A DNA stretch of 54,882 bases, counting the filler, from Circinaria calcarea (lineage: Eukaryota), in the NCBI GenBank assembly GCA_051942165.1. It is 2 parts of 2 records of this genome, joined end to end, with 100 filler letters (N's around TTAATTAATTAA, not from the genome) between each part and the next. Parts side by side here need not be neighbours in the genome. Positions count along the whole stretch, not along the records: positions 1 to 27,470 come from JAVECS010000066.1; 1 more part is not named here. One strand, given 5' to 3'. The notes under the pieces are model-generated. The model worked only from the letters and a program-made list of their open reading frames with translations. It ran no database searches and was not told where the DNA came from. How positions within the stretch are numbered: position 1 is the first letter of the stretch; each line of letters starts with the position of its first letter. Positions 1 through 54,882 of the stretch are shown here, piece after piece. The position numbers were made by a program, and so were the translations under genes.

Positions 1-149
1 CTTACAAGTGTAGCAATATACTTCTATCGTTACTCATTACTTGCCAAGTGATTGGTATAGAACCCTCGTGCCTATTACAGAGTCCCCGCCTTATACCAGT
101 GACTAGCATTGCCTTTGCCTAAGAAGCTTAGGGACGTAACAGTGGAGAG

Positions 150-233
150 CTTCGGGGGTTCGAATTTTCGGAGGTTCGGAGATTCGGAGATTCGGAGGCT
201 CGGGGGTTCGGAGTCGGGGGTTTAGATGCTCGG
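150..233. repeat. Imperfect 8-bp tandem repeat (TTCGGAGR/TTCGGGGG units)
   Basis: Read directly: ttcggagg ttcggaga ttcggaga ttcggagg ctcggggg ttcggag... Confidence 0.85.
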
Positions 234-1150
234 GTAACTTTCCGTAAAATAACGCACATTATTTTACTAAGCGAATATTCCTTAGCTATAATTATTCTGA
301 TAATTTTCAACGGAATCCCGTGCATAGTGTTGAGCATACTGTAATGTGTGGTGGCATTCATGCTATTTAAGTATGTAGCTGTCTAAGCTATCTACCTAGA
401 GAAAAACGCTTTTATAATATGTGTAGAAAGTATTGAGCATGGACCTCCTCTGCAACACATGCTTCGGTAAGCCCTATGACTTTCAATATATAGAAGTTCA
501 CTTTATCGCACATACTCGGTGTATTCCAAGGAACTTTCACTTGCCTAATTCCGTAGTGCAGAGAAAATCATATATAACTATAAAGATTTCAGTATTCGCG
601 GAAGTTGCTGGGGATTTCGCAGCCGAATTACGCAGCGAGATTCATTATATGAGATCCGTTTTCCAGCCGGACCCTTTTAAATTTTAATAACGTACTCTTC
701 TGCCCTGCTCCCGCCCATACCCGTATATTCATCGCGATACAACTATTGCGCATGTGAACGGAGTTTTGTAGATAAGTGGCTATTCTTATAAATATTCCAA
801 GCGCTTTAAACTAAGCTTTTATTTACAAATGTATACGCAGTATTAGTGAGTGCATCCAAACCGCAAGCGAAAAAGAATTCAAGGAGGGAGTTTTGAATTC
901 CTCACGTGATTTCCGTTTTCTTCGTGGACCCTTTTTTCTATCTTGGTATTTATTTTTTTGTTATTTCTAATGAATACATAGCGTGGCGTGGCTTAAGTAA
1001 TATGTTAAGGCAGGAATCAATACGTACATAATAATTAATATTGTATATGATATGTAGTGTTGACTATATGGTTTGCAAAGTGCGAAATTGGGGGAAAACT
1101 CTACAGCCCGCGCTACTACTAATACGGGCAGTACGGAGTTTCTGCATACA

Positions 1151-1198
1151 GAAGTTCGGCATAGAGTTCGCCATAGAGTTCGGCATAGAGTTCGGCAT
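1151..1198. repeat. 12-bp tandem repeat (AGAGTTCGGCAT) x4
   Basis: gaagttcggcat agagttcgccat agagttcggcat agagttcggcat. Confidence 0.9.
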
Positions 1199-1409
1199 AT
1201 AGTATGAAAATGCGCATTACGCTTTACAGCGTATAGGCGGGGAGTATATCACCACAATTAAATTCAAATGCTAATAGCACTTGCCTTTTAGCGTGCCTGG
1301 TGGTACCCCGTCCTATTTTCTCAGTATGCTTGGCTCTCCAATCAACAGTTTGAGAATTTTAACCCGATCGAATTAACGGCTTATAAATAAAAAAACTTAC
1401 TAACCGATC

Positions 1410-4400
1410 TCATTTTTTTACCAACTGCGGCATTAGTATCCCCGTCGTAGCCACCTTATTGAGATACATCGCCACCAAACTGTGGAGTCCCATGCCTTGA
1501 GCCTTGGCCACCCACTCCGCAACCCCGAGTACCGTAAAATTCTCCCCGCTGTCCTGCTCCATCGCCGCCACCATGTTATCGATCGGGATCTGCAGCTCCC
1601 CGGATTCGAACATGTACGTGATGGACAAAGACGAGATACCCCCGGAGACGGCGCTGACGATTTCGGCCGCCACCTTCCCCACGGAGATGAAGTCGAATGT
1701 CCCACGCATGTATTCTGACTTGGGAATGGCCTTCATTAATCGGGAGTATTTCAGTAGGTTGCTCATAACGTCCAAGTCTGAAGCGCCGTCGCCGGTGATG
1801 GAGGATGGGCGGTGGATGACGAGTGGCATGCCAAACTTATCGCTGATCTGCTCGAGATATCGTTCCGAGGCCCATTTGGAGGCGATGTAGCCATTAGATC
1901 CGTCTCGAGGTGGTCGATACTGCTCCACCGAGACCTCTCCGTAGCTGGTCTTCCCCGATAGGTATGTGACGCTGGCGGTGGAGATATAGTGGAACTGTAA
2001 CCCATGCTCAAGACAAAGCTTGACCAGATCTTTGGTAGACTCGAGGTTGACGGGTTTAAGAGATTGATAGGTCTTCAGGAAAGAAACGTCAGCGCCGTTA
2101 TGGATGACCGCGTCTGCCTCGGCAAAAATGCTTGTCGCATCTTCCTCGGAAAGACCAAGGCGAGGGAGAGATTGGTTGCCGGTATGCACTGCCACCTTTG
2201 GAGAGTTAAACAGTGGTGGTAGGCGGCTCGGAACTTGGCGGACCCCAATACAGTGAATTTTTTCAATTGTTTCCTCTTCCATAAGTCGGCTTAACATAGC
2301 TTTTCCCAAAAAGCCAGTCGAGCCTGTCAGAACAACTACCCTTGGGATATCCGCCCCGAGGATGGTTATGTGCGGGAGATCCCCAGGCACTTTTACTTCC
2401 CTGTCCCAGTCAATCGGATCGCACTCAGGGGTCTGCGTAGTTGGAGTACTTGCTCCTGGAATATTTGTTGTCGAGAAATTCGAGGGCATCTGTTCGCTGC
2501 TATCTTGACCCTCCGGACCGTTTGTTCGTGGAAGGATCGATGACATTTGCTCCTCGCTGTCCCCATCATTGAACTCCTTTCCCAGTAACCGCGCCTTGCT
2601 GTCTATCCGTGATGCCATCCGCCCAAGAGTACTGACGTCGAATAGCTCAACCAAGGGCAAGTTTACCTTGAATGTGTTTGTGATGAGAGCCTGTAAGCTC
2701 ACTAGAAGCAAAGAGCTACCGCCGACCTGGAAGAAGTCCGCGCTCGAGTCGATTGAGAAGTGGTCGGAAACCTCTTCCGTAAGCACATCTTTCCAAAGCT
2801 GCCGCAGTCGTGTTTCGGTTTCGCCCAGCTGGGAGTCTGGATTGCTCGGCTGGCTCTGTGGGAGAGGCAATACACCAACAGAAATCCTGTCTAGCTTTTG
2901 CGAAGTGGTCAATGGCATCTTTTCTAGTGGAATGAACATTGTAGGACGCATATACTGAGGCACTGGAAGCTTCTCTTGTAATTCCCTCAGGAATGGATCG
3001 CGATTTTGGAGCATCTTATCTGGAGAGAATTCAATGTGGGCGACAAGGAATTCCGTTCCAGATGGGTTCGATCGGCGGACAGAAACAACTGCGTGCAGGA
3101 CGCGGCCATTGGTAGCTTGGACAATGGTAGCCTCAACTTCTTGCAAGTCGACCCGAAGGCCTCCTGGAAGCTTGACTTGCGTGTCGCCAACGATTCGTCC
3201 TTCCAAGGTCAGAGAGCCATCGCTGCCCAATCGGCCTCTATCTCCAGTACGATGCATCATAGTCCACCCTTGCGCGATGAAGTCTGGTGATGCAAAGGTA
3301 TTAGGTAAGAATCGTTGATTCGTAAGTTCCTCCATATGAAGATAGCCAGTCGCAACCCCTACTCCACCAATGACAACTTCACCTGGCATGCCAACCGGGA
3401 CAGGCTTGAGGTTCTCATCAACAATGTAGGCAGCGTAGTTTGCCCATGGCAGCAAGGCCGACGTCGTTCTGTCCCATTCGGCATCATCCGAGGCGTACGT
3501 AATATCTGATACATGTGAACAGAGCGTAGTTTCTGTGGGACCATAACAGTTAATAATTCGTAAGTCTGCCTTTCCCAACGCTCGGAACACTTGCTTCAGA
3601 CTTTGCGTAGCCTTTTCGCCGCCACAAAGACCTAGCCTCCACTGCGAGTTTTGTAGAGCTTCAGATTCACCAAATCGAAGCCAACTTATGTACTCGGAGG
3701 GAGTAGCACCTGTGACGGATATCCTTTCTAAGGAAATAATTCTTGACAAAGCAATCGGATCTCCACGTGCAGCTTGCGAAGCGATGTAGAGGGTCCCGCC
3801 AGTGCAAAGTGGCCAGAAGATTTGTGCTAATGACATGTCAAAGCTGAACGAAGCCTGCTGTAACACTATTTCCTTGTCGGTTTTTGAAAGCCACAGATCT
3901 GCAGCTGTTTCAACGTGGTTTCGGAACAGAGAATGCTTCATAACAATCCCCTTAGGTTTCCCTGTAGTTCCACTCGTATACAAGATGACCATTGTTCCCT
4001 CAGCGCTTGCGTAATTCGGCGTGATACTTGTGTTCGCGATGGAATCGGATAGCGTGGTGACATTAATCATCTTAGAGTTTGAGCCTAGGGCTTGAAAGTC
4101 GGCTTTGTTCGCCGTATCAACAAGAATAATGCTTGGTAAGCAGTCGCTGATAATAACAGCCAATCGCATTGTTGTTAGGCGTGGGTCCAAAGGGACGTAT
4201 GTCGCGCCTAGGCGCAGAATAGCCACCATCGAGCAAATCCAGTCTGTTGATGGCTCCTGGAATACTCCGATCCTCGATCCGGTCCCAATGTTGTTATCTA
4301 CTAGAGCAGCTGATATGACATTCGCGCGCGCTGCCATTTGGCTATATGTGAGGTAATTGCCAATCCCATCTTTCAGAGCGAGATCTTCACCATGCAGCTG

Positions 4401-7400
4401 AACCATTATATCAACGCGGTGTAGTAGGGTATCATGCCACTTAGGAGGGCAAACCGGGCCTATCAAAATTAAGTATTCGCGCAACTAAATTTAAAAATAT
4501 CATCGAACAGCTAATACTGACCATGCCCGAGCTCAAGAGCTTTCTTAATCTCCACCGACTCATATAAAGAGGGTCTACTGAGCCGCGTCGCCGGATTGCG
4601 GGAAAAGGCGTCTAGAAGATTAACAAAGCTACGCATCAATATCTCGCCATGGTTAGCGGTATAGAGCTCCTTTTGGACTGACATCCTGATTAGAGCGTCT
4701 CCACCGGCATTATCGACCACGTCAATACTGAGGTCATATGCAATCTGTCCGCCGTCAAACTCGGTCCATTCACAGTCACATCCGCAGAAAGTTCGACTTT
4801 CTGAGATACCTTGTCGGTAGTTAAGGAACACCTGGAAAAGGGGACTCTGGCTGGACGATCTAGGAACGTTGAGCTCATTGAGTAGAACGTCGAATGGTAC
4901 TTTAGAGTTGGCAAATGCTCGCGTCGTTTTACCCTTAGTTTCCTTGACCGCGTCCGTGAACGTCTGTGTAGTAGCTTGGCTTTTAAAGCGGATAGGAAGG
5001 AGGTTCAAGTAACATCCCAAGCTCAGGAGCACATCGCTTTCATTTCTATTTGCATCGGCGATGCCGATACACAGGTCATCGATATCCAAAAATCGAAGAA
5101 TCAGGGTCTTATAAACTGTCAGGTAGAACTGAAAAGGAGAGACCTTGAGTCTTTTGCAAGTTTCGTGGATTTGCGCGGACAAACCAGTGTTGACTCGATG
5201 AGATACCAAATGGGATCCATATTTTGTCAATGTCACGCGGGACTTTAACGTGGATAAAGGTAGGAGAGGAATCGGTGGAGGAGTATCGGGGAACTCTTTG
5301 CGCCAAAACGCAAGCTCTTCAGTCCATTTTCCGTCTCGATAGTCTCGCCTTTGTCTCGAGGCAAATTCCGGGTATTGGAGGACATGTGCGTTTGCAGAAG
5401 AAGTGAGATTATAACTCTTCTGCAGGTCAGAAAAGAATATCTCGAAACTAATGCCATCCATATTGATATGATGATATCCGAGCAGAATTTGGTGAGAATC
5501 GGGAGATAATGAAAGTAAAATTATTCTCATTGTCTGCCCTTTCTCAAGGTCATAGATATGCTCTTTCAAGCGAACATACTCTTTAGTAATCTCGCTGCTG
5601 TCAGAGATGTCTTTTCGCTCTAAGCGGAGAACCGAAGATTCAAGAACTCCCTGCATTGCTTGATGGTTTTCATCGGTAAAGAAGCGTGTTCGTAGAGATT
5701 CGTGACGTTGTCCAACAGCAGCAACCGCTTGAGCTAACTGATCCACACGGATACTCCCTTTCAGATGAATAGACGTGGTAACATTGAAGGTTGCCTGATC
5801 TTCGAGGTAGAACTTCAGGAACCAAAACCGCGATTGGCTAAAAGACATGGGCACCACTCTCTGGGCACAGCTCTCAGAGCCAGATGGTTTTGCAATCTCT
5901 TCGAATGAGGATATCGACAAAGAGGGAGAAGCCGCATTGAACGCGTCAACAGTGCTGCTATCGGAAGATGAAGCTGGGACTGAACGAACGAATGAAGACG
6001 TTTCGTGCACCGACGTAGTATTTGGCTTCTCGTTTGGCTCACGGCTTTTTAGTACTGGTTCACTAGTGATAGCAACCAAGCTTTCGCCTCGAGCTGGTTC
6101 TGAAGTTTGTTCCTTCACAGTACTGCTATCGAACTCTTTCATCGCGGAGTTGATAGGGATTTCCCTTGATCGAGGCACAGGTAGTGGTTCAGGCTTCTCA
6201 GATTCTATTGTATTATATGTTGAGCTGGAACCTGTGGTTACGTTTGGAATAAAGGCCGGAGGAAGTAATTCCTGGGCGCGGTGTAGCAGTTCACCAATGG
6301 TAGCGCCACTCAAGATCTTAAGGACGGGCATATCGACAGTCAACTCCTTGAGAAACCACGATCTTACATCAATTGCAACCAGTGAGTCAATACCCAGCGC
6401 GTCTGCACTCTGATTGATCATGTCTACGTCGGAAGCAGTTTGGAGTGTAGTTTGCAATCGTGCAATGAAGGAAACTTGAAAAGCGTTAGCTTAAGAATGG
6501 AGGATGTGATAAAGTAGACTTTACCTCTCAGGATCTTAGAGACCTCGTCGGGGGTAATGGCTTTTAGGAGTTGGTTTTTCACGGATACAGTAGCGGTAGT
6601 ATTGCCAGCCCTACTTAAATTGGTGGTATTTCGTTGAAAGACTAGATGCGAGAACAACGGGTTCTTATACCAAGTGATCTTCTCGTCCTCGCCTGCATAG
6701 AGAATCTGTAAACCTGTTGAGAACTCGGGGTTGGGTCCTGGTCGTGGAGGACTGGCTATAACTGCCTCAGCGAAAATCTGGTGGAAGTCCTGCTCAGACA
6801 TCCATAAATTGCCTACTTTGCGGAGGAACAGCTGTTGTGTTAGGGTTAATTCCCGTGTAACATACCCATTACCTACAATAGCGCCAACATAGACTGTTGA
6901 CGCTGCGAGGCCACGCTTCCTCCGTTGAGCAGCGAGACCAGCAAGGAACATGTTTGCCGCTCCATAAGCAGATTGACCTGGATTACCGGTGATGGAAGCC
7001 ATGGAAGATAGAAAAACGAAGAAATCGAGTTTGCTATCAGCAAATATCTCGTCAAGATAGATGCTTCCATCCACTTTTGGGTTTAATACTTTCTGCAATG
7101 TATGCATGTCCAGATCGAGGAACATGGTATCATGAAGGACCATAGCTCCATGGCAGACTCCAGCAATGGGCGGAAGATTACTGCAAATTTGCCGGTAGAC
7201 TGATTGAAGAGAGTCACGGCAAGTAACGTCACTAACATCGATTAGTTCATATCCCAGAACTGTTATGGCTATGACGGAGATACCTGAAATGTATTCTAAC
7301 CGTAGCACCAACTTTCTTGAAGCTGTTTAGCCATCTGGGATCGACTTTAGGATTGCGACTGGAAATGACAATATACCGCGCGCCGTGTGCGATCATCCAT

Positions 7401-10400
7401 CGGCAAAGCGAGAGGCCAAGCCCGCCTGTCAGGCCGACAAGCCAGTAGGTCCTATCCTTTTTGAACATGGGCTGCATGTCGACAGCCTCATATTTGACCG
7501 GTATATTAGAAGATGTCACCCAATTGACTAGCACCACGGGCCTGCTGGTCGTCGCTGTGTTTGGGATCATATTGAGTGACACCAGAGGGACATCCTGTAC
7601 CTCGGAAATGGGAAAGCTTGCAAGATGCATACGAGACGTTTCGAGTACATTCTCGATCAAACCGTTTGATATGGATGAACTGATGTACGCTGCTTGATGC
7701 GTAAGCATATCAAGGGTCTCAATACCGCACATGGCTGGAACATGGCTTGCGATACGGGTAGATGTGCTATTGTCTTCCCAGGACACAAAGCGTGAGAGTT
7801 TTGCCGGTAATGTTATCTCAATCATACGTTTGGTTGCGTGGGGATGTAGATATATCCATGTATCGTCTCTAACATCAGATTTAGTTGTGAGGAAAACCAG
7901 ACGTATATCGCGCGTGGCTGCTATGCTAACAAGTATAGCTGCAATGGTTTCGTTAGGCTCGAAGACCGCCAAAACATCTCCATTAGAGAGGTCAAAGAGA
8001 ATGGCTAGAGCAAGTAGGTGGTAGAACATGGCAAGTAGATATTCGACTGATTGCTCAGAGGAAAAGGGGCAAGCACTGGTCCAGGACCTAGAGACGTTGA
8101 GTAACGATGATTGGGATGTTGATAAGGTAATAAGCTGGTCGCCCGTTTTGGTGTTGATACCCAAAAGAAGAAACAAATAACCACTGGATCCGAACCTTAC
8201 AGATCTGAGAACCGAATGACTGATACAAATGTCGACACTATCATTGAGGCTTGTTTCTTGGAGTGGAACCAGGCCCGATTCATCTTGCATACTATATGTA
8301 GTACCCGAATATGATATTGTGATTGGAGAAATTTTAGGATCCATTTCTCTAGTGATGAGCCGACGTGATGAGTTATAACGATTATTCTGGGGTTTGCTGA
8401 GCTGTAGGCGAGGGATTAGATGCTGGCCTTTCTCGATTGCTATTTCTGGTTCAGTTGACCAGAGAAGATTCTCGAGTCGGCCTTGTTCCTCCCATACATC
8501 TGCCGCCACGAATCTGAGCATTGCTTCAGCCAAAATCGCTGCATCAGGTTCTTCGTCGAGATTGAAATCCATGTATTGGAGCCGGAGATGAACCATTTCT
8601 AATATTAGAGTTCGTCCAAAACCAACGACCATTTTCGCGTATGGATCAGCCTTTTTATATCCATGAGTAATCCATAGGACGTTCTTAGACCTCTCGAAAA
8701 GTTTTTGGAATCCTGCCAACTTCTCTTTGGTCATAGACTTGAAGATAGACTCATCGAGATCTTGCATGCACAAGACACTGCCTGCAAAAGAGAGTTCTCT
8801 TCTGTTCAGATCAATTAGCGATTCAAAATGCGTGATTTGACCACAATGCGGAGTCAATAAGGCTGTTACTATGGCAATGTATTGTGCAGTGTGCGGAGTG
8901 CTGCCACCAATGATCGCCAGCTGCCGGATGCTGAGGTCTGGTTCCGGCAGAGAGAGTGGGGTACGGAGGAAATTTACTCGATCATCCAAAGCCTGACTAG
9001 CAATGACAGACAATGGAAGTGGTAAGGCTTTGTGGTGCGGGACTATAGCGTCGATGCCAGAGAAGCCCGTCCTCTTTAACAATACTTCCCATTCCGCCAG
9101 ACCAACGCAAGGGGAAAATGTCCGTCCATCGTCGGTACCAAGCCACCATCCAGGTAGGCCACCAAAGATGAAGCCAAACCTCATCGGATCGTTATCAGTG
9201 ATTTCTAACAAAAGCAAATACCCACCAGGCTTGAGTAAACGCCGAACATTCTTCATTGTCTCTTCGAGATTAGCCGTGGCATGAAGCACTAGAGAAGCAA
9301 TGACCACATCATAGCCATACTCGGTATATCCTTGTTCTGTGACGGCTTTCTCAATATCAAGAGCTTTAAAGGTCATTTTTGATTCATATGCCTTGAAAAC
9401 TTCCTTCGCCTTTGTAAAAAAGCCAGTTGAAATATCGGTGAACGTATATCTTCTCCACATTAGTATCGAATAATGAAAGACGACGGAGGTGAGATACTGA
9501 CGAAGAGAAAGCCCCATCGAGTTGCTTCAAAATTGCTTTAGTCGCTCCACCAGTACCCGCACCTAGGAGAGAAGTTAGATTTCTGCTCACTAAGGAGAGC
9601 AGCGACGTTCCCTACCGATCTCCAATACATTCATATGAGGGTGACGGTGACCTATCTGTCTTGCCATGCGGGTCAACTTGTGCAGATACGGAGACATCCC
9701 AAGCGCCTGGACGTAGAAATCGTTCAACATGTTATCTTGAATCATTGGCTCCAACATTGTCAATTTGCCTAGGATCACTGCAGGCATGTTCTCACCAACA
9801 GCGTGCATTATCCTCAGATCAATGCTGTCGGGATGACTGTTATAAACTGGTGAGTCTAGATCCGAGACAGTAATGTAGTGGACGGATTTGAAATCACTGT
9901 ACCCCATTGTGTATACAGATAGCATATTGGATTTAAATGTAAACATACCTTGTGATGATATCCAGGATCTGATCATGAGTATCATTAATCCATTCCTGTT
10001 TTACAAATGGATGGTCTCCACTTGCGACGCGAGAGCACATATAGTTTATGTAATCAAACAGCTTTTTATGGTGCCATTCGCACTTCCCTCGATCTTCTGG
10101 GGTTGTTAATATCTGCAGATTTCGCAAATAGAAGTACGCAACCCGTTCGAGGGCAAAGCCAAGGTCATAGTACTCTTCAGTCTCCTCGAGGAGAAGCGAT
10201 TTGCCATGAGGGGAAGCAAAGTCCCAAACCGCCTCGGAAAAAAGCAGGAGATCGGTTGCCGCGGTGGCAGGCACCATAGGCTTGGTGTGCATTCCTTCGA
10301 GTTGGAGCATAGCATGTTGTCCCTCCTCAGGGTAGATATCAACATCACCATCAATCTGTGCCACGAGATCTTTACTAATGATGGAGCTGAAACGCAACGA

Positions 10401-13400
10401 TAGACCCTGGTCTGCATTGGACAGACATAAAGATGGATTAAGCCTAACTCGATCAATGCCCGTGGGAAGTTGAATTGACCGGAGCCTGCTATCGCCAGGA
10501 AAACAGTACGCGAGAAGAATTGATTGGATCGCCCCGTCCAATGCAGCCGGATGAATCATAAGCTTCTTGTCTGGATTAGTGCTAGCAGGGACCGATATTA
10601 AGCCTGTTGCTGTGTTTAGTTTTCTCTCGAGGGATGATAATGCCTTGAATGACCCTGAGTATCCGTACCCGAACTCTCCAAAAGATGTATAGAATCGTTC
10701 GGATTCAACCTCCATTAGTGCAAATTCCGGATCAGGCTTTGGCGGCAAAACAGCCAATTCTGTCTCTCCAAAGATTATTGTGATCTGCCCGTCGGCATTA
10801 AGCGATATGGGTCCTAATTCTTTGCTCGCAGCAGAGAAGAAACCGAACTTGGCACTCAGCACATCAGCTTGACGTTGAATATCGGTGAAGGCAAAGATTG
10901 TTTCGACTCCAGAATCTTCGTCATCAAATATCAGCGCTTGGCCAATTGTAAGATTCTCCAGCTCGATTAGCTTGATTGGCTCGTCTTTGGCAATTTCTCT
11001 GGCGGCCTCGATAGCTGTTGAGAGGTAACCCGCACCAGGAAAAACCATTTGGCCTTGGATACGATGGCCAGTGAGCCATGGCACCTCCCTTGGTAAAAGA
11101 AAGTTGCGCCAGCGGACCTGGTGATCTGAACTATCGTAGCATTTAGATCCAAGGAGCTCATGGGTAGGGTCCACTCGCCCGCGGAAAGCCTTCGAGATAT
11201 TAGATTCGTGCCAAAAGACTCGCTCATGGTCCCAAGAGTAAGTAGGTAGATTCTTCAGAGGGTTAGGAGCTTTCGCAGCTCCAACCAACATCTTATCGTA
11301 TCGAGCAAAATCGACAACTGATCTGCCAAGGGAAGACCATACAAAACCCAGACTACTTGAGAGTGCCTCAATGTCATTAGTGCCGCGATTTAAGACTCCC
11401 GTATAGAGAATTTTATGGCCTAAAACGTCTTGAATGATCTGAGTTGTTGGTCCTTTAAGGGCTGCATGGGGTCCTACTTCTATAGCAACATCAAAAGGCC
11501 CATGCTCGCCGATAGCATATTCAACTGCCTGCGAAAATAAAACCGGCGAAACCAGGTTGCTGTTCCAGTAGAGGTCGTTCATGTTTTCATCGACTTCAGT
11601 AATATCCTGTTGATAAACACTGGAGATCCACGAACACTCGAAACCAGGATTTACCGGACGTTGCACCTTAATGCCGCATGCTCGAAGAGACTGTATATAT
11701 GACGCGGAGCAGGCCGCCATGTGATGTGAGTGATAAGCCTTGTCAACTTTCAGCAGCCGAGCGAATCTCTTCTCCTCTTGAAAGACAAGTCGCACTTCTT
11801 CAATCGCATCTGCATCGCCGGAGATTGTTACACTGGCTCCCGAGTTGCTGGCTGCAACACAAACGCGTCCTTGAAATTTTCGTAGTCCGCAAAGTTCTTG
11901 AGCATCCTCATAAGAGGTGCCAACAGCAACCATAGACCCAGTTTGTCCTTTCGGACCTTGGGCTAAACGGAGATGGTAACCGCGATAATAAGCAATGCGG
12001 ATAGCATCATACGCGGAAATATACCCGGCGGCATACGCAGCACCAATTTCCCCCGAGGAATGACCAATAACCGCTACAAATCCGATGCCAGCACTTCGTA
12101 AAAGATCCACCAGTATTATCTGAACCGCTGTACAGAGCGGCTGAGACAGCGCCGCTTCACCAACACGGGAAGTTTTTACGCCCGCTAACAGCTCTTCCTT
12201 GAGTGACCAAGTCGGGCGATCTGCCGGTAGATCAGCCAGACTTTGCTCAAGACTTTCCACAATCCTCTGGACTGCTGGAGACACCATCAATTCCGCTCCC
12301 ATGCGAGCCCACTGTGCACCCTGACCAGTGAAAATACCCAGAATCCGTGGTGCAGGACCGTCTAAATTAGATCGCGGGCTCGTTAAAATAGCTGTAGTGC
12401 CTTTCCCCTCCACGAAAGCGTCGAGCTGAGAGCAAAGACTGTCGACAGTTAGAGCTGAAAAGGTAGCTTTGGTTGGGAAAGTTGTCCTTCGGGTGTTGAG
12501 GGTCCACGACAAATCACGAAGGTTCGTGGATTTCTCAGCCTTCAAATATGCCGAATAAGCGGCTACTGTTCTTGTGAGAGAGCGTTCCGAGATGGCTGAG
12601 AAATTAAAAGGCGTAAAGACACGGTTGTCGACGGGGGGAGGAGAAGGAGATCCCGAAACTACGGGTGGGTAACTTTCGAGGATTGCGTGGGCATTTGCAC
12701 CTCCAAATCCGAACGAATTTACACTGACTCTTCTTGGAGAATTCTGTTCGATTGCAGGCCAAGGCTGGGCAGTAGTGATGATTTTCAAGTGATCGTAAAA
12801 TGGCTTCACGGCTGAGGCGAGATTATCAAAGAGGCAGTTCGGTGGAATAACACCATTCTGTAGGGCTAGCGAGGCCTTGAGAACGGCAGCCAATCCAGCA
12901 GTGCCCTCGGTGTGCCCGATTACAGTCTTGATAGAGCCCACAAAAAGAGTATCGAGATTCTTTGACTGTGTATTAAGCTCGTTTTTAGCTGTGGATCGAG
13001 GTCCGAAAAAAGCTGTGCTGATAGCTTCACTGGAAGATAAGTTAGAGACAGATAAGTGCTGAATTCATATAGATACCGAACTGACCTCTCCACGGGGTCT
13101 CCTGCAGGTGTCCCCGTGCCGTGAGCCTCGAAATATTGCGGGCGATCGCACTTCTTGCTCAAATCCAAACCTGCTTTTGCATAAGTAGCCTCGATGAGAG
13201 CAGCTTGCGCACTTGCGCTCGGCATCGTGATTCCCTTCGTCCTTCCATCTTGATTAATGCTCGTCTCTCGAATGATACACTCGATATGGTCGCCGTCCTC
13301 CAGCGCGGCACTTAAAGCCTTCAAGACTACAGAAGCAATACCATCTCCTCTAGCATAACCATCTGCCTTCTCATCCCACATCCGAGACCGTCCGCTGGGA

Positions 13401-14083
13401 GATAACATTTTCAGCTTACTCTCAGCAATATATTGCTCCGGTCCAAGAAGAAGGTTTGCCCCCGCTGCTATAGCAACGCGAGATTCTCCTGATCGAAGCA
13501 ATTGAACAGCTTGATGAACAGCAACAAGACTGGAGGAGCAAGCAGTATCAATAGTCATTGATGGCCCCCGCCAGTCAAAGAAATATGATATGCGATTAGA
13601 CATTATACTTCGCGCCGTACCTGACGCAAAATAGGTGGGAAAATAGTTAGTATCGCGGCCTAAAAGATCGGCATAGTCGGCACACATTAAGCCCACGTAT
13701 ACTGCAGTCTGAGAACCTTGTAGCTCATCAATAGTGAGTCCAGCGGCTTCAAGACTTTCATAGACTGTTTCGAGAAGAAGTCGTTGTTGAGGATCGATTG
13801 AATGGGCCTCGACCGGTTTAATCCCGAAAAATTGAGCATCAAAAACACGATGGTCCTCTGTAAGGAAGTATGAGTGTCGGACGTTACTGGTCCCATGATG
13901 CATATTGTCTGGATGATAGAAACCATCAACGTTGAACCGATTAGGAGGAATTTCGCTTTGGACATCAGCAGGGTCACGCAGCAACTCCCACAATTTCGAT
14001 GGCGTGTTAGATCCGCCGGGAAAACGACACCCACTACCAATGATGGCAATAGGCTCATTTCCTCTTGCGAGTTGAGGTGCCAT
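1410..14083 (-). CDS. Hybrid iterative PKS-NRPS, KS-AT-DH-cMT-ER0-KR-ACP-C-A-T-R (multi-exon)
   Basis: Consecutive ORFs joined by GT-AG introns. [46 protein letters not shown] and HPAALD; cMT LEIGAGTG (split by an intron) and [83 protein letters not shown]. Confidence 0.97.
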
Positions 14084-14410
14084 GATGAGTATGCTTGGGG
14101 TAACGACTTATGGTTGGCGACTTGCGCGTCAAGGGCAGGAACGATAAAGTCTACCGGTGGCACTGTTATGGTGAAAATGAATGTCTCCTGCGGGACGAGC
14201 TCGAGCCGTATCTTAAGGCCACCTTTACCTATGACTCAATCGTGAGGTAGTATCGGATAGTGAGATATCGGAGGTCAAAGGCGACATGAGGATGCTTGTT
14301 GAATATTCACAAATGTCAACGTCAGTGCCCCCTGGCTTATGCCCTCTGGAATGTTGTGCCATCCGACAAAATCCCTTCGGGGATCCAGAGCGGCTCCGAG
14401 TTCAGAGTGT

Positions 14411-14420
14411 CCGAGTCCGA
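14411..14420 (-). promoter_or_regulatory. TCGGACTCGG motif upstream of PKS-NRPS (putative Zn2Cys6 site)
   Basis: ccgagtccga on +, about 330 bp upstream of the ATG; identical copies lie upstream of the other two locus genes. Confidence 0.65.
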
Positions 14421-14825
14421 GAGCCCTAGGCCTCGCAGGGATTCCTATTCCGATGCCCCCGATGCAGGGCATGATCAGTCTCTGCGTGCGTACTGGGATA
14501 CGGACATGTCATCGCAAGGTCCCTCCGACCGACCATGTATATTCGTCACTCACCAGCATACCGTCGGCTAGCTGTCAACAAGACTTCGTGCCAACATATA
14601 GAAGCCCTCCGGTGTACAGAACGTAAGCGGGTTTCAAGGGCTAAAATAAGCAGGCTTGGCTGAATTCTAACTTTTAGCCTTTAATCAAATAGAGTTTCCA
14701 AGTTGAGTAGGAGGCAAGGCACGTAATCATAACATTCTCTGTAAATTGCTAGATCTCAAACACATTTCGAGGCCTTTCTGCCCTCACGCAAACCCGAAAG
14801 TCCCAACTACACTCGTAGGGCGTGT

Positions 14826-16595
14826 TCAAGGGTCCCACTTTCTCGACTTGAACGCAAATTTCGTCTCGAGCCCCGGAGCCTGTGAGCCATTTGGTAGCGA
14901 GACCTTGGCAGGCCTTGACTCACCCTTTGCAAACATGAAATCGTAGTTCATAATAAGATGGGCCAGGCCGATCTTAATTGTACTGTTTGCAAAGAGACGT
15001 CCTGGACAAGCCATACTCCCATCGCCCCAACCCGGTGACTCAGCTCCCAAGCTTGCAAACTGGTATCGACTCTCCTTTCCGGGCTCCTTGCGGAGCTCAT
15101 GATAACGCATTCCGTTATACTGCTCGGGTTTGTCCCATAATTCAGGGGAATTATGGATATGGTGTGCATCGACACAAACAATTGTCCCAGCAGGAATTGT
15201 AGGGCCAATCGAGAGCTTTGTCGGGCTTCTTAGTAGACGGTAAAGGACGACTGTCTGTTGCATCAGAAAGTCACATCCGATTCCGACGTTCAAAGTAGAG
15301 AAAGCACCTACGGAGACTGAAGGGATTTGTTCGCGACGACTCTCTCATAACACTATCCATTTTCCTTAGCTCAGCTAAATGGGTCTTGGGCAGTTTGCCA
15401 TCCACCACCACTTCTCTCAGCTCCTGGCGCAGAACTTCGATCAACCCCGGATTTGAGGCCAGGTCGTTCATAATGTTATAGAAAGTGGCGGCGGTGGAAG
15501 GGGTTGATTCAAAGGTGACTATGATATAGTCGTCTGTCAGTTGATTTAGGGTTGCTTCGCCTGGCTTGTAGCGGGACATAAGGGCGGCTGTGAAGGGAAC
15601 TTTCCCGTCCTCGGTCAACTGTAATAGACCTCTCTTATCATCGCTATTCATGTATTGTTCCATATCTTTTTTCACGACCGGTGCAAGAACACTCTTCATT
15701 CTTCTTCTTGTTATCACGGCGGGTAAGAAGATCAAAGGAGCCGCCAGAGGTTGTAGCATCCGGGGAATGACACTAATGGCAAAAACACCAGCCATAACGG
15801 CCATTGGAAACCGCTCCACAAGCTTAAGCCATTTTTCGTTCTTCCCCAGCTCTCTACCGACGAATGAGCAAGCATTTGTAGTAGAAACCATTCTCATTAA
15901 AGCAGGGAATAACTTGATCTCCTTCCACTGCGGGCAATCACCAATTACAGCATCGGCCGCCGATCTAGTATCCTCCTGCCGTAAAGGAACCTTGATGGGA
16001 ATACTCCGAGCCAAATCAACACCGATCGTTTTCAGCAGCGCCGATGTTTCTTTACCAGCAGTTGTCCAAGTTCCAAAGTATATCTTATCGAAAAAGTCTT
16101 GGGCCGACGCGATATGGGATGGCAGTCGCTTGATTTCGTCAAATATAGCCGAAGGATAGACGACATATGGAATTCCTTGTGTCTTGATTATATATGGAGT
16201 TTCGGGATACTAGATCAACTTTAGGCTCAAAATATCATCGAGGACTATGAAGCAGGCCCACCGACCTTTGCTGCGCCTTGGTCCAAAATCTGTTGGAAAT
16301 CAAGCTTATGCTGCTTTGAGCCTCCGACAATTGGTAAGTTCAACTGTTTGAGAGTCTTCGGCTGCATGAAGAAGCGCCAAACAGTAAACAGCCCTACTAT
16401 TAGAGCTCCGGATGCCGCGAGTACCAGAGTCAAAGTTGACAGCTGCCGTAGGAAGTGTGCGGCTAGGAATTTCGTTATTTGCCATTTTGTTAGTCGCACA
16501 GGCGCAAGTGATTGTCGAATAATCGCAAATTGCTCGAATACATCGTACTCGAGTACTTTGAAGAGCAGGTGCTCAAGTATATTGTGGCTAGACAT
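14826..16595 (-). CDS. Cytochrome P450 monooxygenase (secondary-metabolism type; 3 exons)
   Basis: N-terminal hydrophobic anchor; K-helix ESSR in KMDSVMRESSRTNP; PEQYNGMRY (PERF equivalent); heme motif WGDGSMACPGR; introns at about 16211-16266 and 15250-15310. Confidence 0.95.
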
Positions 16596-16800
16596 TTTGA
16601 GAGGTTAAATCTAAGGTAGCAATAATTAACCCAATTAGCCAAAAGTAGGACGATAGCTGTAAAACACAAAGCTTTGGCGAAGATCGATCAAGCTTGCAAT
16701 TCCTCGTGGCTTATGGCTCGGCATCGTTCTATGCTCTTGGATGTTCCGATGCAGGCCTGTTCCGGTGCACCGAATCTCGTGTAATAGCTTAACGTGGCCT

Positions 16801-16810
16801 CCGAGTCCGA
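16801..16810 (-). promoter_or_regulatory. TCGGACTCGG motif upstream of P450
   Basis: ccgagtccga on +, about 205 bp upstream of the P450 ATG. Confidence 0.65.
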
Positions 16811-18188
16811 TTGGCAGCCAGTGGTTCCGGCAAAGGCGCAACATCCGCCGAAACCCCGAAGTTTCTTTGGATAGTAAGTCTGGTCCTGAAGACAAAGGTA
16901 ATGTACATTAGTAGCTATACCGATGATAGCTCACTGTGAAGCTTCTCTTTCACAGCCACAATTCTGGTGCCTGTACGCCACAACTCTTTCTCGTAGGAGT
17001 GCGTAAACGGCGTCAAGTCTGAAAACTACGCTGATAAGGTCCTAAGTCGACCAGATCCAGCTTCGTCATGTATAGCAGTAGCTAGCCAGCGGGGTGTTCA
17101 GCTCAAGATGTCTGTTTCTTGGAGTCGCGTTAATTGGATTGTCATTGAGTGGCAGTATGACTCGGCTCGCGTATCTCGAAATCAACACCTCAGGCATTTC
17201 AGCCATATTTTAGGAGGCTGTACTTTTGGGCTAGTTTAGATGTTTCGTATTCGACCTTTGTTAGCCATCATGGTGCCAGCGGATCATCCCATGAGAGGTG
17301 GAGGGCGACGAGAGAAGCATCGGCTACCCACTTGCAACCTTGACTAAATAAGCTAAGTCGGCTTTAATTTGCACATCACCTTGACCCCCTTCTGCAATTA
17401 CCAACCGCCTTTATATTTTACTTATCACTCTATATACTCTAGCAGCTTTATTATTTGCTTCGTGGTTACGCTTGCAGCGTGCTTCGACTACGCTTTCGAT
17501 TATGTGAAAGGGTAGAGCTCTTGTTCCAGCCTGGGACTCAATGCTTTCTCTCACGGAGTATGATTCCGATCTTTATTCTACAATCGACATTTACTGACTT
17601 ATCGGACTTTCTAAGTCTTACCTATGCTCCTATTGCATCTTAACCCGGTCACTATGGGCATGCCGGTGGGGTAGAATCTGGGCTATAGTATGGAGGATGA
17701 TGTTTTGGCTAGAAGTGAAACTCTCAGCAAAGGCTTCTACGCGTTACTAAGCACTCAGTACGTATGTGAATAAGCTTCATGCTACGTGACTGGGCTTTAA
17801 TCTGGGTACAAGATGCTATTGTAGATATTATTGCCAGCGTCACCGCGGTCTGTGTGCTACGCGGGCGGAGCAGGAGATGGAGTGCCTTTATCTCGTTCTT
17901 GTCATGCTCTTAGCAATGAAAGGCTGCCCTTGCAAAGAGCTACATTCCTAGAGAAAGCTGTGTATAATCTTGCAAGCGTGGTGGTACAACGTTATCCTCG
18001 GTTTCTGACGTACTTAGATTTTCTCGTCCTGCTTTAGGCCTACAGCATGTTCTGTGGGCAGATATGCGGTACAGCATCCCATATACTGTAGTGCACCGTG
18101 TATGCTACCCCGAATGGCTCCGGCTGACACGCTACCGAGCCTTGCACGGTAGGTTGAGAAACGGCGCCCCGAAAATTAAGTAATCAAC

Positions 18189-18198
18189 TCGGACTCGG
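18189..18198 (+). promoter_or_regulatory. TCGGACTCGG motif upstream of HR-PKS
   Basis: tcggactcgg about 140 bp upstream of the ATG at 18338. Confidence 0.65.
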
Positions 18199-18337
18199 TC
18201 AACTCCAGTCGGCCAGCTAGTGGGCAAGCAGATGGCAACAAGTCTTTGTTAGTTGGTTGATAACATGTGCACCAGTAGTCTGGCTTTTTCTTCTTTGAGT
18301 TTTTTTGAACAACGCTCTTTGCATACTACATTTCAAC

Positions 18338-21300
18338 ATGGCCATAACAGAACAAGCCGGCGTCGTTAGCGGCCAGCCCCAGCAGCCGTCCAACGAGGCT
18401 CTCGAGCCCATTGCCATTGTGGGCATGGCCATGCGGCTTCCCGGTGGGGTACGTAATGCAGAAGAATTTTGGGATATGTTGGTGAAAAAGAAGGATGGTC
18501 TTTGCAGAGTGCCCAAAGATCGCTACAATATAGATGGATTCTATAGTACTACTACAAGGCCAGGGACCTTGCAAACAACTGAGGGTTACTATCTTAAAGA
18601 TGTAAACCTGCAGCACTTTGATACCTCGTTCTTCTCAATAAGCAAGAAGGAGCTGGAACGGCTCGATCCGCAACAGCGCCAGTTATTGGAGGTTACCTGG
18701 GAGTGTATGCAGAACTCGGGAGCAACTGGCTGGCAAGGCAAGAACATTGGCTGCTTTGTTGGCGTGTTTGGTGAGGACTGGCTCGATCTCAACGCCAAAG
18801 AGACACAGCACGTGGGAGGGTACCGTGTCACGGGATACGGCGACTTCGTTCTAGGCAACCGACTATCTTATGAATATAATCTGCGTGGCCCAAGGTAATA
18901 GCTTTCTTTGCTTCCTCTCGCAACGTTGCCTGTGGTAACTTGGATATAGTATGACCGTCAAGACCGGCTGTTCTTCATCCTTGATCTGTTTACATCTTGC
19001 CTGCGAGGCTATTCGCTCAGGTGACTGCTCGTCTGCTATCGTTGGCGGTACCGGCGTAATAACTTCGCCAACGATGGCCCTTGCATTAACTGATCAAGGT
19101 GTTCTATCCTCGTCTGGAAAGTGCAAGTCCTTCGATGCATCTGCAGATGGATACGGTCGTGGCGAGGCTATCAATGCAATTTATATCAAAAAACTAAGTG
19201 ATGCTCTTCGAGATGGCGACACCGTCCGCGCTGTCATTCGTTCTAGCGCGACGAATTGTGATGGCAGAACACGAGGGATGCTTAGCCCGAGTTCCGAAGC
19301 CCAAGAAACTCTGATTCGACGTGCTTACAGCGTTGCTGGTATTTCTGACTATTGCCGGACAGCCTTCGTCGAGTGCCATGGTACAGGTACTTCTGCTGGT
19401 GACCCGCTGGAGTGCGCAGCAGTTGCGAATGTATTCGGAGAGGGGGGCGTTTGGATCACTTCGGTCAAACCAAATGTTGGACACTCGGAAGGCGCTGCTG
19501 GTATCACGAGCGTGATTAAGGCAGTGTTGGCTCTTGAGAACCAAGTGGTCCCACCCAATATCTTTTTCAAGGATCCCAATCCCAAAAGTATGTCTGGCTC
19601 TCCTCAAAGTTCTATGCTGACGCCTTTTCTCCAGTACCATTTGAAAAGGCTAAACTACGCGTTCCTACCAAGGTCGAACCGTGGCCCCAGGGTCGCTCCG
19701 AGAGGGTAAGCGTGAATTCTTTTGGAATTGGGGGTGCGAACGCCCATGTGAGTTGCGAATTCAGTGCTATCGCATCATGGTGTGTTTAATGCTTCAAGGT
19801 CATCATCGAATCGTCTCGCGAAAACAATGCGATAGCTACCTCTTTGGATGATAGCAACATCACCCGCCGGGACCATCCCCATCTTCTTCTCTTTTCCGCC
19901 AGTAGTGTTCCGTCGCTAGAAGCAAGTCTTGAAAAGTACAAGAGCTATATGAAGAGGTGTTTGCCGTCTCTAAATGATCTATCCTACACTTTGGCAATTC
20001 GACGAGATCATCTCTTATATCGTGCATACGCTGTCACGAACTGCCCATCTTTCCTAGAAGGCTCCCCTATTCAAACGGCAGGCTCGATATCACGCATCGT
20101 CTATGTTTTTACTGGCCAAGGAGCCCAGTGGCCGGAGATGGGAAGGTCTTTGCTCGATCACAATCCTACATTTCGAGATACAATTAGGAAGTTAGACAAG
20201 AGTTTGAAAACACTTTCCGCTGCATTAACCTGGACTATTGAGGGTATGAAACGTACTTCTCCAAAGTTAAAAAATAGTTGGTTCTGACTCGACATAGATG
20301 AGTTGCGTAAACCTGCTTCAACCAGTCAAGTCCAGAGGGCTGAATTCTCTCAGCCACTCTGCACCGCAGTCCAGATAGCATTAGTCGACGTTCTTCATAA
20401 GTGGGGTATTGAGCCAGGTGGAGTTGTAGGCCACTCATCCGGTGAGATCGCTGCTGCCTATGCCGCTGGTGCCATCACCGCAGAAGCAGCGATAGCTACT
20501 GCGTCCTTCCGTGGCATTACCACAAAGCACTCTACCAAGATCGGCGCAATGGCAGCAATTGGGCTTGGACGTAAGGAGGTTTCAGGATTTTTAAAACTTG
20601 GTGTCGTCATTGCTTGTGAGAATAGTCAGAGCAGCGTGACCCTCTCTGGAGACTCACAACAAGTCCAAGAAGTGGTGGGACAAATAAGGAAAGAACGGCC
20701 AGATGTCTTAGCTCGCATCCTGCTTGTCGAAAAAGCATATCATTCTCGTCAGTTGCTGGTTTCTTTTGTCGAAGGTCTAGCTGTTCACTAGTGTCCTCAC
20801 AATTTCTAAAACCATTGACAGCAATACTGACATCTTACTTAGATCATATGAAAGAGTTTGGGGAAAATTATCAAGAACACCTCGAGTCCGTGGTTAAATG
20901 TGTTACGCCGAGAGTTCCTTTCTATTCTAGTGTCATGGGCCGCAAGTTATCTGATACTGATAGGCTCGGGCCTTTGTATTGGCGGCAAAACCTGGAAAGT
21001 CCTGTCTTATTCGATTCAGCTATCCGAGCGGCCCAGTGTGATCAGAAGGGGAATACACTGTTCCTCGAAATTGGACCTCATCCAGCACTGAAAGGCCCCT
21101 TGAAGCAAATCCTTCGGGAGGCTGGTCAACCTGGCGACGTTCACGTGGGGTCGCTCACCAGAGGCAACGATTGCGAAGATAGTCTTCTCCAGCTAGCTGG
21201 AAATCTTTTCCTGAATGGGGTCACACTCGACTATAGTATGATTTCGTTACATGGAGCAGTTCTAACTGATCTACCGGGCTATTCCTGGGTTTACGATATG

Positions 21301-24300
21301 GAGCACTGGAATGAGCCCCGCCTGGCACGCGACTGGAGGTTCCGTGAGCATGCACCCCATGATCTACTTGGCACCGCAGTGATCGAGGGAAATAACGAAC
21401 CTAGATGGAGAAATATGCTGTCAATCGACAGCGTTCCCTGGTTAGCTGATCATGTAATTGCGGATCAGGTACTCTTTTGTGGTGCCGGCTATATTGCTAT
21501 GGTGGGAGAAGCACTTCGCCAAATCTCGGGAGTCGAGGTCTACAGCCTTAAACATATCTCTCTATCCTCGGCTCTTATCCTTGAGCACGGAAAACCTATA
21601 GAAATCTCGACCAGTCTCTCACATGCTCATTTAACAACTTCACTTGACTCTCCGTGGTTTGAGTTTCAGATCGCTTCCTACAACGGTAAAACCTGGACAA
21701 AACACGCTTCAGGTCAGGCTAGATCATTGGTTGATAAGTCGGTCAAGATTGATGCTCCTCGGCCAATTCTATCCTTGCCCAGGAAAGTATCTACTATCGA
21801 GTGGTATAACGTCATGAAACGAGTGGGGCTCAGCTACGGGCCAGCGTTCCGTCAAATGGACCACATTTCAGCTGCAACTAATAAACAAGTAGCAGTCGCA
21901 ACTATTTTCAACCCTGAAAGACCCGGAGAGTCATCATATGCCTTGCACCCGGCAACTATTGATCAGTGCTTCCAGCTCCTGACAGTTGCTGCATTTCAAG
22001 GTCAAGGACGAAAATTTCAGCAACTTGCGGTTCCGACCTATATCGAGGAGCTTGTGATTGTCCCTGGTACACAAGAAATACATGTTGAGGCAATCTCAGC
22101 CCTGTCTATCAAAGGAGCTTTCACAGGAGACGTATTGGCGCAAAGCATCGAAGGTACTCTTCTGCATATGAAAGGATTTAAGTCATCCCCACTTGAGACT
22201 GGGAACTCAGCGGTCGATGACGTCCGCCTCATCACACAAATCGAATGGAAGATTGATAGCGACTTTTGCGAACTGGACAAACTTATGAAGCCCTGCAAGA
22301 TATCTAGGAAAGAATGGCCTCTTCTAGAAGAACTTTTCTTACTCTGTATTATGGATCATCAGGATCGGATCAGTCCCTCAGTGAATACTCCAAATCATCT
22401 TCGCAAGTTTCTTAACTGGATGCAGATGCTAGAAAATTCTGTGGAGTCTGGGACTTACAACGTTCTTTCTGAAGTCAAAGCACTCCGTGCACTAAACTCG
22501 TTTGAAAGACTGGCTCGCATTCAACATATCGTCACGGAGGTGCAGATGACCGAGTTCGCTGTAGCCGCTGTCGCTATTAAGCGGTTATTCGACGCGGCTG
22601 GTTCAATATACGAAGGTGAAACAAATCCCTTAGATCTGTTGATGAAAGATAACCTGCTTCCTGATCTTTACACTGCCGTAGACTCGGGCAATTACAGTGA
22701 AGCCTTCAAAGTGCTCGCGCACAAAAAGCCGCGTCTTAGGATACTTGAAGTCGGCGCTGGAACAGGTGGTACTACCGCAAAGATCTTTGAGGCTCTAGTA
22801 TCAACCTATGCAGAACGAATGTACGCAGAGTACACCTATACGGACATCTCTTCCGGATTCATGACATTTGCGAAAGAAAGGTTCAAGAATCATGAAAATG
22901 TCACATATCGTGTCCTTGATATTAGTCAAGATCCATCCGAGCAAGGGTTCGAGAAAGGGGCTTACGACCTCATCATCGGCTCCAATGTAGGTTATCTTTC
23001 TACCTTTCTAACAACTATATGCCTAGTCTGATATTTACGGTATATTAGGTTGTCCATGCTACTCCGTCTCTACAGATGACCTTGAAAAACCTGCGAATGC
23101 TACTACACCCCGGAGGTCACTTGTTTCTCCAAGAGCTCTGCCCCGGTAGGTCGATTAGTTATCGATATGGTGAAATTTGGTATCTAACATTGATATAGAC
23201 ATGAAGTGGATTAATTATATTATGGTAAGACCTTTGTGATATTGGAGGAAATCTCGATATTATAAAATGCTTTAAAGTTGAAAGTTTCCTTGATCGTTAC
23301 GCTGACATCTCATTCTAAGGGATTCCTTCCCGGATGGTGGCTCGGACATGACGATAATCGCTCCAATGAGCCTTATATAATGCCGGCCCGTTGGTCCGAA
23401 GAACTTCTCTCCGCAGGATTTTCGTCCCCGAATGCTATCGTATACGATGACATTAAGCCATATCACCTCAGTGCAAACATTATAGCCTCGCCGGCAAGTG
23501 AGGCTATACTTCCCAATAGAGTCACATTGCTATCTCACTCCGAAAGTGGCCCAGGAGTCCATGAGACTAGAGCATGCTTTGAAGATTTTGGCATTGCGGT
23601 CGATATTTGCCTTTTCGGTCAGGTCCCTCCCCATTGTCAGGATATCATTTCGCTCCTTGATCTTCAAGAACCCATATTACATAGTATCTCTGAAGAGGCT
23701 TTCTCAACTTTCACAAAATATCTACTTGCACTCGACACGTCAATGCTTTGGGTCACTCGGGCTTCTCAAGTCAATTGCAAGGATCCTCGAGCAGCCATGA
23801 TACTTGGCATGGCGAGGTCGGTTCGAAACGAGCTCTCACTTGGCCTCTTCACTGTAGAAGTCGATAGCGTCACACCTACACCAATGGTAGCAAAGGCCAT
23901 ATTCGACATTGTTCGAAGAATTCATTCGCCAGAGAGATGTGACAAAGAAATGGATCCTGATTGGGAATACGCAATTGTGAACAGTGAAATCCAAGTGCCC
24001 CGGTTGCACTGGGAAGCTATGAAGTACTCCATGGCACAACGCCCAGGCGAGAGCCTGAGCGCCAATAAACGTATCACTGTCGGAAAGACTGGCCTTTTGC
24101 ACACGATGCAATGGAGCGAAGAGGATTTGGAAGGCCCTAAGGATAATGAGGTAATCGTGAAGGTCAATGCTGTAGGGTTAAACTTCAGGGTATGTTTTTT
24201 CAAGTCTTTTGAGGTCTTCGCTAATATCTCTCGAGGATGTACTTATTGTTATGGGTGTTATGGACGATAGCCCTACTGAGCTCGGCCTTGAAGGCTCTGG

Positions 24301-26500
24301 AGTTGTCCAAGCTATAGGTCCCGAAGTTAAACACCTAAAGGTTGGCGATCGTGTTATGTTCATGTCTAGTGGATGCTTCACTACCTGCAAGATTCTAACA
24401 GAGGTGGAATGTGTAAAGCTTGATGCCACTCTCAGTTTTGAGAAAGCTGCAGCTTTACCATGCGTTTACGGAACAGTCATTCTAGCGCTACTCGAGAAAG
24501 GTAATTTACAAAAAGGCCAGGTACTAGAATATGATCTGAATGCTTATAAGAATCTTGCTGAATCTGATATTTAGACGGTTCTTATCCATTCAGCGTGTGG
24601 AGGCATTGGGCTCGCCGCTATTCAAGTCGCCAAGATGATGGGAGCCGTGGTAGGAGTATCATGTCTTCGAAGGATAACTGCTAACAAGAAAAGGTTTACT
24701 GCACGGTTGGAAATGAGGAGAAAATCGAGTACCTAATGAAGAATTATGATATCCCGCGAAAAAATATCTCTAATTCTCGCGACTTGTCATTTGTTGCCGA
24801 TATTATGTGCTTAACTAATAATAGGGGTGTCGATATAGTGCTTAACTCACTATCTGGAGAGCTTCTACATGGGTCTTGGCAATGTGTAGCTGAATTTGGG
24901 GCAATGATTGAGATTGGGAAACGGGATCTAAGAGGTAGAGGACACCTAATCATGGATGTTTTTGAGGCCAATCGGACATTCTATGGCGTGGACCTCTGGC
25001 AGATAAGCCGAAAGCAACCCGAGAAAGCAAGATCGTGAGCTATCACCCACGTTAATATTAGATGTATGGCTGATTAGTTCGTTATGAAGACTAATGCAAA
25101 AGTGCATGACATACCTCCAAGCCGGCGCGATCGAACCAGTCGTGCTTGCAAAGATATTTGAAGCCTCTAGTATCCAAGATGCATTCAGATTCATGCAAAA
25201 AGGGCAGCACATTGGAAAGATCATCGTTAGCATGCCGAACGAGTCAAGAGATCTTGGATGCGCTGCAGTCCCTATTAAATTCAAATTGCGATCTAATGTC
25301 AGCTACTTATTGGTTGGAGGATTGGGTGGCTTAGGACGAGCTGTCTCCACATGGATGGTTGAGAGTGGTGCACGTCATATCATATATCTATCGCGATCGG
25401 CAAAGGAGACTGGGGGTACACATTATTTTCTCAATGAGTTACGGAGCCAAGGATGTCAGGTGCAAATGGTCGCTGGCAGTGTGAGTAATTTTGCTGACGT
25501 TGAAGCGGCGGTGAAGAAAGCTTCAATGCCGATCGCTGGAGTAATCAACATGTCTATGGTTTTGAAGGTAGAGAGATTCTCTCCATTAAAATGTCATTGC
25601 TGACCATCTAAGGATGTCTCCATCCGTGAAATGACCTTTGAGCAGTGGAAGGTTGCTGTGGAACCTAAAGTTCAAGGAACATGGAACCTACATCATGCTA
25701 TATCTTCAAAACTGGATTTCTTCATCCTATTCGCATCGTACAGCGGCATTGCGGGGCAGTGGGGCCAAGCGAATTATGGAGCCGCAAATACATTCCTCGA
25801 TGCTTTCGTACAATATCGGCACAGCAAGGGTTTAGCAGCATCTGTCATTGATGTCGGTATTATGGGAGATGTGGGCTTTGTTTCGCAGAATACTGATATC
25901 TTGGAACATTTCCGAACCTCGGGTATGCACCTTCTACGAGAACAAGATCTATTGGATGCCATGGTTCTAGCTATGAGAAGATCCCAACCGTGTTCAAAAG
26001 AAAGTCATACCACAAGTTACAACAACCCGAGTCAGATTATCCTAGGTTTCCGAACCACGAAGCCCATATCCGATCCAAATAATCGAGTTGCATGGAAGCG
26101 GGACCCTCGGATGAGTTTCTATCACAATCTCGACAGCTTATCGACTCTTTCTATAAGCACGTCATCATCGAATGAAGACTTAAAAGGACTTCTCGCGTCA
26201 GCAGTATCACAGCCAGTGGTCTTGACCCAAAGCGACAGCATTGAAATAATAGGTACATCGATCGCCTCGACACTTTTTGATTTTCTGCTCAAGCCACAAG
26301 AGGAGCTGAACTTGAACCAGTCGCTTAACTCCCTGGGTGTAGATTCTTTGGTCTCGATGGAGCTGCGTAATTGGATCCGTCAGCAGCTTGGTGTTGAAGT
26401 TAGTGTCTTGGACATTATACACAGCCCTTCGTTGCTTTGTCTAGGGAATATTGCTGGGGAGGCTTTGCTTGCTAAGTACCAAGTTGCTTTAACTGCGTGA
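18338..26500 (+). CDS. Highly reducing iterative type I PKS, KS-AT-DH-cMT-ER-KR-ACP (many introns)
   Basis: [43 protein letters not shown] and HPATID; c[54 protein letters not shown]. The introns inspected restore the reading frame. Confidence 0.96.
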
Positions 26501-27470
26501 GAACCGGCGTTGCCGAACCAGCCCAAAACAAGCGAATGTTATGATTGGAGCGCATGGAGAAGATGGCGGGGAAATAGCGCTAATTTGGTGCGCCTCTCGC
26601 TCCATATGTCAGCGATCCCCCGAGTATTCTTCCATGGAGAATACACGCGTACACATTTTTGCTGCCACATTACGCCTTTGCTTCTGGAAAACTTAATGCC
26701 CTCCGTGTAATGCTTCTGTTTTCTGTAACGTGTCAACCGCGCTCATGTTTCGGCAGGAGGCAGTACTTCTCAACGTCGGAGGAATTTATGGGGGCTGTTT
26801 CGGCAACTTGCTTTGGCTGGGGCCTTACTCCTTACTCCTGTTCCCAAGCAAGCGAGTCGGACTGGCGGATATGCATGCATGGGGTTTACTCGGAGGATAT
26901 ACGTGCACCCTTACTCTCAACGTCTTTCAATATAAGTTGGCACCTGCTCTTTATCTTTTCTCCCAGGGTTGGTTTACTTCTGATATGATTCAGTGGTCCT
27001 CAAGCATGACTTTCAATTGTACCACCACCTTCCTCCCCATATGCTATGCCTACACGGCGGTGATTCAACGTAGATGTTATGAGGATCCAGACGCGGTTGA
27101 TTCGGACCCTGTCGCAATATCGTTTTGAGTTCCTCAATATCGATGGCCTATTCCCAGCCGATCCTGGTCAGGGCATCCTTCCAATATCTCCTAAACTACA
27201 TATCCACGGGGTTAACAAATTCCTTATACTTGAACGGCAAGGAGTATGCTTGTCGCTACTTTGAACCGGGTTCCTTTAGGATGATCGATGTTGATCTGCT
27301 TATTATTTTCCTTAGTAACATCATTTTAGACAGAATTGTCAGCTGTTTCTATTTCAGCCTCGTCTTGGCAAGATCCCAAACGATGTTTTACCTGCAGGGG
27401 TTATCCTATCGATCATCAAGTGCAGTCGAATCCACTTTCTTTCGGGGTCTTTATCAGGGGACGCGTGGGG

Positions 27471-27570
27471 NNNNNNNNNNNNNNNNNNNNNNNNNNNNNN
27501 NNNNNNNNNNNNNNTTAATTAATTAANNNNNNNNNNNNNNNNNNNNNNNNNNNNNNNNNNNNNNNNNNNN
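27471..27570. other. Assembly gap / artificial contig linker (N44-TTAATTAATTAA-N44)
   Basis: Exactly 100 bp and symmetric; the central 12-mer puts stop codons in all six frames. Confidence 0.92.
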
Positions 27571-28885
27571 GCCGCCGAGAAGCAGCACTTTGGCCTATCG
27601 CATCCCATGAAGCCGTGGCGGCTGACCTTGACCAATAAAATAGTCCTGGCGTATGGAATGCATGATGCCATGGACATTTATCTCTCCAGAGCTGCCACGA
27701 ACCAAGAACTCGCGCAGTTCCACACGGAAGACTATATTGAATTTTTACAGCGGTACCTACCCATCCAGCTCCACTTGCATAGTCCTCCACTGACTCCACG
27801 TTAGAGTTACACCTTTCAATATCCGCAGCCCCGAGTTCTCCCAGGGAACGCTTGGATACAACATCGGTGACGACTGCCCCATCTTTGACGGCCTGTATCA
27901 ATACTGCAGCCTCTACGCTGGTGCTTCCCTCGATGCAGCCCGCAAACTAACCTCTGGACAATCCCAGATAGCAATCAACTGGTCTGGAGGTCTGCATCAT
28001 GCAAAAAAGTCTGAAGCTTCCGGGTTCTGCTACATCAACGATATCGTTCTTGCAATCATCCAACTTCTCTTGTATCACCCGCGCGTGCTTTACATTGACA
28101 TTGATGTCCACCACGGTGATGGTGTAGAACAGGCTTTCTGGTCTACAGACCGTGTCATGACGCTCTCCTTCCACAAGTACGACAAGGATAACTACTTCCC
28201 CGGTACTGGCCCCCTCGACTCCACGGGCCCCCAAAATTCTTCTAATCCCGGCGCGCATCATTCACTCAATGTCCCCCTCCACGACGGCATCGAAGATGAC
28301 CAATACGTCAAACTCTTCCAGGACATTGTTGGTCCTTGTGTGGACGTTTACCAACCCACCGCAATTGTCCTCCAGTGTGGCGCTGATTCCCTCGGCGGGG
28401 ATCGCCTGGGTTGCTTTAACCTCAACATCCGGGCCCACGGCGCCTGTGTCGAATTTGCCAAAACCTTCAGACTCCCTCTACTAGTTCTCGGTGGTGGCGG
28501 TTACACTCCGCGCAATGTTGCGCGCCTATGGGCGTACGAAACAAGTATCTGCATCGGTGCAGAAGTCCACCCCAATCTCCCCGCCCATACGCCTTTCCTC
28601 TCCCATTTCACGCCCGACAAGACCTTGTTCCCGCCGCTGAGCGAGTCTAAGCGGTACGACAACCGAAACAGCAGGCAGTATCTCGAGAGTGTGGTGATGG
28701 GGATCCGGGAGCAGCTGAGGTACGTCGAGGGGAGTCCGAGTGTGCAGATGCAGGTGATCCCGCCGGATTTGGGCCCTGTCAGGGAGGAGGTAGACCGAGA
28801 GATCAAGGAGGAGAGGGAGGAGAAGGAAGGCAGGAGGAGGGAGAGGGAACGGGGGAGAGGAAATCGGGGCGAGTTGAGGGATTAA
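27571..28885 (+). CDS. HOS2: Class I histone deacetylase, Hos2/HosA type (5' end lost in the gap)
   Basis: HPMKPWRLTLT, GDDCPIFDGL, GGLHHAKKSEASGFCY, YIDIDVHHGDGVEQAF, GGGGYTPRNVAR; intron 27753-27804. Confidence 0.92.
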
Positions 28886-29267
28886 GAAGGAAATCAGAAA
28901 ATAATGATACCCCAGACTTCTAGTATATTCGATGCCCTTTTTCACAATATTTATATCAGAGCGGGTATCACGCCGGACGAGGCTATGAAACAACACATTC
29001 ATAGGCCCTGATATTCTCGTAGCCAACTACATTTGCGTAGAGTGCAGTTTGTAAAGTAATTGAATGTGGGACGAGTATGATGATATGGACCGTCTGTCCC
29101 AACCGCGCGGAGGTTGAAAATCCATGCTCCGACTTTTTCCCACCCACACCCGGTGAGCACCTGCTCAGGATATTGGAGACCCAGGAAATCCATCTTACTA
29201 GCTGGTGGCAGTTTGAAATCGTAAAGGCTGGAACAAGGCACAGGGCGCTTTTGTCATCTAGGATTAT

Positions 29268-31235
29268 CTACCTGCCATCCTCTGCGTCGACGAACTCATC
29301 CACTTCACTCGTTATGGTATCCTGTCGTGTGATCGGCTCGCCCATCTGTGGCTGCAGCGGTTCTTGGAGTCCATGAGGAACATATCGAGATTCAGTTACC
29401 TGATTTTGCATCGGTTGGGAGTGCGGTATTGCCGATCCCGCGGAGTCATTACCCAAGTCAATCAGGTCTCTATCGGCAGAAGTAACATTAGGGGGGTAGG
29501 TTTGTGGCGGCTGTTGCTGCTGATTTTGTTGAGGGATGTTCGCCATCGGCGTCGACGTCTGACCCTTGAGGATTGGAGTAATGGCGAGAATTTGTTGGGT
29601 GATAGCCTCTGGAGTTTTGCCGTCACTAAAGCTTATTAGTCTCTAGTGCTATCATGCCAAGGTAATACTCACAGATCTGCGTTCAGTATCCAATCAAGGT
29701 CCTCCTCTCCTTCTTCCGGGCTGCCAGGTCCACCATGTACTCTTCTGAACAACTTAGGTTGCCATTCGACTCCCTCGGTTACTCGCTGAGCCGCTTCCTC
29801 TCTTTGCATATCTTCGATCTTCGTCTTCTCATCCGTTGCCGCGATATGGTTTGCCTCCTTTATGGCTAGCACCGTACTGTACCACAACTTCTGTGATTCT
29901 CGCGGGTTTTGTTCCTCCAAAGGGCGCACTATTGGAGGAGTTGGCTTCGCATGCGTAGCATTGAAGAGGACTTCCTTATGCCCGGTCTGTATAGGTGTAA
30001 GCATACAAACTTAGTAGCGCCTCTACGATTTACTATACCAAAACGTTCTTCAACGTCATCTCTCCACTCCACATGCCCGACAACTCGAACAGTGTCTCCC
30101 CGGTCTTTTCGTTTTTTATCACACCACCGATTGCATTGTAGGTTCCGCCAAAATAGCCTTTGGTCTTGAATTCGATATCCGCTGCTAGATTATTCTCTGG
30201 ACATCGGACAAAACTGTGATCTCCGAGCTCATACTTCATCTTGCCGAAAAGTATGCCACGTGCATACATGTTGGGTTGGGTCAAGATACTAGAATTTAAT
30301 CTATTATAAGTCCTCCATACCATCTGAAGAGAACCAGATTGTTGAAAGACCTACTACTTTTCTCCCCCTCTGCTTTTTCCTCTGTTCGTGAATCTTAGGA
30401 CTGCTATTCCTTCCATCATACTCGCGGCCGAGTTGCCCAGAAACTTACTTCGCGGTTTCAATGTTCCATCAATTCGTATGTGATGTTCAGGTGCCATATA
30501 GAAATAGCTCGATTTGGGAGGATGATGCGATGTCTGCTCAGAGATATAGTAGCCTCGAGTATGATCCGGATACTCCCAGTAGCATGCAAAGGTTTCGCCA
30601 AGTATAGGGTTAAGGGGTTTCTTGACGCCCCTGCGATATCTCTTAGCTCATGTTACTGAACCATCTCTATGGAGCTTCCCAAGTACCCGGGATGTCTTAC
30701 GGAGGTTTTATGTGCCAACCACTCAGGTAGAACTTCACAACTGAGACAAATCGCTCAACCGGGTCTTCGATAGTCGGCATGGGGAGAAGTGTCTCTGGAT
30801 GTGCCATGAAACTGAACTCAAACCCGTCAGAATAATCTTATAAGCTACATTTGTATTCTAAGCGTACTTCGTGATGCGCTCTAACATGGATCTGGGCTCC
30901 AATATGAATGTTGGCAGGACCACCCTGCTCAAGTCCGCGCCTGGCCGTAATTGAGAGATGATATGGGAGAGGACTACCGTTTGTCCAGGTCAATCAGATG
31001 GCCGTTTTTGATCATATGCTTGAGATTTCTGGCTGACCATTGCCCTGATCTGGTTCCACCACTAGTTGGACAGTCAGCGTCAAACGCAGGTTAGGCAACA
31101 CCATTCCCCATCCTCACCTGTCTCATCTTCACCGGCAGCAGAATCATGCTTCGATTCGTCATGGGAGCCACCCTCTAAATTCTGGTCAGTGAAATATCAG
31201 CCTTGGACAGTATCGATCTTACTGGTCAGCGACAT
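29268..31235 (-). CDS. Oxysterol-binding protein family lipid transfer protein (Osh6/Osh7-like), multi-exon
   Basis: [57 protein letters not shown]; start inferred from short 5' exons. Confidence 0.9.
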
Positions 31236-31674
31236 GCGCCGGTGCCCCCCCAGCTTCATCGTAAGGCTATGCTCTCAGGCGGTGGAGACAGTGTGAGCTC
31301 TGTGGAGTGTAGCATGAAAAATGACTGAACCGGTGTATGCAAAGCAGCTCTACGTGTTGGCTTAGAAAGAAAGGGATGTCTATTCAGGAGTTAGGTAGTA
31401 CAGTCCACCGTTGGGTATCGGGCAAACTGGAATGAGCAGTGACGTAGTTCGGCCCGTCATTATGAGCGTGGCCCCGGGGGGGGGGGGCTCTCGGGTTTTC
31501 TATAGACTTCACCTACAATCACTCGATATATACTTGCAAGCATAAGACTTCAGATAGGGCTTACAAGAGCATTCAACCTTAAGTCCAGTGCAGTTAGAAG
31601 CATGATTACATTTAGAATCTCCGTGTCTATATCTAGCAACCTATGTCAATCCAAGCACCGTTGCGCCATTCCCG

Positions 31675-32741
31675 TCAGAATGTGACTGGGTGGTCTCCTG
31701 ATTGACATTGTGGTGGGACCCTACAAATGCCCTCCTTGTCTTGTTTTCTCGCTCAGAGGCACATCCCCGTTTGTGATCTCCTCGATGAACTTCATATCCG
31801 GATCAAATAGCATTACATGGAAATGCTCGACCTATGGTTGTCCAACAATGTCAGCCAAAATGGTCTATGAACACTGTTTATGCAGAAGCGAAGAGCAGGT
31901 TTGTCTCTTGTCCGGCTCTGTTGGCCACCATGCAACAATGGAAGGCGCGGCAATGTAATCGTATTGGCAGAGACCAGCGCGAAAAGCGACAGGATAGATC
32001 TTCCTTTTACATACCGCATGTATACTTTTCAAAGATTTCCAGTTCTTGAACCAAACGACCTTTGATAGACTTTAGCATTAAGGTCGATGGCCCAAGGAGA
32101 TACTAACATGTTCATGTGCAATCCTCCTGCAAAATGTTGCCTCTACGTAGTCATCAATCTCTCTCCTTGCCTTGGCAGTCAAATCGTCGGTGATCGGATC
32201 ATCCTCGAGATCGAATTTGGTCCAGACGACAAGGTGGACGATCTTCTCGTCGATACCATAGGGCCAGTCATTGTAAAGTATCTTGACATCCTCTATGCTC
32301 CAGTCTTAATAACAGACTTCCAATCCAAGAATTACGGGGCAAACAGCCGTACCGGGATCGCTGAATGGCGTAGGCCCTTTAGGTCTCAAATCAGTCCATT
32401 GCAACCGCTCTTTCACCACGAAGTCCATGACCGATCCGTATTCTCTCTTTAGCTTGGCGTTGTAATCCATATACCGGCGTAAGTCAGATGGTACACGATG
32501 AAACAGGTCAATGCGATTCGTCTCTTCTAACAGTGAGACATTGATCAATCTGTCGAAGCGGGCTTTACTCACCTATGATCTGTCGCACCTCTGGCCATGT
32601 TTGCCGGTGGTACTCGGAGTCTAGTGTACTTAGGATACCTCTGTCCTTGACGTTTGCGTTGATGAGGAAATCTGGGCAAGACTCCGGCCATTGGTCTTCG
32701 GGTATATTGACCAGCCAGTACGGCAATGATTTCGATATCAT
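31675..32741 (-). CDS. DUF3605 / N-acetylglucosamine-induced protein Gig1-like
   Basis: LPYWLVNIP...[56 protein letters not shown] assembled over introns. Confidence 0.8.
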
Positions 32742-33626
32742 CTTATCAAATCTGATTGATAGTTAGCTGCCGAATGCCATTACTGCAGATGATGGACTAT
32801 TCAACTGCTAGGAGATATCCGTGTTCGGACAATAGAAAGCCAAGTTCCAGGTACAATACGGGACTGATTGCTACTCACATGAGATGAGCCAAGTGCTAAA
32901 TAAATGTAAACCTTATACGTAGAACGAGAATCTTACCAGAACAGTACTATTGTGCATGAATAGATATGAGGTTCGCTGAGTCCAAAGGAGTTATTGCCGA
33001 AAATTCAAGAAGAATTAGGGTTCGACATGGGCTGGAGAAGGCGCTAACCAATCAAGGGTTTTCTCATCAATCGTTATTTATATATTTCTTAAAATGTTTA
33101 CGCAATATAATGTTTTTCTTGAGGCGACTACTAGGAGTGTTCCTAGACATTGAGGTTCGAGGACAGAGGTGCAAAGCCTCGATGTGGATGAACAATATTG
33201 ACTATTGAGGGTGCCGGTTCTTTCGAATAGGGCATTGTATACAGTGTCCAGGTTGGTTACGTGTTTTTGAATCTATTAACGAGAGGATTTGATTAATTCT
33301 TTTGATTGCCAGTGGCCTGCGTAATCGTAGCCAACTTATGGCTGTTTGATGGAGGCTTGATATGAACACCAGAGCTATGAACTAGGCATACTTCTCTCTC
33401 TTCATAATTCATGATGAAGTATGGCTAGTCATTGAGCCGACTCTGTATAAATAGAGATTGCCTCTTGAACATGTCTACTGTTAAGTAATGGCTAAGGTAC
33501 ATGTACCCATATTGTAAAAGGGCGGCCGACACGACCTCGACTCCATCATCCTCGTCCTTCAAATTACCATATGACAAGAAGATGTACCTGAATTCTTCAC
33601 TAAACCGAATACCTTCCATACGCCTT

Positions 33627-35011
33627 TCATATGTTCAGTTTCGCCCTGCATTCCGCACAAAACCATTTCCCCGCCGGTTCCTTAGTCATGCCCACACAGC
33701 TCCAATGAAACCACTCGTACGCACAATCGTCATTGTCGCACGCAACCATGTTCCCGTAGCTAACACTCCTGCAAGTACAGTACTTCCGATCGTCCCCTTG
33801 CTCCTCGTCTTCTTCACCACCTTCCCCATGGAAAGCGTCTTCCAGCTCTACGTCTCCATTGCCACGCCCAGTAAGCAAGGCAGCAGAGGCTTGTGAGTTT
33901 CGTTCAGATTCGGAGTTTTCAGCATCGCTCAAGGCGGAGTCGTCGCCGCCTGTAGATGGGGATGGTCGCATTCCGGAGCCTTTCTTCGATGCACGCCGGC
34001 GGGCGGATGCGGAAGATGCCTTTTTGGAGTTGGGGTTCAAATGTCCGACACGTTGATGCGGTGCTACTTTCTTCGGGTTTGGTTTCTTCACAATAGCACG
34101 TGCTGGACCTGCACTTCCTCCTCGCACGCTGCCAGGAGTGCCGGGTTTCGGTGTTCCAGGACCGAGGGATGACTGGCGGAGACTAGAACCTGGAGCCGTG
34201 ATGGCATTCAATCGACGGCGCTTGGAATCAGAGGCACCTAGAGAGCTTTCACGGGCTCGTTGGTGGAGATGGATGGATTGGACTGTAGGGGTAGAGGTTC
34301 CCGAGGCCGAGAGAGGGTAGCTAGGGGGAAGACTGAGAGAGGGGTGGCGTAAGGAGGTGGCTGACTGGGGCTGTACTAGACGGGCGATGGCCGAGTTGGC
34401 GATGGTGGTGCTAGGACCTACATTGCCGGCGATGGGGTGCAATGGGGTATTGAGGCCCGTGGTTGAGGCTGAAAGAGGCGGAAAGCGGGGAGTAAGGGCG
34501 GTATTAGAATTTAAAATCGATGGTAGAAGGGGGTCGGGCGCAATGGCGCCCTCAGTTTGGAGATCCCTGATCTTCACGTCGAACCGTTTCACCTGGCGGT
34601 CCAGCTGAGGAAGGACATCAGTACCACAATTATAGAGAAGAGGATGGTCGAAACTTACCAAGATGGCAGCTTTCTCACTCAATACAACTTTCTCATCTTG
34701 AATGCGTTCAAGCTTGTCGTAGTTTGATAAGATGGTCTGGGTGTAGCCCTCTTCCTTGGGATTCACCTGCCGGGCACCGTTCACCTTGAGAAACTTTTGA
34801 ATGCTTGCATCCATTCGTGTGATGGTACTTCGACATTCTTGCATGACTCTGTCTTTAGCTTCCATCTCCTCATATAGATGGGCAAGCTCGGCCGGTAAAT
34901 TGGCCACTATATCGTTTATCAGCTCTGGAATGCGTATCGAAAAGTGGACGTCTACGTACCATCCTGTACAAACTGTTCCATAACTGACGCAGCATCCTCA
35001 ACGATAGCCAT
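33627..35011 (-). CDS. YNG2: ING-family PHD-finger chromatin protein (Yng2-like, NuA4)
   Basis: [28 protein letters not shown]-terminus; C-terminal [32 protein letters not shown]...WFCAEC; 2 introns. Confidence 0.85.
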
Positions 35012-35624
35012 TCTGATAGATTGGTGGGACCTTGGTGATCGTCTAGTAAATAGACGTTTACAGGGGAGAGTATGAACACCCCTTTTTCACGGGCGCAATA
35101 ATAATTTTACAACAACCTTCCACTTGAGCAGACAAATAGTCTTCACGACGTAAAGTCCCAGACCGAAATGAAGAGTCACTTGGCCCAACTTGACTTGTAG
35201 AATAAGGAATTAAAGACTGAAACCAGTAAGTTGAGAAGTAAATGGTGGAAATGTTCGATGTTCCCATGAGGTGTCTTGCTTGGAAAAAGAAGAAGACGCT
35301 AATACCTCGGAAGCAAACATCGAAAGCACACGTGAGCGTTCATTCACCAAGAGTAATGTGTTGACCCGGCAAAGATCGAATGGAACAGAAGGACGGAAAC
35401 TCTATATTACTAATATTGTAGACGTACCGTACTCTTGTGTAAGGAAAAGCGGACTACCATATTGTTGCAGTCTGTACATGTACATTGAATCTTAAGGCAC
35501 GGACAAGTGACGAATGCTACAAGGCTGAGATTGCCAACCACATTCCTTGGCCATCCCATATAATACCTTCTTCCAACCAGAAATGATCCTACTACAAACG
35601 TGACATTCCTGCAAATTCCGTACC

Positions 35625-36519
35625 ATGGGCTTACGGATGGAGGATATACACACGCCAACTGTCCCTTCAGGGCCAAGTACGAGTACGAGATATGCCTCAT
35701 CAGATGGACCAAGCCAGAATAAGCAGTCCTTGACGGACCTTATGGCGGAAAAGGATCGCGTCGAGGCCGAACTGACTGCTCTCAGTAGTGTCCTCGATTC
35801 TGTGCGTACGGCTGCTTTTGCGGAAAAATCTTTTCAAAACTGTGTTGCTGATTCGAAGATACAGCATGGGGTTAACATGAGCACCAGCTTGACCACGTTC
35901 GATGGTTTTCCAAGAGACGACCTGGATATCGCTCAAAGTGCGTAAATGCTGGTACTCTGAGGACCAACTAGCCAACCAGTCTATAGTACGGACGACGAGG
36001 GCCCGTATCATTCATCTACGCAACGACTACAAGGCTCTCATGTCCCGAATAGAGACTGGACTTCATGAACATTATGCTGCTGCTAAGGCGTCAACCCTCC
36101 CGTCGCTTCCGGACTCTTCCTCTCCGCCAACCTCAGCATTGGGAGGTCCTTCCGCAACTCCCAACCCTCTCGAACCCCCCTTTGCCAGAGTCAATAGTGT
36201 TGTGGCCGGAAGCCCAGCGGACGATGCCAGGTTGATGGCCGGTGATTTTGTCCGACAATTTGGTAGCGTGACATGGATCAACCACGAGAAACTCAGCAAG
36301 GTTGCAGAGACTGTGCAGAGAAATGAAGGGGTAAGTTATGCTTCCTTAAGTGTAAAAATCAGCACGGCTGACGAGCCACTTCATCCATAGCGTAGTATCA
36401 TGGTGAAGGTTGTACGGCCCTCCGCAGGTGGGGACCCAGAAGAACTTTCACTGTATCTCACCCCGCGGCGAGACTGGGGTGGTCGCGGAATGCTCGGTTG
36501 CCATCTTCTCCCTGTGTGA
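35625..36519 (+). CDS. NAS2: Proteasome assembly chaperone Nas2/p27 (N-terminal domain + PDZ)
   Basis: LTTFDGFPRDDLDIAQ, RTTRARIIHLRND, PFARVNSVVAGSPA, WGGRGMLGCHL; 3 introns. Confidence 0.92.
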
Positions 36520-37006
36520 ACAGGGCTTGTTCGACGTCGCGTCCTCACAGGAAGGGGTCGAAGGGGAGAATTGGAGATGGCTTAAATGCAAGACAGAGAA
36601 CGTCGAGGGCTCTTGTAGAACAAGTGTTGAAACTTCCAGAATGAACATCTGATTTCTCAACCTATCCTGAGAACGCTCGAACGTGAAGTAAATCGTGAAG
36701 TAGAAAAGAAACGGCCAATGGTGAGGCTCAAAACCGGAATGCCGGAGACAAAGCACCCGGGGACGCCTATTGGTTAAGGGACCTCCAGAATTTGTTGTCA
36801 CTGACTTCACCCCACCGTCTTTGCTTGAATTCAATACACTGCGACCCTTCTCCATACCGGCCTTCACATCCTCACACTCAACATCAGCTATTGTGCTACA
36901 TAGATCAGTGAGCTCTTGAACTCATTGACGTGATCAGAATAGGGCTACCCTACTAATCTTAACTTTAAGCCCATCAAAGCTTCGAAGGACTTCAGAGGTC
37001 TACACG

Positions 37007-38083
<1,077 letters not shown>

Positions 38084-38614
38084 GTATCATGAGATATTAC
38101 ATCAGGTAGCTTGGCGGCGGTGAATGAAAAGAAAAAAAGGTGCACTTTGGAGGAGATATGGGAAAATGCAGGGGCATCTGGCATGGATTGTGACGAGCTT
38201 GGGCCTGTGCATTTGACAATAGTTTAGACCGATATTTACCATACTTGCTGAGGTGTAGGCAAGGGGGGAAATATCCTGATATCAAACATATTCAACGGTA
38301 ATTTCGTTATGACGGAGTTTTGCTCAAACGAATCTCTGCTATGATGCCAGTCGGCCTGTGTGTGCTGTCGTATTCCCCCCCCCCCCACTTCCTGTAGATG
38401 AACGAACAGCGGTCACTCCCGAGTATACATTTCAGTTGCAACTTGCATCCAACGAGGTACTTATTCTACTCGGAAAGGAACTGACCCCCCGATTTCGAAC
38501 TCGGGAATGAAAACCCCCAGTAACGCTCGGACAGAATATCTGAATTGCTCTGTGTTTTGATATCGTTGTTTGTATTGTTCAAGATGCCCATTCCTGCTAC
38601 ACCGACCTCTTCTT

Positions 38615-40517
38615 TTATATCTTACCTACCCGCTCCCCACTGCCCACTCCTACTTCGGAAAGCCCCCTGCTTATACCTTCCACCTCAGCCGGCAGCTGCA
38701 CCTCCAACGGATCGACGCCGTTTTTCAACTCGCTCTTGCTCACCATGTTTCCCCGCCGCATCAGCTCTGCGCACTTGCTCATGATCGGATCCATCTGCAT
38801 GCTCGCCACCGCCACCACCGTCTCCCCCTGCGTGTAGTAGGCCGCAAACTTGCCTTGGTCCGGCTCGCCCTTCAGCACCAGCTCGTCCCAGCCGTTGGGC
38901 GTGTTGCCGCAGTACCGGAGCTGGGAGCCGAGCGCGGACCAGAAGATGGGGATGAAAGGTTTGGGTTTAGCCGAGGGGTGGACGATGCTGTAGCCCGCGC
39001 TGCGGCCCGAGTTTTGCGCCACGTTCCAGTGCTCGATGCGGGTCGGGGTGCCGTTACCGCCCGGACCGTGGTAGGGGTACGTGGCGATGTCACCAATGGC
39101 GTAGACGTCGTCGAGGCCGACGACTTGAAAATTCTCGTTGCATCGGAGAGAACCGTCTTTTTCGAGTTCGACGCTCTTGTTGTCCTTGAGGAATTCGGTT
39201 GCGGGTGCGACACCGATACCTAAGATGACGAGATCGGCGGGGAGGCTAGTGCCATCTTTGAGTTGGATTGCGCCAACCTTTTTAGGGTCGGATGAGGATG
39301 GGGTGGCTTTTTCAACTCCGGCTTCCATGCGGAATTTGACGCCCTTCTTGGAGATGATATTCTGGATGATGTCGCCAACTTCTGCACCCATGACACGTTC
39401 AAGGGGTTTCTTCTCCATACCGACGATTGTGACATTGTTTTTTGCCGACAGGCAATTAGCAACTTCCATTCCAATGAAGGAGCTGCCGATGACGACGATG
39501 TTCTTGCCCTGGTCTTCACCAACGGCCGAGAGAATACCTTGAACGTCAGGGATGGTGCGGAGAAGGAATACATTATCCAGGTCTTTGAAGCCGGGAAGTG
39601 GAAGCATCTTGGGGGTACCACCTGTGGCAAGGATGAGCTTGGTGTAGGAGTAGGATTTGCCTGATTTGGTCAATATTTTCTTGCTCTGGAAAACTATATC
39701 GGAGACTTGGTCGGAGACGGTCTTGATGGAGGCCGAGTCAAACCATTCTTGTGGGCGGAGCTGGACTTTCAATGGGTCAGGAATCAGAGCCTTGGAGAGT
39801 TTTGTGCGGTCGATGGGAAGATTAGGTTCGCGCGAGATGACCGTGATGCCACCCTTGTAGCCTTGTTCTCGTAGTGCCTGTAATGCTCCCATTGTTCCAC
39901 TCCCTCTATACGGCAGACTATTAGCCTTTCTCCATCGCAGTTGAAACGAGGTTTTGCCTACCCTCCTATAATGACCACTCTTTCCTCTCCCGATGCTGAG
40001 CATTTGAGGTTTGCAGAACCCCTATTTGACTTGATGGTGGCTTCCTCGCCCTTGATGAATACTCCACCATCCTTCTCCACTATGTCGAACTTCGCAATCG
40101 GATCGAGAGCCGGTGCGTCTTCGACGTCGCCGGTGGCCACATTGAAGCAAGCTGCAACATTGCGTTAGCATAATTCCCTCTCAGCTTAGTTCTTCCAGCA
40201 TCCTTACCTCCGTGCCATGCGCACGTCAATCGTCCATCCGGCGTCAAGACGCCCAATTTTAGTGGTGCACCGTAATGCGTACAATTGGAGCTCATAGCAT
40301 GTGTCTTGTCGCCTTGTTTCAGCAGCAGAACCTTCCCACCCTCGATTCCCTCCACCTCGACCTCGCGCTTCTCGCCATTTTTTAAATTTAACGCCGTCAA
40401 GCCCTTGAGCTTGTATTCTTGGGCCATACTCCTTGAAGATGTGCTGAAGGGTGCTTGGTAGAGCTTGCGTGACAGTAACCTTGTATTCAAAGCTATACAC
40501 AAACGAAAGGATGGCAT
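38615..40517 (-). CDS. AIF-like (Nfrl/AIFM3-type) oxidoreductase with N-terminal Rieske domain
   Basis: Rieske CTHYGAPL and CAWHG; FAD/NAD motifs IIGG/GSG, IGSSFIGME, YAIGDIA, RIEHWNVA, FWSALGSQLRY. Exact termini uncertain. Confidence 0.9.
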
Positions 40518-40992
40518 GCAAGCCCCTGACTTGATGCTCTGACAGAGGAGTGCGGGATATGAAGCTCTTGGACGCAGATGATTATGAATCATGAATCATG
40601 AACAGACAGACTCCATCCAATATAACCCCGCCAAATGCCCCTCGTCTCAACTTTCGATTCTACCCGTCGCTAATCCTTTAGTGTGGACTGTTTGAAAACT
40701 AAATCTCTCACGTGGGGACAATGCAGGAATATCTGGGATTATGGGTCAGTAACCAAGGACGGTCTGGACATTTTACATATATCCGTTAATTATTACTAAA
40801 TCAGCCGGCTTCCTTACAACGCCGTCCACCCAAGCTGGCCTTCATTCAATAATAAATTTCCGGAGTCCCAAGCATTCATTGTGATGGCCAATCAATAGTC
40901 TACCCAATCCCAGTCTACTGGAGACCCGGGCCATTAATTTTGTGGCTCTGCCAAAATATCAGATGAAGCATGTACCACCGTATAGCCCGAGT

Positions 40993-42743
40993 CTAAGGGA
41001 ATAATCTCTCATCCGTTCGAAGTCGTCCGTTTCTCTTTTCATCCCCCACCGGCTTCGTCACTTCTGGCTGTTGATAGTCCCTCCTCGGCCCATCCACCGG
41101 CCCAATATCTTCGGCTACGGCGTCCTCATAGCTTGGTGGGGGTGGCTCTTCGGCATCATCGGCTGGAGGGACAGCAGACTGAGCACTCGAGGCACCTGGT
41201 ATCGAGGGATTTGACAAGGGTATTGGTGATGGCGGTTGGGAGGTCGAGGGTGCGCCGAAAGCGGCCGGACGATGGGGCCGCAGTAGAGGATGCGTTTCTG
41301 CATGACGAGCCATCTCCGCAAGGAGAGCGGGCGGGGGAGCAATGCCCGAGTAAACCTGCACCGGCATGCGCAGTGGCTGAACTGTTACTTCTGGCTGGTT
41401 ACTGTCAGCACGTGAAACGGCAAATCAATGCCTGTAAGCAATACCTTCAGATTTCCAGGTGTGCCATACCCAAGGCCTACTTTGATTTCCAACTCGTAAT
41501 AACGAGAAAGATTACACGTCTCGAAAGTTGGAGCCACCGTATTCGGCAAAGGTACCTGTTTCCAGAATGTGCTGTCAATCTCCATCTCTCTCTCTGTAGG
41601 TGTGTTGGAATTTCCCAACGGTAACTGTAAGTTGCTCAAACTTGCAATAATCCAGCTCCCTTTCTCCTGTCTTGCGAATTGATGAGCCCGAATACGTGTG
41701 TAACCGATGAGTTCCACATGTATGAGCTGGAGAAACAGGTTTTCAGGGGTCTCATTCAATTTCGTGACGAGTATCCGCAGGGGGAGAGGTTCGTTGCAGG
41801 TGATGACCGCCGGATCTGGCAGTCGACCATCAATGCTCACTATTGGCGGAGGACCTGTTGCAGGAGCCGGGGTAGACTGCTTCCTAAACAGCCCTGGCTT
41901 TGGGGGTATTGGTATAGGGGGAGAGAATGCGTGTTGCCTCCGTGCATACGATTCTCGTCGGTTAGCCAAGGGTCGAGGTGGTTCAATGGGGAAGAACTTG
42001 AAATCTGAAGACTGCCGGAGACATAAGCCAACACTTTCTATCGGCATTACCAAGTATACGACATACTGCCCGGAAGTTCTCCTTGTAGAAGGCTGATCTT
42101 TGAACCGTAACCTTGACAAAGTAGCGTATTTCTGCTTCCCCGGGAAAGCCACTCAAAGAGGGCGGCAGAGTCTTCTTCACGTGTCTGTTGGTGTCCTTGG
42201 CAATTTCCATGCGCCTGCCGGTCACGTTCAGATTGGTGAATACAGTATTGGTGGCTAAGCAGCTGTTGTTGAATGGAATCTGGAAAGCGGGCAGTTCAGT
42301 CTCCTGGATTGACCCATGGTTCTAGTAGACCGCCTACCTTGAATTGAAATGGATATTCATGCTGGCCAGGTGGAAGAGTGAAGTTGGAGATCCTTGGCGT
42401 TGCTTGTTGCAGCTCCACCGATGGGAACACCGTCGTCACTTTGTACAGCAGCTACCCGGCAGTCAGGAGCCCATCGAGGACTAAAGGCCATCACCGCTTA
42501 CCTACTTACCTTGTGTACCTCCAGTTCGGTCTGCCCCCTGTCATATGGGTCCAGGCCGTACTCATGAGATTGTCCAGGCGCCTGGGCCGGACTGGCCAGT
42601 CGAGTTCGACTTTCGCCTTCTAGCTTCACCACGACGGCGGAAATGGTCTCTTGGCTGAAGAGGTTCAGAATGATTCTGCCAGTAATAATATCGAGATTCG
42701 TAAAGAAGGCATGTGGTTTGTCTAATTGCACGCGTACAGACAT
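40993..42743 (-). CDS. Alpha-arrestin (arrestin-N domain) with PPxY motif
   Basis: VKLEGESRTRL, ELEVHK, HVKKTLPPSL, IRYFVKVTVQR, PTFETCNLSRYY, C-terminal PPPSYEDA. Confidence 0.85.
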
Positions 42744-43637
42744 GTTTGAATCGAGAGGGTTGATGAGAAAGCTAGACGACAAACAGACAGAGCATGGGAT
42801 TGGCAAAGGCAGTATTGCTGGGCGATAGCTTCACGGTAGAGGAAAGGGATCGCAGGAGGATGAGCTCTTCACATCATCTTCCTCAATCAGAAACTCCTTC
42901 TACACGCAGGGGCTTCTCCTGGAAGGTTGCAATTCAATCCGCGTGGAACTCCGCCCACTGCTATTCATATAAAGTGGTACGAAGACCCAATCTCCTTTCA
43001 GCGGTCCTCGGCCTATCACCGGTTCCAGTAGCTCCCATGGATTACGTGATGAATCCACGGGCTCAGGAAGAAAATTAAAGCAGACTGTGTTCATCAGATT
43101 GGTCGTCGCTGAAGGCATCTACACACCACCCCGGCATTTCCAGGCAACTGCGCCTCTCTGGCTGACGTTTTCAACCGAGTCTCCGAGTGTGCCTCGTAGA
43201 GAGCCTGACGATGACGATTGGATGCATCCAGGTTGACCAACCTAGTAATCTTACATTATCTTCTAATCACTACCTACTGTACACTATTCATAGATATCAC
43301 ACTCCTCGTGGTGCGACGAACATATGAACAGGCTCGTCTTATTGTTCCATATAACCAATTCTTCGCCCCAGGACTTGTTCCGCGCTGATCTCCGCAGTTC
43401 ATGCACCTAAGTACTTCCCCATCCGTCCAAACACGCTATTCTTAACAACCATTCGAGATCAAATCTCGCTTCCACCAAAGCTTAAGGTGCCTTTTCGTTC
43501 CAAAAGTAGGCCGTCTATAGCAGGATGACGGTCCTCAGCCCATATGATTGAGGAGGATGCTTCTGACGGGACACATCAGGGCCATCTATGCTATGTCCTT
43601 CTCCTTAAATGATAATGGATTGTGTTGCAAAGTGTGT

Positions 43638-45151
43638 TTAGAAACCCTCTTTGGAAAGCATATCTAAAAATGGATTAATAGAAGAGGTGGCAGAAATCTC
43701 GATAAAAGTACCACTTCTTACCTCCGATACTCAAGTAGAACGCTATTGCATTAAAGCTAACAGTAATTTTTACATCAGTATAAAAATCTTCCTGACAGCG
43801 ACGGTGAATTTACTTTCGCTTATGCCCCGTCAATTCCCATACCAGCCATCGGAGCCGATTCGTCCAATTAATAAGATCAAGATGGCTGACCCCAACCAGT
43901 GTACCCTTATATGCTCCCCATTGACTGCTGGCAACACTGACTAATCCATCATTCGGACCTTCTTCTCGTTCGACTACGCGATGAGACTGACGGAAAGCCG
44001 ACCACAGTGAAGGTTGGGCTGTAGCCCCATATGAAAAGTATCTTCAATGCAGGATCAGGTAAATGCTATCGAAGAGGAAAGTGATCGAATACCTACCGTA
44101 CACCTTCACGGTCAGGGGTCCTTGGGTTGAAGTCTTCTTGCATATAACGACGAGTTAACTGGCTGAATGCACCAGTTTCTATACCCAAGGAATCCAGCAC
44201 TTTGTAGACTTTTGGTAGGTGGCCGGCTAAAAGACTCAGTCACATAAGGCAAAGAATACGGCAAGTCGAACATACGTCCGATTTGATCGAATACATCTCC
44301 CGATTGTGAAGTTTGTTAACAAAACGGGATCTCGGCAAGCAGGAAGAATTCAAACATACAGTCAGCGAAAGCAGAGCCTGCAAAAGTCTCAGTCACCGTT
44401 TCAAGGGAATTTGTATAGGGAATCACCTCGATGCGGAGTCGCTATGGTCGTGAGACTTAGAACTTTAAGGTTTGGAGGTTTGAGACGACTAATCATATAA
44501 CGTGAATCAAGACCGCTATAGAGCCTTGTCAGTGTCTTGCGGTAGCCTTCCGGTACTGGATGGGCTGCGTACCCCTATCAAAACATGAGGCAGGATCGCC
44601 TACGCAATGTAAGACGATCATACCATACTATGCCTATGATGAGTCAGTCATGCTCCCACGCAACCCGGGTCTCTGCCATACGCGATGATGTTCACGCTTT
44701 TCCCAGCAGCTTTCCTGAAAATATCGTCGCTTAATTTCGCCGCTCTGGCCTCGATAGAAGCCGATGCTGGTACGTGAGCTGTTATGACCTCGATTCCATT
44801 AGCTTCGAGGGCTTCTGTAATTCCTCTCCAGTAGTGGATTGCGGGAAGTAATCTGCCTCCTAAACGTAGCTCATCAAAGCCCAATAGCCCATGGGCCAGG
44901 ATGATGGGATTCTTCGGAGTTGCTATACAATTTAAGCGTGTACACAACACGCCCAGCAGCAAATACTGACCGTAATTTTCGCGGATGGCAGCGTACTCAT
45001 CTTCGATCACATGTCCGATGCCAGCAGCTCGCGGACTTACGGGGTCAGAAGATTTTGCGTCGCCAGATACGTTCCTCCGTGAAAGAGGTAAAAGGATTAG
45101 AGAGCGGCTTCGGGACCAACATGGCTTGATGAGAGAAAGCAAAGAAGTCAT
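43638..45151 (-). CDS. Triacylglycerol lipase, Tgl2-like alpha/beta hydrolase (multi-exon)
   Basis: ILAHGLLGF, YWRGI, AHSMGGLD (split over exons), TTIATPHRG, NDGLVSV, HLDLINW; ends DMLSKEGF*. Confidence 0.85.
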
Positions 45152-45844
45152 AACTCTATTCTGAAGTCCAGCAAATGAAATCCGATTGCCCAATGAATGC
45201 TTCTATGTGAAACCCGACAATCTATGCACTCCCCGTCACGCTGCCATAAATAAGCAAAGTAATTGTAGCAATCCCCCGAAGGTCTCGAGCATCATGCCCA
45301 ATTACACCGTCTATCCTATTCAACCAACAGTGAGAAGGTATGCCGAAGCTAGATAACTTAGGGTTAGCGGGATTAAGGTTCGCAATAGGGGCACATTCTC
45401 ATTCAGACGCAGATTTAATACTGTATCCCTAAGTTGTCCTTACGCCCCTTTCCATAACTGATGTTATGGAAATTCTCTCTTGTCATGTATATTCTATGTC
45501 AGGCATATATATTCTATCGTGGTCGATCAGTCTAGGCCTGGGCTTCCTCGATGGAATGCAGACTAAACTACCATGAGCGAGTGTGTGGCTTTCCAGCATT
45601 CCTTGATAATGGGTGGCGGAGAGGACAATGTTTATCATTCCAGACCCCTCGGTCTTATTTCCTCGTGTTTCCATATCTTATAGCCTTTCTCCTGAGTTAT
45701 GCTTCCTGATCCTTCTACTACTGATACCTTCTTTTACATCAATCTTGACTCCACGTCTTTCCAGACGGCACTCCTTTAGTTGCGTCTTCGCTATACCTCT
45801 AAGCCGACAACATTTTCTCCACATCGCAGTCTTGCTCTATCATC

Positions 45845-47992
45845 ATGAGAGGAGTTCATTGCCTCGGAGCACTGCTCTCGATAGTGGAATTGCTAAAGCC
45901 AACTGCCGCAGCCTCGACCGTTACGGTATCGATAAATACCGCAGTATGTCCGCTAGCGACCAGTCCGTTTCCTCCTCCTGCTCAGTCTACTTCTGCTGTC
46001 GTCGTCTTATACACCACTACCAACTCTGAAGGATCTGTGGTTATCAGTTCAAGTACATCTTTCGCGCCATTTTCAGGTTCAACCGGCTCTAGGTCGGTGG
46101 TCATTGTTTACACTAGTACTGGCTCCACTGGGAATGTTTTTACTAGCTCAACTACATCTTTGGCTCCCGTATCCGCCTCCGCCTCCACCTCTGCGCCTTT
46201 TGCCTCGATTGCGATGCCTCCAACGTCGGCTAGCTCGGTTGGCAGTAGCTCATCCACGATCCAGGCCCCCGCTGGCCCTACCTCACCATGTCCAGCATCC
46301 ATCGCTGCAGTGTATCAGGATCCCTCTGGGAACGATTATCAGCTATTTTGCACTACGGATTTCCTTGATAACGACATTCCAGCTCAGACGGTTTCTACCT
46401 TTATTGCATGTATGTCTGCATGTGACAGCTACGTCCCCACCACAGCAGGACCATATGCTGGCAAGTCCTGTGTCGCTGTTACGTGGACAGGTGATAGCAA
46501 TCTCGCTTATACCAATTGCTATCTCAAAGACGCCATCGAAAATGTTATATACGGCAACGGAACAAAATATAGCGCTAAGCGTGCTAGCTACAATCCACCA
46601 GTGGGCGGTGTCTCGGTTTCTGTGCTAACTCCAAGTGGCTCTGCTGCTTCCACGGCTTTTGCGGCTAGCAGCACCTCCTCGGTCTTGAGTTCCATGCTGT
46701 TCTCGTCAAGTTTCCAAACGGCTGCATCTTCCTCTTTCACAGCCACTTCGTCTTCATCTTCGATCACTAGCACATCCACATCCACCGGTCCATCTTCTAC
46801 TAGCTCGGTTCAAATTAGATACCCTTGCCCAGCTAGCGATGGTCAGGTCTACAGCTCTACGGGCTCCCCATCACAACAATATCGGATAGAATGCGGCAGT
46901 AGCATTTCGGATAACGATATATCTGCTCTGACCCTGAACACATTCGAGGAGTGCATAGCTGCTTGCGATAGCTATGGGCCAGGTGCTCAAACGCCCTGTG
47001 TAGCAGTCAACTGGGCTCCTGAATTTGTCAATTATCCGAACTGTTATCTTAAGTCTGACGCCACTGGTATCACCACGAACGCTCAAGAGGATTGTGCAAT
47101 TCTCCTTGCCTCCGCTTCAGGTTCAGCTACATCTATTTCTACTACCATCAGCAGCGCCTCTTCTATCGGCAGCGCCTCTTCTATAAGCAGCATTTCCTCT
47201 GGCAGTAGCACATCTACCCCCACTGGCACCGCTACACTCAATTGTCCGGCTTCTACCTTCTCACCAGAAACTAGAGCTCCTTGTCCAGGTAGAGATGGTC
47301 AAGACTTTACTACCACAAATGGACGGACATACGGGGTCTCTTGTGGCCTAGCCCTTGGTAACAATGACTTGCCGGCTCAGATACTTACCACCTTTGAAGA
47401 ATGCATGAACGCTTGCGACGCATATGACCCAACTACGCAAATTGATCCCAAGGCCCGGTATCCCTGTACAGCAGTTAACTGGGCTCCTGAGTTGAGACCC
47501 GGATATCTGAACTGTTACCTCAAATCCCAGGTTACCATTTCAAGTCCAAGTTGCCAGGAAGACAGCGCTATTCTTCGACAGGCTTCACCAAGTCAGACCG
47601 CCCCGGGAAGTGGTTCCTCCTCCACCAGTGTCACACCTTCTCCGATCAGCAGCCGTGCTCCAGTCAGCTCGGCCGACGCCGCAGCTCCTTGTCCTGGAGC
47701 GAATAATACTGTTTATCAACAAAGTAGCACACGCAGTTATTCAATCCTTTGCGATGTTAGCCTTCAGAACTACGATCTCCTGGCTACGAACGTGTATACC
47801 TTTCAGGAGTGTATGGCTGCCTGCGATAGCTATGTCCCACCTGCAGCGCCAGATCCCAATTCTGGATATTCGTGTGCTGCAGTCAATTGGGCACCTCAGT
47901 ACACCAACTATTACAACTGTTTTCTCAAGTACTCTACTTCTCCCACCGATCAAGTGTACAAGGTGCCGGAGGACAGTGCGATCCTTGTCTGA
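45845..47992 (+). CDS. Secreted Ser/Thr-rich protein with four Cys-rich PAN/Apple-like repeats
   Basis: 715-aa single ORF; signal-peptide-like N-terminus; four repeats of CP..Y...C......D......F..C..ACD.Y...C.AV.W....NCY/FLK separated by S/T-rich linkers. Confidence 0.8.
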   Translation: MRGVHCLGALLSIVELLKPTAAASTVTVSINTAVCPLATSPFPPPAQSTSAVVVLYTTTNSEGSVVISSSTSFAPFSGSTGSRSVVIVYTSTGSTGNVFTSSTTSLAPVSASASTSAPFASIAMPPTSASSVGSSSSTIQAPAGPTSPCPASIAAVYQDPSGNDYQLFCTTDFLDNDIPAQTVSTFIACMSACDSYVPTTAGPYAGKSCVAVTWTGDSNLAYTNCYLKDAIENVIYGNGTKYSAKRASYNPPVGGVSVSVLTPSGSAASTAFAASSTSSVLSSMLFSSSFQTAASSSFTATSSSSSITSTSTSTGPSSTSSVQIRYPCPASDGQVYSSTGSPSQQYRIECGSSISDNDISALTLNTFEECIAACDSYGPGAQTPCVAVNWAPEFVNYPNCYLKSDATGITTNAQEDCAILLASASGSATSISTTISSASSIGSASSISSISSGSSTSTPTGTATLNCPASTFSPETRAPCPGRDGQDFTTTNGRTYGVSCGLALGNNDLPAQILTTFEECMNACDAYDPTTQIDPKARYPCTAVNWAPELRPGYLNCYLKSQVTISSPSCQEDSAILRQASPSQTAPGSGSSSTSVTPSPISSRAPVSSADAAAPCPGANNTVYQQSSTRSYSILCDVSLQNYDLLATNVYTFQECMAACDSYVPPAAPDPNSGYSCAAVNWAPQYTNYYNCFLKYSTSPTDQVYKVPEDSAILV

Positions 47993-48267
47993 TAATCATT
48001 TAACAGCAGTTGAGTAGCAGTTCTACTGATCTTGATTCGGAACTGGGTTGGAAACAGGAGGCAGGGGTCTGGCTCGGATCCTTGCTTTTTGCGGTTTACT
48101 GTTAGCATAATCGACTTTGAGTGCTTTGTCGTTATGAATAGATCTAATTAGGCTGTCGGACCATACTTGCAGCATGGTTTCTAATTATAAACATAATGAA
48201 TATCACTGTCGTTACTACTATGCAGTTGAAGTAAAACTTTTAGCGTAGCGATCTCCCATCTACCTCT

Positions 48268-48963
48268 CTATGCCGGTGCAGCGACCCTGTCCGGGACCTC
48301 CGGCTTCACCTCCATGACCACCCGTAGCAGCTCTTCAACAACTTTGTCCCCCGATTTCTCGCCTACCTCCTTGATCTTCTGCATTTGTTCGTCGGCGTCT
48401 CTCTTGGCATCCTCTTCGGCTTTCTTGTTGCCGCTCGTATGCTATCACCCTCAAATCAGAGACCGAAAAGACAAGGTCACTAGTAGCTGTTGCAGGGCGT
48501 GGGAAAGGTATCAGGTTAAGGGTTGAGCTTGCGGGAAGGGTGGCGGATACCTCTTTCTCGAACTTCTTGAACTCTTCGTCTTTTTGCTGACGGTATTCTT
48601 CTATCTCTTTCTGGGCTTCGGAGCGGGCGTCCTTGACTCGTTTGGTCCTGTCTGCGAACAGGTGGGACGGTTAGAAAGATGGGGGAAAGAGGTCTGTCCG
48701 GGGAGCAGTGTACATTCTCTGGCTGTGCAAGTTAGCGTATGCCCAATTGAGGCAAGGAGCGTTTGAGTGCGGAGATACCTTTTTGTACAATCTTCTGGGC
48801 TTCTCTCTCGGCCTGAGGGGAGGGAGTTAGCTGGGTGATAGTATGTAGATAAGGTGAGGCGGGTTTACGTCGAGGAGGGTCTGGATCCCCGCGGAGTTTT
48901 GAGCAGACTACAATCATTATTAGCAGGCACCATGTAGATTGTAGCTTTCAGTGAATATACCAT
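48268..48963 (-). CDS. VMA10: V-type ATPase subunit G
   Basis: M|SAQNSAGIQTLLD|AEREAQKIVQK...RTKRVKDARSEAQKEIEEYR...HTSGNKKAEEDA over several introns. Confidence 0.93.
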
Positions 48964-49148
48964 AGCCGCTGAGGTTGTTTATAAGAACAGGATACGGGGT
49001 GGTTATGACGAAGGGTTGGTCTTGATGGCCCGTGAATTGAGCTTAATCCTTGCTCGGCCTAGTAGAGGATCTACCCTGTTCGTGATACAGTTTCAATGAT
49101 GCTCTACGAGTTGAAAATTGGACTTAAAAACTGGACTTGGGTTCGGCA

Positions 49149-49459
49149 ATGTCAAGAGCAGCCAAACTAACACTTGCTGGCACATCTGTCATGGCTATCA
49201 GTATAGTTGTGTTTGTGCATTACGCGCAGCAGTCCGAAAAAGCTGTAGGTTGAATCTCTCTTCTTCATGTCTGACTATACTGTATGCTTATCACAATTAG
49301 GCGATGCATGCTGGCGTCTTACGGGATATCGAGCAGCAAAGAGTCAAGAAAGAGAGATTGGCTGATTTCGAAATGCAAAGGGCTTTGGAGCAGGAATACC
49401 GGAGGGTGCAGTCGGTGCATGATGGAGCCGTTGAAGGACTAGGAGGAGCTACTAGCTGA
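49149..49459 (+). CDS. PET117: Cytochrome c oxidase assembly factor Pet117
   Basis: MSRAAKLTLAGT...VVFVHYAQQSEKA|AMHAGVLRDIEQQRVKKERLADFEMQRALEQEY; one intron at about 49245-49300; not in the ORF track. Confidence 0.88.
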
Positions 49460-50336
49460 AGATGTCAGCATGAGCAGGTTCCTATGGATCAAAGGTGCAG
49501 TGCCATCTGCGTCCACCCTGTTTTATGGCACGGTCTCTGTTGCACAAGATCTTGTATTGAACACAGTCCTGATACGGCACAGTCGATCAGCAAACCGACC
49601 CTGCCGATCCACCTTTTGGCCGACCACTTCTACACGGATATATGTGAAGGGGGACTGCACATTGGAATAGAAGTAGAATTGGGCCAGAATGGTTGGCAAG
49701 CTGGGAATGATGGCGGCGGATAAAGGTCAATGGGCTGGGGATTACGCAAGGTCCTCATTGGAATCTTACGTCCTCTACCTACCAGTATTTAGGAGGTCTA
49801 CGGAAGATACTCGACGATTTGAGAAACTAGAGTCGATACTCTCTCTGAGCAGTTTTGTTTTCTACATCTGTTTTGTGAGACGGAATAGAGTTGCAGCTAG
49901 CAACTGGCGGCCGGACCAGAACTCATTTTTGAGGAGGATTGCTTTTCCAGGTGTCGCCAACATAATGGAGGATACCTTCGGATATTATTAATCGGCATCA
50001 ATGCTTGGGATCAAAGAACACTGCTTGGTGGGTGACACAGCCTAGGAATTGTGGTTATGATTGGTCATCCTGACCACCAGGAGGCTTCATTAAGCATAAA
50101 TGACATGTCACGTGAACAGAGGCTTATCTGTGGAGTCGTCGCCCAATGGTTCGCGAGTGTGATGATCGCCGTAGAGGGACTAACCAACGGTGCGACCCCT
50201 TGCTTGCGAGATCGACTACCACATCGGGCGGGGCAGCTGAAATTTCAATAGTGACGGACATATGAAGCGGTGTCGCCCAGTTCCATCCTTGTTGAAGTTT
50301 TATTAACCGCGACTGCTATCGATCCTGAGAGCAAGG

Positions 50337-52698
50337 ATGACCGACAATGATGCACCAATGGACCCGCCTTCAATCTCCCAGGCGTCTATAAACCTCGACT
50401 CGCTTATGTGGCAATCTCCGTCTGGCATGCGGCCCAGTGCTGACCGTGTCCTCCGCTTGCGGTGCTGCTGTGGGAGACCAGCCTCAGAATGCGCATACCT
50501 TGAATATAATAATGCGGCCCTAGAGGCCCTGGAAAAGGATGTGCACACGGCCGCACAAATTGGCCAGGTATGAGACGTGTGAATTTAACCTTTGGGGCTT
50601 AATCTCACTCCCAGTCTGAAATGTCCAAGCTCCTGCCCCTCGTATTTTGTGTGCGCTTCGTCCGCTGAATGACTACAGCGACATGTCGCTTACTTTTGCT
50701 CTGCAGGCACTTCTCGAGCGCCATGAGACGAACATGGCAGAGTTCGAGGCGGAGCGTCGCAGGATGGCAACCGGGATGGAAAAGCTAGAAATGGACAAAA
50801 GAGAATTGGAGGCTGCAAATGTCAAGGCGATTGAAGACAACCGCAATTTGCTAGACCAGCTTGAGGATCTGAATACTACGGTTTCCCACTCGGAGACTCA
50901 TATCCAGTCGTTGACGGAGACTCTACTTGCTACCCGACAAGAACTGCAAAGATTGGCTATACTGGCCGGGAGGACTACAACGCTCGAAGAGCAACTGCTA
51001 GCTATGGAAATAGAGCAATCGGATCTACATAATCAGCTTGCCGCGACGGAGGAGGGATATCGGTCATCGATGCTACGGTGGAAAAAGGCGGAACGAACCA
51101 TTGAACATCTCCAGGAACAGATTGACAGGATGGAAAAGGAAGTAAGGGAAGAGCGAGAGAGACATGTGGAGGTCGTCGGCCGTATTGAAAGGAGGACGGT
51201 GGTTGAGAAAGAGCTTGAGACCGCGGCCGGCAGGTTGAAAGGCACAGCTGCCGTGACTAGTCTAGGCAGGCTCCCGACTGGCAGTAACGTGGTGTCCCAT
51301 TTTGTCAAGGACATTCTCCAGGACAATGCAAACTTGCAGATAGGTATTGTAGAGCTGCGAGAGATGTTAATGAGTTCGAATCAGGAGGTGGAGAATCTGC
51401 GAGAACGGATGATGCTTCATCAAGCTGTCGCAGACGGTGATGAAGACGGAAACCACCAGAGCTCGCTGGCCGCCGAACTGAGTAAGAAGACTCCTTTGGA
51501 AGCCTTACCAGAATTCCACGTGCATCATCACTACCATCGACCCAGCAAAGGCGACGGCCTAACCAGAGACAGAGTGTCAGCTCACCGTAAACCGAGGAGG
51601 AAGCGGTCAGTCGCTATACCTGGTATTTTCACGCCACCTTCTGGGTCCCAGACGCCTCAAAGACCAGGTACTCTAAGTAGAGGTGCAACCCCCCCATCCT
51701 CTGCGGCGACTATTTTGTCACAGACCTCAGTGACAATACCTCCCGTTCCAAGCAAATCTTCGCACCGGTGGTCAATGCGGTCTTCCCAAACCGGGGCAAC
51801 GCTCCTGCCTTCTTCTGTCCCTAGCTCTCCCCGGTCCGGCTTTCGCAACTCTTCAGTGTTTGATTCGCTTGATAATGCTATCGAGTCACGACCCACAACT
51901 GCTGGGTCTAGTACCAGTTCCCCCTTGTCTGGTGCACGGGACCACTGTAAATTAGCTGATAATACCTACCAAAGCGTTTCTGGACCTCCTGCATTACAGC
52001 CCATGTCCAGCTCGTCTCAAAGCGCACTCGCATCCGATCCGCTCATCGACAACGAGCAGAGGGTCAACGCAGGATCAGAGTTCATTGTGTCTTCTCCCGG
52101 ATCAGCGTCCAGTGCGGGTGATTTATGTTCTATTGAACAGGAATTTCAGCCACGGTTACGCCGAGCAACCTCACACGAGAGCGTCCTCTCTCTCTCGGAT
52201 ATGCAGCCACACCCCGTGCAACAAGACTCATCGTACGTCTCCAGAGGCAGCCGCCTGTTTAATCCCCAAAACCGCTATCCTTTACGCTCACCAACACTCG
52301 GTTACGTCTCGAACAACGCTGTTATCAGTCCTACAAATGCCATTGGTCGCCCTGCGTTCCAGCGGCAAGGAGACAGCAGTACCTACCATCGATCTCTACT
52401 ATCTGGAGGTGCAGGTAGAAGGTTACAACCAGAAAGCGACGCGAGGTCTGAGGCTAAGAAGTCAAACATCGGGAAACGGGTTGGCGGTTGGATGTGGGGG
52501 AAATGGGGGGTGGCACCAATGGCTTCAACAGGAAACTTTCGTGCAAAAGCTGCGTTGAGTGCCATAGATGTCAGACCTCCAGGGGTAAATCAGCGAGGAC
52601 CTGTCAGGGGACTAAACCCTCCAAAGAGAGCACCCAGCACAGTTGAGGCAGTGGAGGTCGACACCAATCTGCTACGAGAGTCGCTTGGGGAAGAATAA
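50337..52698 (+). CDS. Uncharacterised fungal coiled-coil protein (N-terminal CCCG motif, HVHHHYH, Ser-rich tail)
   Basis: Exon 1 50337-50567 (LRCCCGRPASECAYL...AAQIGQ|GT) splices to ALLERHE at about 50707; long heptad-rich region. Confidence 0.8.
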
Positions 52699-53015
52699 TA
52701 AGCGTTTCTCTCCGGTTACGTCAAAGCAGTGGGAGAATTAATGAATGTAACGGAGAGATGGGTTTGTCGGATTTCCATAGACTGCTGTGGAGCCCACTTT
52801 TCCTAGAAGATATCCCAGTCACCGAGGCAATTCATTTCCATATCATGAGATAATCCTCATACTTGACTCAGACTCCATGCGTGACTTTATTCAAAAGAGA
52901 CGTATCTACTTATATCGTTCAGCACATCACTTTTGTCCTTCATTGAATTTCCCACTGGATTCTTTCCTCGATCTAGGACCAGAAGTGCAGCGGAAAACAG
53001 GTTTCGGTTGCTAAG

Positions 53016-53963
53016 ATGGCATTCAACCCTCCTTATCGTGATCCTAATGACGACCTTTCCCGAGATCCTTCCAACGATGGATATCTTATTCCCTACCTCT
53101 ACCACCGGCGGTTCGCGCCTCCCCTGTTCCATCCACCTACACCGCTTCCGCAAAGACCACGACAGACAGTCCCCGGTGTACACCCTGCGCATCCCTCCCG
53201 AAGACACCAAGTAAACTTAACCGCTCCGGCTCTACCTGCCCGGCCGGTGCCGAGAAGGCCTCGTCATGTGGAGCCACCACGGCCTCAGGCGATGGAAGAT
53301 CAGTTCCCTACAGAAGCTTCGATTCCCTATACCCAGCGTCCTGATCCACGCTTCCCATCGCCTGAATTGGAGGATCTGACCGGTGACGAACCTCGGAAAC
53401 TGACCCTCGTCGACAAAGACGGATTTGCCACACATCTTCTGAAACTCCTACCTCCGAGATCCCATGAACTGAATACTCTTCTCGTCAAAGCGAGAGGCAA
53501 ACGCGCCCCGTTCGTACCAACAGAAGATGGAATGGGCAAAGAGCGGATGGCGAAAGATGTCATCCCCGCCGACGTCCTCATCCGTCGCGCCCTGGAAACG
53601 AAGAAATTGATGCACGTCAGTGATGGGCCGAGAGGCGGCATCTGGGTGGTAGAAAAGGGGCGAGAGGAGATTGTTCGAGCGTTGGTGAAGGAGCTGGGAA
53701 AAGGGTGGAAGGTGTTGGGGGCTGGAGAGGGAGGTTGCGAGGGGAGGGTGTATATGATACATGCGTGTGGGAGGGGAGGCCCGGATATTAGGAAGCAAAC
53801 GGCGAAGAAGGGGAAGGAGCCGGAAGTCCGGGAGATTGGGAGGGAGGGGATGGAGAGGGTTGCGATGGGGTTGGGGTTGGAGTATAGACATCGGGAGAGG
53901 AGGAAGGAGAAGGGTGTGGGGCCATGGTTGGTGAGAAATCTTTTGGGGATACGGCTCGACTGA
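53016..53963 (+). CDS. Hypothetical protein (Pro-rich N-terminus)
   Basis: 315-aa ATG-initiated ORF; no recognised motif. Confidence 0.6.
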   Translation: MAFNPPYRDPNDDLSRDPSNDGYLIPYLYHRRFAPPLFHPPTPLPQRPRQTVPGVHPAHPSRRHQVNLTAPALPARPVPRRPRHVEPPRPQAMEDQFPTEASIPYTQRPDPRFPSPELEDLTGDEPRKLTLVDKDGFATHLLKLLPPRSHELNTLLVKARGKRAPFVPTEDGMGKERMAKDVIPADVLIRRALETKKLMHVSDGPRGGIWVVEKGREEIVRALVKELGKGWKVLGAGEGGCEGRVYMIHACGRGGPDIRKQTAKKGKEPEVREIGREGMERVAMGLGLEYRHRERRKEKGVGPWLVRNLLGIRLD

Positions 53964-54388
53964 GATCCGATTTTGTGTGTGGGAGGCTCGAGCTATGGAT
54001 GCGAGATCTGGATTGAATGGTTGGTAAAGTATGTGAATGCATGCATTATTAGGGTAGGCCACTACCTTTAAATAGGTTCATTCGAGAGAGCCTTTCACGC
54101 ACGAGTGGGTGTGAAGCGATGAAGAAACCTTGTCGAGCAATCTCGTCCCGTCTACTATTTACTTTCGTTGTGATTTACCCTAAGCGAGCCAACTCGATAT
54201 CTTGGCAGTGTCTGCCATATATAATTCGCTCCCTAACGTCAATTCACCCACTTAGATAAATCATCGCCCTCAAAGCCGCATAGGTCTACGCCTCGATCAT
54301 GGCGCAAAACCAATCCATCGCTGACCCACAGCGCTAATAGTCACAACCACAACTTGAAACAGCCACCCCTTTCAATCTCACCCTCAAG

Positions 54389-54882
54389 ATGTCCACTCCG
54401 GCACCCAAGCGCCGCCGCCTCGACGCCTCCGCCGCCAAGCTCACCCAGCCCTTCAAGTCACCATTCAAAACCCCTCTAAAGACCAGCAAATCGGATGACT
54501 CCGGAGGCAATTCCCCTCAACCCGACCAAACCCACCCACCACCGATACAATCAACCTCCCCCACCAGCGGAGAAGTACCGTCGACACCAACCCTAGACAG
54601 CCCGTCGACCTCGTCCACCGCTTCCACAACCTCCCTCGCCCAACTCCAGTCCACGCACACTCGCCTCCTCCACCAACTCTCCGCCCTCCGCGCCACCCTC
54701 GACACCCACACCCAAGCCCTCGCTCTGCAAACCTCCCCCCGCGACGCGGAACTCGAGCTGCTCATCTCGAAATGGAAGGCTGCGAGTCGGATGGCGGCCG
54801 AGGAGGTTTTTGCAAAAGCGAGGGATCGGGTGAATCGGATGGGTGGGGTCGGGGCGATGAGGGAGAGGGAGAGGAATAGCGG
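54389..54882 (+). CDS. Sfr1/Mei5 (Dds20)-like recombination mediator, 3' truncated by the window end
   Basis: MSTPAPKRRRLD...PFKSPFKTP...LELLISKWKAASRMAAEEVF..ARDRVNRMGGVGA; open to the window end. Confidence 0.75.
   Translation, partial: MSTPAPKRRRLDASAAKLTQPFKSPFKTPLKTSKSDDSGGNSPQPDQTHPPPIQSTSPTSGEVPSTPTLDSPSTSSTASTTSLAQLQSTHTRLLHQLSALRATLDTHTQALALQTSPRDAELELLISKWKAASRMAAEEVFAKARDRVNRMGGVGAMRERERNS

Follow-up and report, generated by a model that had tools for sequence, protein, structure and literature searches.

A cytochalasan-type PKS-NRPS and P450 tandem in Circinaria calcarea, adjoined by a highly reducing polyketide synthase that probably shares its regulator

The window, meaning the whole stretch of 54,882 bases of Circinaria calcarea DNA that was analyzed, contains two megasynthase genes with a cytochrome P450 gene between them, the relic of a hydrolase gene and three copies of a short upstream word, arranged as follows.

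1410..14083, minus strand: PKS-NRPS of the cytochalasan clade, 4,078 aa in 8 exons (gene model, Pfam, homologues, tree)
14083-13086, 13029-9949, 9836-9616, 9562-9502, 9449-7284, 7231-6525, 6474-4522 and 4459-1410, minus strand: exons of the PKS-NRPS
14411..14420, plus strand: first copy of the 10-bp word, 328 bp upstream of the PKS-NRPS start
14826..16595, minus strand: cytochrome P450 of cytochalasan type, 550 aa in 3 exons (Pfam, homologues)
16595-16266, 16209-15312 and 15250-14826, minus strand: exons of the P450
16801..16810, plus strand: second copy of the word, 206 bp upstream of the P450 start
18189..18198, minus strand: third copy of the word, 140 bp upstream of the HR-PKS start
18338..26500, plus strand: highly reducing PKS (HR-PKS) of a broad LcsB-like group, 2,468 aa in 14 exons (gene model, Pfam, homologues)
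27006..27322 (approximate), plus strand: FSH1 serine-hydrolase pseudogene (phmmer, Pfam of a relative, tblastn, three-frame view)
27471..27570: run of N standing for a gap of nominal length, with 44 N on either side of a 12-bp spacer

The gene model of the PKS-NRPS has seven introns, all GT-AG and 50-112 nt in length, and no internal stops. Pfam assigns it the domain order KS-AT-DH-MT-KR-ACP-C-A-T-R, with no ER domain (an ER0 lies between MT and KR), and the numbered translation retains KS Cys182/His321/His372, AT Ser657, DH His988/Asp1164, KR Tyr2265, ACP Ser2442, C His2747/Asp2751, T Ser3645 and R Tyr3920/Lys3924. By domains and residues the protein thus combines the inactive ER and terminal reductase that characterize cytochalasan PKS-NRPSs. 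It is 58% and 56% identical over its full length to the synthetases of A. sclerotioniger and A. heteromorphus, respectively. In a quick KS-AT tree of 46 hybrids, chosen from the 120 matches listed and including neither CcsA nor PoxE, the window and Lobaria hybrids are sister to the clade of A. sclerotioniger, A. heteromorphus and A. saccharolyticus hybrids (SH-aLRT 97), in a set which leans to the cytochalasan-like family because its hybrids were picked from the window hybrid's own matches. These three Aspergillus species carry conserved ccsA homologues (PMC6854747). The adenylation pocket differs from that of A. sclerotioniger and A. heteromorphus at five of nine positions, two positions bearing smaller residues than in Phe-using relatives, and the product therefore may depart from the usual Phe cytochalasan, although fungal pocket codes are poor predictors of substrate (PMC4994942 section 7). 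A structure search picked out PsoA as the closest hybrid of solved structure and was uninformative about substrate.

The P450 carries its ExxR at 400-403 and heme Cys491, and is 50% identical to Swiss-Prot FfsD and 62-65% to P450s adjoining related PKS-NRPSs, in a homologue search that took in proteins of 171-546 aa only, such that 550-aa orthologues would escape it and the lack of a Lobaria match says nothing either way. It is probably, judging from these relatives, of the macrocycle-oxidizing (CcsD/FfsD-like) type. An alternative start at 16485 is out of frame and was rejected, the start at 16595 being supported by homologues. The accessions of PKS-NRPS and P450 are consecutive in all six genomes where both were seen, and a cytochalasan-type P450 likewise adjoins the hybrid here; by homology and gene order, the two genes are the tandem that cytochalasan clusters conserve. 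The initial annotation had overlooked that this is the standard cytochalasan tandem, which needs a trans-ER, a hydrolase and a Diels-Alderase.

The HR-PKS has the domains KS-AT-DH-MT-ER-KR-ACP (Pfam), with KS Cys193/His329/His364, AT Ser631, DH His938/Asp1108, KR Tyr2228 and ACP Ser2418 in place. Its ER, of intact nucleotide-binding motif, is the sole ER domain in the window. Its DH motif holds Cys947 at a position that is Pro in all 33 relatives aligned. The 30 best relatives are 52-59% identical, and of the 12 species paired up by eye, 11 have their HR-PKS and PKS-NRPS relatives on differently sized contigs. Unlinked homologues in related genomes, which the initial annotation had named as evidence against its proposal, are thus largely what is seen for the HR-PKS, yet these unlinked HR-PKSs may, from their sequences, be paralogues rather than orthologues. 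None of nine compared loci has an HR-PKS, with L002 and L004 the only ones among them to extend as far as about 10 kb upstream. The initial annotation was right that the pairing is uncommon; the gene order is kept in a close relative (X1, below). The window HR-PKS occupies the position held by helper genes in a related locus.

The promoters of the three genes are tied together by the 10-bp word, which is the one 10-mer common to all three upstream regions; a shared 10-mer arose in 0 of 100 dinucleotide shuffles. In all 54,882 bases the exact word occurs three times only, once upstream of each gene and facing the same way with respect to its transcription, in agreement with the shared promoter motif reported initially. 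It consists of two half-sites of the kind which we take to be bound by Zn2Cys6 regulators. Between the genes of cytochalasan-type loci it is matched, with at most one mismatch, 7 times in 9,517 bp against 0.58 expected (0/100 shuffles), or at 5 sites when tandem copies are merged. Since the word is enriched in other cytochalasan-type promoters, the HR-PKS is probably under the same regulator as the cytochalasan-type genes. No such site for a cytochalasan regulator is named in the titles and abstract openings of the literature searched.

The region to the right of the HR-PKS holds the decayed FSH1 gene. By phmmer it matches protein P0369 (E 8.7e-11), itself an FSH1 protein by Pfam (E 1e-22), and tblastn of P0369 back to the window finds the relic; the pieces give no direct Pfam match, and in the protein Atlas only matches below 0.8. 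No intact frame with catalytic Ser and His is left, as frameshifts are seen close to the 5' end and around 27210-27230, the center has lost some 115 residues, among them the nucleophile region, and the remainder has diverged before the C-terminal His region. The gene is hence classed as a pseudogene. Further phmmer matches, to P0370 and P0371, are cadherin-like repeat proteins and were dropped as chance. The run of N starts 970 bp past the HR-PKS stop, and only 1,409 bp are in view left of the PKS-NRPS stop. The relic, the run of N and the short left view together mean that the cluster may run on at either side. Of the initial picture, the intact PKS-NRPS, P450 and HR-PKS with their main catalytic motifs are confirmed by gene models, Pfam and residues, and the shared word holds as well, while the non-genic flanks and the "minimal" extent of the locus are not confirmed. 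Genes past the run of N are housekeeping or have no assigned role by Pfam and were rejected as cluster members; a histone deacetylase gene among them apparently starts mid-gene.

Within the window, Pfam and homology searches found no enoyl reductase acting in trans (trans-ER) for a cytochalasan cluster, and no hydrolase, Diels-Alderase or regulator. Nor were intergenic remnants of a trans-ER, Diels-Alderase, hydrolase, regulator or transporter found by tblastn (among the matches listed) or by tblastx, and none of 52 intergenic ORFs of at least 45 aa has a Pfam match. The hydrolase of L004, which belongs to a family other than that of the FSH1 relic, has no match in the window (best E 1.3), nor have the Diels-Alderases of L002 and L004 (best E 0.26). 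No aminotransferase, acyltransferase or acyl-CoA ligase appeared by Pfam among the window ORFs scanned, and RIP indices and GC3 of the window gave nothing decisive.

The relative X1 is about 95% identical and has the same gene order. Divergence from the window is 3.8-5.4% in its gene-bearing contigs against about 12% in the right flank, 2-3 times lower in the genes, which suggests that these are still under selection. None of the X1 indels listed falls within the coding sequence of the three genes, the hybrid aligns without a gap over one stretch of 3,642 bp, and the X1 indels bring the 5' part of the FSH1 gene into one frame. A single X1 contig begins 33 bp upstream of the P450 start and covers almost all of the HR-PKS, and an assembly artefact behind the gene pairing is therefore unlikely, even though the X1 contigs at 16628-16640 overlap by 13 bases only and no single contig joins the P450 coding sequence to the HR-PKS. 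Runs X2 and X3 gave short conserved pieces only.

Among known systems, the closest characterized counterparts are the complete cytochalasan clusters of A. sclerotioniger (asc, sclerotionigrin/proxiphomin) and A. heteromorphus (ahe), which include a trans-ER, a hydrolase, a Diels-Alderase and two P450s (PMC13281438). Both have a P450 62-63% identical to that of the window and adjoining the hybrid, their hybrids (P0089/P0094, equated with the published synthetases by species and clade rather than by accession) form the sister clade, and the Tyr/Lys of the R domain is kept. The window differs in having one P450, the HR-PKS and the dead FSH1 gene, and none of the other helpers. Locus L002 shows the same P450-then-PKS-NRPS tandem, preceded by a Diels-Alderase, a trans-ER and a second P450, and L004 carries a Diels-Alderase, a Zn2Cys6 regulator, a transporter, a hydrolase and a trans-ER. 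FfsA/FfsD of Aspergillus flavipes and PhmA of Parastagonospora nodorum share the domain order, with 50% identity for hybrid and P450, yet FfsA and PhmA fall in a separate subclade and have a different pocket. The nearest hybrid is that of Lobaria immixta (MCJ1261274, MMC22_001138), which is uncharacterized, 76% identical over 4,079 columns and identical in the pocket at 9/9 positions; the nearest HR-PKS of that species (MCJ1261328, 59% identical) is on another contig than its hybrid. The locus tags of this Lobaria pair are 54 apart and their contigs differ in size. No lichen cytochalasan cluster appears in the titles and abstract openings of the open-access literature searched.

Two further systems bear on the HR-PKS. 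In the oxaleimide pathway, as in the window, a hybrid with reductive release (PoxE) lies beside a separate HR-PKS (PoxF) and a P450. There the aminotransferase PoxL and the P450 PoxM are needed, and PoxF/PoxM/PoxL feed PoxE, according to PMC8902786; a trans-ER, a hydrolase and a Diels-Alderase also take part, according to Table 1 of PMC7421883. Of the Pox helper set, compared by description, the window has only a cytochalasan-type P450. LcsB, the leucinostatin HR-PKS of Purpureocillium lilacinum, has the same domain set and 53% identity over 2,018 aligned residues, and the window HR-PKS does not fall within the clade of 25 rows that holds it (FastTree only). The LcsB cluster contains an aminotransferase and an NRPS using a long-chain amino acid, though no LcsB deletion mutant was obtained (PMC4946873), and passages of PMC12334575 say nothing on LcsB. 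Beside the window HR-PKS there is no NRPS, ligase or aminotransferase to serve as such a partner set.

The account we favor, at roughly even chances of being right, is that of a split, remodelled cytochalasan cluster joined by a co-regulated HR-PKS/esterase unit, probably belonging to an ascomycete that forms lichens, to judge from its nearest matches. The PKS-NRPS would build a methylated polyketide chain, condense it with an amino acid and release the product reductively as an aldehyde; its domains and residues are observed, and the chemistry is taken from its family. The HR-PKS would have arrived together with its own FSH1 release esterase in the divergent-promoter position held in relatives by other cluster genes. 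As it carries the site of the cluster regulator, it would probably be switched on with the hybrid and the P450 and make its own reduced, methylated chain, the esterase having presumably decayed afterwards in this genome. Without its trans-ER, CcsA yielded no product (PMC4994942 section 5), and since the hybrid here is maintained, a trans-ER elsewhere in the genome is implied; the location of the helper genes outside the window is inferred, not seen. On sequence grounds, the locus may make a new variant compound.

The initial annotation went further in proposing that the HR-PKS feeds the hybrid. In such a true collaboration the HR-PKS chain, released by FSH1, would enter the hybrid product. By oxaleimide logic it would supply the carbon skeleton for an unusual amino acid that the altered A domain loads; alternatively, it would be attached to a cytochalasan-like core as ester or starter unit. 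The proposal deserves serious weight but is unlikely on balance. It draws on the same word in the same orientation at all three genes, on the two smaller pocket residues, on the order conserved in X1 with the FSH1 5' part there in one frame, on the likeness to LcsB and on the oxaleimide precedent. Against it, the aminotransferase, acyltransferase and acyl-CoA ligase are missing among the scanned ORFs, the HR-PKS relatives are mostly unlinked, and the P450 groups with cytochalasan P450s beside hybrids where no adjacent HR-PKS was seen. Lobaria has the same pocket with its nearest HR-PKS elsewhere, this genome combines a dead esterase with an intact hybrid, the role of LcsB is unproven, and the pocket is a poor guide to substrate. 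Weighing against the favored account, the retention of the trio in X1 and the shared word fit a single pathway as well as two.

Two explanations remain. The locus might be a decaying remnant yielding no final product, its helpers lost outright, FSH1 dead and the large genes intact merely through the recency of the loss. The FSH1 pseudogene, the lack of helper or regulator remnants in the window and the Pro-to-Cys change in the HR-PKS DH motif agree with such decay, which is nevertheless improbable given about 21 kb of coding sequence without stop or frameshift, and the low divergence and placement of indels in X1. Still harder to credit, and very unlikely, is a self-sufficient trio which works without a trans-ER, giving a polyene pyrrolinone or linear amide or borrowing reduction from the HR-PKS ER. 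That ER is available as the only one in the window, but no cis-ER is known to act on the chain of another synthase. The fusarin and pseurotin hybrid clades do function without a trans-ER (PMC7421883 Table 1), yet the clusters of the present clade carry one, CcsA alone is silent, and reductive-release clades also require a hydrolase (PMC7421883).

Cytochalasans are fungal actin-blocking compounds, used as standard tools and drug leads, whose activity varies with the amino acid and the chain. A hybrid whose pocket is unlike those of the compared characterized members is thus a mining target for a new amino-acid variant, and the 10-bp word offers a candidate site of the cytochalasan regulator that can be put to the test and used to locate the missing genes. 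On the favored account of a split cluster, the locus would represent remodelling in progress, in which the core pair is kept, helpers are moved or lost, a foreign HR-PKS has the word and its esterase is dying. More speculatively, and rather doubtfully, this lichen-lineage cytochalasan synthetase, with its altered pocket and an HR-PKS/esterase in its regulon, might set a long-chain amino acid or an acyl chain of polyketide origin into a cytochalasan-type scaffold; an oxaleimide-style collaboration would then have arisen a second time, in the cytochalasan clade, and would be seen here at the stage of promoter capture.

The initial annotation's reading of three genes is borne out: models built from coordinates contain no internal stops, their introns are all GT-AG (44-112 nt), and catalytic residues are present.

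14083-1410, minus strand: PKS-NRPS, gene model of 4,078 aa with 7 introns
16595-14826, minus strand: P450, gene model of 550 aa with 2 introns
18338-26500, plus strand: HR-PKS, gene model of 2,468 aa with 13 introns

The Pfam domain order of the PKS-NRPS hybrid is KS-AT-DH-MT-KR-ACP-C-A-T-R, without an ER, and that of the HR-PKS is KS-AT-DH-MT-ER-KR-ACP. Tyr3920 and Lys3924 are kept in the terminal domain of the hybrid, as in all 46 aligned relatives, a conservation that would fit reductive release by this domain. Position 947 in the DH motif of the HR-PKS is Cys, against Pro in all 33 relatives.

Judged by homology, the PKS-NRPS and the P450 are the core tandem of a cytochalasan-type cluster. 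Among the matches listed, the closest hybrid is that of Lobaria immixta (76% identity, full length), followed by those of Venustampulla (63%), Geoglossum (60-61%), Hymenoscyphus albidus (60%), Aspergillus sclerotioniger (58%) and A. heteromorphus (56%), and by FfsA and PhmA (50% each). From these nearest matches the host would be a lichen-type fungus. P450s from these fungi share 62-65% identity with that of the window, and FfsD shares 50%. Look-ups for 10 hybrid and 10 P450 clusters gave both accessions in six genomes, and they are consecutive in all six. In a quickly built KS-AT tree with 49 rows (the window, two HR-PKS outgroups and 46 hybrids picked from 120 matches listed), the window and Lobaria are sister to a clade that includes the proteins of A. 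sclerotioniger, A. heteromorphus and A. saccharolyticus (SH-aLRT 97). Conserved ccsA homologues in these three species are described in passages of PMC6854747. Excerpts of PMC13281438 attribute Phe-derived sclerotionigrins and proxiphomin to A. sclerotioniger, which has one cytochalasan cluster, and state that both it and A. heteromorphus encode a PKS-NRPS, trans-ER, hydrolase, Diels-Alderase and two P450s; the window's relatives were equated with these published clusters by species and clade, not by accession. From its likeness to FfsD and to CcsD-labelled matches, together with the published CcsD assignment, the P450 would oxidise the macrocycle.

The cytochalasan core requires a hybrid, trans-ER, hydrolase and Diels-Alderase, according to part of PMC8403587, and CcsA without its trans-ER gives no product, as stated in a section of PMC4994942; the window alone is thus no complete cytochalasan cluster, though its core pair probably works like that of one. 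Scanning metagenomes with the P450 alignment retrieved nine loci, two of which (L001 and L003) duplicate L002. Locus L002 has the P450-then-hybrid tandem of the window and, upstream, a gene of unknown function, a Diels-Alderase, a trans-ER and a second P450; locus L004 has a Diels-Alderase, Zn2Cys6 regulator, transporter, hydrolase and trans-ER. Among the matches listed, no remnant of these accessory proteins was found in the window, where it is the HR-PKS that sits divergently upstream of the P450. None of the nine loci, only two of which extend ~10 kb upstream, contains an HR-PKS. The cluster's other essential genes would sit elsewhere in the genome. L002 (1-17458) and L004 (1-20885) are themselves uncharacterised cytochalasan-type clusters on metagenome contigs; the hybrid of L002 is 63% and its P450 59-66% identical to those of the window, and a 189-aa ORF without a Pfam match (8599-9168) lies in that cluster between Diels-Alderase and P450.

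The right flank, previously described as non-genic, holds an FSH1 serine-hydrolase pseudogene downstream of the HR-PKS. A 61-residue piece at 27064-27246 matched P0369 (E 8.7e-11), an FSH1 serine hydrolase by Pfam; back-comparison shows that ~115 central residues are missing and that the remaining N- and C-terminal parts no longer share a frame, so the gene is a pseudogene. PKS clusters include FSH1-type hydrolases, whose fold is common with LovG (portions of PMC10512364), and the window's FSH1 may once have released the HR-PKS chain.

Gene order recurs in a close relative, X1, one rock-metagenome DNA run that contained 22% of the sampled words. X1 contigs cover 7500-27470 in collinear order at ~95% identity, one of them spanning 16628-26430, from just upstream of the P450 to nearly all of the HR-PKS; as X1 is one study, this conservation covers a short evolutionary distance only. 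Divergence is 3.8-5.4% in gene-bearing contigs versus ~12% in the right flank, and all 12 indels listed fall outside the three coding regions. Indels of X1 at 27013, 27027 and 27061 place the 5' part of FSH1 in one frame, which makes a recent loss of FSH1 in the window's lineage probable. X1 contigs also hold 0.6-1.5 kb unlike the window around 26507-26604 (stretch 26430-26604), and one apparently extends ~2.2 kb past 27470, into the gap region; the relative may carry further genes there.

The shared promoter word noted at the outset is real: a 10-mer (at 14411, 16801 and 18189) is common to all three upstream regions, none of 100 shuffles gave one, and the window has no other exact copies; all three share one orientation relative to transcription. 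Within 9,517 bp of DNA that separates or precedes genes in L002 and L004-L007, the word occurs seven times within one mismatch (five sites if tandem copies are merged) versus 0.58 expected and 0/100 shuffles; 9.6 kb of control coding DNA gave two further matches. This enrichment makes the word most likely the site of the cytochalasan regulator, and its presence before the HR-PKS supports co-regulation with the hybrid and P450. Such co-regulation could come from capture of an old promoter of the cluster or from recruitment into the pathway, and the word fits both.

The nine A-domain pocket positions were assigned by motif offsets; at these positions 8 of 46 relatives show the CcsA code as published, which supports the assignment. 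The window's pocket is identical to that of Lobaria (9/9) and differs from those of A. sclerotioniger and A. heteromorphus at five positions and from CcsA at four, with small residues at two. These residues make it plausible that the substrate is a different and perhaps larger one, but such codes are insufficient to predict substrate (part of PMC4994942). Pockets that depart from those of the characterised members in this comparison also occur in five uncharacterised hybrids of this family (P0086, P0087, P0096, P0110, P0149), several of which come from lichen or earth-tongue fungi.

The initial annotation proposed that the HR-PKS feeds the hybrid, a reading against which unlinked homologues would speak. 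Among the matches listed, the closest HR-PKS is again from Lobaria immixta (MCJ1261328 and another copy, 59%), ahead of A. sclerotioniger (56%) and A. heteromorphus (55%). KS-AT identity to Lobaria is 66% for the HR-PKS versus 83% for the hybrid; the two have thus diverged unequally. Their relatives lie on separate contigs in 11 of 12 species, paired by eye among the matches listed with contigs told apart by size; in the twelfth both share one 5-Mb contig, spacing unseen. The unlinked relatives are possibly paralogues, and the two locus tags in Lobaria differ by only 54, yet on different contigs, so separate contigs lower the case for linkage without closing it. In the oxaleimide precedent, PoxF supplies the amino-acid backbone with PoxM, a P450, and PoxL, an aminotransferase (sections of PMC8902786). 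No aminotransferase was found among the window ORFs scanned. LcsB, to which the HR-PKS is 53% identical over 2,018 residues, belongs to a cluster that includes an aminotransferase and, in the relevant portions of PMC4946873, was never deleted. Neighbouring megasynthases can act independently, as part of PMC8403587 notes. True collaboration is rather unlikely on this evidence, and the HR-PKS with its dead FSH1 looks like a recruited, probably co-regulated neighbour of the core pair. Any product of the trio is a prediction; that the changed pocket and the recruited HR-PKS and esterase build a polyketide-derived chain into a cytochalasan-type scaffold seems improbable. Titles and abstract openings of mainly open-access literature yielded neither a cytochalasan cluster with an HR-PKS nor a lichen cytochalasan cluster.

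The left flank within the window is 1,409 bp only, and none of the window's 52 intergenic ORFs of at least 45 aa has a Pfam match. This flank contains two short tandem arrays, at 147-233 (period 8, with a one-mismatch copy of the 10-bp word at 208) and 1153-1200 (period 12), which might serve a regulator as binding sites, either for a gene lying left of the window or for one since lost. Directly past the HR-PKS stop, 26509-26807 is bounded by a 16-bp inverted repeat (94% complementary, arms 267 nt apart), possibly a small non-autonomous transposon; one X1 contig matches 26507-26604 only, the rest being unlike. The FSH1 relic is followed by an assembly gap (27471-27570), past which lie, by Pfam, genes for a histone deacetylase, oxysterol-binding protein, ING, Nas2 and a Ras-family GTPase, along with further genes that are either housekeeping or unassigned. 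The histone deacetylase gene (27571-28885) is cut by the gap, its start seemingly missing, and its closeness to the cluster may reflect the scaffold join only. Long ORFs at 50620-52698, 52977-53963 and 54341-54880 are without a convincing Pfam family. An ordinary Rieske and pyridine nucleotide-disulphide oxidoreductase gene, presumably AIF-like, occupies 38618-40450, and the Ser/Thr-rich protein encoded at 45803-47992, probably secreted, repeats Cys-rich PAN-like units (a weak PAN_1 match in Pfam) and is possibly a surface or adhesion protein.

Follow-up and report, generated by a model that had tools for sequence, protein, structure and literature searches.

The 54,882-base stretch of DNA analysed here, called the window, carries a PKS-NRPS gene, a cytochrome P450 gene and a highly reducing polyketide synthase (HR-PKS) gene, whose start codons were assigned from the sequence together with homolog alignments to 14083 (-), 16595 (-) and 18338 (+), respectively. 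The PKS-NRPS ends in the reductase expected of a cytochalasan-type cluster (NAD_binding_4 in Pfam), and the P450 is 54% identical to the proteins that bear the names ffsD and phmB, 46% identical to the one called ccsD and 64-67% identical to its orthologs in named genomes. As for the accessory genes expected of such a cluster, no trans-ER, alpha/beta-hydrolase or Diels-Alderase family was found by Pfam in the window; the missing genes may sit beyond its left edge. In three named genomes, the contigs reported to carry homologs of the HR-PKS and of the P450 differ in length, so the linkage of these two genes is not seen elsewhere. A metagenome scan supplied four comparator loci, L001 to L004, of which L001 is a 1.3-kb fragment and L002 was left out of all counts because it is 99.9% identical to L003; prokaryote genome contigs, scanned for fungal contaminants as extra comparators, yielded none. 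Both L003 and L004 are cytochalasan-type clusters from metagenomes; each comprises a PKS-NRPS, a Diels-Alderase, a P450 and a Zn2Cys6 gene, and L004 additionally has a hydrolase and a trans-ER. The KS domains of the window PKS-NRPS and of L003 share 72% identity, and the Diels-Alderase, hydrolase, trans-ER, MFS and TF proteins of L004 gave 0 tblastn matches in the window. The coding DNA of L003 and L004 is about 70-79% identical and their intergenic DNA does not align in blastn; since they are related to each other, the two loci are not two fully independent tests. The features of the window are collected in Table 1. The tandem array that holds the one-mismatch copy listed there lies at the window's left edge, about 1.2 kb past the PKS-NRPS stop.

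Table 1. Genes, motif copies and half-sites in the window.
Feature	Position	Strand	Remarks
PKS-NRPS, presumed target 1	1410..14083	-	KS-AT-DH-cMT-KR-ACP-C-A-T-R; Pfam on ORF pieces
Cytochrome P450, presumed target 2	14826..16595	-	Three exons; related to cytochalasan-type ffsD, phmB, ccsD
HR-PKS, presumed target 3	18338..26500	+	KS-AT-DH-cMT-ER-KR-ACP
Motif copy 1	14411..14420	-	337-328 bp 5' of PKS-NRPS ATG
Motif copy 2	16801..16810	-	215-206 bp 5' of P450 ATG; CCAAT before the copy (gCCAATCGGACTCGGa)
Motif copy 3	18189..18198	+	149-140 bp 5' of HR-PKS ATG; within two full ACTCGG hexamers (aACTCGGACTCGGt)
Six TCGGA half-sites, including copy 1	14362..14528	-	All in PKS-NRPS orientation
Extra TCGGA half-site	16745..16749	-	Between copy 2 and P450 ATG, in gCATCGGAACAT
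One-mismatch copy TCGGAGTCGG	208..217	+	Part of an 8-bp tandem array (147-234) with five TCGGA

Each of the three genes is preceded by an exact copy of the same 10-mer, TCGGACTCGG. A preliminary description of this DNA had noted an identical 10-mer before the three genes in one orientation, about 330, 205 and 140 bp from their ATGs, and that observation is confirmed: the window holds 3 exact matches, the word reads along the coding strand of the gene it precedes at 3/3 copies, and the 3' ends of the word lie 328, 206 and 140 bp ahead of the PKS-NRPS, P450 and HR-PKS ATGs (5' ends at -337, -215 and -149). The word consists of two tandem TCGG half-sites, head-to-tail, and reads CGG-ACT-CGG, a direct CGG-N3-CGG, in all three copies. 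In the rock metagenome run X1, a relative about 95% identical to the window is represented by colinear contigs over 9000-26430; counting other letters and gaps, it differs from the window by about 4.8-5.6% (227/4,692 bp, 46/845 bp and 547/9,803 bp), and no motif copy is hit among the indels listed.

By chance, 0.08 matches to the word would be expected in the window, and 0/100 shuffles reached 3. A statistic for one given 10-mer is too strong, however, because the word was chosen post hoc, and the expectation of about 0.1 offered in the preliminary description overstates the case: 172 strand-collapsed 10-mers occur at least three times somewhere in the window. This post hoc choice, together with the absence of the exact word from all four comparator loci, is what could be said for three functionless chance copies of a CpG-containing word. 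The shuffles of promoter DNA speak against such copies. Across the two intergenic regions, 2,487 bp together, no 10-mer other than TCGGACTCGG was seen three times, and any 10-mer seen that often was produced by 11/2,000 dinucleotide shuffles of the pooled intergenic DNA. When the 500 bp before each ATG were taken in gene orientation, 2/20,000 shuffles produced a 10-mer present in all three segments if the same orientation was required and 5/20,000 did so if either was allowed, and all words of at least seven letters that the three regions share in the same orientation overlap the TCGGACTCGG site. The earlier proposal is borne out in part: both kinds of shuffle support a non-random element that the three 5' regions have in common.

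The 60-bp flanks on either side of the three copies showed no mutual similarity. The copies are therefore not repeat copies; the unrelated flanks rule out a repeat or mobile-element origin, and the repeat derivation that the preliminary description had named as a refutation of its proposal was not found. It could further be argued that the site lacks any regulatory role and arose through slippage of hexamers or decay of a microsatellite, (ACTCGG)n or (TCGGAN)n: copy 3 comprises two full ACTCGG units, and units containing TCGGA form short tandem arrays at 147-234 of the window and at 19781-19796 of L004. Yet Tandem Repeats Finder placed no array over any of the three copies, and selection would still be needed to explain how three independent slippage events gave identical 10-base words in three promoters and at no other place in the 55 kb, which makes slippage a highly improbable account. 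Other kinds of feature were also considered for the intergenic DNA and rejected: Rfam gave no match to an RNA gene in 14000-18400, and a Pfam family was found in 0/11 of the ORFs (60-107 aa) that might represent a small protein gene.

The half-site itself is enriched in the cluster. TCGGA ranked 1 of 499 5-mers in the cluster's intergenic DNA (14 vs 3.62 expected; 0/500 shuffles reached 14), and 380 of 512 (20 vs 24 expected) in a control set of 12,678 bp that resembles non-coding sequence and was taken from the housekeeping half of the window. When the 5 TCGGA inside the three copies were set aside, 9 remained vs 3.6 expected, an enrichment that three accidental copies would not explain, and with the shuffle results we regard chance copies as quite unlikely. 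The occurrence, position and orientation of the site and the cluster-specific enrichment of its half-site are non-random. The densest 750-bp interval for TCGGA in the whole 55 kb is 13851-14600, the PKS-NRPS upstream region (9 vs 6 in the next-best). The HR-PKS promoter has a single site, with no other TCGGA within 500 bp. The 11-mer around the extra half-site of the P450 promoter, gCATCGGAACAT, is also found, identical, in the PKS-NRPS upstream region of L003. The base preceding TCGGA in the window is T in 0/14 cases and A in 7. The longer word TCGGACT, over the whole window, is not above chance (7 vs 6.9 expected).

Related enrichment is present in the two homologous, regulator-bearing comparator clusters. 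In their intergenic DNA, TCGGA ranked 2 of 502 5-mers in L003 and 2 of 512 in L004, rank 1 in both being TTCGG, which overlaps it. In L003 and L004 combined, CGG-N3-CGG ranked 3 of 25,770 dyads (15 vs 3.4 expected, partly from short tandem repeats); in L004, 5/10 matches come from a (CGGCTC)n microsatellite and 2/10 from tandem TCGGAT, so the dyad signal from L004 is only in part independent. A one-mismatch version of the 10-mer lies 259 bp 5' of the L003 PKS-NRPS ATG, intergenic and in gene orientation, and further one-mismatch copies, all intergenic, lie 5' of the L003 regulator gene and, three of them, 5' of the L004 trans-ER; the count in L003 at no more than one mismatch is borderline (3 vs 0.88 expected; 13/200 shuffles reached 3). 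TCGGACT occurs in gene orientation 216 bp (L003) and 116 bp (L004) before the P450 ATG, the window counterpart being at 206-215 bp, and over the whole comparator loci this word is not above chance (3 vs 2.0 and 2 vs 2.5 expected). The 9- to 11-mers common to the intergenic sets are mostly chance words, and only three touch the motif: CAATCGGACT, common to the P450 promoters of the window and L004; CATCGGAACAT, common to the window and L003; and GGTTCGGATAC, common to L003 and L004. The base before TCGGA is mostly T in L003 and L004 and never T in the window, so the comparators back the kind of site and not conservation of the TCGGACTCGG site.

The comparators also bear on whether the element acts as DNA or as RNA. 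A transcribed element in the 5' untranslated regions of the three mRNAs, for example a site for an RNA-binding protein, would have to lie on the coding strand, as all three copies do and as a DNA site need not, and the 140-337 bp to the ATGs could fit long leaders. The same orientation at three sites has a chance of 1 in 4, however, and therefore lends little weight to an RNA element. Between the HR-PKS site and its ATG there is a pyrimidine-rich tract, and in fungi transcription usually starts at such tracts; in L003 and L004 the related half-sites stand on both strands of bidirectional promoters. Taken with these two observations, a role in RNA appears very unlikely.

Turning to the protein that might read a DNA site, zinc-cluster proteins recognise CGG half-sites in inverted, everted or direct repeat, according to the sections of PMC12501005 available to us. 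All three copies have the two CGG triplets at fixed spacing by which such sites are defined there, in direct repeat (PMC12501005), and, as expected of zinc-cluster sites, the element is present in 3/3 upstream regions. The zinc-cluster-like form ascribed to the word in the preliminary description therefore holds, with two direct-repeat CGG triplets and a T before each, and so does its statement that the regulator is absent from the window: Zn_clus had 0 Pfam matches among the 42 ORFs scanned, no Cys6 signature was present in any of the six frames, and the TF proteins of L003 and L004 had no match. The window accordingly contains no Zn2Cys6 gene that could serve the cluster as its cognate regulator, and the cluster may continue past the left edge.

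The lack of a zinc-cluster gene in the window leaves room for a shared functional promoter element read by something other than a Zn2Cys6 protein, such as a global or developmental regulator or a C2H2, bZIP or Myb-type factor (on GGACTC or ACTCGG). The shuffle statistics are silent on who reads the element, and the literature searched contains no characterised zinc-cluster reader for direct repeats spaced by 3 bp. Against such a reader, the enriched core TCGGA/TTCGG is a T-flanked CGG, the half-site form of zinc-cluster proteins, and clusters with a Zn2Cys6 gene of their own are enriched for this core; in addition, TCGGA is unenriched in the housekeeping non-coding DNA, which argues against a general factor. 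We therefore judge a reader of another class unlikely. Two specific candidates were set aside: the consensus of CreA is SYGGRG and that of Gcn4/CpcA is TGASTCA, and TCGGACTCGG fits neither.

Together, these data point to TCGGACTCGG as a candidate cis-regulatory site for a Zn(II)2Cys6 pathway regulator encoded outside the window and acting in a TerR-like mode, a reading to which we assign a probability of roughly 0.6. From the pattern in the DNA we infer binding by a protein, the zinc-cluster identity of that protein and co-regulation of the three genes. Under this reading, TCGGACTCGG would be a cis-regulatory DNA site common to the PKS-NRPS, P450 and HR-PKS promoters, and it would be read by a Zn(II)2Cys6 activator dedicated to the pathway, encoded outside the window and plausibly belonging to the FfsR/CcsR type (regulator names as given by the database sources). 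Each TCGG would be occupied by one DNA-binding domain, as modelled on TerR; the single TCGGA half-sites, notably the six 5' of the PKS-NRPS, might raise occupancy; and the PKS-NRPS, P450 and HR-PKS would be switched on together. A more specific version, which we put forward tentatively and consider rather doubtful, is that the uncharacterised FfsR/CcsR family binds TCGGA head-to-tail with a 3-bp spacer, and that a distant regulator of this family ties the HR-PKS, unlinked elsewhere, into the PKS-NRPS regulon.

The preliminary description had also suggested that the 10-mer be used to trace missing pathway genes. Scaling 0.08 copies per 54.9 kb to an assumed genome size of 30-40 Mb gives about 45-60 chance copies, which makes the word doubtful for this use on its own; a genome scan by the 10-mer would additionally need promoter position and nearby TCGGA half-sites. 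The word is most likely a zinc-cluster docking site; such control elements are of an ordinary sort, although so far undescribed for this cluster type, and the understanding of such regulation is unchanged by the finding. If the site is real, it would offer a testable handle on the activation of an uncharacterised, probably silent, PKS-NRPS/HR-PKS pair; TCGGA in direct tandem would be the first candidate recognition word for regulators of cytochalasan-type clusters; the sharing of TCGGACTCGG would be the only present evidence that the HR-PKS works with the PKS-NRPS; and a 3-bp direct repeat would join the known spacings of zinc-cluster sites. Should the head-to-tail FfsR/CcsR version be true, the motif would mark a two-synthase collaborative pathway, and motif and half-site clustering could together trace its scattered remaining genes.

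Among known systems, the AflR sites of the aflatoxin and sterigmatocystin clusters read TCGN5CGA, given as TCGGN3SCGA (PMC12501005). The window site resembles them in its first half, TCGG, in its 3-bp spacer and in its recurrence across cluster promoters, and we count as a further likeness that, in the part of that source at hand, two zinc-cluster domains of AflR sit on closely spaced CG half-sites with no coiled coil (PMC12501005). It differs in that the half-sites are direct here and inverted in AflR sites, so the window site is not of the AflR type, and AflR sites converted to direct CGGN3CGG no longer bound two AflR domains (PMC12501005). We found in the literature no characterised reader of CGG triplets set 3 bp apart in direct repeat; the sole paper with the direct CGGN3CGG string, as far as its accessible text goes, gives it as this binding-abolishing mutant (PMC12501005). 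With cytochalasan clusters regulated by FfsR or CcsR the window shares a P450 and a PKS-NRPS of cytochalasan type. L003 and L004 encode an FfsR-type regulator, that of L004 being homologous to a protein named ffsR (37% identity), and have TCGGA-enriched intergenic DNA, whereas the window shares the TCGGA core and is without such a gene. In the middle of the FfsR-type protein, the domain PF27599 was seen. Over-expression of ccsR and pyiR is mentioned in PMC9074748, in whose available text neither 'motif' nor 'binding site' occurs; as no published binding motif for FfsR/CcsR-type regulators was found, connecting this family with TCGGA is our own proposal.

The third comparison is with TerR of the Aspergillus terreus terrein cluster, as described in excerpts of PMC4360782. 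TerR binds as a monomer to TCGGHHWYHCGGH, where the T before CGG matters, and a second monomer is recruited to the 3' CGG; every promoter needed for synthesis has at least one TerR site, with several in the promoter driven most strongly (PMC4360782). The CGG spacer is 3 bp in the window and 5 bp in TerR sites, TerR rejecting even 4 bp; the TerR gene lies inside its cluster, whereas the window has no regulator gene; and TerR binding was measured, whereas the window site is predicted from sequence (PMC4360782). Like TerR sites, however, the window site stands in the promoters of a polyketide cluster and has two direct CGG triplets with a T before the 5' CGG, and the T before the second CGG, which favours the second TerR monomer, is present in the window site as well (PMC4360782).

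The window is fungal DNA with three biosynthetic genes in its left half, encoding a PKS-NRPS, a cytochrome P450 and a highly reducing PKS (HR-PKS). The closest database relatives of the P450 exon reach only 64-67% identity and are spread across several Ascomycota classes; the exon shares 54% identity with the P450s named ffsD and phmB and 46% with that named ccsD, all three from cytochalasan-type clusters. No database relative of the HR-PKS exon exceeded 51% identity. In the metagenome comparator locus L003 the KS-AT junction is uninterrupted; the PKS-NRPS gene of the window has about 56 additional nt there (13031-13088), which shift the frame and would most simply be an intron. In a close relative from a rock-metagenome run (X1), this stretch has one extra nucleotide, inserted at 13037.

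Genes of the window and copies of the shared 10-mer TCGGACTCGG
Feature	Position	Strand	Details
PKS-NRPS	1410-14083	minus	Pfam: KS, AT, DH, methyltransferase, KR, ACP, condensation, adenylation, thiolation, terminal NAD-binding reductase
Cytochrome P450	14826-16595	minus	three exons
HR-PKS	18338-26500	plus	Pfam: KS, AT, DH, methyltransferase, ER, KR, ACP
Housekeeping-type genes	right of 26.5 kb		Pfam: histone deacetylase, ING/PHD protein, Nas2, Rieske/pyridine-nucleotide oxidoreductase
TCGGACTCGG copy 1	14411-14420	minus	ends 328 bp before PKS-NRPS ATG
TCGGACTCGG copy 2	16801-16810	minus	ends 206 bp before P450 ATG
TCGGACTCGG copy 3	18189-18198	plus	ends 140 bp before HR-PKS ATG

Exactly three matches to TCGGACTCGG were found in the window against a chance expectation of 0.08, and in 3/3 the word lies on the coding strand of the downstream gene. 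The preliminary description had the copies, their coordinates, orientation and ATG distances correct in every detail. Its chance figure, on the other hand, is that of a word named beforehand, while TCGGACTCGG was chosen post hoc; as 172 10-mers (counted strand-collapsed) occur at least three times in the window, three copies alone mean nothing, and it is their placement that matters. In the intergenic DNA of the cluster (14084-14828 and 16596-18337; 2,487 bp) no 10-mer besides TCGGACTCGG is present three times, and any such 10-mer arose there in 11 of 2,000 dinucleotide-preserving shuffles. When the 500 bp before each ATG were read in gene direction, 2 of 20,000 shuffles produced a 10-mer present in all three regions if the orientation had to agree, and 5 of 20,000 if either orientation was allowed; all words of at least seven letters common to the three regions overlap the TCGGACTCGG site. 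Set beside the 172 recurrent words and these shuffle counts, coincidence appears improbable. The copies are not pieces of a dispersed repeat, since their 60-bp flanks are mutually unrelated and Tandem Repeats Finder gave no tandem array at any of them. The two intergenic regions have no Rfam family, and their 11 largest ORFs have no Pfam family.

The word consists of two TCGG half-sites placed head to tail (CGG-ACT-CGG), a direct repeat in which 3 bp separate the triplets. We regard hexamer slippage without function as highly improbable. The shared orientation of the three copies is the sole hint of an element acting at the RNA level in the 5′ leaders, which is very improbable. Among 499 5-mers in the cluster intergenic DNA, the core half-site TCGGA shows the strongest over-representation (14 against 3.62 expected; 0/500 shuffles), and the nine matches outside the three TCGGACTCGG copies, which hold the other five, still exceed expectation. 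A group of six, all on the minus strand, occupies 14362-14528 upstream of the PKS-NRPS, and the highest density per 750 bp in the whole 55 kb falls at 13851-14600 (9 matches; next-best 6). This enrichment is a property of the cluster promoters and not of the organism's intergenic DNA generally, since TCGGA was not enriched in the housekeeping half, where 12,678 bp of non-coding-like DNA were counted (20 against 24 expected; rank 380/512). A second 10-mer, CCTGCATCGG, is common to the PKS-NRPS and P450 upstream regions (minus strand, 14459-14468 and 16746-16755), and the two intergenic regions together hold four GCATCGG; these may represent a variant half-site context.

A scan of metagenome contigs with the P450 alignment yielded four comparator loci, of which L001 is a 1.3-kb fragment and L002 was dropped as 99.9% identical to L003. 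L003 and L004 are cytochalasan-type clusters with PKS-NRPS, Diels-Alderase, P450 and Zn2Cys6 genes; genes for an MFS transporter, an alpha/beta-hydrolase and a trans-acting enoyl reductase (trans-ER) are additionally present in L004, whose regulator is homologous to a protein named ffsR (37% identity). Their coding DNA is about 70-79% identical, and blastn gave no alignment of their intergenic DNA. When their intergenic words and dyads were listed independently of the window, TCGGA ranked 2/502 in L003 and 2/512 in L004, behind the overlapping TTCGG in both (top 6-mer TTCGGA), and CGG-N3-CGG was third of 25,770 dyads in the combined DNA (15 against 3.4 expected), with 5/10 L004 matches belonging to a (CGGCTC)n microsatellite and 2/10 to tandem TCGGAT. 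With one mismatch, the 10-mer precedes the PKS-NRPS ATG of L003 by 259 bp in gene orientation, stands also before the L003 regulator gene and occurs three times before the trans-ER gene of L004; the L003 total at up to one mismatch (3 against 0.88 expected) was reached by 13/200 shuffles. TCGGACT precedes the P450 ATG in gene orientation by 216 bp (L003) and 116 bp (L004), and across the whole loci it is at chance level. These sequences indicate that, where a cytochalasan-type cluster encodes its own zinc-cluster regulator, the promoters are likewise rich in the CGG half-site and in the 3-bp spacing. They speak for the kind of site and not for conservation of the particular TCGGACTCGG site, because the exact 10-mer is absent from 4/4 loci, some matches are microsatellite, L003 and L004 are themselves related, and the base preceding TCGGA, mostly T in both, is never T in the window (0/14). 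An 11-mer holding the TCGGA core, GGTTCGGATAC, occurs in opposite orientations at L003 9133-9143 and L004 9418-9428, in their otherwise unalignable Diels-Alderase/P450 intergenic regions.

Contigs of run X1 are about 95% identical to the window and colinear over 9000-26430, which indicates that the three-gene arrangement exists in a sister strain or species as well. One X1 contig ends near window position 1278; since both it and the window assembly break in AT-rich, repeat-bearing DNA just past the PKS-NRPS stop, the cluster may continue beyond the left edge. At that edge, about 1.2 kb past the stop and adjoining AT-rich DNA (230-1400), lies a tandem array (147-234; 8-bp period, about 8 units, consensus GAGGTTCG) that contains five TCGGA and, at 208-217, TCGGAGTCGG, which has one mismatch to TCGGACTCGG; the array may provide half-sites to a gene outside the window or may be a plain minisatellite. 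The AT-rich stretch also holds a 12-bp tandem repeat, AGTTCGGCATAG (1153-1203; 4.2 copies, 92% matches). Between the HR-PKS stop and the histone deacetylase gene (Hist_deacetyl domain), which starts near 27.5 kb with its 5′ end covered by N runs (27471-27514 and 27527-27570), there are four TCGGA, all plus strand, in 26776-27106 and 27571-28882.

The shared motif is the only link of the HR-PKS to the other two genes, and its promoter is the poorest in half-sites, with one tandem site only. Three named genomes have homologs of both P450 and HR-PKS on contigs of differing length, which argues weakly against a general pairing. The window lacks the accessory genes usual in cytochalasan clusters. 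A PKS-NRPS acts together with an HR-PKS in the oxaleimide pathway.

Zinc-cluster sites shared by the promoters of a fungal cluster are textbook knowledge; the candidate here is unusual in its 3-bp direct spacing. Open-access text yielded no published motif for cytochalasan-cluster regulators (PMC9074748 contains neither 'motif' nor 'binding site') and any of five CGG-N3-CGG spellings in one paper only, as a non-binding AflR mutant. The suggested genome-wide search for further pathway genes asks too much of a 10-mer alone, as the window's chance rate predicts about 45-60 copies in an assumed 30-40 Mb genome.

The CGG half-sites recognised by zinc-cluster proteins can stand as inverted, everted or direct repeats (PMC12501005). 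According to PMC4360782, TerR, the regulator of the terrein cluster, binds CGG with a preceding T as a monomer, and a downstream direct-repeat CGG draws a second monomer, more so if also preceded by T; each promoter required for terrein synthesis has at least one TerR site, and the strongest has three. The AflR site TCGGN3SCGA places two domains on inverted half-sites across 3 bp, and its direct-repeat version is not bound by AflR (PMC12501005). From this grammar, the mechanism we infer as most likely is that TCGGACTCGG would be a high-occupancy target for two head-to-tail monomers of a putative pathway regulator, whose occupancy nearby single TCGGA half-sites would assist. The gene of this regulator would lie outside the window, which contains no Zn_clus match and no Cys6 signature. 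The original proposal of a zinc-cluster site uniting the three genes is partly supported: it gains from the TerR-like grammar and the half-site enrichment and loses from the absence of the exact 10-mer in the comparator loci; a shared element read by a factor of another kind is unlikely. As a candidate zinc-cluster site, the window word resembles that of TerR in its direct TCGG..TCGG with both CGG preceded by T and differs in its spacer (3 bp against 5 bp); it shares the 3-bp spacer of AflR with half-sites that are direct instead of inverted.
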